Source of the DNA: Rhizaria sp. SCN 62-66
Lineage: Eukaryota
Length of the DNA stretch: 64,000 bases
NCBI GenBank assembly: GCA_001724265.1
Contig: MEDY01000056.1
Coordinates: 1 to 64,000 of the forward strand
Direction: 5' to 3'
Position 1 is the stretch's first letter, and every line of letters starts with the position of its first letter. Shown here one piece after another: positions 1-64,000 of this stretch. The notes beneath the pieces were generated by a model, which was not told the DNA's origin, did not search any database, and saw only the letters and a program-made list of their open reading frames with translations. A program made the translations under genes and the position numbers.

Positions 1-1
1 C

Positions 2-199
2 ACCCTCGTCACTGGTGGCCACATCCGTGTCGCCAAGCGCATTGTCGATGCCCCCGCCTTCATGGTCCGCACCGAGTCCGACATGCACATCGGCTTCGCT
101 CCCTTCTCCGCCTTCCGCAAGGGCTCTGGCGCCAAGGTCCGCCTCGGTCGCTACGCCAAGCGCACTGCCGCTGCTGCTGGTGGTGAGGCTGACGAGTAA
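2..199 (+). CDS. RPS9: 40S ribosomal protein S9 (uS4), 3' end only
   Basis: Frame from base 2 (not in the ORF track) reads TLVTGGHIRVAKRIVDAPAFMVRTESDMHIGFAPFSAFRKGSGAKVRLGRYAKRTAAAAGGEADE*. This matches the eukaryotic uS4 C-terminus (HIRV..Q.V.iPsF.VR.dS..HI.F...G...GR.K, acidic tail). Strong codon bias. Stop TAA at 197-199. Confidence 0.9.
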   Translation, partial: TLVTGGHIRVAKRIVDAPAFMVRTESDMHIGFAPFSAFRKGSGAKVRLGRYAKRTAAAAGGEADE

Positions 200-658
200 A
201 TTCTCTAACAATACAAAGCTTCCCATGTAATTGCCTTAACCACTACGCAACCACGCCAATCACTTTACGACCTCTTAAACCTGTCTCGGCGATGTGCCTT
301 TCTTAGATATTGCATTGCATAGAACCCACCTCTTTGTATCTTGACATAGTTGACTTGTAGTACATCCTGCTATACGTTTGTTGCTTCTTTGCTTTCGGAA
401 GACTCCTATTGCCTACAATATAGTGTCTGAGCCACAGATCTTTTGTGACGTGCTTCGAAGACGCGCTTCGAACAAACTTCTATATCTGTCTAGATCTGTA
501 CACCCATCTGTTGTTTAGTGACTTTGACAAGTGCCCCGATAAGAGGACACCAGTTAAACTATAGTTCATTCATTATATCTCGAAACATACTAATCAACCC
601 TTTGATCGACTGTCTTTCTGGCAGCCTTCCAAGACTCCTCGACGTCTGCTCGTTGACA

Positions 659-3600
659 ATGTCGTCCACGCCGGCGAGCAACAGTAGCAACATCACAGTT
701 TTACCCCTGGGCGCGGGCCAGGACGTAGGTCGCTCCTGCATCATTGTGCGCTTGGGCGGCAAGACCATCATGTTCGACTGCGGTCTCCACATGGCCTTCA
801 ACGACAGCCGTCGCTTCCCCGACTTCACCCACCTCGCGCCCTCCGGCCCCTACACAGCCCACGTCGACCTAGTGCTACTCAGCCACTTTCACCTCGACCA
901 CAGCGGCGGACTGCCCTACTTTACCGAGCGCGCCGGCTACGCCGGGCCCGTGCTCATGACTGCCCCCACGCGCGCGATCATCCCCGTGCTGCTGGAGGAC
1001 TTCCGCAAGATCGTCATGGACGGGCTCGAGCACACGGACCCGCAGTTCTTCTCGGCCGCTGACATCGCGCGCTGCCTCGCCAAGACGGTTGTACTGGAGC
1101 TCGACCGCGAGTGCGAGGCCGCGCCCGGTGTGTTTGTCACCGCGCACTACGCTGGCCATGTACTGGGCGCCGCGATGTTCACCGTTCGTGTCGGCAATCA
1201 GTCCGTGCTCTACACAGGCGACTTCAACGTCACTCCAGACCGACACCTCGGCGCCGCGCGCGTGCCCCGCCTTGCGCCCGACGTTCTTATTACAGAGTCG
1301 ACCTATGCTGCAACAACGCGCGACTCGAAGCGCTTCCGCGAGCAGGAGTTCTTGTCCCGCGTTAAGGCCGCCGTCGATCGGGGCGGCAAGGTGCTGATCC
1401 CTGTGTTCGCCCTGGGCCGCGCACAGGAGCTCTGTTTATTGCTCGATACTTTCTGGCGGCGCCTCCAGTGGACCGGCGTTGTTCCCATCTACGTCTCCGC
1501 CGGTTTAATCCTGCGGGCGAACGCGTACTACAAGCTCTTCGCGGCCTGGACGACCGAGGCAATGCGCGCGCGGGCCGGCGCGACCGCCGCGGCGCCCTTT
1601 GCGTTTCCTGCGATTGAGCCGCTGACGCCCGCGGCCGTGGCGGGCGCGGGGCCGATGGTCGTGCTCGCGACCCCCGGTATGCTGCACACCGGCGTGGCAC
1701 TGAATCTGCTCACGAAGTGGTGCGACGATGAGAGGAATCTCGTTGTCATCCCCGGTTACTGCGCTCCGGGCACTGTGGGCGCGAAGCTGTTAGCGGGCGA
1801 GACCCGGATTACAGTCGACGACCCCAAGGTGGCCAAACCTCCCCCCGCAACCACAACGAAGACCAATAACAGTTCACAGCAGGCGCCGCCGCAGCAGCCG
1901 CAGCAGTTGGTGCTGGACATCAAGCTCGAAGTCGCGTCCCTGTCCTTCTCTGCCCACGCAGACGCGCACGGCATTCTGACGCTGCTGCGGCAGTCGCACC
2001 CGCGCCACGTGGTGCTGGTCCACGGCGAGCGCGCCAAGATGGCTCTGCTGCGCGACCGCGTCTGGCGCGAGCTGGGCCTGCCGTGCTCCTGCCCCGGCAA
2101 CGGCGTGTCGCTGCTGGTGGGGCCCGCCGCGCCCGACGCCCGCGTCCGACTGGCGGCTGCGCTGGCGCGGGGATGGGCGGTGGACGCGGCGACCGTGACG
2201 GCGCGTTATGCCAGTGAAGTGGCCGCTGTCGTCGCCGCGCGCGCTGCGCTCGCTAACAACGCTAGTGTTAATGCCAACGTTAACGCCAACGCTAATGCTA
2301 ACGCCGACGTAGATGCTGACAACGAAGTAAGTGCGACGCACCGGAGCAAACGCGCACGGCTGGCAAACAGGGTATCGAGTGGCAGTCACAGTAATGACTC
2401 GGAGACTGCGGCGCTGACAGTTGCCCCAGGCGTCATGGCGCGCGTCTCCTCTGCTCACGGTCACATGCAGGCATCAATGGCGACGACAACGACAGCGTCA
2501 GCTGCGTCTGCCGCGGCATCTGGACTGGCCGCTGTTGAGGCTGCGATCGCACAGCTTGAGGCTGACGGCAACGACTGCGATGGTTTTGTGCCCTGCTCTC
2601 AGTCTCAAACACAGTCACTCGAGAATGCCACTAATGGAAGTGCTGATGTGCCGAGCATTGCGTTGACTGGATGCGAACATTTAGACTTTTTTGGCAACCA
2701 CGACAACGGCGTTGACAGCATCTCTCTCACTGACAAACGCAGCTCTCTCGGTGATGTTGCGACTGATGATGATGATAATGACAGCAATGGCGGTGACAAC
2801 GAGTGCGGCGAGTGCGGCGACTGCCATCTGTGCGACGCGCGCTTTGTGCCGCCGCCGCCGGAGCCTGTGCTGGAGGCGGTTGCCGTCTGCTCGCACTTGC
2901 CTGACGGCGACGGAGAAGTCAAGCCACATATGAATGAAGCCAAACCACACTTTAACAACAGCAACGTGAATAAGAACAAGGGCAAGCCTGCTGCTAAGCA
3001 CAGCGCTGTCGGGGCTGCGAACATTGCAAGCGGTGCCGCTCGTGGCACGTACAAGGCGAATCCATTCTTGGCCCCTGGCCAGCCGTGGTGGGTGTTGGCG
3101 CCGTCGCAGCTTGCCGCACTGGGGGCTGCGCCGGTCACGGCCACGCTCTCCCGCGACTGGGCAGTGCCCGCGTGCTGGGCGGCCGCCGCAACGACACGTG
3201 CTAAGAGCTCGAACTCGAAGTGCCAGAGTGAGAGTGCGTCCCCGCTGCTCACGGTTGAACGGCTTACATTCCCGACGCTATTTACACGGCTGAACGCTGG
3301 AGACCGCGCTGTGCTGATGTACACACTTATTGCGCACAGCATTGAGCTTGCGCTGTGGTGCCGCCTCCGCTCCGCGCCCACTGGCATGCCTGCTTCCGTC
3401 GCATCCCCTGCCTCGCCCCATAGTAGCTCAACAACCTTGGCGGCTGAGGCTGCGGCGGCTGCAGAGGCTGGCGCGACGACTGTGGCAGACTGGCTCGAAC
3501 TGTGTGGGCCGTGGCTCACCCCCGGAGCTTGCACAGCCGCACTGTGTGCTGTTGCCGCGAATGCGTCTGATGAAGTGTATATTGATGGGACTTCGCTGCG

Positions 3601-3778
3601 GCTGAAACTGGTGCGCAAGACTGGCTCGGTGCGCATTGACTGGGCAGTCGAGGACGAGTTGATTGCGCAACAGGTCGAGGAAGTGGCGCGCTGTGTCCTC
3701 ACGCGTAGGGCGCCGACGCTCACGGTCAGCACGATCGCTGCACTCCAGCTCGCGCACACCCAGACAGAGGACACATGA
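659..3778 (+). CDS. INTS11: Integrator subunit 11 / CPSF3-like MBL-beta-CASP endonuclease (1039 aa)
   Basis: First ATG at 659. Motifs PLGAGQDVGRSC, DCGLHMAFNDSRRFPDF (INTS11-type rather than CPSF73), SHFHLDHSGGLPY, AGHVLGAAMF, YTGDFN..PDRHL, GGKVLIPVFALGRAQEL, FSAHAD, LVHGE. Long low-complexity C-terminal half. Stop TGA. Confidence 0.92.
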   Translation: MSSTPASNSSNITVLPLGAGQDVGRSCIIVRLGGKTIMFDCGLHMAFNDSRRFPDFTHLAPSGPYTAHVDLVLLSHFHLDHSGGLPYFTERAGYAGPVLMTAPTRAIIPVLLEDFRKIVMDGLEHTDPQFFSAADIARCLAKTVVLELDRECEAAPGVFVTAHYAGHVLGAAMFTVRVGNQSVLYTGDFNVTPDRHLGAARVPRLAPDVLITESTYAATTRDSKRFREQEFLSRVKAAVDRGGKVLIPVFALGRAQELCLLLDTFWRRLQWTGVVPIYVSAGLILRANAYYKLFAAWTTEAMRARAGATAAAPFAFPAIEPLTPAAVAGAGPMVVLATPGMLHTGVALNLLTKWCDDERNLVVIPGYCAPGTVGAKLLAGETRITVDDPKVAKPPPATTTKTNNSSQQAPPQQPQQLVLDIKLEVASLSFSAHADAHGILTLLRQSHPRHVVLVHGERAKMALLRDRVWRELGLPCSCPGNGVSLLVGPAAPDARVRLAAALARGWAVDAATVTARYASEVAAVVAARAALANNASVNANVNANANANADVDADNEVSATHRSKRARLANRVSSGSHSNDSETAALTVAPGVMARVSSAHGHMQASMATTTTASAASAAASGLAAVEAAIAQLEADGNDCDGFVPCSQSQTQSLENATNGSADVPSIALTGCEHLDFFGNHDNGVDSISLTDKRSSLGDVATDDDDNDSNGGDNECGECGDCHLCDARFVPPPPEPVLEAVAVCSHLPDGDGEVKPHMNEAKPHFNNSNVNKNKGKPAAKHSAVGAANIASGAARGTYKANPFLAPGQPWWVLAPSQLAALGAAPVTATLSRDWAVPACWAAAATTRAKSSNSKCQSESASPLLTVERLTFPTLFTRLNAGDRAVLMYTLIAHSIELALWCRLRSAPTGMPASVASPASPHSSSTTLAAEAAAAAEAGATTVADWLELCGPWLTPGACTAALCAVAANASDEVYIDGTSLRLKLVRKTGSVRIDWAVEDELIAQQVEEVARCVLTRRAPTLTVSTIAALQLAHTQTEDT

Positions 3779-4155
3779 ATGTGCGAACGCAAGTTCTTTT
3801 TTATTTTTACATAGTTTATTGATGTTATCTAAGCTGCTGCTTTAATACATAGTCTTTTATATTCGTTTCTAACTTGAAATCACTTTCTTTCTGCTGAACT
3901 TCAAGTCACGCAGGGAGCGCTGACAACTTGAAGACTTGAAGAACAATGCTAGACCTGATGACTTAAGCTATGAATAGCCGTTGAATGAACACAAACCAAA
4001 CGTAAATTAAAACTCGCTACATTTTATGTCTTCTCCTTCTTATGTTATTTCTTTCAGGTAACTTTGAGACCCAGTAAGCTTGCCATACCAAACGTAGACT
4101 CTCTTGGCTTGCGGGACAGACTTTCTCCGCCCTTTGACGGGCGCACCGACTTCCG

Positions 4156-6876
4156 ATGTTCCAGGTCGTCCACAGGAACGCTGCGCAAGGCCCAACTGGA
4201 AGAGACGTGCCATTCACGCACTAGGCGGCGCCGACGCGCGCTCTTGCGCCCGTGCACGGAACGTTCGACTTCGACCCAACTCCTCTCCGAGACGTGTCCT
4301 CGTCTGAGGTGGTCACAATCGCGTCGACTCTAGGCTCATGCTTGATTGCAGTCTCTGCAGGAATTCCAAATGCGCTTTTTGCCTTCACATCTGCGTTTTC
4401 GGCTGATCATAAACTCAGTCTCCCGAAGCACGCTTGGTTTCTTCCGCTCCTGGTTGCTGTCGCAACGGCTGGGCTGCAGTGCACTTTCATCACAACACCT
4501 CTGCACGCGCGTCACGGTCCCGCACGCACTGCGCTGCTGTGTGGACTTACTGCCGCATTAGGATGTCTGCTGTTTTCGTTTGCGACGCACCCAGCAACAC
4601 TTCTCCTATCACTCTTTGCTCTCTCTGTCGCCGCAGGCACTGCTTTCGTCGCTGCACTAGCACCCGCGCTCGCACTCGGCCATCCCGCGGCCGTCGCAGC
4701 AGTCTCTGTTTCGATGTCGCTCAGCATCACCTTTTCAGTTGCGGGCGCAAACGCAATTTCCTCGCTTTGTGGTGAAAACACAGGCGCATGCTGGCGTATT
4801 ACGTTCCGTGTCTTCTGCATTGCTGCGACGCTGCTCACAGTCGCAGGAGCTGCTCTCATGGCCGCATCACCGCTTGCGCGGAAACAGCCACCGCAAGCAG
4901 CTTTGCCATCGCCACAAGCGCACACTGTTGCACGAATATCTGAGTTGATGGAGTCACTGCACCTGCCAAGAGCTAGAGAGCAGGCGCCACAGAGCCAGAG
5001 AGACTCGCACGAAAGAGCATCAACGCTTGGTCACAATGATCACGTGGGACTAAGAAGCGCTGATTATTCGGGACTTACCATTGATAACAACGACAACAGG
5101 CTTGTGCGTGTGTCGTCCCACAACGAGATAAAACACGACCCAGTCTCTACGCACGGCCACTCTCACGCTCATGATTCCCCTAGTCACGCTCACCACTTGA
5201 CTGCACAGCCGCCGTCATTGTTGACACTGTATTCAGGACAAGATCGACGCGTTTTTGCAAGCGAGCGCCAAATCGTGCAGCGGCGTTCGAGTTCAAAGAT
5301 CGATACTAGTCTTCCGCAACATGTTGCTAACAACGGAACGAACATGCGCATCAGCCCACCAAGCAACGCAATATCACGTCGACGCACCCATGTCCCACCG
5401 CCCATTAGCACACAACCCGTCGACTCGCGCCCACGTGCGTTAATGGCAACACAAGCGCATCCCAGCCCTCTACTCCCGTCGTCACTGCAGCCGTTTGCTG
5501 GTGTGACGTCAAAGAGCGAGCCTGCAGCAGCAACATTGGCAACTTCGCCACTCTTACCACAGCGCGCTCAAGAAGAGGAGCAGCGCAGGCTGGATGCGAC
5601 TCGAGCAATGCGTCATATTCCCCTAGCAAATATAACAGTTCAAACTAATGCAACCGCTGGTAATCTAAGTGACCTGGATTGGGTGCGTGTCCACGCACGG
5701 CCGCTGTTGCTGCTTGGAATTGCAAACGCACTCTCGATTGGCGGGGCACTATTTTACACAACATCTTTGCCAGCACTCTGGGATGACATTACAGCAAGCA
5801 ACGCACCTGTTAGAAATGCTACAGTAACACCACATATTGCTGTGTTTCCAACAAGCAACCATACAGCACTGCTGCCTCCCACGCCACTTGATAGCGGTGG
5901 GTTGCCAGGAGCCAACCCAGCACTCATCCCGACATCACCAGTGACATCATTGCAGTACGTAAGGAACACCGTGCCACCACCTGCTTCATTAGCTGCACTG
6001 TCGGCAATTCTTTCTATTGCCATTGCCACTGGTAATGTTGTTGGGCCTGTGTTAGCATATGCACTGCGGCCAACACCTCGCGATATTAGTGAAGATGAGA
6101 ATCTGGCCGCAAATGATTCAAAGGTGCGCAGCTCGAGCCAAGATTACGATGATGACCGACATAGCCTTGGCGAGGCAAGACCTAGATTTCCAGCTAACGC
6201 GAGCGCCGTTTCAAGGGAGTTGCCTCAAGTGCGCTCACAGACGCAGCTTTTTTCCGAGCCACAAACTGGCGGTGGCAACAAGCGTCGGTGCACGTGTGCG
6301 TGTACTCTGCCAGCGTTGCTGTCAGTGATGCAGATTATATCTTCTTTCGCGTTTGCCACAGTCACAATTGCAGCGTTTACACTTCCCACAGCGTTATATC
6401 ATAGTCCTGCGAACAAAGCATTGCTTTCAGTCGCGTCAGTGTGGTTCATCGGCTCTCTTGTGATGATTGCCGCCTCTCTTGGATGTTTCTTCTCTCTACT
6501 TCCTACACTTGCTCTCCAGGCTTTTGGCGCACGCCGGTTTCCCACAGCAGTCGCCGCCGCACAGGCAGGCACCGCGGTTGTGCTTCTTGCCACACCGTTT
6601 ATCAAGGGCGCGTTGCTACGACCTCACGACGGCGGTATGCGCATCGGTGGCGCGGCGGCGGGGATTGCGGTCGCACATGCGGCGGCTGCGGCGGCAACGT
6701 GGGCGTTGGGCCGCACGCACTTCAGCCAGGCCGCAGTCGTTAAGGAGCAGAGAACGCTGTGGGAACGGGTTGAGACAGAGGCTGAGGAGGCCGAGGAGCG
6801 GGCGCAGCAGGGGGAGGCGGACGAAAAGATGAAGGAAGAGGGGCTGGCGCGGGGTGAGAGAATCACTGTCACATAA
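4156..6876 (+). CDS. MFS-like multi-pass membrane protein (906 aa if TAG 4222-4224 is read through)
   Basis: Two bundles of about six hydrophobic segments flank a long hydrophilic loop, an MFS-like 6+6 topology. The track ORF starts at GTG 4252. An in-frame ATG lies at 4156 (MFQVVHRNAAQGPTGRDVPFTH*AAPTRALAPVHGT), separated from it by a single TAG. Stop TAA. Confidence 0.6.
4222..4224 (+). other. In-frame TAG, putative sense codon (context PFTH*AAPTR)
   Basis: Only stop between ATG 4156 and the 874-codon open frame. Confidence 0.6.
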
Positions 6877-6988
6877 CGAGGACAAAGCAATTAGACAGTC
6901 GCGATATTGCATTAAGGAAAATAAAGAGTGTATTTATATGTATCAGTTGTCATCAATGTTGTTGAAACGCACAGTTTTGAGGATGCAC

Positions 6989-9900
6989 TTATGAAAGGTC
7001 GATGTCCCATGCCATATCATCGTTCTTGGTCGCTGCGGGCGCGGTGGGGGCGCTTGTCCCAAACGTCGCCACAGGCGCAGACGTCGGCACAGACGCCAAG
7101 ACAGCGGGCGCAGCAGCGACAGGCGCAAGGGCGTCCCATGCATTGCCCCAGTCATTGTTGTTCGTCATAGGAGTACGATCGGGCTTCGCTGCGGCGGGTG
7201 CAGGGGCGTGGCTGGAGACACTGCGATTGTCTTCTTTGTGGTCGCGGCCGCCATCAAACTGAGCAGTCTGCTGCCACTGCTGCTGCGGTTGACGCTGCTG
7301 TTGTTGAATGTTACGAGTCGGGAATGCGTCCCATCCGTCGTCAATAAAGCCAAAGCCAGAAACAGCACCGCCCTGTTCACGCTCACCCTCACCCTCACTG
7401 TCATCATCTCCACGCTGCGCAGCAACAGGTGGCAGCGACTTCAGATGCGTCTGCAGCAGCGACACCGCTTCTTCAACAGTGACACCACGCACGCCCCATT
7501 CAAGTAGCGGCTGCGGCAAAGCGGCTGCGCTCGCTAGGCGCTGCTTGGCGTCCTCCAGCGTGCCCGCCACCGCCCACACAGTCTCCTCTTCTTCGAGGGA
7601 CACTGCGCGCCGGCCCGCGCTCCACCCACCGCGCGCGCCCGCCGCGGTGGTAGCGGCGGCGGCGGCGGCGCGGTCGGTCGCGGGGAGCGCGGCCACGGCG
7701 GCAGCGACGTCCCGCGCGGCCGTGGCGACGTCGAGCAGCACGTGGTGCGTGGTGGCGTCCATGCTCCACACAACGAGCGCGGACACTGTCTTGGGAAAAA
7801 GACCAGCCGCGGACAGCGGCAGCACGCGCGCACGCGCCCACGGTGACTGCGACAGCTGCTCGCGCCAACGCGGGTCGCGAGTCCAGCCGGCGCCAGCGGC
7901 AGCAACGCTGCAATCATCGCCGAGTGCGGTGCTCGCGGCAGCTGCCTCGAGGGCGTTGCAGCGCTCCGATGCAAGCGCAATCACGGCCAGGGCGTCGCGT
8001 GCAACACGCACGCGCGCGCGGGGGTGCATCGATGCGCCCGGCGGCGGCGCAGCCCAGGCGTTAAAGAGGTACGTGTCGAGGCGCGCACAGACGTCGAGCC
8101 ACACGCGTTGTGCTGTCGCCGCGGCAGTGTGGCGCAGCAGCAGCGCGGACAGCGATGATAACAGGGTCAGCGGCGCGACCAGCACGGGCGCGATCTCGTC
8201 CTCGTCGTGGTCGTTGGCGTCATCGCCAGTAGCGACAGCGTTCCTCGGACTCGTCTGCCCCGCCTTGTTGTTGGCTTGAGCAGCGAGCTGGTGGCGGAAC
8301 GTCACATCAGTGTGCGTTGCGCCCCAAGCTGCGGCCGCCGCGCGCTGCTGCTTGGTGGCGGTGTCGCGCACCGCGCGCAGCACTGCGCGCTCGCGCTTCG
8401 CCTGCTCACGCTCCGCTGCATCAACCGCAGTCATGAGCGCACGCGGCGCGTTTGGCGCAAGAGCGGCGGCAGCAGCGGCTCCAGTCGCGCCGCCGCACGT
8501 CGTGGCAGCGTCTGCAGCAGAACGCGCACGGCGAATCGCGTTGCGATCGCTGTCGTAGGCGCGTTGCGACAGCTGCGCAACTGCGGCCGCATAACCGCTG
8601 CTGCCAGCAATGAACAGACTTGTAATGTGGTCACTCAAAGCGCGTGCGCCGGCAGCCATCACACTCTCGCAGTCGCGGCGGAACGGGGCGAAGAAGCTGA
8701 ACGACGACACACCCGCATCACTCGCAACATTGGCGGTGATCGTAGATGAAGCCAGGTGCTGCGCGAGACCGCGGTCGCTGCCGGTGCCGGTGCGCGTGTA
8801 GCTGCGGACGAGCGCGACAGCAGCACCGACGCTGCCGCCCGCAGTCACAGCGGTCGCGGCCAGCATCGCACGGCGCGCCTGCGCAGGTGCGTTGTGACCG
8901 TTGCCACTGCCACTGGCAGCAGCAACGGCAACGACGGCAGACCATGCGTCCGCAAGCGCATTCGCACTCGCACTGACACCGTTCACACTGTTCGCGGTCG
9001 CAGCGGCAAGAGCGGAGTCGACCTTCGCCCATGCCTGCACGGTTGCGCTGACCCAGGCTTGTTCGCGACGCAGCAACGCGGGGATGTCAGTCACGGTCGC
9101 GGTTACTAGGTCACTGGCACTGGGCTGAGGTGGTGCCAGCAGCGTCTGCAGCAGCAGCGCGACGGCTGCAGGCGACACGCCGGCCGCTACCGACGGCGTG
9201 AGCAGAGCTGGAACAACTAGCAAATTTGTGCTCGCGTCGCTTGCAGCCGTAAGACAGCGCTTGTGGTTGTTCTCGCTGCTCTTTGACTTGCTACGGCGGC
9301 CAATGTCGGTGACATCAGGCGCGAAGACAGCCAGCAGTGCGTCGCGCGCGGCGGTCCACAACCGTTCACGCGCCCGCGCGCGCAGCATGAGCGCGTATGC
9401 GGGCACAAGAGCTGCCATGTTGGCGACGCCAGTCGCGAGGACACCACTGGTTGCGCCGGACGCCGTGGCCGCGTGTAGCTGCTGCGCGGTGGCGACAACG
9501 ACGCTGACGCCGGTCAGGAACTCCGAGGGCGACAGCGCGTCTGCGTCGCCGCCCATCACAGCCGCCGATGCAGAAGCGAACGGAACAAACACAGAGTCTC
9601 CGGCAGTCTTGGTGCCATCCGTCGCACCGCCAGCGCCAGCGCGAGCAGCGCGGGCGAGCAGGGACATAAACCCCACGCCGCCAGTGCCCGTCGATGCCGC
9701 AGCAGCTGTGGCCGCCGCCGCAGCAGTCGCAGCGGCATCGGCGAGCAGTCCAGTGGCAGCGGCAGTCGTGAAGGCGGCGGCCGCAGCGTCGAGCCTGCGG
9801 AGCCGCGTCCAAAGCGCAGCCGCAACGGTCTTCAGCGTCGGTGCAACCGCCTGGAAGATGATCTGCAGCTTCGCAGCAGCGGGCAAACGCGCAGGAGCAA

Positions 9901-12900
9901 GCGATGAAGTTAAGCCGTGAATGAGCTCAACAAGCGCGTTGCCAACAAGCGTCTGCGGGGGTGGCACGCGCGCCGCTGTCGCAACCTGCACTGCGTTGTC
10001 GCCACCAGCGACGGCTGTGACCGAGTCTGGCGCAGCGCGGGGCAGCACAGGAAGCGCTGACCAGCGACGGCGCTCGCTCTCGAGGGCCTCCGCTGCCGCA
10101 GTCGCCGCAGCCGCAGCGGCCTTGTTTTTGATCTTAGCGCTCGCGGCTAGCGTCGCGGCGCTTGCAAGCGGGCGCGCGCCGGCGGCACCGGCGAGACCTA
10201 TACCCGCCGAAGTCCCGCGCCTGTGGTTGCCACCAGCGATGTGATGCGCTGCGGGGTTGGCGGCAGGAGCGAGGGTGGCAAAGCCGGAGGACGGAGTGAA
10301 GCGGAGACTGGCCGGGCTCTTGCCGCGGCCGCGCGAGGGCACGACAAACGCGCGCCACGCGTCAGCGTCGCTGTCATGGTCACGGCCACCATGCGGCGAC
10401 TCTGCGTTGGCTGGCGCGTGCGAGCTGCCCAGCGTACGTTGCACAGCCGAGGCCGCTGCAGCCGCAGCCGCAGGCGACGGGGTCAACATTGTCAGCGCCG
10501 GGTCGTCTCCGAGCGCGCTGGCGACCGAGGGGCCGCTGACTGCGAGGACGCGGGAGACGAATAGCTCACGCAGCGAGGAAAGATAAAGACTGAACAGGTC
10601 AGGGGTGACTGTGAGCAGCGAGAGAAGCGACGGGCCAGCTGCACCAGTCGAGGCAAGCAGCGGCAAGTGGCAGCGAACGGTAAGATTGATGGTGCGACTG
10701 CCAAGGGAGTTGATAGGCGAGAGCATTGCGTGTGCTAAGAGAGACACACGCGATGCAACAGACTCTGCCCACCGGTTCACAGTCGCCTTGCCGCCACCAC
10801 TGACGATCAATGCGTTAGGGCTCGCACTACTCATAGCGGACACGGACGCAGCAGTGCGAGCGGCAGCAGCGGCCACATGCGCCCTCATGGGCGCAATCCA
10901 CGACAACAAAACAGCGCTGTTGTCGTCGTCGTAGTCGTCGCCGTTGTCATATTCCACAACAGCGCCTGTCGGTGCTTGAGCGTACTTTGTGATGATCGAT
11001 GTGGGAAGCGCATATAGTTGCTTCAGCACCCTCTCAGAGGTGGCATCAGCGTCCGCAAGCACAGCGGCGACTGCGCACACGTCTTCGGCTGCCGCCACGT
11101 CATCGTAATCGTCGCCGGTGCCGTCGCCGTTGCCGACCTGGTTGGCGCGGACGGGAAGCCACGGCCACGGGCAAAGGAGTGGGGCGGGCGGAATAGGCGG
11201 CAGCAATACGTTGCTGTTCGATGGCGACGTGCCCTTACGCCGTGCCTCGGCGTCACCGTAAAGCTCATTGCCGTCGTCATAAGCAGCATCTTCGTCTTCG
11301 TCTTCGTTGTCATCGTCGTCGTCGACCATGGTTGCCCTCCACGCAGCAAGCGCGCCTCGAGCAATTGTATCCAGTGCGTCGCCGCCCGCGCTGCTATTGT
11401 TGGGGTTGCCGCCGCCCTTGCGCAGTCCGCTTTGGCCCGCAGCACCGACGTCACGAGGGGTCACTGCAGTGACACCGCCAGCGGCAGCGGCGTTGTTGGC
11501 AGAGCCTGTGGCCAAACGCAGCGCGCTCCCGACGGCGGCGTCGAGCGCGGAGCCCACGGCTTCGCCCAGACCGCCGGTGCCCCATAATGAAGAGGCGGGA
11601 GTCTCGGCCGCGACCACTGTCACAAACGACGCCGCACCGGTGTTCGGCGCGCCATTGGCGCTGGTCGAAGGAGTGGCGAGCGAGGCCGGTTGAGCACATG
11701 CAAGGTAGATGAGCGCGTACTCTTCGAGCTCGGGTGCAGCAAGCAGAGACGGCGCATCTGCGGCTGCGGCGGCGGCGAGTGAAGTGACGGCAGTGGCGAC
11801 CGCGGCGACGGACGCGGGGGCGAGCGCACGGTTGCCGGTCGCCTTGTTGGCGCTTGCAGGAGAAGCCGTCGTTGCAGTGGCGGCGACAAGAGCGCGGAGC
11901 TGCGCGTATTGCTCGCGCAACCGGTCCCCCGTCTCTTTACTATTGTCCTCGCTATGAAGCAGCGCCGCAGCCTCCTCGAGCGCGGAGCGAGCCACGGCGG
12001 CGACGCTGGCCCCGTCTGCCGCAGTGGCAGAAAGCGTGCCGGGCGCCGTGAGGGCGAGTATGCGCTGCACCAAAGTCAGGCCGCCACCGCAGCTGTCGCA
12101 GTCGTCGCCGTTGGTCGAGTCCGCGGTGGCGAGAGCGCGGAGGGCGCCCACCGCCACTAGCGGCAGCGGGAGGCGGGCGAGACTCTGCGCCAGCGCGCCC
12201 GAGTCCGCAGTGGCGACAGCCAGCGCGGCGGCGGCAGGGGTGCGCGGCTCCGCGAACAGCGATGACGGCAGCGTCGTAAGCCACGGCTGCTGCGGCGCCG
12301 CTGCGGCGGAGTGCGAGGGGTCGTGAGACGCTGCTGAGTGAGGCGCGGCGGCGTCTGCTGCAGAGGCAAACGCAGCAAGCGCCGTGAAGCGGGCAAGCGC
12401 CGCCGCAGGGGCATTGCTGCCGCTGCCGTTGCTGCTCTGCGCTTGCTGCACTTGCGGCTGCGGGTCAGAGTCCGCATGTGAAGGGGACATTGTGAGCTCG
12501 CATGCAGCCACCCCGCCCAGCGCAGAAGCCGCCGCATTCATAGCACGCCTGTCCGCGCCTGAGCACTCAGCGGCGCTGTCGTTCGCGTAGCAGTGCAGCA
12601 GCGACGCAGCCTGCGTGATGCGCGCAACTGTGAGCAGCTGCAGCGGCGTCGGAGAGGCTAGCAGCAGCCGCATCGCAGCCGCACGTGCGCTGCTGCTGTT
12701 GGGGCGCGCGCTATCAGAACCTTCTTCGTTCTCATCATAATCGTCATCCTCACCATTGTCGTTGCCGATATCACCGGTTTCGAGCCATACGAGCTCGGTC
12801 GCAGCCACCGCGCCCACCGTCGCACCGACGCCGACACTACCCACGCCTTCGTCGCTCGCGGCGAGAAACGGGCGCAGCAGAGCCGCCACGGCGGCGGGCG

Positions 12901-15900
12901 TGGCGCGCGACGGGGCGGGGGTGACCGTGGGCTCGCCGTCGCTCGGGCACCGCCACCCGCGCGGCTGCGGCGGCGCCAGCGGCAGCGGGACACCGTTCGC
13001 AGTCTCCGCGTTCGCGTTGGAGTTCGTACCGGCGCTAGATACGGCGCTAAAGCTAGAGCGAGAACGTGCGTTTGAGCCAGCGGACACGGGGAATAAAGGG
13101 CGACGTGCAGCTGCGATGGAGAGATAGTCGCTAAGCAGGGACGCGGCGAGGGCGCGCAATGACAGTGTAACAGATGACGAGTACTCGGCTAAGGGGTCGC
13201 GCGCAAGTGTAAGTGCGAGCGGGGTTGTTGAAGGGACTGCGCTAGATGCGACCGACGCAAGAACTGCGTTCAAGTCAGTCGCACAGAGAGACGCACGCAC
13301 GAGCGACTGAGACAACACGGTTGCCGCCGCGTTGTTGCCCCCGCCCGAATTACTGGGTGCAGCGCACGCAGCAGCGGCGCCCGTCACAGCGGCCGCTTCG
13401 GAGGCCGCGATGGCGCCAATCCAGCGTGCTACGGCCGTTGTCGCTGCAGATGCAGGAGCTTGTGGAGCAGCGCCAGTGCCAGCAACGGCCGCCAGCGCGC
13501 TTGCAACAGCGGATACAAACGGCGTCGCCGCGCTCGCATTCGAAGTCGCACTGTCGGATAAGAGAGTGGAGACAGCGGGCGACGCCAACAGCGCATCACC
13601 GGCAAGTGTGGCAAGCAGAGTGACTGTCGGCAGATGCAGGAAGCTGCCTGCAGTCGCTGGGGACGCAGCGCAAGCAACAGCGGGAGGCGAGAAAAGGAGC
13701 GAAAGTAGAGTTGCGCGGGCGGCGCGTGCCAGTGCGCTGACAGAGACGGAGCTTATGTGAGCAGCGCGTTGCTCAGCAAATATTGAGATTTCCAACGGAT
13801 GTGCAGCTGTGTTAGCATTTGACGTGACAGGAGAAGTCTGACTCACGTCGCATGCAGCATTGCACGCAGTCGCAAGCGTCGACAGCACATAAACCAGCGG
13901 CGCGGCGCCGCTGCAATCACCGTGGTCGAATTCGACATTGCTCGCGATACTAATGTCGCTATTATCAGTCACCACCGTGGCCAGCCGAGTGAGGTGCGCA
14001 ATGCGCGCCGACTGCAGCAAGCATGCCGCGGTCGGATACAGCGCCAGCGCCGCGTCGATACCGTCCTTCACGGTCTCGACCCCGACGCGGACACCGGAGC
14101 TGTCGCCGTCAGAGCTGTCCGCAAGCTCGGAAGCGGCAAGCTCCAGCGCGCCCTCGGGCAGCGTGAGCGTCTCAGACGCCACGGCCAGGTGCTTACCGCA
14201 GTCCGCCACAGCGCGCGCCAGCGCCTTGTGCGGCGAGACGCCGGCCGCCAGCCAGCCCTCGAGCGCGGCGGCTGCAGGGGCCGCGGCGCGCGCCGAGAGC
14301 CACTGCAGCGGCCACAGGAGCCCTGCGTTAAGCGCGGCGGATAGCGTCAGGGACGCGGACACCGGGACGCGCACGCGCACGGGCGACGGCACAGCTGCAT
14401 GGAAGGAAGCGGCGTTCGCGGCATTTGTTGTCGTGACGATGCTGTCTTGCTTCGCGCCAAGAGCGCCCCACTTCTGCGCGGTGCTGGCGCCTATGTCACC
14501 AGCTTCCGCAGCAGCCAAGTCAGAACCAGCGGTGTTCTTGGCGCCGGATTTGGCCTTGCGCTGCCGCACTCCGTCGCTATTGCGCCGTGAGTCGCCGTCA
14601 TCGCCATCGTCGCCGTCGCTGTCACTGGCGCCGGTGGCGGCGCTGCGGTCGCGGCCGCTGTCGGCGCCATAGAGCCAGCGCTGACGCCAGACCTGCAGCG
14701 CGCGCGACGGGCGCGGCTGCTGCTGCGGGGGCAAGTGCGCCGTGCTGGGGTTCTGCCGCACAACCGCCCAGTGCAGACTCTCGACACCGCTCAGAGTCGT
14801 CTCCACCTTCGCATTCAACTGTTGCTGCTGCGGCTGCTGCTGACGTAACAGGCGCTGCTCACGGTCTTTGTTGGCGAGCTCGCGAATCTCCCCTTTGCAC
14901 GCCTCCGCGAGCGTGAGCGCCCCCACAGAAATCAGCTGCGCGTGAACACCCTGCGGCACAAGCGCGCGCAGCGCGCCCAGCGCCGCCGCGCGCGCAGCGG
15001 CCCGCGCTGCGCCCTCCGCCGCGTCCATCGCCGCCTTGTCGCGGCTGCTGCCCGTCAGCGCCGCCGCCATCGCGCCCTCCGCGCTCGCACCCACGTCGCC
15101 GCACGCACTGTGCGTCGCGGCCGTCGCGGAGGCTTCGTCGCCGCCCCAGCCCGCGGCGTCAGCGGCGGCGTCGACGCGCGCCCTGAGCTGCGTCTGCAGC
15201 CGCGCGCTAGCGCTGTGCACGTGCCCGAGCAGCCGCAGCAGCGTCGCGGGTAGCGGCGGGGCGCCGGAGGCGGCGGCGCTGCTCGCGACGGCGGCGGCGC
15301 GCGCGGCAGCAGACGCAGTGGCGGCCGCCTCGCTGGTCACACTCGAGCTTAAGCTGGGGCCGGCGCTACTGACACTGGCGCTGACACCGGCGCCGGCGCG
15401 CGCAGCGTCAGTGGCCGCCTCCGCGGCTGCGGCCGCGCGGGCGGCCGCGAGCACCGCGTCGCGCGGGCACGCCAGCGCCACGGCGTCGCAGAGCAGAAAG
15501 CTGAGCCGCGCCACCGCGCGCGTCGCCGCGGGCATGGTGGTGGCGGCCGCGGCGGCCAGGTCCGCAGCGGCCGCGGCGCAACGGGCGTCGGCATCCCGCA
15601 GCCGCAGCAGCTGTGCGCCCGTGGGGGTCGCGGGGGCCGCGGCGGCGACGGCGGCCGCGGCGGCGGCGGCCTCGGCGTAGACGGAGCGGTTGGCCGCCAG
15701 CTCGGCCTCGGCGGCGGCGAGCGCGGCCTCGACTGCGGCGCCGCGGTCGCGCCAGACTGCCAGTACCTCGCCGTAGCCGGCCGCGGCGGCCACGGCGAGC
15801 GCGGCGCCGTCTGGGACCGGCGCGGCAGGCGGCGCAAGGGCGGTGAGGGCGGCGGCGTGGTGCGCGCGCGCGGTCGCGGCGGCGGCGTCGCAGGAGGTGA

Positions 15901-16207
15901 GGAGCGAGGACGCGTCTTCGCGGATCGAGGCGAGCGCGGCCGAGAGCGACGCGTGGTGCGCTGGCAGCTGCGCGGCGAGCGCAGAGAGGGAGCCAGAGAG
16001 CGAGGACTCGGCGGAGGAGAGCGCGGAGGCCGTGGCCGCGAGAGAGGCTGATGTGGGGTAGCCCGGGGAGGACGGGGAGGGCAGAGGGAGCAGGGCGGCC
16101 GTGGAGGCGTCGAGCGAGGACCGCAGCGCGCGGGCCGCGACCGGATCGCTTTCTACAGGCATGGTGGGCGCGGGCGGGGAGCCCGCGGGTGACGTCAACG
16201 ACGACAT
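6989..16207 (-). CDS. Very large Ala-rich protein (3072 aa), probable RINT1/TIP20/MAG2-family tethering factor
   Basis: Uninterrupted frame from ATG 16207 to TAA 6989-6991. The C-terminal segments VWLDVCARLDTYLFN...RVARDALAVIAL...LFPKTVSALVVWSM...EWGVRGVTVEEAVSLL resemble the RINT1/Tip20 C-terminus, and there is an N-terminal coiled-coil-like region. The CDS is solid; the family call is tentative. Confidence 0.5.
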   Translation of the reverse strand: MSSLTSPAGSPPAPTMPVESDPVAARALRSSLDASTAALLPLPSPSSPGYPTSASLAATASALSSAESSLSGSLSALAAQLPAHHASLSAALASIREDASSLLTSCDAAAATARAHHAAALTALAPPAAPVPDGAALAVAAAAGYGEVLAVWRDRGAAVEAALAAAEAELAANRSVYAEAAAAAAAVAAAAPATPTGAQLLRLRDADARCAAAAADLAAAAATTMPAATRAVARLSFLLCDAVALACPRDAVLAAARAAAAAEAATDAARAGAGVSASVSSAGPSLSSSVTSEAAATASAAARAAAVASSAAASGAPPLPATLLRLLGHVHSASARLQTQLRARVDAAADAAGWGGDEASATAATHSACGDVGASAEGAMAAALTGSSRDKAAMDAAEGAARAAARAAALGALRALVPQGVHAQLISVGALTLAEACKGEIRELANKDREQRLLRQQQPQQQQLNAKVETTLSGVESLHWAVVRQNPSTAHLPPQQQPRPSRALQVWRQRWLYGADSGRDRSAATGASDSDGDDGDDGDSRRNSDGVRQRKAKSGAKNTAGSDLAAAEAGDIGASTAQKWGALGAKQDSIVTTTNAANAASFHAAVPSPVRVRVPVSASLTLSAALNAGLLWPLQWLSARAAAPAAAALEGWLAAGVSPHKALARAVADCGKHLAVASETLTLPEGALELAASELADSSDGDSSGVRVGVETVKDGIDAALALYPTAACLLQSARIAHLTRLATVVTDNSDISIASNVEFDHGDCSGAAPLVYVLSTLATACNAACDVSQTSPVTSNANTAAHPLEISIFAEQRAAHISSVSVSALARAARATLLSLLFSPPAVACAASPATAGSFLHLPTVTLLATLAGDALLASPAVSTLLSDSATSNASAATPFVSAVASALAAVAGTGAAPQAPASAATTAVARWIGAIAASEAAAVTGAAAACAAPSNSGGGNNAAATVLSQSLVRASLCATDLNAVLASVASSAVPSTTPLALTLARDPLAEYSSSVTLSLRALAASLLSDYLSIAAARRPLFPVSAGSNARSRSSFSAVSSAGTNSNANAETANGVPLPLAPPQPRGWRCPSDGEPTVTPAPSRATPAAVAALLRPFLAASDEGVGSVGVGATVGAVAATELVWLETGDIGNDNGEDDDYDENEEGSDSARPNSSSARAAAMRLLLASPTPLQLLTVARITQAASLLHCYANDSAAECSGADRRAMNAAASALGGVAACELTMSPSHADSDPQPQVQQAQSSNGSGSNAPAAALARFTALAAFASAADAAAPHSAASHDPSHSAAAAPQQPWLTTLPSSLFAEPRTPAAAALAVATADSGALAQSLARLPLPLVAVGALRALATADSTNGDDCDSCGGGLTLVQRILALTAPGTLSATAADGASVAAVARSALEEAAALLHSEDNSKETGDRLREQYAQLRALVAATATTASPASANKATGNRALAPASVAAVATAVTSLAAAAAADAPSLLAAPELEEYALIYLACAQPASLATPSTSANGAPNTGAASFVTVVAAETPASSLWGTGGLGEAVGSALDAAVGSALRLATGSANNAAAAGGVTAVTPRDVGAAGQSGLRKGGGNPNNSSAGGDALDTIARGALAAWRATMVDDDDDNEDEDEDAAYDDGNELYGDAEARRKGTSPSNSNVLLPPIPPAPLLCPWPWLPVRANQVGNGDGTGDDYDDVAAAEDVCAVAAVLADADATSERVLKQLYALPTSIITKYAQAPTGAVVEYDNGDDYDDDNSAVLLSWIAPMRAHVAAAAARTAASVSAMSSASPNALIVSGGGKATVNRWAESVASRVSLLAHAMLSPINSLGSRTINLTVRCHLPLLASTGAAGPSLLSLLTVTPDLFSLYLSSLRELFVSRVLAVSGPSVASALGDDPALTMLTPSPAAAAAAASAVQRTLGSSHAPANAESPHGGRDHDSDADAWRAFVVPSRGRGKSPASLRFTPSSGFATLAPAANPAAHHIAGGNHRRGTSAGIGLAGAAGARPLASAATLAASAKIKNKAAAAAATAAAEALESERRRWSALPVLPRAAPDSVTAVAGGDNAVQVATAARVPPPQTLVGNALVELIHGLTSSLAPARLPAAAKLQIIFQAVAPTLKTVAAALWTRLRRLDAAAAAFTTAAATGLLADAAATAAAAATAAAASTGTGGVGFMSLLARAARAGAGGATDGTKTAGDSVFVPFASASAAVMGGDADALSPSEFLTGVSVVVATAQQLHAATASGATSGVLATGVANMAALVPAYALMLRARARERLWTAARDALLAVFAPDVTDIGRRSKSKSSENNHKRCLTAASDASTNLLVVPALLTPSVAAGVSPAAVALLLQTLLAPPQPSASDLVTATVTDIPALLRREQAWVSATVQAWAKVDSALAAATANSVNGVSASANALADAWSAVVAVAAASGSGNGHNAPAQARRAMLAATAVTAGGSVGAAVALVRSYTRTGTGSDRGLAQHLASSTITANVASDAGVSSFSFFAPFRRDCESVMAAGARALSDHITSLFIAGSSGYAAAVAQLSQRAYDSDRNAIRRARSAADAATTCGGATGAAAAAALAPNAPRALMTAVDAAEREQAKRERAVLRAVRDTATKQQRAAAAAWGATHTDVTFRHQLAAQANNKAGQTSPRNAVATGDDANDHDEDEIAPVLVAPLTLLSSLSALLLRHTAAATAQRVWLDVCARLDTYLFNAWAAPPPGASMHPRARVRVARDALAVIALASERCNALEAAAASTALGDDCSVAAAGAGWTRDPRWREQLSQSPWARARVLPLSAAGLFPKTVSALVVWSMDATTHHVLLDVATAARDVAAAVAALPATDRAAAAAATTAAGARGGWSAGRRAVSLEEEETVWAVAGTLEDAKQRLASAAALPQPLLEWGVRGVTVEEAVSLLQTHLKSLPPVAAQRGDDDSEGEGEREQGGAVSGFGFIDDGWDAFPTRNIQQQQRQPQQQWQQTAQFDGGRDHKEDNRSVSSHAPAPAAAKPDRTPMTNNNDWGNAWDALAPVAAAPAVLASVPTSAPVATFGTSAPTAPAATKNDDMAWDIDLS

Positions 16208-16767
16208 GTGCAGTTTGCTGTCGTCGATTTTTTGGGTTGTTCTGTGAGCTGGGCGGGCGATATCAAGAGAGAGAGGGGGACGAGTCAGCAGTGAAGAGCA
16301 AGATATTTGAGTTTGATATGAACATGTAGACAACACATATTAGAAATGCAAACAACTAGTCAATAGTGAATTTGCAATTAATTCTACCAAGTTCAGCCTG
16401 ATTCAAAATAACGGACGTTTTGCTTCCGTTCTAGGCCCTTGATTTGGTGATGACTTGTGAGGCTGATCTTTGTTGGTGCACTCGGCGATGACCGTTGAGT
16501 TAGGCAGCACGTTTCAAGTCACAAGTGCGCACGATACCAAACAATACCCATCAATAGTTTTACTAAGGTATTTTTGCAATACAAATAATGCATATGATAC
16601 GATCAAATCGAAGTCTATGTATCGGTATGCCTTGCAAAGGCATGGTTGTCAGCTGTAACAAAACAAAGCTCGTCGCACAGCTGATCACGTTAAGCTAATA
16701 TAACATCCTAAAAACAGATAATTGAAAGTACAAACATAACATAAATATACAGATTGCGCGTTATTAC

Positions 16768-19700
16768 TTATGTCCACGGCAGGAACATGACGAACAACGC
16801 CGTGCCGAGGAGCGTGTAGACCGCGACCCACAGTCCCACGGGGCCGGACTCGAACACAAGCCTACACAGCAGCCATCCCGCCTGCGCGCACGCAGCCGCA
16901 ACAAGGCTCAGCCCCGCAGCAGCACGCGTGGACAGAGCGCTCAAGTGGCCAGCACGGCCGCCGCCCCTGCCCCTGCCGCCCGAGCCCGCCGCCGCTGCTT
17001 GTTGGAGCTGCGTGGCCGTCGTGAGGACGTTGCAGCACTCTTGCCCGAACCCACTGTTGACGCCCACGCGCGCTGCGAGCGCGCCGGCGTCGGTCTGCCG
17101 CAGCGCCTCGGCGTGCCGCAGCCGCGCACTCGCCAGCCGCGCCCTCAGCCCGCCCTGCGAGCGGGTCTCTGGCTGAGAGCGCGAAAGCGGCTGCGCCTGC
17201 GAGCCGACAGCCTGTGCGCCCGTCTGCTGCTGAGCTTTCGCCCTCGGCCTGGCGTTGAGCGCAAAGCGCGCGAGCGCCCAGTACAGCGCGGGACACGCCG
17301 AGAGAAACCGTGTGGCGACTTGAACGTGCATGACCGTGAGCGCGGTGACCGTGAGCACCAGGATGTGGCCCCAGTAGGGCAACTCGGCGATCGAGGTCGC
17401 GATGTCGCTGTACAGCGCGGTCGTCACACCGGTCGGATTGCTTTCAGGGGCGCTATGACTGGACTGCAAATGCGAGTGACTGTGGGCAGCGCGGGTAGAG
17501 ACAGTAAACGCGGCAGTCGGTGCCGCCGCGGGGCGCGCGTGGCCACTGGCGTGGCCACTGTTGATGGCGTCAGAAAGAGCGACCGCGTTGCCAATGGCAG
17601 CTGCTCCCGCGATTGACTTGGAACTCGTCAATGCGTTCGCGACGACGCCATCGCCATCATCGTCGTCATCGTCATTGCCATCACCATCGCCGTCGTAGGT
17701 CGCGCTGTGGCGAGAGGAGAGCGTCAAGGGCAGTGACCTGTTGGCACCGAGGCTCGGCACGGGCGACAACATTTCCTTCAGGTTGCCGAACCTGTCCACA
17801 TACGTGCCCCTGCTCTTGCTCGTGTCAATCTGCAGATCTACCCGACTATTGCCCACCATGCACTTAGCGCAGCTACGCTTCCCCGTCATTGTCCGCGCCA
17901 AGCCCGCCGCCGCGGCCCCGGCCGCCGCCGCCGCGGCTACTGCGGCGGCCTCGTCCTCGGAGGCGACCCCGAGCCCCGCCGCCGCGGCCTGCGCGCGCGC
18001 ACCGGCGGCCGCGTCCCCGACCTCGGCCGCCGCGGCGAGCGCGCGCAGCCAGGCGAGCGCGCCCCAGAACACCGCCAGCAGCGCGGGCGCCGCGAGGAGG
18101 AAGTTGGGGAGCTGCGCGGGCGTGTAGTAGGCGAAGAGCCCAAGGCCCCAGAAGCGTGCCTGCAGGGAGGAGTAGACCGACAGAGGCGGGAACGGGGTCC
18201 AGGGCAGCGTGACGTAGACGTGCCGACGACGGCGGGGCCTGCTGCTGGTCATGACTCTGCCAGCGCCGGAGCCGGTGCCGGTGCTGGCGCTGGCGAGACC
18301 GCTGGCGTAGCTGTCGATGTCGCTGTCGGCGTACAAGGTCGCGGTGTTCGAGGTCAGCGTAAGCACTCCGTGCGCCTGCGCCTGCGAGTCTAGCTGAGCC
18401 TGTGACCGCGACTGTAAGCCAGTGACCGTGGGCAGTTCGACGGTGACTGCAGTGAGCGAGTACGGGTGCACGGTGCCCTCAGTAAGCAGCTCTTCGCCGG
18501 TGAACGCGAAGGCAAAGCGACGCTCGCTGGCCAGTGTCGCAATGACGGCGGCGCGACGAGCGAGCGCGGACGCACTTTCATCATCGGCAACAGAAGCTCT
18601 TCCACTCTCCCCAGCTGCAGAGTCATCACTCGCACCATTGCCGCTGCCGCCAGAGTCGCTGTGGCCGTCGCCGCGGTAGGTGCGTCCCTCGTACGTCACG
18701 CTGCCGTCGTCGTCGGTGACGGGGGAGGCGCCGTCGAACTGGGACAGGAACGGCCGGCCGATCCGAGCCAGCCACCCGCCATTGCTTGCCGCACTCGCAC
18801 TCAGTTGTCCGGAAGCAGCAGCGGAGGCAGCGGCAGCGGCGGCGGCTGCGACTTCGGCGGTGGCCTTGTCGGTCGCGGTCCTGGGTACAAACGCCGGGGC
18901 CAGTGCGTCCGCCGCCGCCGCGGCCTGCTCCACACGGGGCGCGACCGCGAGCTGCAGCGCCGCCCCCAGCAGCGCCTCGGCGGCGTCGCAGAGCGCCGAG
19001 GCCGGCAGCAGCGGCAGCAGCGAGGGCTCGCCGCGCGCGGGGCACGAGAGGCGGAAGGTCAGCGCGCCGGCGCCGCGGCAGTAGGGCGGGACCACGGGCG
19101 CGGGCGCGGCGGCGAACTGCGCCGCGGCGGGGGATGTTTCTGTCAGAGGGGCCAGGGGCAAAGGGGGCACGGTCAGAGAGGGCGACGGTGATGGCGCGGG
19201 CGCGGCGTAGGGCGCGGCGCGGAGGGGCGCGAACGCGTCGTGCGGGTGCGCCGGGTAGCAGTGGCGCGCGTAGGCAAACGATTGGACGAAGACCACGGGC
19301 GCTGCAATGAGGAGCACCGACGTGAAAGTCATCGAGATGAGTTTGCGCACAATCATGACGACCTTGAACCAGTTGAACGCCGTGTGCGCATACACTGTGC
19401 AGTTCGCAGATGACTACGAGGATGACGACGGTGGTGATAGAGATCCAGCCTCGTCAGAGCCGCTGTCGCGCGCGCTCCGGGACGAGCCCCGCTTCGACTT
19501 GCGCCCGCTGCGGCCGCTGCTGGAAGTTTGGCCGGCCCGGGCGGAGCGAGGGCGCTGCTGAGACGCTGTCGCCACAGCTACAGCCGCAAACGCCTCCGCG
19601 GGGGTGATGGAGAAGGACGACGAGTGCGAGTGCACATAGCCAGTGTACGCGCCGCCGCCAGCGCCTATGAGGAGGCCCGCAGACTCGATGTCGGTCGCGT

Positions 19701-22116
19701 TGCCCTCGGCCTCGGTCACTTCAGCCTCAGTGGCCTCGGCGACGTCGGCCTCGGCGGCGCCGGCGTCGGCGGCGTCGGCCTCGGCGCCCGCAAATATCTC
19801 TGCATCGGTGTCACCAGAGGAGTCGCCACGCCCAACACTGCCTGCGTTGTTGCTGTTGCTGTTGAAGTTGCGGCTATTGGGGAGAGCGCCATTGTAATAC
19901 GAGTCGGCGTTGGAGAGAGACTGCGCGTTGCCAACACTAGCCTTGTTGGGACTGTTGTCGCGGCGGTCAGACGTGGCAATGCGCGTGAAGCCTGCATGTT
20001 CAGCAGCAGTGTGGCCCGAGCCCCCACTCATGCAGGGACTCAGCGCGCTGAGACGGCGCCGCACCGCGGCCGGCAGCACCGCGACACACGCCCGGCGCGC
20101 GGCGCGACACGCGGCCACTCGCACGCGCAGCAGCACCGCACGCGCGCGCCGCACCGCGCTGATTGCCGCGGGGCGGGAAGTTAGGCCGCAGCAGAGGCGC
20201 GGCTTAGTCGCGGAAGGCTGGTCGCTGCTGGAGGCGCCGCTGTAAGAGCTGCCCCCGTGATCGTCGTCGGTCTGCCAGTCCCCTTCGCGGTGGCTGCCGA
20301 TATCGCTGTTGCCGCCGGGTGCCGGGGCGCCGCCGCGCTCACAGTCGCAGTGGCCGCAGCCGTCGGCGCAGCCGCCGCAGAGCGAGTCGCCGTCTGCGCC
20401 GCAGTCGGCGTCGCAGTCGATGTCGCAGTCGATGTCCACATCGGCGGCGGCGTCGGCGGTGGCGGCAACAACGGTCAGCGCCACAGCCTCTGGTCCAGTC
20501 GGTGAAACAAGAGTCTCTGTCTTGGCGCGAGCGCTGGCGCTGCCGGGGCGGCTGCTGCTTGCGCGAGCGCTTGCACTGCTAGGACGACTGCCCTTGCGCA
20601 GACTGATGCCAAGCGAGTTGTTGCTGGTGAGAGCCGCATTGTCCTTGTGTACGCTCACGTTACCACTGCTCGTACGTACGCCGGCGTGCGTGGTGTGTGT
20701 GACGGGATTGGCGCTGCAAGCAGCGACCGCGGGCCGGGTTTCCCTCTCCAGCCGGACGAGCATCCGCGCCGCATCCGCGGCCACCGGCGCCAGCGCGGTG
20801 GCGAGCATGGGCCAGACGACAAAGCCGGTGAGCGTAACGCCGTTGCTGCGCGCGGCCGTGGCAAGCACGCAGAGCGCGACGCCGGCGCTGGCCACGAGCA
20901 TCGACGCGGCGACGCGGGCCGCGAGCAGTAGAAGTGACGGCAGCCGCCGGCGCAGGGCGCGCAGCCACGCGCGCGCGCGGGGGAAGCGGGACCGCGCGCA
21001 CACAGACGTGGGACTGCGGGCCAAGTCAAGCGCAGAGCCGGAGCTGGAGCTCGAGCCGGAGTCATCTGCGTCGGCATCTGGGTCGGAGTCGGAGTTGGAG
21101 CCAGGGTCAGACCAGTCATCATCATCGTCGTCACCGCCGCCGCCACCAGCATTGCTGGTGGCGCCACCGTCCGCCGCGTTCGATGCTGCGATGCGGCGCT
21201 TTTCCTTCTCGTCGGCCTCGGCCGCGGCCGCAATGCGGGCCGACGCGACGTGCAGCAGCAGGCACGCGGTTAGCGACAGCAGCGCGTAGAGAGACTCCGT
21301 GTACGCGGCCGAGAAAAACACGCTGGCCGGGGTCGCGGCGAACAGCAGCGCCGCGGCCAGCGCCAGGGCCTCGCCGCGGGCGCGCACTGCAGCGGCAGTT
21401 GCACTCACAGTCGCAAATGATGCAGATGCTGCCGCCACAGAGGCTGGGGCAAGCGCTGCTGCTGTCACGCCGTCTTCAGACACTGGGGAAACGGGCAAGA
21501 AAGCGGGCGCAGGGACAAGGACGCGGCGCGAGAGAGCGTACATGACGAGCGCGGCCGCGACGGAGGCCGCATTGCTGACAACCAAAGCAGCGAGCACCAA
21601 CAACTCGCGCGCACACCAAACACTCAGGCCAAATGACTCACGCAGAGACGCAACCAACTTGGCCACGAGCAAGACAAGGGAAGGGTAGAGTGGAAAGAAT
21701 GCGTGCATTTTCTCAGCATGATAGCCGAACTGTGCGATTTCGAGGTATAGCAGTCCGTCCCAATGTGCGAACGCAGCGGCAGCACGGGATAACAGCCCGG
21801 GACTGAGAGGGAAGCCCTGCGCGGTGCAGTGTGGCGCCTGCGGGGCAGCATAGGGCAGCCACGGAGACGTCTCAGTAAGCGGTGGTGACGGGTAAGGCTA
21901 CGCTGGCGGGATAGGAGCAGGCGTTGTCTGGGAAAAAGAGCTGGAGGGGGTCGGGAGGTACGGAGGCTGTTCGGCGAGGTGTTTGAAGTCTGCATCATGC
22001 GATGGGAAGCTACCCACTGCACTGTAGATAGTAAAGCCCCACGTAAGGACTGTAGTGCGGAAAAATATGGCAAAGACCAGCACTACGAGCCATCCAGGCG
22101 GCTTGGCAGACAACAT
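16768..22116 (-). CDS. PIGV: GPI mannosyltransferase 2 (PIG-V/GPI18), 1782 aa, read through two in-frame TAGs
   Basis: Track ORFs 21898..22131, 19414..21708 and 16768..19395 share one frame and are separated only by TAG codons. Joined, they give PIG-V motifs in the right order: N-terminal TM, AHWDGLLYLEIAQFGYHAEKMHAFFPLYP, PASVFFSAAYTESLYA, ATAARSNG, YSSLQARFWGLGLFAYYTPAQLPNFLLAAP, MHVQVATRFLSACPALYW, terminal FLPWT. Stop TAA. Confidence 0.92.
19414..19416 (-). other. In-frame TAG in PIG-V (context PPSSSS*SSANCT)
   Basis: Separates the RSNG-containing half from the QLPNFLLA/FLPWT half. The frame is continuous on both sides. Confidence 0.9.
21898..21900 (-). other. In-frame TAG in PIG-V (context APIPPA*PYPSPP)
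   Basis: Lies between the start ATG/first TM helix and the conserved WD motif. There is no in-frame ATG between the TAG and the WD motif. Confidence 0.9.
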
Positions 22117-22416
22117 TTGCAGCCGCCGCACACACCTAGAAGAGGAAAGAGGCTATGGGTATGGGTGGATAACAAGTCCCGATGAGCACATGAATATAAA
22201 AAATACAATATAACTGTAATTAAAATAGTAATTTCGGAGTAATGTTGACACTTGGCGGAACACAGATTGAGGTATTATGCATGCAAAGTGGCCGACACGA
22301 GAGTGCTCACGGTCACTCTGGCTGGCGAAGGTTTGAACCTCGGAACGTTGCGGGGTGATGATAACGACGTTGAACTGCAAGCTACGTCCGTCCAACAGCG
22401 GTTAAACTCACTCACC

Positions 22417-23271
22417 ATGGCCAGTGGAGCGAAGTCTATTAATCTTGATGATTGCACCCCTCAGCAGCTCGAGCAGCTTCACCAGGGCATGACCCAGGAG
22501 CTGCAGATGCTCACCTCTTCCATGGGCACTCTCAAGCTCGCGATGAACAAGTACAAGTTCTCCAAGGACGCCATTGACAGCCTCAAGGTTGCCAAGGACG
22601 AGAGTACGTCACTTTATCTCCTGCCTATTACCACGTCACGCTTCATGTTATGCATATTTATCTCCTCGTTTGCTTCTCGGAGCGCGTGCTCACACTTCTC
22701 AACCGTTGCGTTGTTCGCCTTTCTGCCCTTCTCTCTCTTTGCGCCTAATCATTTCTCGCCTCTCTTCGCCTTCGCAGCCAAAAACACCCTGATCCCGCTC
22801 ACCAGCTCGCTCTACATCCCCGGCAAGATCAAGTCCGTCCAGTCCGCGCTGGTCGACATCGGCACTGGCTACTTCGTCGAGAAGTCCCTCGACGGCGCTG
22901 CCGAGTACTTCGAGGTACGTCTTGACTCCTGCTCTCCGCGATTCACTCTACATTTCAAATTTAGCACGCTTTTTACGTAGCCTCCATATACATTATGTAC
23001 CAGGAAACCATTTTATTGGCCCTGGCTCACTTTATCATCTCTTATTGTCTTTTCTGTGCTCCTTCCTATTCGCTTTCCTCTTGCGTGTGCGTTCGCGCCT
23101 CCTTAGACCAAATCGGAGATGGTGACACAGAACCTGGAGAAGGTGCAGCAGGCGATTGCAGCCAAGCGCGAGGACACGATCAAGGTCCGCGCCGCGCTGC
23201 AGGAGAAGGCCAGCATGATGGCCATGGCGCAGCAGCGCGAGATGGGCAAGCTCGACAACATCGCGCAGTAA
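22417..23271 (+). CDS. PFDN5: Prefoldin subunit 5 (alpha type), 162 aa; exons 22417-22603, 22778-22914, 23107-23271
   Basis: Motif LIPLTSSLYIPGKI...LVDIGTGYFVEKS. Two GTACGT..AG introns (22604-22777, 22915-23106) restore the frame. Stop TAA. Confidence 0.93.
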
Positions 23272-24470
23272 GCTCGTAAAATCAGTAAGATATATCACGA
23301 TCAAAGTTATATTACTACTATCACGACTATGTAGGGACAGCACGCTCGCTGCACTATAGTGACACTAAACGAGAACATATAATGGGCGAGCACAATGATC
23401 GCACCAAAAACCACTAACGCGGGACGGGAAAGCTTCGGGTGGCTTTGTTGTCACATGTTGGCTTCCCGCTCTAAACTCGTCAATTGCGCTATCACAGCGC
23501 ACAATAATGGTTTCATATGGTACTCGTATCCTATTAAAGCAAACATATTTTTCATATTTCGATACATTAACCCTTCAAACTGACAAACAAACTCTGTGTG
23601 TGACGATGACTATGGTATTTGCTGTTTATCTTATGATTTTCCACAATGATTGAAAATCATCGGCAGGTTTCGAGACCTTTTTCATAGAAAACACACTGGG
23701 CCTCGGACAATATAACTGTTTTGTCTTCAAATATAATGAACATGGCTAGAAACCACCTCACAATTACGCGTTTCAGCGAGCGAGAAGGAAGCATGTGACT
23801 CGCCAACAAGCATTTCACGCAAAAAAGCCTTGAGCGTGCGTGAGTTAGACAATTAGTACCAGTACAAGAAGTTAGAATTCTATCTTATGATTTGGATATA
23901 ACTTTCCGATATGGTTGTATTGTATGTTGTCAGTGTCAGTAAGAATATTCGGGTCTTTCGAATCCACGTAATTACTCTTTGATGTAAGCGACGGTCTAAG
24001 GGAGGCGCGCCAAGAAGCCGCAACACCGCATTCGTTGGATCCATGTAGCTCATACAGGAATAATAAGAATATGATTATGTCCCCAATCTGCATCAGTGAA
24101 GTTATTCCGTACATCTGGGTTGTTTTCAATGCTAAGTCATTTGTGGAATATTGATTCTCTTTGTAAAGCAGCGTTATAATGTCGCCGAAAAGTTCAGAGG
24201 AAAGACCTGGAACAGGTCTGAAAGAACATCCAAACATTATCCAACTTGTCCAGCCTCTCCCTAAACCTTCTCTTCGACCTACAACATCTGGAGGTGTAAA
24301 CGCATTACACACTACCGTCAATAGCTTGTTTTCGAACTGAGCTATTAATATCCACAACTGCACAAGTTGCGCCTCTCTACGGTAACTTATAGCACGCAAA
24401 CAAACTCTTACCCTGTGTCATTGCCTCTTTGAAACCCGCCGTTCTTTGCATTTCAAACAGACTAACTAAC

Positions 24471-25074
24471 ATGGCCACTACCAACCAGGCTTGGAAGCAC
24501 ATCATGACGAACGAGCTTTGTACGTAACCGGAACATTGAATCCCTCTCTCGAGTTCCTGACCCTATCAATACCTCAATGTGATGCAATCAAGATGCTTTT
24601 CACCGCGCTTCTTAAATTGAATTGTAAGGCAAATTGCGCGCAGCAACTTGTGCTTCCAGCAGGTAACAATGTTATTTGGCTCATTCATTCATTTTTTGCA
24701 CTTTTTCTCCTTCCGATATATCCTCTTCCATTCACTGTGCCCTTTGTTTTTACATCGCTCTCCAAACAGGCGGCTGCTTATCCGACTGCAGCTCGTGCTT
24801 TATGGCCATCTGCGTGCCCTGCTGCCTGGCTGGCTCGAACCAGGGCAAGATCGGCAACTCGTGCTTCCTCGGGTGCCTCTGCTACGGCTGTTGCGCTGGC
24901 TGCCAGCGCTCCAACATCCAGAACGCGCTTGGCGTGCCCGACAACGGCTGCTGCCTCAACTGCTGCATCCACATTTTTTGCGACTGCTGCGCGCTCACGC
25001 AGGAGGCGCGCGCCATCAACGCGTGGATCCTCGCCGGTAAGCCCGCCTCCGTCCCGGGCGCGCAGGCCATGTAA
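24471..25074 (+). CDS. PLAC8/cornifelin-family Cys-rich protein, copy 1 (117 aa); exons 24471-24519, 24770-25074
   Basis: Spliced product reads W....LCGCLSDCSSCFMAICVPCC...RSNIQNALGV....CC.HIFCDCCALTQEARAI, a PLAC8 pattern. Phase-1 intron GTACGT..CAG. Stop TAA. Confidence 0.85.
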
Positions 25075-26082
25075 GGTAAGGTGCCACAGTCTCATACCCT
25101 GCCCCCCCTTGCTCCCTGCCACTGGCAGCAGCCTCCACAGCACTCTTGCGCGCCTCATCTTCCTCGCAGAATACGCGCCTGCACGTCTGCGGATCTCAAT
25201 GTAAGCATATCTGTCTGCGTTCTGCCGACAAACACATTGGTATGTGGCGAAGACGGGCCTGGATCTTCGTGATGTCCAGCACTTCTGGTCATAGATCAAC
25301 ATCACCAAGTTTAGAGATTTGCAAATATTAGACGATGCCATTACGTCCGCGTGATACTGAAATCCTGTCCTCATCACATGCAGGTATGACATAGGTATCT
25401 GCGCTTTTACGGGATTCCGATTCAAATCGTGATTGTGGTGGGACAAACGAGATTTTCATCAGTCAGAAATTCGCACTAGGTACGCCTCGAAAAAGTTGAT
25501 GAAAAATACATATCTCGCAATGACATAATATCAATTATATTTTCGCTATCTTAGTCTTTCTGAAATAGACTTATGTGTAGATAAATCCGATGATTTCTTG
25601 CTGGGCGAGGCTTTGCAGCCGTTTCTCCTCGTGTAAGGGCCTCAACTCGGAAATTGATCTGGTCTAAGGGGCAGTCTTGGCAAATTCGCCAAAACCTCTC
25701 TCTTCACCTGTTGTGCCCATCAATGGCGATCAAGAAACTTTCTTGGCAACTCTGCATCATGCAAAGATATTCTTCTTTTTAATCTTGCGCTCTGTCCGCG
25801 TCGTAAGGCGATCGTGCAGACTAAATTTGTCGATGGCGCTCCCAGCCGGCCCAGCCGCAGGTGTCCGCGCCCTTCTTTGACTCAATTTACCCACTTCTGT
25901 CGGAGTAGACATGCGACTCTATTCTTTCTCAAGCTTTTTTGTTGACTGAAGGACCTACTGCAGAATGTCTGCTTCTTTGTAGTGGGTTTTTCTACTCAAA
26001 CAAGACCTCACCTAATCTCCCTCCTACCCCACGTCTGTTCCTTGGCCTGCCGTTTCCCCTCTTTTTGCTTTAGAACTCAACA

Positions 26083-26647
26083 ATGTCCACCACCCAGGCT
26101 TGGAAGACCATCATGATGAACGACCTCTGTACGTCATACATCTTTTTTAAAGCCCCTCGCTGCTTTTCTTTCTTTGTAAACCCCCTTTCCGACCCGTCCA
26201 ATATTCAAATTACCAGGTTGACTGGTTAACTGCCTCCTCGCTACCCGGCTCCCTTTCATTTTTTTCCGACTCTGGCCCTTTTTTTTTTTCATTTTTCTTT
26301 CTTCTGACCCTGCGTATTGTCTCTTTTCTTGACCATCCTTAGGCGGCTGCTGCTCCGACTGCGGCTCCTGCTGCATGTCCATGCTCTTCGGCTGCTGCCT
26401 TGCCGGCTCCAACCAGGAGAAGATTGGCCATTCGTGCTTCCTCTCGTGCATCTGCTACGGCTGCTGCGCTGGCTGCCAGCGCTCGAACATCCAGAACGCT
26501 CTTGGTGTTCCGGACAACGGCTGCTGCATGAACTGCTGCATCCACATCTTCTGCGGCTGCTGCGCCCGTGCTCAGGAGGCCCGTGCCCTCAACGCGTGGA
26601 TCCTCGCCGGCAAGCCCGCCCCCATCCCCGGCGCCCAGGCTATGTAA
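26083..26647 (+). CDS. PLAC8/cornifelin-family Cys-rich protein, copy 2 (116 aa); exons 26083-26128, 26343-26647
   Basis: Close paralogue of copy 1 with the same intron position and phase (GTACGT..TAG). Stop TAA. Confidence 0.85.
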
Positions 26648-27196
26648 GTTGCCTAAGGTCCACATCCCTTCGTACCCTTAGCTGCTTTTGCTCCTCTGCG
26701 ACCCCCCTAGCGCTGCGCGCGCGTCACAAGATCTAACTGTCCTGTGTGCGTGAGCTTCCCTCTTCGATGGTCCTCGCCAGTGTACTTGTTGTGTCGTGTT
26801 GTGTCGTGTTCTCTCCAATCCTCGTGTGATCCGACTTTTCCCTCCCCTGATCTCTGTGCTTGTGATGCCTATTCCAAATGAGCGTTTTCTTTCTCCTCGT
26901 TACGCCCCCCTCGCGCTCTCCAGTCTGTTTGGCTTGTGGTAACTCATCACTTCGTGTGACTGACTGCTTGCTTGCTGTCGGACACGACGTAATCCGATGT
27001 GGCGTCTGCGACGACTTTTAACGTAATACAATTTGCGCATTTGCCTACAACTTTTTTCCAATCATTTTCTATTTGTGCAACGACTTGTCGTTGTTTGTTG
27101 TGAATTGATACATACTGATAACAATTGTTGATTGTATTGGACTAAGTAACTCGTATCTGTTTAACTCTCAAAATTACGACCGGTTGCCTCACTGCC

Positions 27197-28456
27197 TCAC
27201 TGCTGCTGCTGTGACAGCTGTTGCTGCTCCTGCTGCAGCCTCTTGCGGGCCAGAAACCGCTCCCGCGCGGCCGCCGCACCGCCGCCGCCTGCAGCCGACT
27301 GCTGCTCACAGTCACCGCCGGCCAGCCCACGGCCGCCCCCATGGCCACCCCCACGGCCACCCGCAGCGTCACCAGCGCCGAGGCGGGCCCAGGCGGCCTC
27401 GGCGGCGGCGGAGTCGGCCGCGGGGAGCGCGGTCAGCACGCCCACCGCGCCCAGGCCACTCGCGCCGTGCAGCAGCGCACTTCCATCGCCGCTGGCGCTC
27501 GCGCTGGCGCTCGCGCTGAGACGAGGACTACTGTCGCAGCCGCCGCTGCTTGCGAGGCGGCTGCGTTTGGCATCGTGAGCGACGTCGGCGTCCCGGCCGT
27601 CGGCAACGCTGCTGTGGGTGCCGCTTTTGTTCTTGTCAGTGATGTGATTGCCGTTGCTGCCTTCGTTTTCCCACAGCTTCAGCTCTTCCAGCCTCTTCTT
27701 GTACGCACTCGTGACAAAGCGCGGCTTAACTTCCGTCGCTCCGGCCGCCTCGGCCGCCGCGTCCTCCCTCGCCCGCTCCCGCAGCGCCGCCCGCTCCTTG
27801 ATCAGCTCTTTCTCACGCGCTTTGCGTTCGCTGCTCTCCTTGATGGCGCCCAGAAATCGCGGCCCACCCGCGGCGGCCTCGGCGGCGGCCGCGTCGCGCG
27901 CGCTGCGGGCCGCCGCGCGGGCCAGTGCCGCGGCCTCGGCAGCGGACGCGTAGTCGAACACGGAGGGGTCCTCGGCGAGAGCTGCCGCGGCCGCCGCTGT
28001 GAGCTTCAAGCTACCCGCACCCGCACTCGCACTGGTCGCGCTTATACTGCTACTGGTGTCGGCTCTGGTACTCGCGGTCACGCTAGACGCGTCCGTTAAA
28101 GCGCTGACAGCGTTTGCGGCGCTCGCCGAGGCAGCGGGTGCTGCCTGCTTTTTGGCGGCTTCCATGATGCGTTTGTTGACTGCAGCAATGTCGGCGCGCA
28201 TGCCGCCGCCACTGCTTGCTGTGCCACTCTTTGCGTCATCGCCGTCGTCGTCGTCCGAGTCGCCGCCAAAGGCTGAGGTCACGGAGGGCTTCTTGGCAGC
28301 ACCAGTGGCAGCAGTGGTCGCGGCAGCGACCTTGGCTCCGAAGGCGACGGAGACGCCAGCGGGTTTAGCGGCAGCAGAAAAACTAACTGCAGGCTTAGCG
28401 CTCGCGGCCGCGGCAGCCGGCTTACCAAGGGAGATAGAGAAACCGGTGGGACGCAT
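27197..28456 (-). CDS. NSRP1: Nuclear speckle splicing regulatory protein 1-like (CCDC55/DUF2040), 419 aa
   Basis: ALAEDPSVFDY...PRFLGAIKESSERKAREKELIKER...RFVTSAYKKRLEE, and C-terminal AARERFLARK. First ATG 28456. Stop TGA. Confidence 0.82.
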   Translation of the reverse strand: MRPTGFSISLGKPAAAAASAKPAVSFSAAAKPAGVSVAFGAKVAAATTAATGAAKKPSVTSAFGGDSDDDDGDDAKSGTASSGGGMRADIAAVNKRIMEAAKKQAAPAASASAANAVSALTDASSVTASTRADTSSSISATSASAGAGSLKLTAAAAAALAEDPSVFDYASAAEAAALARAAARSARDAAAAEAAAGGPRFLGAIKESSERKAREKELIKERAALRERAREDAAAEAAGATEVKPRFVTSAYKKRLEELKLWENEGSNGNHITDKNKSGTHSSVADGRDADVAHDAKRSRLASSGGCDSSPRLSASASASASGDGSALLHGASGLGAVGVLTALPAADSAAAEAAWARLGAGDAAGGRGGGHGGGRGLAGGDCEQQSAAGGGGAAAARERFLARKRLQQEQQQLSQQQQ

Positions 28457-29104
28457 TCGAGTGATATTTGTGCGCTGCACAGCAGGGTTTAGTGGAGATG
28501 AGCCTCTGTTATGAATAGGTTCGAGTCTGCACAAGAGAGGATATGCTCGACTATCAGCGTTTTAGAGACAGAGATAAGCACGCCAGAATACCTACACTAA
28601 TGTTTCATGCAATCACATTATGGGTACACACAGTGAGTTAATTGTGTTGCAGAACATAGCATGAAATGAATGTTGACACAAGAACATCACCACTCGCGAA
28701 CGACATTGGAGAAGTCTTGCACGGGAGGCAATAGAGAGAAATCAAGACATATAGCAAGAGTATCACAGAGAAACTAGAGGGATACGCATGATATTCGCAT
28801 GCAACGCACTTTGACGTTCATTTGACTGTTATCAAGTGACTCATTTTTCAGGACCATTCCTCGCTTGCTCAACGGCTTGTTGCTTCGTTTGCAGCCAAGC
28901 TCAAGTCACCTTAATTACGGTTTCAATTTAGAGGCAACCAGAGTTATGTCCAATATAGAGAATGTTTATTCTAATCCAAATGTTATAAATATTAACTCGA
29001 ATCTTGCACACCACCGATTCAACTTGTTCAATAACAGATCATAATCTTCAACTTCGTTTGAGTTAAGGGTAACGAAAGTTGCTATTGCGGCGAGTGTGTC
29101 CCAG

Positions 29105-29590
29105 TCAGTTCTTGCCATGGCCAGACTGTTGCTGCTGCTGCTGTTGCGCCTGGTACGCGTCGCCCAGCGCGTTCACGCTGCGCCGCAGCGCGTTGTAGGC
29201 CTCGACGAGCGCCGCCACGTCCGCCACCCGCAGCGCCGCTGCGTCCACGGTCCCGTCCGCCTCGGCGCCGGCAAACTGAGTGCCTGAGGCGGGCAGAGCG
29301 GGGGGCGGGACGGCGACGGCTGCGGCCACGGCCGATAGCAGCGCGGCGGACACTGTCGGCACACCAGCAGCATTTGCAGACGCAGACACAGACGCAGTCG
29401 CAGCGCTGGCAGGCTTGGCAGCGGCGGCCGCGGCGAAAGGGGAGCCGGGGCCCTTGGCGCCCTTGGCGTAGCTCCCAGCCTTGTCACTCCTCTGTGTCTG
29501 CGGCTGAGGAGTGAGCTTGTGTGGGCTTGTCTTGCCCTGGACCGCGGGCGGCGGCGGAGACAAGAGCGACAGGTCCTCGTCGATCGCCGC

Positions 29591-29622
<32 letters not shown>

Positions 29623-32600
29623 CCTCAGCGGCGGCGTCCGCGGCGACGTCAGCCGCGTAGTCGTGGCTCGTGCTGCCGTCGTCTAAGGGAGCACTTAGAT
29701 TAGCGGTTGCGACGACAGCGTCACTCTGCTGCTGCTTAGTACTGCTACTTTCCTTCTCTTCCTTCTGCTTTTGCGTCTGCTTTTGCGCCTGCGCCTGCGA
29801 TTGCTGCGTCTCTTGCTTGATCTGCTGCGTCTCTTGCTTGATCTGACGCTGTTGCTGGCTACCCGACTTGCCCTGTTGTTGCTGCTGCGCCCTCTTCTGC
29901 TCCTGCTCTGCCTCCAGCTCGAGCTCCTTCCGCTCCGCCTCGGCGGCCTGCGCGTTGAGCGCAATCTCGCCCTCCACTCCGCTCTCCAGCACCTCTCGGT
30001 CGTACTCGGCCAGCGCGATGAGGCTTTTTTCGGTCCACTCGCGCTCGGCGACGGTGAAGGAGGCGCGCTTGGCGGTGCGGAGGAACTCGACGGCGGAGCA
30101 GAGCTGCGTGAAGTAGTAGTCGGGCTCGCCCGTCAGCCGCGACGGCGCGCGCGCGCACGCGATGTACGCGATCGACAAGTTGAGCCGCGGGAGCTGCGCC
30201 CGCAGCAGCGTGAGGATAAAGAGGGGCACGAAGTTGTCGGCGCCGGAGCCGATGCCGATGCTGGCACTGCGGCCCACCGCCTCGGCCTCGGCCTCGGTCT
30301 CAGCAGCACCAGCAGTACCAGCAGCAGCAGCAGTTGCAGTTGCAGCCGCGGTAGCGGAGGTGGCGTCTGCGTCTGCGTCTGCGTCAGCGGCAGCTTTAGA
30401 GGCGGCGGCCTCGGAGCCAGCGGCGGCGGCGGCGGCGGCGGCGACGGCTGCGGCGGCCGTGGCCTTGGTGGCGTCATTGGCGGCGACCGCGGCGGCGACG
30501 GCGGCGGCGGCGGCCTTGGTCGCGGACTCGTTGTGCAACACCACGCCCGCCTCGGAGCTGGATCTGTTGTTGATGCTCATGTTCACGCCCGCGCCCGCGC
30601 CCGCGCCGCTGTTGGGGTTCACGGGGTTCGCGGTGGAGCCGGGCGCGGTGAGGTCGTAGAAGACGTCGCTGTCGCCGCCGCTGCTCTTGAACGAGCCTAG
30701 CTGCTGCGGCGGCAGCGCCCCACCCGCACCCGCACCCGCACCCGCACCGGCGCTAAAGCCAGCTTCGGTCGTTGAAGCAGACGAGGCGTCGGCAGCCGGC
30801 GCGTTGTGACTCGTGGCGGTGACGACAGCGGCCGCGGCGGTACTCGCGGCCTCCGCGGCGACCTTGGCAGCCGCAGTGGCGGCCTGCGCCTCAGCGGCCG
30901 CCGCGGCCGCCGCGGCGTCTGCGCTGGCCTTCTTGGCCTTGCGCTTGCGCTCGCGGGCCTCAACCCTGCGCATGAGCGAGACGATGACGCGGCACGCGTT
31001 GAGGATGCACTGCAGCTTGTCGGCGGGTGTCTTGAACGTCTCCATGCCGCGCAGCTCGCCCGCGGCGACGGCGAAGGCCGCCTCGTCCCAGTACTCAACC
31101 GGGATGTCCAGATGGCGCGGCTGCACCCAGCTCAGCCGCGCGAGCGCGCGGCCCACGCGCGCGGCCTCGAGCGCCTCGGCCGCGTCCACGGGCGCCATGA
31201 GCCGCGGGTACAGCTTCGTGATGGCAAACTTCTCCAGCGACTCGACCATGTTCTCCAGCTCCGCGGGGCCCGCACCCGCCCATGCCGGGTGCGCAGTCAG
31301 CTCCGCAGCCAGCTGCGCCAGCGCCGCGTGCAGCCGCGCGCACAGTTGCGGGCGCGGGACGGCCGCGGGATCCGTCTCGGCGAGGTCGGCGACGAGCCGC
31401 TTGAGGCGCCGCGTGTACTCGCCTGCGCCGCCCGTGCGCATGCGGTTCGCGAAGTCGGTGTAGGTGTAGCTGGGCCGCATCGGGTGCATCTGCAGCTGCA
31501 GCTGCTGCTGGAGCTGCTGCTGCTGGTGGTGGTCACTCGAGGCTGCTAGCACAGACGAACCGCTAGCGCCGGCACCGGCGCTGGCGCTGGCGCCGGGGAA
31601 GCCGGGCGAGGGCTGGAAGGGTGGCGACGCGGGGGAGCCGGGCGCCGGCCCGTCGCCGTTGCCGTTGCTTGTGGTGGCGGGCGGCGTGGCCGAGGGCGCG
31701 CGGGAGAAGCGGGCGAAGAAGGACGACGCGAGCGACGGAGCCGCCGCCCCCGCTGCCGAGCTCGCACTAGCGCTGGAGTCGGCGGAGGCGGCGGCGGCGG
31801 CGGCGGTGGGGGAGGCGGACGGGAGCAGCGGCGGTGACGGCGACTGAGAGTGCGACTGAGACTGAGAGCGAGACTGAGAGTGCGACGACACAGCGCTAGC
31901 GTTGGCAGTGGCTGAGTCGCCGACAGCAGCGGTGTCGGTGTGACGGGATGACGCCGATGCAGTGACGGTGGAAGCGCCTGTGCCAGCGCCAGCGGAAGCG
32001 GTCGCTGGCCCCATTTGCGTCGCACTGCTAGTGCCGCTGTTGTCCCCGGCAGCGGTGGCGGCCAGACTGGACGCACTCGCGCTGCCGCTGAGCGCGGCTG
32101 CGCTGTTGCCGGCCGAGTCGGCGAGCGGGGTGTCGTCACCGGTGAGCTTGACGGCGCTGCCCTGCGACGCGAACGGGTTCAGGTAGTCGAGAAACCTCAC
32201 AAGGCCTCCACCATTGCCACCAGTACTGCCGCTGCCGCTGCCGTTGCCGCTGTTGCTGTTGTTGGGGCCACCGGGAGTGGCAAAGCCCGAGCTGGAGCCC
32301 GCAGCGGGTGAGGGCAGGGCCGCAGGGTCCGAAGACCCCCCGGCCGCCGTGACCGAAGCATTGGAGTTTGCGTTGGAGGCGGAGAGAGTGGGGGAGAGGG
32401 TGGCGACCGAGAGGGGCGTGCCTGCACCGGCAGTGGCGCTGGCGCTGAGGCCGAGGGGCTGGGAGGCAAGCTTTGCGGCCGAGGCGGACACCGAGGGGGA
32501 CGACTGCGTGGTGTCGAGTGCGGGGGGCCGCATGGACGCGCGTACAGTACTGTGACACGAAGGAGGGGAGCGAATGACGAGATGAAAAATGCGAGCTTTA

Positions 32601-32671
32601 ACAATATTATTCGGGAGATATGCGCTAAAAAGTCAAACGAAAAGGTACACGTACGCGTTGTCGGTGGACAT
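29105..32671 (-). CDS. VPS9-domain Rab5 guanine nucleotide exchange factor (Rabex-5/VPS9a-like), 1153 aa; exons 32671-32655, 32549-29105
   Basis: Helical bundle (ESLEKFAITKLY) plus VPS9 motifs FKTPADKLQCILNACRVI, GADNFVPLFIL and SRLTGEPDYYFTQLCSAVEFL. A 17-nt first exon (MSTDNA) splices in frame through GTACGT..CAG intron 32550-32654. Stop TGA. Confidence 0.88.
29802..29845. repeat. Perfect 21-nt tandem duplication encoding QIKQETQ x2 in the VPS9 gene
   Basis: tgctgcgtctcttgcttgatc occurs twice in direct tandem. Confidence 0.85.
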
Positions 32672-33336
32672 GTCGAGCAGCGCAGCAAGGCGGGGCTGTT
32701 GCGGGACTGTGTATTGTCCGAGAGTGGAGAGTCGGCTGGGGGATGAGACGAGAGCAAGGGGAAGTGGTAAGGGCTGCGTCAGCACACGGGTTTCGCGCGA
32801 CAAACGCATCGGCAAATAAAACAACAAATCAATACACTATCAACGCACACAAGGCACCCACAAACGCGTTGTTGACGGAGGTTTCAACGCTAGAGACGCA
32901 TGGGCAGCCAAGAATTCGATGTCGACCACATGTCAGATTTGGGGCATCGTCTTCTCGGCCAGTCTGGCTGGTGGTGGCTGGCCAGTTTGGCGCCTGTCGA
33001 TTTGAGAAGCCACTTTTCGGGCGGGTGGATTCTGGCGTGAAGTTGGTCTATTATGGAAATATAACACATGAAATAGTGAAAACACTGGCGGGAGTGCTAC
33101 CGATTTTGAGTGTAGCACATTTAACGGAAACTTGACTCACCACCAACTCTATTTTTGTGGCCTTCAGCTTCTTCAACTCTCCCAAGCAGCGGAGCACCCT
33201 CCGCGTCGCTGGGTCACTGATTTCTCCCCCTTGCAGAGCTCCTGCCCTTCTCTTGGCCACCCGCGCCCTTTACAGAGCCGCAGACCCGCGCGCTCCAGCG
33301 GCTGCGTCTGATAACCGCTCGCAACACACTCACAGC

Positions 33337-36300
33337 ATGACTCTTGCTCGTCGCTCTCTCGCGCAGCCGAGGCCGCGTCCGCTGTCGCTGTCGCCGCTGC
33401 TGCTGTTGCCGCTGCTGCTGCCCCTGCTCCTGCTCCTGGCGGCCCCAGCGCTGGCGCAGTACAGCTTCGAGGTGCCCTCGACGTGCCCCACCACGACGAC
33501 CTTCTTCGACACGACGGCCTACCAGTGCTCCGCCTGCCCCCCCAACCAGGTCGCCACGGGCCTCCAGTCCCCCGCGTGCGCCTGCCAGCCCGGCTGGGCA
33601 GCCTCCCCCGGCGCCGCCTCGTGCACCGAGTGCGTCGCGCCGCTCGTCCCGCGCCGCGGCGGGGCCAGCGGCTGCCTGGCCTGCGACGGCGTCACCGCGA
33701 CCTACGATGCAGCCGCGCTCGACTGCGTCTGCGCCAACGCCGCGCTCGTGCTGGTGGAGACCACCGCGTCGGGCGCCCCGCTCGCCGCCAAGCAGTGTGT
33801 GTTGTGCCCCGCCAATGCCATCGTCTCGGACACGGACCCGTACGCCTGCGTCGCCTGCGACGACCCCCTGATGACGCGCAACGCCGCCGCGCCCTACGCT
33901 TGCGGCTGCCCCACAGGTTACACCCTCGTCGGCACGACCCCCTACAGCCGCTGCCTGCCCGCGAGCTCGCTTTCCACGCTGCGCACGTCGTACCCGCCCG
34001 CACAGGTGTCGCAGATCTCCTACCCGGCGGTCCGCAGCACCGACTCGGGCGACGCGCGCGCCGTGACGGTCTTCTCACCTCTGCTCGCTCAGTGGTTCGA
34101 TCCCTCGGCGCTGGCCTGCAAGGGGCTGCTCGATGCGACCATGACGGCCGCCGCCGTTGCCACGGCCGTGCGGACCGCGTGCCAGACGGCTGTGAACCTG
34201 TGCGTGCTGGCCATGAGCAACATGGCGCATCCGGCCTGCCGCTTCGTGCAGACGCACACACTCACCATCTCCGACGTAGTGTGGGGCTTCTCCGACTGGC
34301 GCCAGAGCATGCCCTTCTCCTTCTACTCCGACGCGCCCACCGCGCTCGACAATGGCGACATTGCGACCACGGTCGCGCTCACGGGGGCCAACGCGGCGGA
34401 CCTCTCGCGCCAGTCGCGGCTGTCGTACCGGCTACAGACGTTCGCGCTCAACGGCACGCTGCTCGCGTCCACGGTCCTCGCCACCGAGCTGCACCTGTGC
34501 CCCGCCGTCGTCGCCTTTGCCAGCAGCGGCCTCACTTCCAGCGGCACCGCCGCCACCAGCGCCACGGGCGCGGACGTGGACATGACGTCGACGCGGTTCC
34601 TCAACGTCGGCGCGACGTACGAGTCGTCGTGCACGCTCGAGCTGCTACCGCTCGCCGAGGGTCTCCGAGACGCGGATCCGGTCTTCTACGAGCTCTTCTT
34701 CACCGACACGGGCGGCCGCTGGTACCCGGTCCCCGTGCTCGTCAAGGACCTGCGCGACGGCTCGCTCACCTACAACACAGACGTCTCGGTGTCCGCGCGC
34801 GTCGACAACACGCGCACGCGCGTGCTGCGCCGCTTCTTCCTCGCTGACGGCGCCGCGACCGCGCCGTCAACGGGCGCGCTCCCGGCGGTGCTGACGTACG
34901 CCAAGCGGGTCACCCTGCGCGTCACCATGCGGTCAGGCTCGGTGCAGAAAATCAAGCCGCCCGTGCTGGTGCTCGAGTACGCCTCGCGCCTGCAGGCCGA
35001 CTACTCCTCGGCCTCGACCTCGCGGCGGCGCGCCGCGCTGTCGTTCTCGCAGCAGTACGTCAAAGGCCTCGGCTCCGCGGCCGTTGCGGCGTACGTCATG
35101 TTCGCGCTCATCATGGTCTGGGTCATCCTCATCTGGATCGTCAAGCTCATCGTGCTCGCCAACAAGGAGCGCGCGGGCGGCATGGGCCTCGGCGCCGTCA
35201 TGGCCGTGTTCGCGCAGCTGCTCGGCATCTGGGGCGAGTGGGCCTTCTGGCTCGTCTTCGCTTTCGCGACGTACCTCTTCATCTTCTTCAAGGGCCAGGA
35301 TGAGGTCCACGTGCTCATGCCTGTGCCGCCCAAGTCCGTCTTTGGGCTCTGCTTCGGGCCCTTCCTCATCACCGCGACGGTCTGCTGCCTCATTGCGCTC
35401 ATCGTGCGCGTGTACCGGCAGATCTCCGTCGACGTGCTCTTCATCGACTGGGAGGCGCCGCCGCCCACCTCGGCCTACGGTCACAACGCCGGCGGCGGCG
35501 GCGGCGGGGGCTCGCTGGGCTCGGTCTCGGCGTGGCGCAAGGTGTTGGTGGCGAACAAGTGGCAGTCGCTGCAGGCGCGACGCGTCATCGCGCTTGCGCC
35601 GACGCTATGTGTGCTGCTCTTCCTGCTCTACGGCGTCGGGCTCGAGGGGCTCAGCACGGCGCAGCCAGACGGCGGGAACCTCTCGGCCGACGCCGCGCCC
35701 ATCGACCCCATCCTGCGCTTTTTCGTCACCTCGGTCATTTTCCTCGGGCTGGCCGGGCTGCAGCGCGCGTTCGCGTCCGTGGTCACGGACTGCTTCGTCC
35801 CGCGGCCCACGACGCAGTTCCTCGACCTGCTGTCGTCGACCAACATCTCATGCTGCATCTTCGACGCCAAGCACCACATGTTCTACCTCCACGGGCAGAC
35901 GGTGCACGCGCGCGCTGACGCCAGCATGGAGGAGCTGCACCGACAGCTGTTGCGCGAGCGCCGCAACTGGGTCCACTCGCGCGGGCTCGTCGCCGAGGAG
36001 TCCAGCTTCTCGGTGTTTCTCACGCCGGCCTTCCGCGGGCACTACGACGCTGAGTACGGGGCGGTGCTCCACAGGCACCAGCAGATGTGGCAGCGTCAGG
36101 TACGGCAATGACGCGTGATCGCTAACTATTTTTTGTCTCATGTTTTGTTGCTTTGTCGCATTTTGTCAACTTATGTCTCTTATTATATCGAACCTCACAT
36201 GTTTCACTTTGTTTCCACCTTCGCAATTCAGGGCGCTCGCGCGCAGGCCGCGGCGGGCGACTTCGGCGCCGGCAACTCGAGCGTCGAGATGGGCGATCGC

Positions 36301-36810
36301 GCGCGCCGCGGCCTTAACGCGGGCCCGGCGACCGGCCTCGACCTCTCGATGGTCGTCGAAGACGAGCTGGTGCGCGCGCACACTGCGCTCAACCGGTTCC
36401 TGATCAACTTCATCGACAAGAACGACCCCAGCCACCCGTGGGAGTACGCTACGCGGTCCTTCTTCGGGCGCAAGATGGACTTTCCGCCCGTGGCGCCGCC
36501 CGCCGTGGTCGCCGGCCCCAACGGCTCGATCGCGATGCCCAACGGCGCGTTCCCGGTGCAGAACACGACGCTCTTCGCGGCCGACCCCGACCACGGCTTC
36601 GCGGCCGCGGCAACGCTGCTGGGGCTGGAGCACCACCTGCTCATGGTCGACGTGCTGCTGCTTGCGCTGTTCGAGTGGGCCTTCGACAACACGCTCGCGG
36701 GCGTGCTGGTGTGCTACGTCGTCGACGGGATCATCGTCTGGGTACGGGGCAGGCTCAGTCGCGTCAACGCGTCGCGCAAGACGATGATCGACGAACGGTT
36801 TATGGTGTGA
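33337..36810 (+). CDS. TMEM67: Meckelin (TMEM67/MKS3), ciliary transition-zone protein, 1113 aa; exons 33337-36099, 36232-36810
   Basis: Signal peptide, Cys-rich domain, ACQTAVNLCVL, YPVPVLV, RRFFL.D, YLFIFFKGQ, QISVDVLFIDWE, VSAWRKVLVANKWQSLQ, FLDLLSSTNIS, FYLHG...H..AD.SM, terminal KTMIDERFMV. Intron 36100-36231 (GTACGG..CAG). Stop TGA. Confidence 0.93.
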
Positions 36811-37079
36811 TCGATGTCAAATATTAATTACATGTAACAAGAAGCAAAACCCAAGCTGTCCCCAACTGCCAGTTCTGGTTTCTGTCACTACTTACAATGA
36901 GCTGACTCGGGCCAGATGTGTGGTGATTCAAACTTGAGTTCAAAAGAGACAACGTGCTATTATGGCCAGTAATATGATTTATGATACAAAAATAGGCTGT
37001 ATTTCACAGCTTAATGTAATGTAGTCCTAGATAACATTAAAGCTAAGCAAATACCGTTAAAAAAAGAAGAAGAATTGAT

Positions 37080-40000
37080 TCACTTTGACTGTGATAACCA
37101 TTGCCAGAGCTTATGCTCAACACTCAACGCCAACCCTTGCTCGCTATCAATGCCACGCTGTACCATGTTGCAGTACTTGTTAGACTCGCTGTTTATCCAG
37201 CCCCACACGGCGTCACCAGCGCGCCTCATCGCAATCTCTGCAACTGCCTTCCTCATTACAGCTCCGCCCACACCTGCAATTGCAGTACTGACGGCGTCCG
37301 CGTCCGCCAGCGCTGCGGCCGCGAGGTCGACCACGTCGTCCACCGGCAGCGGCGGCAGCGGCCCTGCGCCACGTCCCGATCCGTCGCCGCCGGCCGTGGG
37401 CATCGGTGCCCACAGCATGCTCTGCTTGCGGCGGGCCCAGCCGCCCGCTGCGGCCGCGGCCGCCGCTGCGGTCGAGGCGCCGGGACTTGTGCCGGATAGC
37501 CGCAGGCCAGTGGGGGCCGGCAAACGACACAACACGCCCAGTGGTGCAGGCACATCGTTTGCAAAAGCCGCGCCGTTTGCGCTACTTGTCTTTTCAATTT
37601 TAGCGTTGTCTTGAGACGCAAGGTACTTAGTTAGATACGGGTGCGCGGCAATAATATCATAGTCGATGTAGAATAATTCACAGTCGTTGCCGATAACAAC
37701 AACAGTGCCATTATCAGAAGATACATTTGCGGGAACAAGACCACCAGCAACAGCGGTCGACAGAGAGACAGTCACTGGGTGACACTCTGACAGCGAGTGA
37801 CTGCAGGCATACCGACTACGGCGTCGTGGCAGCGCAAACAGAGGGGAGACGCCGACCTTTGGGGTGGCATCAAACGTCGCATCCAAATTTGTTACATTGC
37901 TGACATTTGACGCTTGATGACGCACAAATCCCGATTGCGCTTGAACACGCTCCAAATATATTTGTTCGCCCACACTCAGGTCTTCGTTAGCACGGCTGTC
38001 ACCGTGACAGCCACATCGCGTGCGGCTCGTAAGTGGCGTCACACCAAGCCTGTCACGCGGGTCAGGCATAAGCAGCGCGGCGATGAAGGCGACTGCCTCA
38101 GGCGGCACAGCGGACGGCAACGGCGAGATGTCGGTGATGTCAGTGCATTTCCCACTAGTCACACCACCACCATTCGTTCCATCGACAGAACCAGTCAGGT
38201 CAGAAGTTTTGTCAGGGCGGATAGCAGCATCGCCATATAACTGCAACGCCCGTGCAACACTGGCGCTCACAGTCACACCCCTCAGCCGACTGGCACGGCT
38301 CCTCGCCACTCGGGCGCCAGCTCCGGGAACGACCGTTGTTGCAGAACGGGGAGTCTTGCCTTCGGCTGCGAACGCCGCCATGGCGACCACGCGCTGCATT
38401 GCGCGCCGCGCCGCGCGCAACGCCGCCGAGAACGGGTCTTCGCTGGGCGGCAGCAGCGCGCCCGCGGCGGCTGCGCGGCGGCTGCGCGAGCGGGAGCGGG
38501 ATGCACTGCGCGAGCGCGAGCGCGAGGCCGCTCGGTAGGCGCTCATGTGCCCAGTGGCGCTCCCATCATTGTCGTGCGGTGACGAGTTGTCAGAGCGCGT
38601 GCGCGCACGGCGCGACATACGGATCGGTAATGTGTCTGTGGCTGCTGCTGCTGATGCCACTGTCTCGAGGGTCATCGCTGCGCCAGTGGTTGACTTGGTC
38701 TCAGGCTCCGAGTCGGACTCAGCCTCAGAGCTTATTCCTGAACTTTCTGACCCGGGACTCTCGTCGCCGTTGTCATTGTCATCATCTAGATCGTCCTCAA
38801 AGTCTAGCCGGCCCTCCCCACGTTCAGCAGGCGTGCGCCCTCCTGAGAACGACGCGTACAACACACACCCGAGTCCCCACAGGTCACTTGCAGGAGTGCC
38901 TTCCGCAGCGCCCACCGCGACAATATCACGTGAAAGCTGTTGCCATTGCGTTAGCACCTGTGTCGCTGATTCCATTGAGTCATCATTCGGAAGTGATACG
39001 TGTGGCATCGCATCATGCTCGTCGACAGCTAAACCACGCTCAAGTTTGCGTGCACGCCTCTTCTCGCGCCGCGCCTCCCGCTGTGCATGTCGAGCAGCCT
39101 TCAGCGCAGCCCGGGCGGCCTTTCGAGTGTTGGACTCTTGTGACAATGCAACAAGCGCAAGCTCAGGTGCCAGATATTCCGCTGTGCCTTCCACTGTGTT
39201 CATAGGGCCGGTTGCACTGCCCACATCCGCGCCAGCTTTCACAACAACGGACGACATGGCTAACGCAGACCGTGTTGTTGGCGTAAACGCCGTGTGGTAG
39301 GGACGAACCGCACCGAAGTCTGCAAGCTTGATGTGTCCGGAATCGTGTAGCAACACGTTCTCGAGCTTCAGGTCGCCGAATACACGTCCGTGTCCGTGTA
39401 CATGGGCCAGTGCAGCGGTGATCTCGCCGGCAACAAACGCCACACACTCAGGGGCATTCGCCGGCTGATTATCATGATCAGCTTGTTGCTCGGCGTTGCT
39501 TTCTGCATGTGTTGGCGCCTCGATACGAGGAACAGTTTTGTGCGTGTATGGTCCTTCTCGAGTGACTGCCGTGTGCAAGTCACCTTTTCCGGCAAGCTCT
39601 AGCACAAAATAGACCGTCTTCGCGTTGCCACACATGCCGAGCAGTCGCGTCACGTTCGGATGCGCGAACAGTGCGAGCGCGTTGGCTTCACGCGATGCCG
39701 CAGCGCGCGCGTGCGGGGACGCCGCGGCGAGCGCACGGTCGACGGCCTTGACTGCAACTCGCAGCCAGCGAGATGATGGGAGAAGACGAGAGATATGGCG
39801 CGCTGAAAGGACGGCGGCGAATGAGCCAGCCCCAAGTACAGGGCCAAATACCAAATCGAGGTACTTCAGCGAAGCTGGCAGCGATGCAGGAATAACAGCC
39901 TGGAACGGTAATAAAAAGCGAAGACAACATCAGCAAGAAAAAACCAAAGGATTGTATGAGTTCTAAGTCAAACAATCAGAACATGCAATTATCAAGTGTT

Positions 40001-43000
40001 AATTATGGAGTGCGTACCTCTGTTTTGGCCCTCTCGAGCAAGGGATCTTTCTCTTCTTCCTTCTCAGGCGGAGAGAGCTCCCACGCGCGCCTCAACCCGC
40101 CACAAAACGCCACAACAAGATCATGTGGTAGCCAGTGCGCACCGCCGGCCGCGGTATATTGACACGCGCATGACGCGGCTTGATTTTGAATCGGGTTGAC
40201 TGGGATGTCGAGCGTCGCTGCGCAAAACAGTGCAAACGTGCGCGACGAATTGGTATCAGGGATAAGGCGGCGGTGGCAGTGCGCGCAAGTAGGGGAGCTG
40301 TAAACAGCAACGCTAGCCGTACTGGGGTTATAAGACTGATACACCGCACCATCGTCGTTGTTGAACATGCTCTCGATTGCGAGCGTCGGGTTGCTGTTGC
40401 TGTTGTTGCTGATGTAAGTGTTCGTTGCAGAGTAAAAGCCGTCGGCTGCAAGTGCACGCAACGCTGCAGCACGACGACGACACACAGTCTCGTTCCAATG
40501 TGCCGATCCCAACAGAAGTCTGTACAGAGGATACAGCACCGCAAACTCGCTGTGGTCGCGCGCCCTCACCATGCTTACACTCGAGCTCGTACTCGCAGTT
40601 GCAAGAACACCGCTATCGCTGTCTGTGCTTGGGGATGTCTGGCGATGAGCCGAGATGACTGCCCGCACTTCAGCGCGTTTGAACAGCTCGAGGGCGCGCT
40701 GCGCGGTGGCGCTGTGGTCGCTCGACAGCGCGGGCAGCAGCACGGCCCACAGCGCGCGGCGCGAGTGCGTGTACGCGCGGGCGAGAGAACACGGCAGAGG
40801 CAATGATTGGGCCATGCTTGCGGTACTCTTAGTCGTGCTTGTCAATTGATGTTTTGGTACTGCCGCAAGGAAAATCGCCTCCACGTGATGCAGAATGATG
40901 AGCGCCTTTGCACTGTTGGCTGCCCGCGGCGGTGGGAAGCATGACAGCACATGTAGCAAAAATGGCACCAGGAGATCCTAAACAAAATACAGCATCAAGC
41001 AAGCAAACGGAACAAAACATTCGGACAAACGATGTGAGCCGTATTGCAGTCAATAACACAAATGTTCGGTCCACCAGTATCTTAAAAGCACGCACCTTGT
41101 CAGCTTTGATTGCAGTGAGGGCAAGTCGGAGCAGCGGCTCATGGAAGGCGCCGAGCACAGCTTCAGTACCAACACCGCCGCCACTGTTTGCAGTGAAAGC
41201 ACCTCCACTCACAGCACCAGCAGACTGGAATAAGGAAGCTAGCGAGCCAGTGGCACTCGGTCCTGCTGCTGCTGCTGATACCAGTGAACCTGACGCTAAA
41301 TTCGCGCTGCTCGCAGACGCGTCGGAGGAGCGCGCAAGCGGCGGCCCATCCAAGGGGCCGGCGCGGGGACCACTGCGCGCGCCTGCAAGCCGGACGGCCA
41401 AGCCACCTTGTTGATGGTGCAGGCCGGCTAGCTGCACAGGCAACCCACCGGGCATCACAGGGCCGGCAAGAGGGCCTGCCCGGGGGATGTGGTGAGCGGA
41501 CATCGGCGTAGACACGTGCTGCGGAGTAATTGCAGCGCCGGCGCTGCCCCGCGGCGCAAGAGAAAAGAGCAATCCGCCGGGAGCCGTGCCCGCAACTGGC
41601 CCCGCAACGGGCCCCGCTATCGGGCCTGCGATCGGAACATGTCCCGACGCGTGAGTTTGCCCGTGCACCGCGTGGTGATGATGCGGGGCCACCGGAATGC
41701 CCGAGGACGCAGCGAGCGCGCGCCTGCGCAACGAGTCGCCGCTGCCGGCGCCGGGAAGAACGCCCAGTGCGACGCCGCTGTGCACAGGAGCTCCACCAGC
41801 ACTACCGCTGCCAGGACGCGAGAGTGCACTAGCGGGGTGGGTGCCAGCCGTGGCGGCCTGCTGCGCAAAGCGAGACGGGACGCGCACTGAGCTCGCTGCA
41901 ACGGTCGCAGGCGTTGCATTTTGCGATGAAGATGGCGCCAGATGCTGTGAGTTTGACTTGGTTATCAATGTTGCAACAGCCAGGTTCGAATGTGGCGTTG
42001 CTGCCGCTGCTGCCTCAGCTTCATCATCTTCTGCAAAGTCACTTGAGCCACGGCCTCCCATTGAATTATCCCCACGAGTCTGCATCTCTGTTGCGACAAG
42101 CCGTGCGACCTCAAAAGCAACTGCTCGACGTTCAGTAAGTTCAGAGTCACCATCGCTAGACGCCGCAGCGTCAGTGCCCAGACCTAGTACGTCGGTGTTG
42201 TAAAGGTCAAGAGCAGAGGAACTGTTCGCGACTGGATTCACCTTCATGCCACTGCTTCCCGCAAGTGAGTGGCCGTTTGCAGACGCGTCGCCAACCATGC
42301 CCTCGGTGCACCAGAGCTCGGCAACGACTGTCAACAGCAGGCGGAAGTTCAGCCTCTTCTTGGCGAGAGAAGCACTTACGTGTTCATTACCATTGTTGCT
42401 GTAAGCAGCACATACGCACTCATTGGCTTCAGGAAATTTAGCGCAGATCTTGGAATGTTCCTGCTTGCATGCACCTGGCGCTGACGTGGTCGTGGTTTCG
42501 CAGTTATCTGGCTGCAGAAGAGCGTCGTTCAATGGTGCCATCACCGCATGAATCAGCTGCAGCGCTTCCGCAACGCCCCCGGCCTCGCCATACAGCGGCC
42601 CCGCAGAGAGCAACGCCGCGGCCGCACTGCCGCCCTCGACGCGCGCCGTCACGCCGCTCTCGGGAGCCACGGCACCGGCACCGCAAGGGGGCAACTGCGG
42701 CGCGGGAATGCGTGGCGGCGCTCCAGTGGATGAGCGATAGCTTTGCGCAGAGTTGCCGTGCAAAGATGAAGCAAGATTCAAATTGATGCCGGCCGCGCCC
42801 TCAAGACCCCGACTCAAAAGCGTGTTCAGCAAAGCGACACCTGGCCCACATGCAGAAGCGTCACTTGATTGGTCCGGTGTCTGCGGTTGTGACGCCGTCT
42901 GCATCTTCGTTGCACTGCTGGTGAGTGACCACAGCAGCGGCGCTTCAAGATCAGCCTCGCTCACATTCACATGGCTTGGAGTACTGGAGTTGGATGCCTT

Positions 43001-44995
43001 CGAATGTACGGTGATAGCCGGAAGCGCTGCAGAGCCCAGCGCGACTGACGCCCCACTGCGCATGACAAACACTGCCAGCGCGTCGCCCAGCGCCTTGCGG
43101 ACCACGCGTCGCGCGCGCGCGCACGACTTGTACAGCGCCTGCAGCAGCGCGCGCGCGGACGCGGCCTCGCGGGGGTCGGGCGCGTGTGCGATCGTGAGCA
43201 GCCGCGGACCGACTGCAAGCGGGGTAATCACACCGGCAGCGCCTGCGGCTGTGGACGGGGCTGTGCGGCTGCGGTCCACTGGAGTCGTGACCGCAGGCAG
43301 CGGCAGCGTGACCGTGAGCGGAGTGAACAGACCGGCGCCGAGGCGCGCGGTGAGCAGCTGCAGGAACGGGAGGCTGGCGAGCACTGGCGGGGCGGAGACG
43401 CGACTGTGCGCCGTGACAATCGAGCCCTGCTGACTGGGGGCACGGCTGTGCGAAGTGTAACTATAAGAGCGGCTATGATTGTGGTGTGATGTTTCCGGCG
43501 CATACGTGAACGATGTCGAGGAGAGACCGATGCCGGCGACTGCGCGGGGGTCGATGTAGCCCTCTAACTGCGAGCTGTATGTCTCATCCAAAGTCGCAAT
43601 TGTAGTGCGACGCCTTGCACCGCAATCAAGAGCACTCTCGTTATTGCCACATGATACCAGCTCGCATGCAAGGGACTCGGCAGCCTTTGACGCGACTCCG
43701 GCACGAGCCGCAGAGCTAAGAAATAACCTCTTCTTCAAGCGATCGCTGCAAGCTGCAGCATTCGCATTTGCTTCATTCGCGTCATCATCCGAATCACGCA
43801 CTTCATCTTCGCTATCTTCGTCTTCGTCTCCGTCGCCGGGACTCACCGGCGGTGCAGCAGTGCACACCTGCGTCAGCACGGAGTAACACTGCAACAGCTG
43901 GGCGACAGCAACCTCAGACACCGCCTCCGCGGCCTACGCAGCGGCTGCGGCAGCGGCAGCGGCTTCCACTGCGGAAAGGGCCGCAATAGTCGCAGCGGCC
44001 ACAGCAGGGTCCGCGATCGCGACTGAGCTGCCTGACAGCGGCGGCTGCGAAACGCTACTGGCATCGTTAGCGGCCAAAGCACTTGATGTAGTGGCACAGC
44101 GAGGGGGTTGCGTCAGGCCAGGTGTTGCCGGCACAAACGAGGGGGTAAAGCCCGCCGCAAACGACCGTGATAACACGTCCTCGTAGCCGGTCCCGGTGTC
44201 GTTACCAGTCGACGGGCCGAAGCTGCCTTGCGCTTGCGCGAGCTGCGCATGCGACTGCGCCTGTTCGCGCAGCCTCTTGATCTCGCCCAGCGACCCTTGC
44301 TTCGCCGTGCTGCCTGCAACAGCCCCGCCGAGGCCCGCACTCGAGCTCGAGCTTACACTGTGGCTGTTGCTGTTGCTGTTGCTGTTGTTATGGCTACTCA
44401 TACTGTGGCTCGAGGGCGCCGCAGCCCTTGAGGGCGCGTCCGTCACAGTCACCACGGTCACCCCGGGTGGCACCCACCGTGGTACGCGCAGTTTGTCCTC
44501 CCGCGTCGCGCTAACGGCGCCCGCATGGGTCAACTGTGAATGTGGCCCTGCAGCAGCCGATGTTGCCGTCACTGCAGTGGCCGCCGTGGAGACAGCGCGC
44601 TCGCGATCCCGCTCGCGCGCGCGCGCCACGAGCTCTGTCTGCCGCGCGGCCGCGTGCGCGGCGTGCTTATTGGCCGCTGCGGCGTCGGCGCGCGCCCAGG
44701 CGGCGGTGAGCGCGGCGGCGGCGAGCGCGTACAGCCGCGGGTCGTGCCACAGCGGCTCCAGGTCGCGCGCAGCGCCGGCGCGGAAGCTGCGGGACAGCGC
44801 GCGGTACGCAGAGGAAACCTCAGTCAGCGCGGCGGTAAGCGCGGCGGTCGAGGGCGCGGGGCAGGTGACGGGCGCTGAGAGGGCGGATAGTTGGGAGAGG
44901 AGGGACTGGCAGCCAGCCTGCTGCTCGGCCTCGAAGGCCGCATCGGCCTCTGCGTCAGACGAGTCTTCGCCGGGTGACGGCTCACGTCGAGACAT
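37080..44995 (-). CDS. Fusion of a PP2A B56 (B') regulatory-subunit-like domain and a PDK1-like Ser/Thr kinase, about 2559 aa; exons 44995-41096, 40977-40018, 39899-37080; one in-frame TAG
   Basis: Four track ORFs are joined by TAG 43934-43936 and two 118-nt phase-0 introns (40978-41095 GTGCGT..TAG; 39900-40017 GTACGC..CAG). B56-like motifs in order: DPRE...LLQALY...R..VRKAL, GVAEALQLI, FHEPL, NSAKALIILHHVEAI, SSDHSATAQRAL, HWNETV. Kinase motifs: LGAGSF, VAVK, YFVLEL, GDLKLENVLL, KLADFG, GTAEYLAPE, SDLWGLGCVLY. Stop TGA. Confidence 0.8.
43934..43936 (-). other. In-frame TAG in the B56-kinase gene (context AAAAAAAA*AAEAVSEV)
   Basis: Sits inside a GC-rich poly-Ala run, with no intergenic-like or intron-like sequence on either side. 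Confidence 0.88.
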
Positions 44996-45323
44996 TGGCT
45001 GTCGCGTGTTGTACCTTGATATTGTGCTTGGATTTGAATCAGCGCTGTCTGCGGTCCGGTATGCGTGTTTGAGTCAAAAGCTGCAAATTGTAGGTCCACA
45101 TGGGTGCAATGTGACATGAGTTTAGTGAGCGATTGATCTCAGCACATTGTCCGTCAGGGAAGATATCAAATAGTAAATGAAATTTAAATAAATACATATT
45201 TGACGCTCCTTTAATTAAACCCTCTATTCGTTTTTTTATAACTCACATTCGATCCTTTTCACTTGACTCTCGTCCAGCCTTTTCTTCTGCCCGCCAGCCG
45301 TTGGCACTGCGCCTCGTCTCGGC

Positions 45324-48300
45324 ATGGCGGATCATTCAACTTCATGGGGAGAGGATGAGCCTAATCACACTGACGTTGATGTTAACGACCCGTACTACGC
45401 GACATTTGCCACCGCAGACGGGTTCGGGGGCGTGCAACTCTCCCTCGACATTCCCCACCACAATCACTCTTCAGGCCACCGCAGGCGCACTGCCGCGTCT
45501 GGGGCGCCAGGGTCGGCGCTGGCGCACGGCGACGATGACGCCGATGTGCTGTCTGGCGACGAAGCGACTGCCAGCGGCAACGTTTTTGCGACTGTGGCGC
45601 ATGAGATCATCGACTCTGACATCGACTCGGATTGCGAGCAAGCGCTCGCGGCAAGCGCTGCCACGAATGCAAGCTCTCCGGCGCAGACAGGAGGTCATAT
45701 TGAAACTGCAACCGCGCCACCGGGAAGTATCTACACTCGCCATAAAAGGTTAGCGGCCGCTGTGACGGATAGCGCTCAAAATGCTCGTGAACAGCCTGTG
45801 ACAACGACCGCCGCTCAAAGCTTCCAATCACTGCAGTCACAATCAAACGCACATTTGTCTCAGAGGCATTTGCGCACACACTCACCTCATACTGGGAACC
45901 AATTGTTGGCGGCGGCGACAGCGCAGTCTCGAGCGGCGCAACCGTTGCATTCTGCGCCGCAGCAGCGAGGCCAAACACTGCAGTTGTCATGGGAAGTCAG
46001 CGGCAACGCAGCGGAATCTCTCAGTTCACTCTTGGGACCATGGGCGCGCTCTCTTCAACATCAACTTATTACGCAGTCAGCGCGACAGCAGCGATCACCG
46101 CAACGAGTGCCACACACCGGCAGCAACGCTGCGGCAACCTTAGCGGCCGTGACGCCAGCTCCAGTGTCGCAGGCTCAGTTCCTCTCGCAGCACTCGCGCG
46201 CAGCCCCGCAACTACACATGCATACGTCGCCGCGGCTGCCAGACTTTTTCGGGACCACGCCGCGCGTGTACTGTCCTGTGCTTCCGCCACTGCCCACGCA
46301 CGAGCTTGGCGGCGGCCTAACTTCAGCAGCGAGTGCTACATGTTTCCGTGACCATTCGAAAGCGCGGCGCATTGACGCCCGCACAGCTGACCGACCTGCA
46401 ACTGCGGCGGCATTATTGGCGCCTGCTGGTCCGAGTGATCATGAACAGTTTTCTTTGCCCCCCGCTGACTGGCTGCCGCTGGTCACTCCCAACAAGAATG
46501 TTACCGCAAGTGGCACTTTCCATCTCAAGCCCCCGCACCCGCTTCAGTGGCCGTTCCCTCCCGCGGTGCCGCGCACCTCGTCCTCATCTTCACACCAACC
46601 TGCTCCTTCCGCTGTTGATACCCACCGCCAGCGCATGCTTCGCGCACCAAGCCCGCTGCTGCAGCTGCCGCCGCCCCCGTGGCAGCGGCCGCGGTGGCGC
46701 CAGTCAGCCGCCGCCCCCGCCTCCGTCTGGGGCCTGCTGCTGGCGGCCGACCCTGCGACAGTGGCCGCGCTCTCGGGTTTTCTTGCCGCAGCAGCAGCAA
46801 CGGCTGCACATTCCAACAGCTAGGGGGGACTGACTGCTGTCGACATTGCGATGGCGGCCGCTGCGGCTCCCGTCGCGGGGATCGACGGCGTCGCGACGTT
46901 TGCAAACGCTGCCGCGACATCAGGGAACACTGTTGCTGCCAATGCGACACACGCGTTTGCTTCTGTGATAAGAAAGCGCACAGAGGCTAGTGCAGATGCG
47001 CTGAATGCGATCGCGACAGCGTTTCCGGCGCAGCTTGCCGCATTGGCGCAATCTGCTATGGCCGCAGCAAAGCTCGCCGATAAAAGCACACACACGAGTA
47101 ATGTGTCAGTGAAGCGTTCTTTCACTGAACATGAAAGTGATCTAACTCAAGTTCTTTCGCTGAGTTTATCGACTTTGCCTTTGTTTCCGTTTCCTCTATC
47201 CCCTATCGTCACCGCAGCTTCTGTCGCCGCGTCAGTTGTTTCTAACAGTAGCAACAACACAAATGGCGACAATGCTATACCATTGACTGTTGCTGCGCCC
47301 GTGGAAGCCGCTCGCCTATTGCGCCTCTCACAGGCACTGCCGACGCTGGCGCTGCTTTGCCGCTTGCGGGCCGCCGTGCCCCGCTCCGTGGTGCGGCCCG
47401 CGTCGCTCGAGCCGCCCCCGCTCGTGGCGTTGCCTTTCGTCACCAGTGCGTGGCACCCAGTCGTGCGCACAGTGGCGTCTGCACACGGTCACTCGGCGGC
47501 GACCGCTTTAGGCCAAGGCCAGACTAATTCACACGGTCGCTCTGGCGACGTCTCCGCGTCATCTCTGATGAGTCATTACAACCAGCCCGGCTCCACCGCT
47601 GGCGCTGCCGAGGCCTCCGCAGCCACGGCCGCTGCCATCGGAGCCCTCGCTGGCGTCACAGGCGCGACCGCCGCGGAATCGCTGGCCCGCGTGGCCGCCG
47701 CGGCGACTGCCGCTGCAAACGCGCTCGCGACGGCTGGGGACGCCGTTGCGGACGCCTTTAGCGACAGCGTAAGCCACTCTGACGCTCGCAGAGGCGATCG
47801 TGGCATAACCGTTACTATCGATGCAAATGCAGGTGCTGTGGCCGCGGGCGCTGTGGCTGCAGCTGGGGTCATGTCACTACGTTTGTTTCATATGATGAAC
47901 GGTGAAAACATTGGTCTTCCCTCTTTGCCCCCGAGCATCACTGTTGCAACGCCGGTTCACCCTCTGTCACCGCTTGCAAACTCTGTGTTGCCGATCTCAA
48001 CTCGTGATGACAGTGTGAACGCGTTGATTGCGCAAACACAGACAGCCGTAATCACTCAAAGTCAAGCCGCTTCCCCAGCCCACGACAAGGGCAGCGTCTC
48101 CCGCGGCGCCGTTGACTCAGCCCTCGCGTGGCTCGGCTCCGGGCCTGGCCCCGCGGCGGGCGCTGCTGCGGCGGCGGGGCCGGGGCGCGGGCTGCAGCTG
48201 TGGAGCGACAGCGAGCTCAGCACCGCTGCTGCTGCCGCCAGGTCTGCTCGGACTGTGGACAACACTGGTGGGAGGGCAACGGTGAGCACCTCACAGCACA

Positions 48301-51300
48301 CGCAACGCAAACACAGCCGTGGGGCTGCCGCAATGAGCAGCAACGGTTCTGGTATGAACGTGTTTATCACACTCGTGAAGGCTGCCGCCAACAATTCATC
48401 AGTTTTTGCCACGAGCGATCTCAACAATCCTGGCGCATGTTGTGAACGTGTGATGTTGCAGCGACACGCTGTGGCCGTGAGTGAATCCGCCCTGTCACTT
48501 GACCCTGCAGCACTCACTTTGATTCACTTCACTCCTCACACCGCTCACCATAACATTATTGCGAACAGTTCTCCGTCTGATCAAAGCACTTCACAGCTGC
48601 CACTGTTGCGTGCGTCAAGTGTCGTCACCATCACGCTTCCCACAGTCGCTGCGAAAGACTTTGGTGCATACGGCAAGGACCCGTCCGTGCCTGCCCCTGG
48701 TCTCGCCCCTGGCTCTGGCCTCGGCGCCATCCGTTTGCTGCTCCCAGCGGGCGCTGGCGGCCGCGGCGCTGCGAGCGGGGTCCCGTCGCCGGCTGCAGAG
48801 TCCGCGAACATCGTGTTCACACACGATCTCGTGCTGAAGGCTGTTGATGTCGCGCGGGCGCTTGTTGCGGCTGCTGCGGAGGCGCGGGCTGCTGCGCAAA
48901 TTAAGGCTGCTGCGACTGCAGCTGCAGCGAACGCAAATGTTCGTCGAAGTTTGACAGGAAGTCAGTCAAATCGAGCCACTGCAACGAGAACTGCTCGATC
49001 CGCTGAAGCGGTGAATGAAGCGGCAGTTGTCCTGTCAGAAAGTGATGCAACAAACACCGGCGATGCTGAAGACAACGCCGCCGAGGGTGCGTTTGCCGTT
49101 GTTAATGTTGCGTCAGTGGCAGCACAGGTTGTCGACAACGCCCTCTCGCTTCCCAGCGTAACCGCAACGACGCCCGCGGCCGCGGCCGCGCTTGCTGAGG
49201 CGGATGAAGCTGACGCCGCTGTTGCTGCTGCGTCTCCGGTGATCCTGCTGCGGACACTGAACCTCATCTTCGCGTTCATCACGAGGGTTCTTCCCACGGT
49301 GACAACCGCGGAGATCGCAGATACTGTGTTTACGCGCACTCTCTACTCGCCACACGCGCTGACAACGACGGAGACCGGTTTTACGGCTGCGACACCAACA
49401 GATGCAACTGTCGCTGCAGGTAGGGCGCTTGTAGGACTCCGCTTGGCGGAGTCCAGGCAAGGACAACGGTCCCAAACCGGGCGAGCAGACGATACGAATG
49501 ACGCAGGTCCTTATTCAGGTACTGTGAGGGGATGGACGATGGGCTGCGCAACGATTGAGATGCGTAATGTACGCCTACCTGTTCATAAACCGCAAGAAAA
49601 CAAGTCAGAGCGCTCTTCCTCTGATGCTGTCGAGTCGGATGTGACTGTCCTTTGTGGCGGTTGTGATGATAACGATGTTGTCACTGTTGATGACACCGAG
49701 GGTGAGAGCGACGTAATCACACTGGACTCAGATAGAGACAATGATAACGTCATTATTAATGATGATAATGACGTAATAGTCACCACAGTCAAAACTCGAG
49801 CTTCAAGCAGGGCCACTACGAGTGCTAGCAACAATGCTGGCGCTGGTTCTTTTGCAAGGGACAGTCTGAGTCGCCACACGCAGAGTCGAGCACTGCTTGG
49901 TTCGAAGGCAACTGCTCGGGCTCGTACAGGTAAAGAGGCACACGCTCAAAACTTTACCAGCAATGTCACACATTCTCAGAGCAACAATGTTCAACAGAAG
50001 AACACTGGAATTGTCGCGGACACGTTGACCCATTCATGTCCGTACGACGTCGCGTATCCGCTGCTCGCGCATCTGCCCCCGTGTGCGCCCCCTTACTTCC
50101 ACACTGCCGCGTTTGCAGAGGCGATGGAGGCGTTTCCGCGGCTGCCAACCACCCTTACGCCTCACGGTCAGTACTTAGACGAGGTCGGCGGGGAGTGGCC
50201 CCCAGTGCAAGTGTGGGCTCCATCTACACCACCACAACACCAACAACGGCAACAACAACATCAATCGGCATATAAGCAGGGAACGGAAAGCCAGTTGCCA
50301 GATGCAAGGCCAACTCTCATCCTTGCTGGATCACTTGCCACGACTTTTATCAATCCCACACGCGGCAATTGCACGTGTCCGTCTTGCCTCAACAACGAGT
50401 CGAACAGTGCTAACTCTACTAGCGATGCCGGAACTGGTTCCGTGCGCGCCCTCGCCGCCGCCGGCCTGCCGTCGAATGTTAAGCCGCTATACCCGCACCC
50501 GGTTGCGGTCACCGCCGCGCTGCCTAGCGAGCCCCGCGCGGCCGAACTCGCGCTGCAGAGGCTCGGGTTCTTGGCTTCGGCCGTGACGAAGCTCGCGTCC
50601 GCGCCGGTCTTGGGGGGCGCCGCCGTGGCGGCTGTCGCGTCGGCTGTCAGCGCCGCTGCGAGTGCGCGCGAGTACCAACACACCACTGCTCGTTCCGACT
50701 CCCGCGGTAGCAGCAGCAGCCGCGGTGCCAGTGCGAGCGCGAGCGCGAAAAGCAACGTTGCTCCCGGTCAGACTAAGCACGCAAACAAACCCGCGTTCAA
50801 CAACTACAACAAGGGCGACGTGGACGCCCTGCTTAAAGACGACGACGAGACTTATCTTGCAGCTTTGGCGAACAGCGCGTCGTATCTGCTCAGCTTCTCC
50901 GTCCCCTGCTACCACACGTGGGTTTCGGACATCTCTGCGGGGCGAAGGGAGCTGCTCACGGTCATCAAGCGTCGCAAGGGACGCGAGATTGCGCTCATGG
51001 ACCTGTGGCGGCTCTACATTCAGCGTGCGCGCAAGGCGGGGCAGCTGCCGTTGGCCGCCAGTGAAATCAACAGCAATATCAACCATCTTGAAAGCAATAA
51101 TGGCGGTGCCTCTGGATCGGGTGCTGCCCCGGCGCCAGCAGTAGCGCCAGCACAAGGGCCGTCGATGCTGATGGGCGCGGAAGGGCCCGTCGTGGCTGCC
51201 ACGGGTCGGTCGCTGGCGTTCCACATCAAAGACCTGGTCGTGAACGGCGTTGTGGACTACATCGCGGTCGGCAGCGGCGGCGTGCTCAGGGCCAGGAAGG

Positions 51301-51323
51301 GCGCGGAAAAGAAGGATAAGTGA
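45324..51323 (+). CDS. STK19: Giant STK19 / winged-helix repair factor-like protein, 1999 aa, read through one in-frame TAG
   Basis: C-terminus SYLLSFSVP....WVSDISAGRRELLTVIKRRKGREI.L.DL...LAFHIKDLVVNGVVDYIAVGSGGVLR matches the STK19 C-terminal winged helix. ORFs 45324..46823 and 46851..51323 are in one frame, separated only by TAG. Stop TGA. Confidence 0.72.
46821..46823 (+). other. In-frame TAG in the STK19-like gene (context AHSNS*GGLTAVD)
   Basis: Same frame continues. Only 27 nt lie between the TAG and the next ATG, too short for an intergenic spacer of the kind seen elsewhere here. Confidence 0.85.
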
Positions 51324-51736
51324 GAGATGACGACGAAATCGGTCCATCTAAGTTATTCTTGATTACTTAGTCGATATTTAGTGAATTTGTATGGCATTTG
51401 AACTTGGTTTAGTTTTGTTACACCTCCTTCATGAACTTGAAAAATGTGATTTTTGTAGTGCGTGAGGGGATTACTGTTGAAATACAGAATATATTCATCA
51501 TCTGCAATGTACCAATCTATGTTCAATGATATACTATGATTTTACACAATGTGGGCTCTGTTCTGAAGCGCAGCATATCCGGTTGTGAAGGTCGTTGGAT
51601 CCACATCTTTTTTAGGAACCAACAACAGTGATCCACCACAAACCGCTCTGCAGGGACGGTCGGTTGTTCGGTCTGTCACGAGGGTGTTGGCCGATTATTC
51701 AGGCTGTTCTTTGTGAGTCCTACAACCCGTAGAATC

Positions 51737-52696
51737 ATGAGCAAGGTCCTTAACTACAAGCTTGTGCTTCTTGGTACGTGCATTTCCAAATTGTGACTCA
51801 ACATGGGATCACTAAACCCTGCATATCGTCCCGCCGCAGTCGCCATGCCCACTTGTCTCTCTTAGCCCCTTCCTCCTATAAACAACGGCTAGCCCTCGTT
51901 CAAGCTTGCGTCCCGTGTTCCTCTCACGATAGAATCATATCGTATTTCCTTCTGTTGTACTTGTCTTTTGTGCCTTCAGGCGAGGCTGCGGTCGGCAAGT
52001 CCTCCATTGTGGAGCGTTTCGTCAAGAACATGTTCTGCGACGTCAAGTACGCCACCATTGGCGCCGCCTTCCTCACCCAGACCATGCAGCTCGACGACTA
52101 CACCATCAAGTTTGAGATCTGGGATACCGCTGGTACGTATCTCTGGCCCTTTACAGCTCTCGTGTCGCTGTAGATTTGCTACTACTCCTCACTCTCTCTG
52201 TCGTCATCTTGGGTCACGTCAACCTTCATCCACTCCCCTCGCTCTCACCGTTTTCCCCCTGAACTTTGCTCTCATTCGACCCCACGTCCCCACAGGCCAG
52301 GAGCGTTTCCGCTCCCTCGCGCCGATGTACTACCGCGGCGCTGCGGCCGCGCTAGTCGTGTACGACATCACCGACAAGGACTCGTTCAACGGCGCCAAGA
52401 CGATCGTCGAGGAGCTCCAGCGTCAGGGTTCGGCCGACGTCGTCATCGCGCTCGCCGGCAACAAGAATGACCTGGAGGAGAAGCGCGAGGTCTGGGCCGC
52501 CGAGGCACGCGCCTACGCGCAGGACAACGGCTGCATCTTCTTCGAGACGTCTGCCAAGACGGCCGACAACGTGCAGGCCGTGTTCCAGCAGATCGCCGAG
52601 AAGCTGCCCAAGGACCGCGTGGCCGCCACCAACGAGTTCGTCCAGATTATCCCCGCCGACAGCAACGAGTCCAGCTCCTGGTGCTGCAGCAAGTAA
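51737..52696 (+). CDS. RAB5: Rab5-family small GTPase, 196 aa; exons 51737-51773, 51980-52132, 52296-52696
   Basis: [66 protein letters not shown]-terminal CCSK prenylation motif. Two GTACGT..CAG introns. Stop TAA. Confidence 0.92.
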
Positions 52697-53275
52697 GTGA
52701 ATCAGCTTAACGCGCACATCCACAGAAAGTCAAACCGCTTCGCGAGCTGCGTTGCGTTGAGCGCGCCTCACTACTTTGATGACGGACGATGACTGATGGC
52801 TAAGCCGCCGTTTGTTCACAGCCGTCGACTAGTTAAGGCAATATCCGTCACTTTGTTGTTGATTCGTATTCGTATATCGAGTTTTTTGAGGTTTCATGTT
52901 GTATGCACATATCTTTTTTGACAGCGCCACAAGTACAAAGCGACTGCGTGGCCGCCCCTTCCTTTAAACCTAAACCACTTCTACATAATTCTAGCTTCAT
53001 TCTTTAATAAAAACTACCACTTCAAAACATCAAACAGCGAACGCACTAAAGTAGCAACAAACTCAATCAACAGCACAAACTCTCTTCATGTCGGCAGCGG
53101 CAGCGAATGCACCGGCGCGGTGAGCGACGGAAACAGCGCGGTTGTGGCGGCGTAGGACGCCATCGAGTTGTTCGCAGCCCTGTTGCACCGGACGCAGCTC
53201 CACCTATCGCCATCGCCAACATGCTGCTGTTCAGGCTCAGCGCCGTCGCAGTGGCAAAACTGTCTGCGGCTGCCG

Positions 53276-55261
53276 TCAGCTGGGCTGCGCCGAGCGCAGC
53301 GCCGCCAAGACCACCGCCGCCGAGAGCGCTGCTGCCGCCGCCGGTGCGGGTGCTGAGAGAGGCGAGGGGTCCGTGTCGTGCATCGCCGCAGTGGCGGCCA
53401 CGGCGGCGGCGGTGAGGGCCTGGGTCGACAGCGGCTGCGCCGGCTTCACCGGCAGCAGCAGCATGCGCCCGCCGCTCGGCGGCGCCGGGGCGGCGACTGC
53501 TGGGGCGGCGACTGCTGGGGCGGCCGCGGGCGACTGCGACTGCACGCGTGAGGAGTTTGGCGCGGGAGCGACTGGTGAGCCCGTTGCTGCTGCATTCGAT
53601 ACAGCAGCAACAGCAGCAGCCGCCGCGGCGGCCGCAGCGGCTGCGACGGCAGCAGTTTCTACAGACGCAACAGCGCCAGCCGCCTTTGTATCGACTTGGC
53701 TGCCGACGGCGTCCTTGCCAGCAGGGACGGTAGCACTCACGAGACGGTTCGGGCTTTCATCAGTGTCCACGTCATTACTCTTGTTGGCCCTCCGTGTCCG
53801 TTTGACAGCTGGCGCAGCTGAGCGACTACCCCGAAGTACATCACCCTGACCAGACCTCGCACCCATCCTCGCACCCTTCTTGACCGCCACCAGCTCGTCG
53901 TCGCAGCTCTTGGCCAGCGCCGCGTACGTCATGCCCCGCGCGTCGGCCACCGCCACCAGAGCGGCGAGCTCCGGCGTCGCACTGTCACTGTAGCGGTTGG
54001 CCCACGCCCGCGCCGCCTCGAGCGCCGCCGCGTCCAGCTTCGTCTGCCGCACCAGCTGCGCCACAGACCGCTGCAGGCGCACTGCGCGCGCGCTCGAGGC
54101 CTCGGCGGCGCGCTCGCTCTGTGAAACCGCAGCGGCGCACTCGTTCTCGAGGCGCAGGCGCGCACGGCGCTCGCGCATCGCCAGCGACCGCTTGAGGCGC
54201 TGGGTAGCAGCTGCGTTGGACGCGTCTGCGCCTATGGCGGTGGTCGTGGCGGCGCGAGTGCGAGTTCGCGCGCGGACTCGTTCCGCAGAGGGAGTGGAGG
54301 GAGCTTCGAGGTCATCGGCACGATCATCGCTGTCGTTAGCGTACTCAACGTCATCAACCTCGTCCTCATCGTCATCATCCTCACTCTCATCATCGTCATC
54401 GTCATCGTCAGTGCCGGAAGCGTCAGAGGTATCGTCAGCGTCGGCGTTCCTGCGCTTGCGAGTTGTGCCAGGAGACCCCGGCCGTGGAGCGCTCCGCTGC
54501 GGCGTCTCCCCGCGCGCACCCATCTGTCCCCCCTGGTCTCGCGCGGCGCGTCGCACAGTGCGCGCGTGCAAACGCTGGACACAGGCCTCCTCGTCAGCGT
54601 GTGCCTAGTCGGCGGCGGCTTGGGCCTCTGCGGCCGCCCGCGCCGCCTCTGAGCGCTACGGCTGATCCCGCCTCGCCTTGCGGGAGTTCGGGTCCCGCTC
54701 CGAGAGAAAACCCAGCTCGCGGTCCTTGCGCGCCTGTACCGAGAGGCCCGACGAGGCGCGCCGGGAGCGGGGCAGCGTGGCCGTGGCGAGCGGTCTGCGG
54801 GCGCTAGCGCTTGTTCTCGCGGCTGCGCTGGTGCTGCGGGATCGGGCTGTGCGAGAATTGTTGTGTTTAGATGTGTTGTGGGCACGGGACGCCTTCCCAG
54901 AGCCAGTCATGTCGTCGTCGTCATCATCATCATCTCCATCTTGGTCCTCATCTTCGTCCTCGTCCGCGTCTTCGTCGCTGTTGCAATGATCCTCAGCTCC
55001 ATCTTCGTCCTCAGTTTCATCTTCGCCTGCGTCATCGTCTGCAGCCTTAACATCTGGATCAACATCAGAGCTAGCAGCGGTATCTCCGTCGCCGGTGTCG
55101 TTTCTGTCGACGTCAGTCCCACGATCACCTGCACTGTCGTTGTCATCGTTGTTGTCGATACCGTTGTCGCCGCAGGGCTGGCTCGGAGTCAGAACGGATG
55201 AGAGAGTTGCCTGATAATAGCCCTGAAGTTTAGCAGGACCAACAAACAAACCGCACGTCAT
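53276..55261 (-). CDS. Hypothetical acidic/Ala-rich coiled-coil protein, read through two in-frame TAGs; 5' end uncertain
   Basis: ORFs 54656..55318 and 53276..54571 are in one frame, linked by *RSEAARAAAEAQAAAD*AHADEEACVQRL. Coding-like composition throughout. ATG 55261 is provisional because a possible splice acceptor lies at 55223. No family recognised. Stop TGA. Confidence 0.6.
54605..54607 (-). other. In-frame TAG (context AQAAAD*AHADEE)
   Basis: 17 codons after the previous TAG. The frame then stays open for more than 440 codons. Confidence 0.8.
54656..54658 (-). other. In-frame TAG (context RRDQP*RSEAA)
   Basis: Frame continues through coding-like sequence. Confidence 0.8.
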
Positions 55262-55906
55262 GATAAACCGTGTCGTCTCAATGTTCAATCGTGGTTTTGA
55301 CGCAGTTCGCGACCACAAGGGTGTGCAATAGAGTCTTCTCTGTGTCAGTCAAGGTCAGCCAAAACTCTGAGCAAGGCCGGTATGGAAGCACCTATGGAGG
55401 CTAAGGGATACAACAATCGCCAACATATAAATAGCATAATGAATATTATTCCTTATCAAGAAATTATTCATAATCACGTATATACTTAGTGTGCGACATC
55501 ATTTTGCGAAGGCACATGAATGGCGGTCAGGGCGCAACCTTGCGCGGAGAACGATCAAGTTTTAGGATGAAATGATCGTCGATAGAGGAATAGATTGTAA
55601 AAAAAAGTAATAATACATAGGATACATTTAATGCAAAAACCATAGTAATTAGCAAAAACATCCCGCATCGCAGCAGGTTAAAATTGTATTGACGACTCCA
55701 GTGTTAACTTTAACACCTTTCTGTGGAGCAACGAACTCCGCTGGTGCTGAGCCTTATGACCACCCACGAAACAGCGATAATAAAACGTCTTAATATGTAA
55801 CTTGGTGTGCCTAAAACTATGTAACTAATACAGTCCCGCTGCAAAACCTCGCAATCTCACGCTAGATCCAATGATCGGCTTGTAGCGTAGTGTGTCATCT
55901 CGGCGG

Positions 55907-57055
55907 TCAGAAGATGAGCAGGCCCTCGGCGGCCTCTGCGCGGTCGCTGACGGTACGCCGCTCGCACTGCCCGCTGGCGGCCGCGCGCGTCTTAACCAGC
56001 GCGGCCAGCGCGGCGGGTGGCAGCGTCGCGGGGTTGGCCCCCCGCAGCGCCGCAGTCGTCCCCACCACACCTGCTCCCGCCGCTACAGCCGCCGCCGCTC
56101 CCGCCGCGCTCGCGTCGGAGGCGTCGGCGACCTCGGCCGCGGGCAGGCTGGCAATCGCGGGGATCGACCGGTCGCGAGGGAAGTAGACGACCGCCTCTCG
56201 GGGCGGCCCACTCGCCGCCACCGCAGCAGCAGCAGCAGCAGCCACAGCAGCGGCGGCGGCGTCGGCGGCGGTGGCCGACGCGGCGCTGGCGCGCGCGGCA
56301 GCCTCCTTGGCGTGCATGATCTGCGTGCTGTACGCGCGCTTGTATCGGTTAAAGCGCTCCTCGGCGGTGCGGCGCAGCGCCGTGTCGCCGTACACGAGGT
56401 CGTAGATGATGTCCTGCTGGAGCTCCTCGTACTCGCAGTACTCAGCCGCGGTGGCGAAGTGCTCGCGGCGCAGGCAGAAGGCCGGGGCAAGGCGTGTGCG
56501 CACCGAGACGTCGGTCTGGAAGCGCTGCTTGTCGAAGGTGTCGTCGGACCACGACGTGCGCGTGAGCACGCCCGGGCAGCCGGGCGTGGAGCAGGGGACG
56601 TCGGAAGTGACGTAGCCCGTGCACTTCTGGCAGCGCACGCTGCCGCAGCAGACCGAGTACTTAGGCCGATTGACCTTATTGAACGACTCGTTGCACGTGG
56701 TGCACTTGATCGCGTTGTCGAAGTCGTCGGTCGCGCTCGCGGTGGCGCTGGCGGCGGCCTGCTGGGTCAGCGCCGAGATGGACTTCTCGCCCTCACTAAG
56801 ATTCACGTCCGACGCCGCGGGCGCGTTGATCGTCGCCGCAGGGATGAAGTAGGCCCGCGAGCCCGCGGCAGAGGTCACCGTGGAGGCGGCAGACGAGCGG
56901 GCAGTCGCGTTAACATTTGTGGACACTGCGAATGATCCGGCAGAGTACGCTGGCACGGGGACGGCGGCCGCAGCGGGGCGCGCTGAAGCCGCAGCGCCAG
57001 CTAAGCGCAAAGGCTTCTTGCCAAGAAGTGACGTGTTTGGGCGCTGCAGACTCAT
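55907..57055 (-). CDS. MNAT1: CDK-activating kinase assembly factor MAT1 (TFIIH subunit, Tfb3), 382 aa
   Basis: RING-like CTTC...CCGSVRCQKC...C..PGC followed by TFD......DVSVR.RL...F..RREHF.T..EY.EY.E...DIIYDLV, and a MAT1-like C-terminus (R..EA..GL.IF). ATG 57055 preferred over 57226, which lies in AT-rich spacer. Stop TGA. Confidence 0.82.
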   Translation of the reverse strand: MSLQRPNTSLLGKKPLRLAGAAASARPAAAAVPVPAYSAGSFAVSTNVNATARSSAASTVTSAAGSRAYFIPAATINAPAASDVNLSEGEKSISALTQQAAASATASATDDFDNAIKCTTCNESFNKVNRPKYSVCCGSVRCQKCTGYVTSDVPCSTPGCPGVLTRTSWSDDTFDKQRFQTDVSVRTRLAPAFCLRREHFATAAEYCEYEELQQDIIYDLVYGDTALRRTAEERFNRYKRAYSTQIMHAKEAAARASAASATAADAAAAAVAAAAAAAVAASGPPREAVVYFPRDRSIPAIASLPAAEVADASDASAAGAAAAVAAGAGVVGTTAALRGANPATLPPAALAALVKTRAAASGQCERRTVSDRAEAAEGLLIF

Positions 57056-57728
57056 GTGAACGCGGTCAGCGGTCGCGCACGGTGGGTGCGAGCGAGAGTG
57101 GGGAGTGGTGGTACCAAGTCGCTGTCTTTGGGTCGGGTTGGAGGGCAAAACGAGGCCGAGTGACACTATCAAAACAGAAAAATAAACAAAGGTGAGTAAA
57201 AATAATATAAACGTGACTTTATCCATATTATATCGTCGTCTTCTGTCTGTGGTCCCTTTCTGGGCTGACCTCCCTGCTGGTGGTCACCGAGTCCCCTGTT
57301 GCCAATTTTTTTCGATGGCAGTCAGCCAGTCTTTCGTAAAAACGGTCCTGCGAATTTAAACCAAGCGATAGACCCGCCTAACTCCGTCGAGTGATGTATG
57401 ACTGTTTGTATGGATAACTATGTGTTTGTTAGTATATTATATTCAATTTATGACTCTTGAGGACGTGTCCTTACATGCTATCAAAAACCTCCTAATTTGA
57501 ATGTGGACCGTTTACCAAATCACCTCATGTCACAACGCGGCCACATGCCCTGCTCCAACCTTGTTTGCAAATCAAATGCACGGGGCGTATTTGTATTTCT
57601 ATTTTGTGTAGCTACCGTAAAAACCTAGTCAGCGCTTAACCCGACTTGATCCCCCCTCTGCCAGGCAGTCCGCACCCGCCGCCCCTCCCCTCTGCCCAAC
57701 TGCCCCACTCGCACTGTCTCGCACTGCC

Positions 57729-60700
57729 ATGGACGGCCGTCGCCCTCTTGCGGCCTCGGCGTCAACGACTTTTCCCGCCATGCACTCTTATTTTTCTCGC
57801 CCAGCCACCGCGCCCCCAGCGGCCGAGAAGGACGAGTACGGCGGCGATGACTTCTACGACAACAACCCTCAGCTGTCCCCCGTGCCAGCGCCCGCCGCAG
57901 CGTCGCCCGCGCCTGTCCAGGGCCCTGTCTCCGCGCATGCCGCGTCTGCCCGCCCCAGCGCCGGCACCGCCCGCCCCCCGTTGACGACCGGGCGCGCCGC
58001 ACTGTCGTCCTCGTCCTCGACTGCCCACCCTCCCTACAACAATAACAACGGCTATCCGAACCAAACCTACCACCACAGCCACGGCACCACAGGCCCCGGC
58101 GCCCACTCCGCCAGCAGCAACGCCTTGCTGTCGCAGACGGCGGCGCCCCTCTCGCGCCCGCCCCCGTGGCGCCCGCCGTCCTCGGCCTCCATCGCTGCGG
58201 CGGCCACCGCGGCGACCTCTGCCATCGCGCCGCTGCCTCTCGCGCGACCCGGGTCCGCGTCGGCGCGCAGCCGGCCAGCGACGCCCTCGCTGCTCGAGGC
58301 CACGCGCGCGCTCAGCCGTAGCCGCAGCCGCAGTCCCACGCGCGCCCTCGCCCTCTACAACGGCCACAACAGCGGCTACAACAGCAGCTACGGCAACGCC
58401 AACAGCTACGGAGACGGCTACGCTGGCGCCCCGCTGCCGCTGCGGGCGGGCCCCGCGCCGCCGCCCGCGCACCTGGCCTCGCCCGCAGCGGCCGCCGCCG
58501 CGCGCAAGCTGGCCGCGGACCGGTACATGGCGCGCGCCGCGGTGCTAGGCTGCCTCATGTCTCCCGACTGCGCGCTCTTCGCGGACTGCCCCGTCGCCGT
58601 CGCCGTGTCCGACGACGACGTCGACCTGCTCGTGCGTGTCGCGGCCGCCAGCGCGCGCGAACGTGAGGCTGCCGACGCAGCTGCGGCCGCCGCGCTGGGA
58701 TACTCCCCCGTGGCGCCCGATCAGAACAACGGCCATAGTACGAGTGCGGGGGGTGGCGCTTGGGTGGCGCTGCCTCCTGTTCCTGGCGCCAGTCCCGCTC
58801 CTGCTTTCGCGCATGACAACGGCTATATTAGCGTCACTGCTTCGGCGCGCGACACCGACCGCCCGCGTCCCTCGCGTTCCCAGTGGCAGCAGCAGCAGCA
58901 GCAGCAGCAGTCGCGCCGTCGCAGGCACCGCGACGACCACGATTTTCACATCGACGCCTCCCCCACTGCCGGGACGAACCCGCGCTCAAGCCGCAACAAG
59001 GCCAGCAACAGCAGAGACAAGGGCCGCGGCAGCAGCGGTGCGCAGAGCGGCGATGTTGCTGCGTACGCGGCGCCGCGGTCGGCCTCGATCCCGGCGCTGC
59101 TGGCGCTACGATACCTCTCCGACACGGGGCTGCGGTTTGACTCGTTCGACGCGCTCATGCTGGGCGTCAAGGCCGCGGCCGCAGGCGACGCCGCGCTGGC
59201 CGCCATGAGCGCGATGCCGCACTCGCGCCCGCTGCAGTTCCAGAACGCCGACGCCAGCGGGGCTAGCGCGACCGAGAACGCCGGCGTTGGCGCGGTGGAA
59301 GAGGAGACCGCGAGGCTCGGCCGCAGCAGCGGTGGCGGCGACAGGAGCGGTGGCGCGAACAACGGCGCGGCCCCCGCCGGCGGCCTCAGCGCGAGCGACA
59401 GCCGCGCGCACCTGCCGTCGGGTGCGCAGTGGCTCGCCGGCAGCGGCATGACCAGCCTGCACCACGGCGGCGCCGGCGCGGACGGCGCGGGCATCGCCTC
59501 GCTCGCGGGCGTGGCCGGCTTCGACTCGGATGCCCTCGCGCTCGCGCTCGCAGGCGCGGGCGACGGGCTCGCCTCGCTCCCGCCCGACGCCGCCGCCGCG
59601 CTCCGCGACCGCGCGTACTGCGACGCGAGCCTGTTCGCGCAGCCGTGCCCGCAGCTGATCCGGCGCGTGCGCGTACGCGTGGCGTGCGCGTCGCTGCCCA
59701 CGCCGCACGCCGCGCGCCCGGCGCCGCGCAGGCCCATGCTCGTGGCTTGGCGCAAGGGCCCGCGCGCGGGCGAGGACTGGGCAGCCGTCGCGGCCAGCGA
59801 GATCCAGAAGGCGTCCGACGACGCGGCGGCGACTGCCACGGCTGCGACGCTTGGCCCGGCCGGGCTCAAGAAGGGCAAGAAGGCCGGCAAGGACAAAGCG
59901 GGCGCCAAGAGTGGCCTCGCTGCCTCTGAGGGCGCTACTGACGGCAACGACGACACTGCAAAGGCGGGCGTTGGCACTGGCGCCGGCAAAAGCAAGGGCG
60001 CTGGTCGCGGCGCGGCGGTGGCGACGCCGACGTCGTACGAAAATGTGGCGCAGACCGAGACATACGTGCCTCCGGGCGAGCGTGGTGACGACTCCGACTC
60101 CGGTTCGGACTCGGACGACGATGACAACAAGACGAACAACAAGAACAACGCAAGCGTGACTCTCGACGCAAACGGCAATATTGTTCCCGCCGCGCCCGCC
60201 GCAAACGACATTAGCGTGAGCGAACGCAAGCAACAGCGCGTCGAGCGCCGCCGCCGCCGCGAGGCCCGCGCTCTGGCCGACGCGGAGGCTGGCGCGAACC
60301 CGGCCTTCGAGCAGTGCATCGAGATCGTCACGTGCGTGCCCGTCGGCTGGCGCGTCCCGCCGGGGCGCGATGACGCCGTGAAGGGCTCTCGCCAGCGCCG
60401 CGAGGATGGCAAGGACAAGGACGGTAAGCGCGGTCGCCGTCGTCGCGACTCCTCTGACTCGGGCTCAGACGCGAGCGACCGTGATAGCGCCAGCGCCTCC
60501 GAGTCTGGCTCGGACTCCGGCGACGACTCGCGCCGCCGTGGCTCTAGTCGCCGTCGCCGCCAGAGTCACCGCCGCGCGTCGCGCAGTCGCCGCCACCGCG
60601 GCCGCAGCGACAGCGACACGGGTAGCGGCAGTGGCAGCGAGAGCGACCGCCAGGACCGCGACCGCCGTCGCCGCCGCCGCCACCGCCGGAGCCGCTCTCG

Positions 60701-63700
60701 CACGCACTCCGACTCTGACTCCGAGTCCGCGGACTCAGAGTCGGACTCGGCAGAGTCAGACTCGGACCGCGGCCGCAGTCGTCGCCGTAGCTCGCGCCAC
60801 AAGCGCTCTAGCTCCCGCCGTGACCGCAAAAGTCGCCGCCGCAGCGAGCGTTCCCGCCGCCGCCGTCACGACTCTGACTTGGGCTCTGAATCAGACAGCG
60901 ACAGCGCTCGCCGCAGTCGCGGCAGCGATGGCAGTGGCCGTGAGCGTCGCCGCAGCCGCCGCGACCGCCGTCACGCCTCCAAGTCCGCCGTCCCTGCACT
61001 CGCGGCCCCCAAGTCCGACAGCAAGCGCGTCGCCCCGCCGCCGCCGCCGCCGCGCGGCCCGCGCGATGTGGGCGTGCTGAAGCTGTGCGTGTACGACCTG
61101 GCGGACCCACGCGCGGTGACCGACGGCGACTTCGCGTGCTGGGCCAAGCTCACGCTGCCGCAGCTGCTCGCCTGCCCGGCCGGGACGCCCGTCGCCGTGC
61201 CGATGCACCCCGCGGCTGGCGCGATCAAGGCGCACGCCAAGCGCCGCGCCGCCTGGGACAAGCGGCAGCAGCGCCTCGCCGCCGCAGCAGCCGCGTCACA
61301 GAATGGTGAGAATGCCGACGGTGACTATGGCGCGGATGCATTCGAATAGGACGAGGATGAGAGAGACATGCTGCTGCTGCCGGTGCCGGAGACGCTGCCG
61401 ACGCCCGTGATTGTGCTCACGTGGGAGGACGCCACGCCTCCGGTCACGCGCACGCACGACGGGCGCCTGCTGCTAGCCGCGGGCACTGGCGCTGGGGCCA
61501 GCGGCAACGCGAGTCTCAACAACTCGGCAGCGAACGCGCTCAACGCGTCTGCCAGCGACTCCAAAGCACTTGTGCCTGCTGCGGGGGCGGGCGCCGCAGA
61601 GGACGACGACGAGGATGATGACGACGACGTGCTCGCGGGCTTCTCCGGCTCTGGTGTCGGCGCGTGTCTGCGTCGCCTTCGTGGTGCCTACGCCGCTGAC
61701 CGCGCCGTGTACGCCCGCTGGGAAGCTATAAATGGTGCTGATGCCGCTGCGGAAGCGAAGGCCAAGGCGGCGAAGGCCAAAGCTAAAGCTAAGGCCGCCG
61801 AGCGCAAGCGCAAGTTGGCTGAAACAACTGCGGCGACCAATGCCACTGCTGATGTCGCAGGCGCTGACCCAGGCTCGCTGCACGCAATGCTGCTCCGCAA
61901 CGCCGCTGCCGGGGCCGGCCACAACGCAGCCGGTGGTGGCGCGGGCGCGATTGCCGCCGCTGCCGCCGCGATGGCTGCTGCTGCTGTTGCATCGTCACTG
62001 TCGCGCCCGCAACTGCCTCCGCTGAAGCGCACCCCGTCTGGTGGCCGCAGTCACCGCAGCAACAGTAACCGCGTCGCCGGCGCTGACGCAGGCGCTGCGA
62101 CTGCAACAGCGCTTGCTGCAATGGCCGCTGCTGTCGCCGCGACCGCCGCTGCCTCCGCGGGCGGGGCTCCCGCTCCCGTGCGCGCTTCGGCCGACATTGC
62201 AGCGTACGACCCCGCCGCGCCGCCGCTGCTGCTGCCGCCGCTCTGCGCACCCGCGCCCGGCGCGGCGCACGCGCCGTCGCTGACCGTGCTGTTGCACGCG
62301 TCGCTGCGGCTGCGCGTGCCCGCCGCCGCGCCTGTGCCCGCGCGCGCGCTCGCCGTCGCCGCACGCCGCCGCGACCTTGTCACCAGGTCCATCACGGCCG
62401 CGGCTGACTGGCTGAGCCGCACCGCGCTGCTCGCGCAGGCGGTTCCTCCCACTGGCCACGGTCAGCAGCCGCCGCCGCAGTGGGAGTGGCAGTCGCGCGC
62501 CGCCCCGTCCGCCTCCCGCGCGCAGGCCCGCCGCGAGGCGCGGCTGCGCGCGGTGCAGCGGTGCCGCGCGCTGTGGGCGCGCGCGGTGCAGGCCGCCCCC
62601 GCGGCGGCCGCGGCGGCGCGGGCGCTGCTGCTCACGGTCACGGGCGATGGGCAGAGTCGCACGTTGCCGCTGCTCACGGTCTCTCTGCCCCCCGTTGAGG
62701 CTGTGCCCGAAGCTGCTTTCGAGTCGAACGCAGATGACTCTGCTAATGCAGCAACCCCGAACGAGGCGAACGTGGTTGGTGTTCCTGCTCCTGAGAAGGT
62801 TGCAGAAAACAATGACTTTGAGTCCAGCATCCCTCCTGTTCCTGCTGATGCACCCAAGAGCACCGGTTTCTCCGTTGCGGCCGGTTACGACGAGGACGAG
62901 GGCTACGGCTTCGATGCATTCGATGCGGCCCCCACTCCAAGTGCAACAGTCAATGCCGACTCCGCTGCTTTGGCAGCCGGGCACGACACTATTGCGCCCC
63001 TTGCGAGCAACACAGGCGACAACGGCACCGATGCGTCGCTCTTTGCTGCGCCCGTGTCGCCGATCGCGAGCGCTCGCGGCGACGGCCGCGGTGAGGCTGT
63101 CAACATGAGTGTCAGCGGCAAAACCGTCGCTCAGCCGCCGAGTGTGCTGCTTGCGGACCTTGCCCCGCTGCTTTCTTGCATGCAGGTCTGTCTCAGGGTC
63201 ACGTTCGGCACCGCCAACGCTGACACTGCGATGACCAACGGCAACGACTCACAGTTTCCGATCACTGCACCGACGAGTTCGAGTACTGCGCTTGTCGCTG
63301 TCGACAGCATTAACTCCGCGCTCGTTCCTTTCAACCACAGCACGACTGCGAATACTGCCAACGGGGTTCATGCCGACGCTGGCGAGGGCCCTGCCACAGT
63401 CGTGTCAACGTCGTGGATGCCCCTCTTCCCTGCAGTCGCGATCGCTTCCGTCGTCACTAACCACGTGACAGCTGAGACCGCGAGGGGTTCTTCGGCTGCC
63501 ACTGCGGAGTCGTCGCTGTCGTGGCCTGACCCCGTGGCTGCCCCGTACCGCCCCCGTGCGCCTGCTCCCGTCACGCTCACTGCGCGCGCGCGCGTGCCGC
63601 GGCCGACAGGTTACCTCACAGCCGGCGAGACCACTGCGGCTGCGGCGTGGGCAGCCGCTGTCGGCCGCTGGCGCTCTGTCGTCGAAGCCGCTGCGGCTGC

Positions 63701-64000
63701 CGCGGAGGCCGAGATCCTCGCGTTTCGCGTCAACCTCGACGACGAGGACGAGGACGAGGATCAAGACAGTGAGCACGAGTCCGACGCCGCAAGCGGCAGT
63801 GACAGCGAGGACGAGCGCGACAAGGCTGCTCGCGCCGCCCGCGCGCAGAACGACCTTCGCGCCGCGCTGCCCGCCCTCCCCGTGGCACCGCAGCCGCAGC
63901 CGTGGTTCGAGTGGGTCCTCGGCGCGCACACGGGCTCGCTGCGGTCCATCATCGCCGCCGCGACCACCCACGCCGAGGAGAGCGCTGCGGTCAGCACCGT
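57729..64000 (+). CDS. Very large low-complexity protein with a fragmented C2-like domain and an RS/SD-rich tract; one in-frame TAG; runs off the window
   Basis: Track ORF ends at TAG 61347-61349, but the same frame continues (DEDERDMLLLPVPETLPTPVIVLTWEDA...) with no stop apparent to base 64000. Copine-C2-like pieces: VRVRVACASLP, VAQTE, NPAFEQCIEI, LKLCVYD...DF...A.LTL.QLL. Start is ATG 57729 or 57780. Confidence 0.7.
60420..60980 (+). repeat. Arg/Ser- and Ser/Asp-rich low-complexity coding tract
   Basis: Alternating RRRR/SRSR and SDSDSES blocks in the translation. Confidence 0.75.
61347..61349 (+). other. In-frame TAG (context GADAFE*DEDERD)
   Basis: Embedded in a continuous acidic stretch. 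The nearby upstream GT sites (61306, 61321) would shift the frame into a TGA if TAG were a splice acceptor. Confidence 0.88.

Follow-up and report, generated by a model that had tools for sequence, protein, structure and literature searches.

UAG as a probable sense codon in the nuclear code of a GC-rich, intron-bearing eukaryote

Introduction

Changes of the nuclear genetic code are rare. Codes in which UAG has changed its meaning and UAA is retained as a stop were unknown before 2017 according to the published accounts, which name a handful of them (PMC5304391; PMC11687900). In the rhizarian 'exLh' (Sainouroidea) UAG encodes Leu, and the stops are UAA and UGA (PMC5304391). The description of this code reports that 71 genes carry 384 in-frame UAGs, of which many are at conserved Leu positions, and predicts a tRNA with the CUA anticodon, which was not found in that study (PMC5304391). 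The same source lists GTS, NIKS, YxCxxxF and position 69 as the motifs of the eRF1 N-domain that read the third stop base (PMC5304391). UAG is read as Gln, with UAA as a stop, in Iotanema spirale (Fornicata), Protocruzia tuzeti and some phyllopharyngean ciliates (PMC5304391; PMC11687900), and as Ser in the green alga Scotinosphaera, where UAA is a stop as well (as cited in PMC11687900). In Amoeboaphelidium protococcarum both UAA and UAG are described as encoding Gln (PMC5304391); Amoeboaphelidium genomes have a GC content of about 40% (PMC10608142).

An earlier note on the DNA studied here suggested that its UAG is a sense codon and named as precedents a rhizarian (Leu) and Iotanema (Gln). Both precedents hold, but the list was incomplete, as PMC11687900 adds Scotinosphaera, Protocruzia and several phyllopharyngean ciliates. 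The evidence base of the present analysis is one 64-kb stretch of DNA, further referred to as the window. We conclude that in this nuclear code UAG probably encodes an amino acid rather than serving as a terminator, with UAA and UGA as the two stops.

Results

The eight in-frame TAG codons, whose coordinates and strands had all been given correctly in the earlier note, are listed in Table 1 together with genes, gene ends and introns. In the window these codons lie within coding-like single continuous frames. When TAG is read as sense, the flanking frames of the six genes that the note had described as interrupted are joined into ORFs of 913, 1878, 1415, 2019, 691 and at least 2126 codons. Reading TAA as sense yields no large ORF merger in the window, where in-frame TGA and TAA are confined to T-rich introns (TGA 36109 in the meckelin gene, and TAA 40003).

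Table 1. Coordinates of gene ends, genes, in-frame TAG codons and introns in the window.
Feature	Position	Strand	Remarks
TAA gene ends	197, 6874, 6989, 16768, 23269, 25072, 26645, 52694		
TGA gene ends	3776, 27197, 29105, 36808, 37080, 51321, 53276, 55907		
In-frame TAG	4222..4224	+	codon 23 of MFS-type transporter gene 4156-6876
PIG-V (GPI mannosyltransferase 2) gene	16768..22116	-	1782 codons, two TAGs, TAA end
In-frame TAG	19414..19416	-	inside PIG-V gene
In-frame TAG	21898..21900	-	codon 73 of PIG-V, between N-terminal hydrophobic segment and first Pfam-matched segment
Protein-kinase gene	about 45073 to 37080	-	long N-terminal extension, two predicted introns, TGA end
In-frame TAG	43934..43936	-	long N-terminal part of protein-kinase gene
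In-frame TAG	46821..46823	+	2000-codon gene 45321-51323
In-frame TAG	54605..54607	-	661-codon acidic and basic low-complexity gene, 55261 to 53276
In-frame TAG	54656..54658	-	17 codons upstream of TAG 54605, same gene
In-frame TAG	61347..61349	+	gene from 57729 to past 64000, over 2090 codons
Prefoldin intron	22915..23106	+	192 nt, in-frame; of its two in-frame TAGs the second is the splice acceptor
Meckelin intron	36100..36231	+	132 nt, in-frame, carries in-frame TGA, starts GTACGG, GC 0.39, T 0.42
Kinase predicted introns	41095-40978, 40017-39900	-	joins predicted from splice motifs and frame
Rab5 intron	52132..52294	+	spliced out in RNA-run contig X8 record 28, joint 52131 to 52295, GT..AG

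Among the 3,009 stop triplets in the six frames, four are flanked by 300 or more open codons on either side, and all four are TAG: 61347 (1242 open codons before it and 883 past it, the longest join of the window), 19414 (827 and 881), 46821 (518 and 1499) and 43934 (379 and 1034). The runner-up by flanking open frame is the TGA within the meckelin intron; off frame, about 2% of codons are stops. The flanks of these four TAGs are thus open for 379–1499 codons on each side, and by codon-usage score the TAG frame is the best one in both flanks of each. Support for these four sites is strong. At TAGs 54605 and 54656 a sense codon is probable; codon usage gives a weak signal there (for 54605, over about 50 surrounding codons). 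TAG 54656 is preceded by 230 open codons, and an ATG lies 201 codons upstream of it. A rival frame on the + strand of this region (54125-55201) was rejected for its lower codon score and because one SNP would interrupt it with a stop.

The case for TAGs 21898 and 4222 rests on homology and start codons, the support for 4222 being moderate. The only in-frame ATG upstream of TAG 4222 is at 4156, and the 22 codons on the 5' side of this TAG are not coding-like by codon usage; the MFS_1 match begins 50 residues past the TAG, and the next downstream ATG is 164 codons away. TAG 21898 is preceded by ATG 22116, 72 codons upstream, and followed by a Pfam match from residue 37 and an in-frame ATG after 64 codons; the conserved N-terminal motif of PIG-V is thus encoded downstream of this TAG. 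At both sites the next ATG lies past the start of the Pfam domain; therefore, a restart there would delete the first part of the domain.

In PIG-V the continuity of one gene across a TAG is shown by homology. The piece before TAG 19414 matches positions 52-138 of PF04188 (E 3e-12), and the piece after it, in the same frame, matches positions 270-323 and beyond (E 8e-21), both above the Pfam cut-off, so that the domain straddles the TAG. The AT-rich 5' leader of PIG-V holds one further in-frame TAG, the ninth (22153), which is non-coding.

Sixteen gene ends were counted, eight TAA and eight TGA, the same tally as in the earlier note, and the C-termini FLPWT (PIG-V), DERFMV (meckelin) and CCSK (Rab5) given there were confirmed; TAG ends none of the 16 genes. 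TAA 40003 resembles a terminator and sits in a predicted intron; if this intron were wrong, the counts would be 9 TAA, 8 TGA and 0 TAG. The absence of TAG from 16 terminators has p = 0.007 at an assumed TAG share of 27%, a value taken from the 3' flanks, where TAG is the next in-frame stop in 4 of 15 cases. For the comparison of 3' flanks 15 stops were examined as gene ends, including TAA 40003, later judged intronic. The GC content of the next 150 nt was 0.30-0.45 after 13 of these 15 stops (0.53 and 0.64 after the other two), and a further in-frame stop was found 3-32 codons past all 15. In contrast to this AT-rich DNA past gene ends, the DNA downstream of all eight TAGs has a GC content of 0.55-0.75, which agrees with the GC-rich, coding-like flanks described in the note.

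An alternative is that each TAG closes one gene and a separate gene opens just after it in the same frame. In-frame ATGs do occur 7, 10 and 20 codons past TAGs 61347, 46821 and 19414, respectively (291 codons past TAG 43934), and the public bacterial-style gene calls P0122 and P0121 are made in this manner, ending and restarting at TAG 61347. However, the PIG-V domain would then be split over TAG 19414, every such pair of genes would need a shared frame by chance, and no AT-rich spacer of the kind seen after gene-end stops lies past the TAGs. We consider this arrangement extremely improbable. If UAG is a sense codon, the two public calls are fragments of one protein, as the earlier note had predicted for standard-code annotation.

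The identity of the internal stops, eight TAGs of eight, is weak evidence when taken alone. The probability of (1/3)^8 (about 1.5e-4) given for it in the earlier note was too generous: with the codon usage found here, 60% of single-base routes to a stop yield TAG, and the random-nonsense model therefore gives p = 0.6^8 = 0.017 for all eight sites and p = 0.13 if the four strongest are taken alone. Random nonsense mutation could thus produce a run of TAGs without great surprise, and the TAGs might be true nonsense codons of genes that are truncated or in decay, or else heterozygous alleles or errors of assembly. The sampled strains, moreover, may be near-clonal, as they show 9 differences in 20 kb (six in coding spans, two of them synonymous and four not, too few for a selection test). 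Yet the next in-frame stop lies 443-1499 codons past the TAGs, or beyond the window end for 61347 after 883 codons, with positive coding scores; the exception is TAG 54656, which is followed by TAG 54605 after 17 codons. None of the six merged ORFs contains a frameshift, TAA or TGA, PIG-V with its two TAGs is a housekeeping enzyme, and mutations or errors leave the absence of TAG from the terminators unexplained.

Two other studies (runs X3 and X4) have contigs that span five of the TAGs with 0 differences: 43934 is covered by contig 10 of run X4, and contigs 2, 5 and 8 of run X3 cover 46821, both 54605 and 54656, and 61347, respectively. The same letters in contigs of other studies show that the TAG codons are true bases. 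On all these grounds taken together, nonsense mutation or error is very unlikely. One scan of metagenome contigs gave no match; a second retrieved a single 3,192-bp contig (L001), which has the same letters as the window and covers none of the TAG sites. The uncultured organism turns up repeatedly in the data of 8 studies, which come from bioreactors, wastewater and activated sludge.

It might also be that the TAGs never reach the ribosome, being removed with unusual GC-rich in-frame introns or changed by RNA editing. Introns that keep the frame and carry stops do exist here, in the meckelin and prefoldin genes (Table 1), TAG 4222 might conceivably serve as an acceptor (...CACTAG, then G), and none of the listed contigs of poly(A) RNA (run X5) and cDNA (run X8) bridges a TAG. 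The introns of the window were confirmed to be T-rich and to start with GTACG or GTGCG, matching the GTRCG of the earlier note. The five supported ones are 118-192 nt long, with GC 0.39-0.54 and T 0.32-0.42 in the four that were measured; the exon 3' of the meckelin intron matches positions 696-825 of the meckelin profile. However, no donor-acceptor pair of such composition encloses six of the eight TAGs, and no donor-like motif occurs within 600 nt upstream of 19414 and 46821 or within 600 nt of 54605. Three candidate pairs were found at 4222 and 21898; all of them begin upstream, in the intergenic or leader DNA, and the frame is not kept by those at 21898. The codon usage of the coding frame also persists in the flanks of the TAGs. 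Contigs of run X5 reach 54604, adjoining TAG 54605, with no change reported at the TAG, which is weak evidence because an RNA library can hold DNA. Overall, splicing or editing at these sites seems highly improbable.

TAG is the rarest codon of the window genes (8 of 17,221 codons, 0.46 per 1000), three times rarer than the next rarest, AGA (26). All eight TAGs lie in low-complexity or lineage-specific (disordered) segments, and none is at a conserved residue. ARAGORN found 0 tRNA genes in the 64-kb window, with 0 Rfam matches, and no eRF1 gene is encoded in the window. The rarity of in-frame TAGs, their limitation to segments where any inserted residue would be tolerable, and the lack of a tRNA(CUA) in the window scan would also suit UAG as a weak stop with a dual meaning as in the ambiguous codes, passed by leaky or context-dependent readthrough by near-cognate tRNAs with no dedicated tRNA(CUA). 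We regard readthrough as unlikely. A working stop would be expected at some of the gene ends, where TAG is absent, and most of the PIG-V domain lies past two TAGs, so that the greater part of the enzyme would be lost if passage were inefficient. In-frame TAGs occur in six of about 17 genes, and programmed readthrough usually touches far fewer. The six bases 3' of the TAGs (GCGGCG, TCATCT, CCTTAC, GCCGCG, GGGGGA, GCACAC, CGCTCA and GACGAG) share no common motif, which counts against readthrough driven by a downstream signal.

The score of neighbour contexts for the residue at UAG has a flat top and is non-discriminating (Ser 0.6, Ala -0.5, Asn -0.7 bits); one TAG lies within a serine run, SSSS-TAG-SS. 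Searches for homologues of the TAG-bearing ORFs, limited by length bands and swamped by low complexity, gave none at E <= 0.001. The residues around TAG 61347 were compared exhaustively with 1.84 billion representatives; the two matches are 99%-identical fragments from the same organism, cut at the TAG, and no relatives of this protein were found among these representatives. No family match was found for this gene, and none passing the threshold for the 2000-codon gene 45321-51323. In the N-terminal part of the kinase gene a B56 match was discarded (E 0.06, below the Pfam cut-off). The PDB sequence search with two TAG-bearing proteins gave 0 matches, the ESM Atlas search with meckelin as the query gave no usable match, and no paralogous repeat covering a TAG was found.

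The best BLASTP matches of INTS11 have 49-53% identity. In a quick tree of the window protein with 34 of the 120 listed matches (86 redundant ones were omitted), the branch of this protein is very long and falls outside the opisthokonts, a placement that is unreliable. A search of the literature gave no report of a UAG-reading eukaryote from sludge or wastewater.

Discussion

The reading of UAG as a sense codon, put forward in the earlier note, is supported by every test made within the window: the frames are continuous, gene ends lack TAG, and contigs of other studies agree. Decoding would involve a dedicated tRNA with the anticodon CUA, which pairs with UAG and not with UAA, and recognition of UAG by eRF1 would be weakened. 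The reassignment may be young, or UAG may be poorly decoded, because UAG is the rarest codon and is seen only in disordered lineage-specific segments, where single mutations could create new TAGs harmlessly. The window would then present reassignment at its earliest stage, with UAG gone from the terminators and returning as the rarest sense codon in unconstrained segments. We tentatively suggest, at rather less than even chances, an independent, evolutionarily young capture of UAG in a lineage without sequenced relatives, maybe by an amino acid new to UAG in nuclear codes. The INTS11 identities of no more than 49-53%, the very long, unplaced INTS11 branch and a TAG-bearing protein with no homologue among 1.84 billion representatives speak for such a lineage. 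If true, such a capture would be a natural snapshot of codon capture in a GC-rich genome.

A further case of UAG-only reassignment would be an independent data point on how reassignment begins, and the present one would come from a eukaryote that is GC-rich and intron-bearing, seems to be unplaced and makes hardly any use of UAG. The matter has practical weight too: proteins are cut at TAGs when genes are called by the standard code or in bacterial style, and annotation or binning of this organism needs the variant code.

Among the described systems, Amoeboaphelidium is likewise a non-ciliate microbial eukaryote with stop-to-sense reassignment. It differs in that UAA is reassigned there, whereas TAA ends 8 of the 16 genes here, and in its GC content, about 40% versus 63%. 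The ambiguous codes of Condylostoma, karyorelicts and Blastocrithidia, as described, resemble the window in having a stop triplet inside coding sequences, but there the same triplet also ends genes, and TAG ends 0 of 16 here. Given the very low usage of TAG, a dual meaning of UAG is possible.

Iotanema, Protocruzia and the phyllopharyngean ciliates, as far as their descriptions go, share with the window the uncoupling of UAG from UAA, with UAG as sense. The window differs from them in its 63% GC, spliceosomal introns and very long low-complexity inserts; such introns and inserts are unlike ciliate macronuclear DNA. Scotinosphaera, as it is cited, also has UAG alone reassigned, and Ser ranks first in our context score by a trivial margin, with the SSSS-TAG-SS site among the contexts, although this score is non-discriminating and nothing points to a green alga as the organism of the window.

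From exLh the window differs in having eight TAGs in about 17,200 codons, 0 of them at conserved positions, and in their Ala-, Ser-, Pro- or acid-rich contexts, with no sign of Leu. The two codes are alike, as exLh has been described, in the reassignment of UAG alone and in terminators that are solely UAA or UGA (56 and 15 in exLh; 8 and 8 here). The window would thus represent a further case of the rare UAG-only kind of reassignment already known from other eukaryotes.

Gene content, occurrence and lineage

The 64-kb window has a G+C content of 63%; both strands encode eukaryotic nuclear genes, whose families were identified with Pfam (table). Most of the genes are very long ORFs with few introns and Ala-, Ser- and Asn-rich low-complexity inserts. 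In PIG-V (16768–22116, −; 1782 codons) very long inserts rich in Ala, Ser and Asp divide the Pfam domain (443 profile positions) into four parts; INTS11 (1039 codons) and the VPS9 protein are inflated in the same way. The largest gene, a 3,072-codon ORF (6989–16339, −), consists mostly of Ala-rich low-complexity sequence, matches no Pfam family and contains no TAG. Two paralogous PLAC8-family exons (24667–25074 and 26333–26647, +), about 1.7 kb apart, sit in the sole low-GC (0.48) part of the window, and both terminate with TAA.

DNA of the window turns up repeatedly in sequencing runs on bioreactors, wastewater and activated sludge (eight studies); it is thus a metagenomic contig that derives from an uncultured eukaryote. 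Region 40001–50000 is present, whole or in part, in 14 of 15 listed runs (8 studies, 2015–2025), microbial-fuel-cell samples included; four runs contain half or more of the words sampled from it, small shares being no evidence of habitat. INTS11 is 49–53% identical to opisthokont and amoebozoan sequences (BLASTP). In a quick single-gene tree with 34 homologues it forms a very long branch (about 10 times the median length) outside the opisthokont clade, leaving the lineage unplaced. Its catalytic region (659–2128, +) has an atypical amino-acid make-up. No close relative of the organism was found among the proteins searched.

Features of the window, with support for individual TAG codons
Feature	Positions	Strand	Details
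INTS11-type beta-CASP nuclease	659–3778	+	Pfam
MFS transporter	4156–6876	+	Pfam
PIG-V / GPI mannosyltransferase 2	22116–16768	−	Pfam
Prefoldin			Pfam
PLAC8, two genes			Pfam
NSRP1			Pfam
VPS9-domain protein			Pfam
Meckelin			Pfam
Protein kinase			Pfam
Rab5			Pfam, as Ras family
MAT1			Pfam
Meckelin intron	36100–36231	+	132 nt, in frame, T-rich, GTACGG...CTAAC...TTCAG, GC 0.39
Prefoldin intron 1	22604–22777	+	174 nt, in frame
Prefoldin intron 2	22915–23106	+	192 nt, in frame
Rab5 intron	52132–52294	+	spliced out in RNA-run contig
Kinase gene introns, predicted	41095–40978, 40017–39900	−	118 nt each; splice motifs and frame
TAG	61347	+	open codons: 1242 before, 883 after
TAG	19414	−	open codons: 827 before, 881 after
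TAG	46821	+	open codons: 518 before, 1499 after
TAG	43934	−	open codons: 379 before, 1034 after
Run X3, records 2, 5, 8	TAGs 46821, 54605, 54656, 61347		no difference
Run X4, record 10	TAG 43934		no difference

Open frames joined across TAG

An earlier note had proposed UAG as a sense codon from eight in-frame TAGs, all of which lie at the position and on the strand that it gave. When TAG is read as sense, the flanking frames fuse into ORFs of 913, 1878, 1415, 2019, 691 and at least 2126 codons; reading TAA as sense yields no large ORF fusions in the window. The six frames contain 3,009 stop triplets (1,691 TGA, 659 TAG, 659 TAA), only four of which are flanked on each side by 300 or more open codons, and all four are TAG. 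The fifth-best join, TGA at 36109, proved to be intronic. After the TAGs the frames are open for hundreds of codons, the off-frame stop density being about 2% per codon, and no other type of disruption was found in the six TAG-bearing genes. This structural evidence is more telling than the statistics of TAG occurrence.

The probability of (1/3)^8 offered earlier was too generous: with the GC-rich codon usage found here, TAG is the product of 60% of the single-base changes that create a stop, and therefore eight TAGs of eight have p = 0.017 under random nonsense mutation (p = 0.13 for the four strongest sites only). As had been counted before, the 16 terminators comprise 8 TAA, 8 TGA and no TAG (p = 0.007, assuming a TAG share of 27%, its frequency among next in-frame stops in 3’ flanks). 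TAA 40003 looks like a gene end but lies inside a predicted 118-nt intron (40017–39900) whose removal links the ORF upstream, in frame, with the kinase ORF; were this intron wrong, the tally would be 9 TAA, 8 TGA and 0 TAG. Among 15 stops examined as gene ends, TAA 40003 included, downstream GC is 0.30–0.45 in 13 and 0.53 and 0.64 in the remaining two, and another in-frame stop follows within 3–32 codons in every case. TAG 54656 is followed in frame by TAG 54605 after 17 codons; for the other seven TAGs the next in-frame stop is at least 443 codons on or beyond the window end.

Introns

The meckelin ORF seems to run through TGA 36109, which is actually spanned by the 132-nt intron; the following exon aligns with the final 130 positions of the meckelin profile. 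Two in-frame TAGs occur in the 192-nt prefoldin intron, where the last serves as splice acceptor. The three supported introns in these two genes have lengths divisible by three and are in frame with the exons, so that naive ORF finding reads through to an internal stop. Continuity of an ORF across a stop therefore cannot by itself serve as proof here.

Supported introns start with GTACG or GTGCG and measure 118–192 nt; GC of 0.39–0.54 and T of 0.32–0.42 were found in the four whose composition was determined. At six of the eight TAGs no enclosing donor–acceptor pair with such composition was found, and TAGs 19414, 46821 and 54605 have no donor-like motif within 600 nt upstream. Three intron candidates at TAGs 4222 and 21898 begin in upstream intergenic or leader DNA, those at 21898 being out of frame.

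Continuity of individual genes

PIG-V profile positions 52–138 are matched upstream of TAG 19414 (E 3e-12), and positions 270–323 and beyond are matched downstream in the same frame (E 8e-21). TAG 21898 lies 72 codons downstream of the sole plausible ATG, and no further in-frame ATG occurs until 64 codons after the TAG, by which point the domain match has already begun. Beyond TAG 43934 an in-frame ATG is first reached after 291 codons. In the MFS gene the domain begins 50 residues after TAG 4222, and the next ATG follows 164 codons on.

At 19414, 43934, 46821 and 61347, a codon-usage model trained on 7,916 codons from TAG-free, mostly Pfam-supported ORFs preferred the TAG frame both before and after the TAG. 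The earlier description of the flanks as GC-rich holds (0.55–0.75 downstream of the TAGs), but the coding-like signal also claimed is weak around 54605 and 54656, which are probable sense codons, and absent from the 22 codons upstream of TAG 4222, which is thus moderately supported.

The kinase ORF (gene at 37080–45073, −) lacks its own start codon; splice motifs together with the reading frame point to its being the final exon of a gene about 2,560 codons long that contains two 118-nt introns. A B56 match in the N-terminal part is below threshold (E 0.06).

Bases, transcripts and public gene calls

Contigs from two other studies (runs X3 and X4) span five TAGs with 0 differences; 4222, 19414 and 21898 were outside the compared stretch. 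Samples differ at 9 positions across 20 kb. Strain differences at 54583, 54604 and 54814, in the 661-codon gene, are all nonsynonymous first-position changes; one lies immediately after TAG 54605.

Real transcripts are present, since Rab5 of this organism is spliced in cDNA run X8 and a contig of poly(A) RNA run X5 starts at the same exon boundary. Among the RNA contigs listed none bridges a TAG, and X5 covers position 54604, with no change reported at the adjoining TAG 54605, a weak indication. The public gene calls P0122 and P0121, which share 99% identity with the window, have their break exactly at TAG 61347, where one stops and the other begins, bearing out the expectation that standard-code annotation fragments these genes.

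Proposed code

The reading of UAG as sense is supported: genes are continuous across the TAGs, TAG terminators are absent from the window and the bases are real. Most likely, UAG encodes an amino acid and UAA and UGA are the terminators. By the argument in the available text of PMC5304391, decoding would involve a tRNA with anticodon CUA, which pairs with UAG and not UAA, and an eRF1 with weakened UAG recognition.

UAG is the rarest codon (8/17,221, 0.46 per 1000; next is AGA, 26) and is confined to disordered, lineage-specific segments. This fits a young reassignment or poor decoding; it would also fit a leaky stop, a reading that we consider improbable. The bases after the TAGs share no common motif. 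As to the amino acid assigned to UAG, none of the eight TAGs occupies a conserved column or is covered by a paralogous repeat, the neighbor-context score did not discriminate candidates, and no relatives were found in homologue searches with TAG-bearing ORFs or with the residues around TAG 61347.

Comparison with known codes

UAG-only reassignments are described, in the available parts of the sources, for the rhizarian exLh (Leu) and Iotanema (Gln) (PMC5304391), and for Scotinosphaera (Ser), Protocruzia (Gln) and several phyllopharyngean ciliates (PMC11687900). Amoeboaphelidium was rejected as the identity of the organism: as described there, UAA is reassigned too (PMC5304391) and GC is about 40% (PMC10608142) vs 63% in the window. 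The window has in-frame UAG in genes continuous by homology, no UAG among its terminators and no in-frame UAA or UGA in coding sequence. It is like the UAG-only cases, as far as described, in having UAG as sense with UAA and UGA as stops, and differs in its extremely rare UAG, GC-rich intron-bearing genome and unplaced lineage. We rate the organism as a further case of this known, rare reassignment.

Follow-up and report, generated by a model that had tools for sequence, protein, structure and literature searches.

UAG is probably a rare sense codon in the nuclear code of the eukaryote that supplied the analysed DNA, a stretch of 64 kb referred to here as the window, and a gene of the PIG-V (GPI mannosyltransferase 2) family with two in-frame TAG codons is thus likely to be intact. 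In-frame TAG codons were not peculiar to PIG-V: they also occurred, singly or in pairs, in three more long genes and probably in a further one (Table 1). Under this reading, UGA and UAA would end genes and UAG would be translated. The PIG-V product would be encoded by one intact gene because UAG is read as a rare sense codon, and it would be a 1782-residue enzyme enlarged by low-complexity inserts, in which both TAGs would be ordinary rare codons. Passage of the ribosome through the TAGs might rely on a cognate tRNA (anticodon CUA), on an eRF1 that has lost recognition of UAG, or on both.

The PIG-V gene and its two TAG codons

The PIG-V frame ran on the minus strand from the ATG at 22116-22114 to the TAA at 16770-16768, a distance of 5349 nt without any frameshift, and its internal stops were exactly two, both TAG. 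The earlier note had placed two in-frame TAGs in a gene whose motifs all remained in order; when the frame was re-derived, both were found where it had put them, the profile match was collinear across both, and the strings HWD, QLPNFLLA and FLPWT that it had named were all present in the translation. Its further statement that no ATG could rescue the frame ahead of the WD motif was borne out as well, as no Met lay between TAG1 and the HWD block.

The read-through protein scored 108.2 bits against the Pfam family PF04188 (PIG-V), for which the cut-off is 22.4 bits, and the three pieces scanned singly each exceeded this cut-off (45.6, 46.5, and 36.4 bits). Profile positions 52-138 were matched between the TAGs, and positions 270-323 and 357-398 after TAG2. 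A custom profile of 430 positions, derived from 76 members of the family with lengths of 400-520 aa, gave 265.7 bits in five collinear stretches from position 50 to 426. The first of these, the block at family positions 50-229, contained HWD, FFPLYP, SVFFSAAYTESL, and RSNG. The residues ahead of it, 12-49, gave only 2.8 bits alone against family positions 5-39 and were collinear with the rest. The window protein thus resembled the PIG-V/GPI18 family (PF04188) in having the conserved blocks, collinear over nearly the whole length of the profile. It differed from the family in its length of 1782 residues, compared with 400-520 residues in the 76 members used, in four large low-complexity inserts, and in the two in-frame TAGs. 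A search of the PDB by sequence returned no solved PIG-V relative and only chance matches to low-complexity stretches.

Table 1. Positions of the features discussed within the 64-kb window.
Feature	Position	Strand	Remarks
PIG-V (GPI mannosyltransferase 2 family) gene	16768..22116	-	1782 codons including 2 TAG; ends TAA 16768-16770
N-terminal helix and PSHDAD stretch (residues 12-49)	21970..22083	-	weakly aligned to family positions 5-39
TAG1, codon 73	21898..21900	-	between N-terminal membrane helix and HWD block
Candidate in-frame intron removing TAG1	21803..21961	-	159 nt, GTACCT...CTCTCAG, GC 0.65, T 0.20
Family block 50-229 (residues 108-452, with inserts)	20761..21795	-	141.9 bits
TAG2, codon 901	19414..19416	-	9 codons before helix aligned to family positions 220-268
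Family block 220-268 (residues 910-959)	19240..19389	-	7.9 bits, weak
Family block 273-338 (residues 1303-1367)	18016..18210	-	63.8 bits; with QLPNFLLAAP
Family block 312-396 (residues 1531-1621)	17254..17526	-	47.6 bits; with MHVQVATRF
Family block 379-426 (residues 1739-1781)	16774..16902	-	12.9 bits; C-terminal FLPW
Meckelin in-frame intron (control)	36100..36231	+	132 nt, GTACGG...CAG, GC 0.39; holds TGA 36109-36111
Long low-complexity gene	40829..44997	-	one in-frame TAG 43934-43936; ends TAA
Long low-complexity gene	45324..51323	+	one in-frame TAG 46821-46823; ends TGA
Gene, probably extended upstream through TAGs 54605-54607 and 54656-54658	53276..55348	-	ends TGA
Long low-complexity gene	57729..64000	+	one in-frame TAG 61347-61349; runs off window

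The relatives of the protein were few. In the full HMMER scan, the near matches among the best 150 of 371 were the two pieces of the gene itself and P0123, a protein of a related organism. The sequence after TAG2 was conserved in P0123, with 62-75% identity in blocks that included a lineage-specific stretch, and P0123 ended at its C-terminus as the window PIG-V does (FLPW). A protein search with the C-terminal PIG-V piece gave only the self-match, and one with the N-terminal piece gave no match among 8000 candidates, all of them taken up by low-complexity words. No relative turned up when metagenomes were scanned with the whole PIG-V. The metagenome scan with P0123 detected at least 10 distant PIG-V loci (L001-L010), and the 4053-base contig of P0123 itself was not among the matches listed. 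None of the relatives' sequences recovered in these searches extended over a TAG site.

Both TAG sites were covered by contigs of other data. At TAG1, contigs of X2 and X3 covered the site without differences and were the sole data to bridge it; no listed piece of X4 did so, and the bin 21821-22121 had no cover in X5. At TAG2, contigs of X2/X3, X4, and the RNA-library run X5 covered the site with no listed difference. X2 belongs to the same study as the probable source of the window, X4 comes from a different study, and identical pieces occurred in X2 and X3, which may represent a single data set. In X5, a polyA metatranscriptome, a contig of 409 letters (19192-19600) spanned TAG2 and was collinear with the DNA. 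Another X5 contig (22365-22659) extended 56 nt into intron 1 of the prefoldin gene, which lies at 22604-22777, and a further one (23341-23572) lay beyond that gene. Because contigs enter the prefoldin intron and pass the gene, X5 may hold DNA or pre-mRNA, and the contig over TAG2 was therefore not counted as proof of transcription.

Stop codons across the window

The 13 gene models of the window (16,725 codons) contained five in-frame TAGs and no TAA or TGA. The 33,450 off-frame positions held 862 stops (570 TGA, 143 TAA, and 149 TAG), of which TGA made up 66%. The chance that five in-frame stops would all be TAG was 0.173 to the fifth power, or ~1.5e-4, and the TAG-only pattern exceeded chance. 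Sixteen genes ended in the window, eight with TGA, eight with TAA, and none with TAG; in this small sample, 0 of 16 is compatible with up to ~17% TAG ends at 95% confidence.

When TAG was read as sense, four pairs of long ORFs joined in the same frame, namely the PIG-V gene and the spans 40829-45073, 45267-51323, and 57621-64000. No ORFs merged in frame across TAA in the window. The only in-frame merge across TGA was in the Meckelin gene (TGA 36109), where the TGA lay inside an AT-rich intron flanked on either side by sequence homologous to the family. The intact-gene reading with TAG readthrough advanced in the earlier note was thus supported, since PIG-V appeared intact apart from its TAGs and the pattern extended over the window.

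At six of the seven TAGs, the flanking GC content was 0.59-0.73 and the frame-0 codon-usage scores were mostly positive. The 30 codons on each side of the TAGs in the genes starting at 40829, 45324, and 57729 scored 0.39-0.77 in frame 0, where the training windows had a mean of 0.40 (sd 0.26, n = 296) and the off-frame means were -0.49 and -0.53. The score was close to zero immediately 5' of TAG2 (0.01) and immediately 3' of TAG1 (-0.01). In the gene at 53276-55348, the GC content stayed at 0.62-0.75 across both probable TAGs. All seven TAGs lay in non-conserved inserts, either away from the family blocks that aligned or within genes lacking a family. No amino acid could be assigned to UAG, because there were only seven TAGs and all were in such inserts.

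Other explanations of the in-frame TAGs

If UAG were still a stop, leaky or dependent on context, near-cognate readthrough would yield some full-length PIG-V beside truncated products. This is unlikely, although it would fit the rarity of TAG in frame (5 of 16,725 codons, compared with 149 of 33,450 off-frame positions) and the position of all TAGs in tolerant low-complexity inserts. It would also fit the result of ARAGORN, which detected no tRNA gene and hence no tRNA-CUA in the 64-kb window (Rfam likewise gave no matches there). However, TAG ended none of the 16 genes, and the bases 3' of the seven TAGs (CCT, TCA, GCC, GGG, GAC, GCA, and CGC) had no common motif that would point to a shared stimulatory context. 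It would presumably also be costly for four to five of 17 genes to yield mainly a truncated housekeeping enzyme. It is very unlikely that the code is standard and that non-consensus in-frame introns or RNA editing eliminate the TAGs from the mRNA. The genome does have introns, and the real one in the Meckelin gene is in frame and contains a stop. TAG1 alone could fall within a 159-nt in-frame intron (GTACCT...CAG), non-consensus but near the real size range; with this stretch removed, the N-terminal match to the profile improved from 52.5 to 61.6 bits. The composition of this candidate was nevertheless unlike that of the recognised introns, six of which started with GTACGT and one with GTACGG: all seven, of 132-250 nt, had a GC content of 0.39-0.54 and a T content of 0.32-0.43. 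GTACGT was absent within 400 nt upstream of the five TAGs tested, and no GT-AG pair with a match of at least 5/6 at the 5' site was found for TAG2 or for the TAG of the gene at 45324. A literature search returned nothing on a GTACGT 5' splice site. The flanks of the remaining TAGs scored as coding, and the RNA-library contigs were collinear across TAG2, though that library was not clean. Real introns would moreover be expected to hold all three stops rather than TAG alone. In-frame UAG in conserved genes was not explained by errors or introns, with the possible exception of TAG1 and its weak intron candidate.

True nonsense mutations in decaying or dispensable genes are highly improbable; in that case a working PIG-V would be encoded elsewhere, or the organism would have given up GPI anchoring. 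The TAG-bearing genes were indeed long and poorly conserved, three of them without a Pfam family, and no close full-length relative of the window PIG-V was found in the protein and metagenome searches (best 150 of 371 matches for HMMER). Yet all five to seven interruptions were TAG, despite the predominance of TGA among off-frame stops, and the PIG-V frame was free of frameshifts throughout. The frames remained open for 827, 881, 1034, 1499, and >883 codons past the stops, and the blocks after TAG2 were conserved with P0123. A direct-repeat search of the window detected no paralogous copy of any TAG site. It is scarcely credible that each TAG divides two distinct genes or two halves translated independently. 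Gene callers cut PIG-V at TAG2 into P0122 (764 aa) and P0001/P0271 (862/875 aa), and an ATG lay 20 codons past TAG2; the family alignment, however, began 11 residues ahead of that ATG, and a start codon was absent between TAG1 and HWD. Both PIG-V halves were in one chain of 400-520 aa in 76 of 76 profile members. No spacer separated the stretches, which adjoined in one frame; the spacers measured between other genes were 112-1199 nt long with a GC content of 0.37-0.56.

Source organism and known code changes

On the best reading, the source of the window is an uncultured eukaryote, GC-rich and poor in introns, that occurs in bioreactor and wastewater metagenomes. Its genes had a GC content of 0.60-0.75, and their strands alternated frequently, in contrast to trypanosomatids, which have long one-strand gene arrays. 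In a quick INTS11 tree of 39 rows chosen from 120 listed matches, the window and P0004 shared a long branch, which fell outside the sampled opisthokonts and Balamuthia. An INTS11 scan of prokaryote genome contigs gave no match, and the ESM Atlas provided no usable taxa.

Nuclear genetic-code changes are rare, and two studies describe as unusual those that affect only UAG and leave UAA as a stop (PMC5304391, PMC11687900). According to the first of these, UAG encodes Leu in the rhizarian exLh and Gln in Iotanema spirale. In both, the assignment of the amino acid relied on conserved positions in alignments, with 384 UAGs in 71 genes of exLh, and UAA is described as the dominant stop (PMC5304391). 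The window resembled these two as described there, in that the in-frame stops are UAG only and the other stops still terminate, and it resembled I. spirale in the scarcity of UAG codons (PMC5304391). It differed from both in having seven UAGs, all in inserts, and in that UGA and UAA each ended eight genes. In phyllopharyngean ciliates, UAG is reported as changed to Leu or Gln, with suppressor tRNA genes found and UAA as the preferred stop (PMC11687900). The likeness to the window lies in the reassignment of UAG alone and in the mining of the cases from metagenome assemblies of uncultivated eukaryotes (PMC11687900). In contrast to those ciliates as described, the window was GC-rich (0.60-0.75 in genes) and part of a multi-gene contig of 153,568 bases, UGA was as frequent as UAA, and no tRNA was seen in 64 kb. 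UAA, UAG, and UGA are all sense codons in Blastocrithidia nonstop, which shares with the window in-frame stops in otherwise intact protist nuclear genes, as reported (PMC12153298). In the window, by contrast, only UAG was found inside genes, and gene strands often alternate.

Beyond a sense UAG as such, we are evenly divided on a more specific reading: an independent UAG-only reassignment in an unsampled GC-rich, intron-poor lineage of wastewater reactors that is neither ciliate, rhizarian, nor fornicate, with UGA and UAA kept, at an early stage in which UAG is rare and placed in tolerant inserts. A literature search of main texts found no GC-rich wastewater eukaryote with sense UAG. This case would join the UAG-only reassignments already recorded in some ciliates, in Iotanema, and in a rhizarian. 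If the reading is true, a GC-rich non-ciliate with rare sense UAGs and two working stops would be an additional independent case and would show what reassignment looks like early on or at low usage. Callers that use the standard code have already split genes of this organism, and PIG-V stands as two proteins in the collections; the proteome of this organism would therefore be mis-annotated in public data.

PIG-V gene and its two TAG codons

The only internal stops in the PIG-V frame were two TAGs, TAG1 at 21898–21900 (codon 73) and TAG2 at 19414–19416 (codon 901). With TAG translated as X, the whole protein scored 108.2 bits (cut-off 22.4) against the PIG-V mannosyltransferase family, Pfam PF04188. 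Profile positions 52–138 fell between the two TAGs, positions 270–323 and 357–398 fell downstream of TAG2, and the pieces on either side of TAG2 passed the cut-off on their own. A custom profile of 76 family members (400–520 aa, picked by length from 148 other HMMER matches listed) scored 265.7 bits, and its five stretches were collinear. The N-terminal helix upstream of TAG1 (residues 12–49) aligned weakly to profile positions 5–39. Both TAGs lay inside large low-complexity inserts, which make the protein ~4 times the usual family length; this inflated size was the sole oddity of PIG-V, a good marker gene for the TAG pattern. Met was absent between TAG1 and the HWD block. An earlier note had described two in-frame TAGs at 16768–22116, motifs kept in order without a frameshift, no rescue ATG before the WD motif and a QLPNFLLA/FLPWT half that TAG2 would cut off; it was confirmed in all points that could be checked.

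Coordinates of the genes, introns and profile matches
Feature	Position	Strand	Details
PIG-V gene	ATG 22116 to TAA 16768	-	one frame, 5349 nt, 1782 codons
PIG-V, custom profile 50–229	residues 108–452
PIG-V, custom profile 220–268	residues 910–959
PIG-V, custom profile 273–338	residues 1303–1367
PIG-V, custom profile 312–396	residues 1531–1621
PIG-V, custom profile 379–426	residues 1739–1781
Candidate intron over TAG1	21803–21961	-	in frame, 159 nt, GTACCT...CTCTCAG
TAG-joined gene	40829–45073		TAG 43934
TAG-joined gene	45267–51323		TAG 46821
TAG-joined gene	57621–64000		TAG 61347
Meckelin intron	36100–36231	+	in frame, 132 nt, GTACGG...CAG, GC 0.39, contains TGA 36109
Meckelin last exon	36232–36807	+	Meckelin profile 696–825; true stop TGA 36808
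INTS11	518–3775	+	GTG at 518
Prefoldin gene	22417–23271	+	two introns; Pfam Prefoldin matches only the middle exon
PLAC8-family tandem pair	24471–25074, 26084–26647	+	one intron each; both end TAA
Ras-family small GTPase gene	51737–52696	+	two GTACGT introns; end ...CCSK TAA

Stop codons across the window

When TAG was read as sense, long same-frame ORFs were joined in four genes, PIG-V among them. Reading TAA as sense gave no notable joins in the window, and reading TGA as sense joined the Meckelin ORF to its downstream frame via TGA 36109. The 16,725 codons of 13 gene models included five in-frame TAGs and neither TAA nor TGA, and the off frames held 570 TGA, 143 TAA and 149 TAG; if composition drove the interruptions, the chance of all five being TAG is ~1.5e-4. 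A fifth gene (53276–55348) probably extends upstream past two further TAGs, across which GC stayed at 0.62–0.75 and dropped only past ~54900–55400.

The 16 gene ends in the window were divided equally between TGA and TAA (eight each), with no TAG. Several matched family-typical C-termini, such as the Meckelin profile end and the FLPWT of PIG-V, which was shared with P0123, the PIG-V protein of a related organism. Under the sense-codon reading, UAG would occur ~0.3–0.4 times per 1000 codons; TAG was missing from the short intron-bearing genes (prefoldin, PLAC8 and GTPase). The surroundings of seven TAG sites were rich in Pro, Ser, Ala, Asp/Glu and Gly, with no single residue indicated, and no relative's sequence spanning any TAG site was found among the matches listed in metagenome and protein searches. 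A further minus-strand ORF (6989–16336, 3115 codons) matched no Pfam family and was free of in-frame stops, TAG included; it was Ala/Ser-rich and of low complexity, as are most genes in the window.

Proposed sense UAG and competing explanations

We consider it fairly likely that the organism translates UAG as sense and that the PIG-V gene is intact, and the TAG readthrough proposed in the earlier note was supported. UGA and UAA would then be the functional stops. Judging from published cases, such a code would require a tRNA with a CUA anticodon, because this anticodon reads UAG and not UAA (PMC5304391); a changed eRF1 might be needed too. The 64-kb window held no tRNA genes. Leaky readthrough without full reassignment is an unlikely account.

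Removal of the TAGs from the mRNA could be judged against seven introns that were recognised because their flanking sequence matched known families. Prefoldin and the GTPase gene had two each, and Meckelin and the two PLAC8 genes one each; introns were seen only in short genes and near the Meckelin 3′ end, and the long genes otherwise had none. The seven shared a nearly invariant 5′ splice site (GTACGT in six, GTACGG in one), with lengths of 132–250 nt, GC of 0.39–0.54 and T of 0.32–0.43. The Meckelin TGA was a useful control, since it showed how a stop in an in-frame intron appears in this genome: the Meckelin profile continued across it (193–687 upstream, 696–825 downstream), and plain ORF calling cut the gene short there. 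TAG1 was the weakest site in this respect: excising the candidate intron over it let the N-terminus align in one stretch (61.6 vs. 52.5 bits). However, the candidate's GC (0.65) and T (0.20) were unlike those of all seven recognised introns, and splicing out of TAG1 alone is doubtful. GTACGT was absent from the 400 nt preceding each of the five TAGs tested, and for TAG2 and TAG 46821 no GT–AG pair had a donor matching even 5 of 6 bases. Removal from the mRNA is improbable as a general explanation. GC within 60 nt of seven TAGs was 0.59–0.73. The frame-0 codon-usage score (mean 0.40, sd 0.26 in 296 training windows; off frames ~−0.5) was 0.39–0.77 in the 30-codon stretches flanking TAGs 43934, 46821 and 61347, 0.01 upstream and 0.40 downstream of TAG2, and 0.22 upstream and −0.01 downstream of TAG1. 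A candidate 5′ intron (GTACGT, minus strand, 32654–32649) was also seen in VPS9.

Real nonsense mutations are slightly less probable still. All interruptions were TAG, the gene had no frameshift, and after TAG2 the conserved blocks (62–75% identity) and a lineage-specific stretch were kept in P0123, which argues against the pseudogene that the earlier note had also thought unlikely. Gene fission is very improbable.

Sampled words of the window were present in contigs of four bioreactor and wastewater metagenome runs (1.00 in X1, the probable source; 0.84 in X2 and X3; 0.68 in X4, from a separate study). Regarding sequence errors, TAG2 was spanned without a listed difference by an X2/X3 contig (19311–20459) and an X4 contig (19087–19773), and TAG1 was spanned by an X2/X3 contig (21430–23799); X2 and X3, with identical pieces, may be one data set. 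In protein collections the PIG-V halves were stored as two proteins, each on four contigs. Contigs of the polyA metatranscriptome run X5, which belongs to the X4 study, matched several parts of PIG-V, one crossing TAG2. Another (22365–22659) reached into a prefoldin intron by 56 nt, and a further contig (23341–23572) lay outside genes, past the prefoldin stop, suggesting that X5 contains unspliced RNA or DNA of the organism. As such carry-over is possible, we infer, rather than observe, transcription and translation through the TAGs.

Known reassignments, neighbouring genes and relatives

UAG-only reassignment is already known as a kind, and the window organism would add a case. UAG encodes Leu in the rhizarian exLh and Gln in Iotanema spirale, where UAGs are scarce (PMC5304391), and Leu or Gln in phyllopharyngean ciliates, in which suppressor tRNAs were found (PMC11687900). 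The window organism would resemble these cases in having UAG alone as sense, but differs in its GC-rich genome and equal use of UGA and UAA stops; it probably belongs to another lineage. No description of a GC-rich wastewater eukaryote with sense UAG was found in the main texts of the literature collection searched.

The neighbours were eukaryotic: INTS11 (516 bits against human INTS11 chains), Meckelin, VPS9, NSRP1, MAT1, a protein kinase, prefoldin, two PLAC8 genes and a Ras-family GTPase. Gene GC was 0.60–0.75, and that of measured spacers 0.37–0.56. Prefoldin and PIG-V stood head to head, prefoldin ~300 nt from the PIG-V start codon. In the PLAC8 pair, the intron directly followed a conserved first exon of 16–17 codons. 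The Pfam Ras match lay in the last exon of the GTPase, which from its translation is probably a Rab and reads as Rab5-like.

A related organism in JGI metagenomes was evidenced by P0123 and the INTS11 protein P0004. P0123 comprised the last 346 aa of PIG-V on a 4053-base contig and began at a Met within a lineage-specific insert; its gene may likewise be interrupted upstream. P0004 shared 73% identity across the INTS11 catalytic domain and 35% in a C-terminal extension of ~500 residues. The true INTS11 start is probably downstream of GTG 518, because P0004 begins at a position aligning to residue 55. In a quick INTS11 tree, the window protein and P0004 shared a long branch that fell outside the opisthokonts and Balamuthia included.
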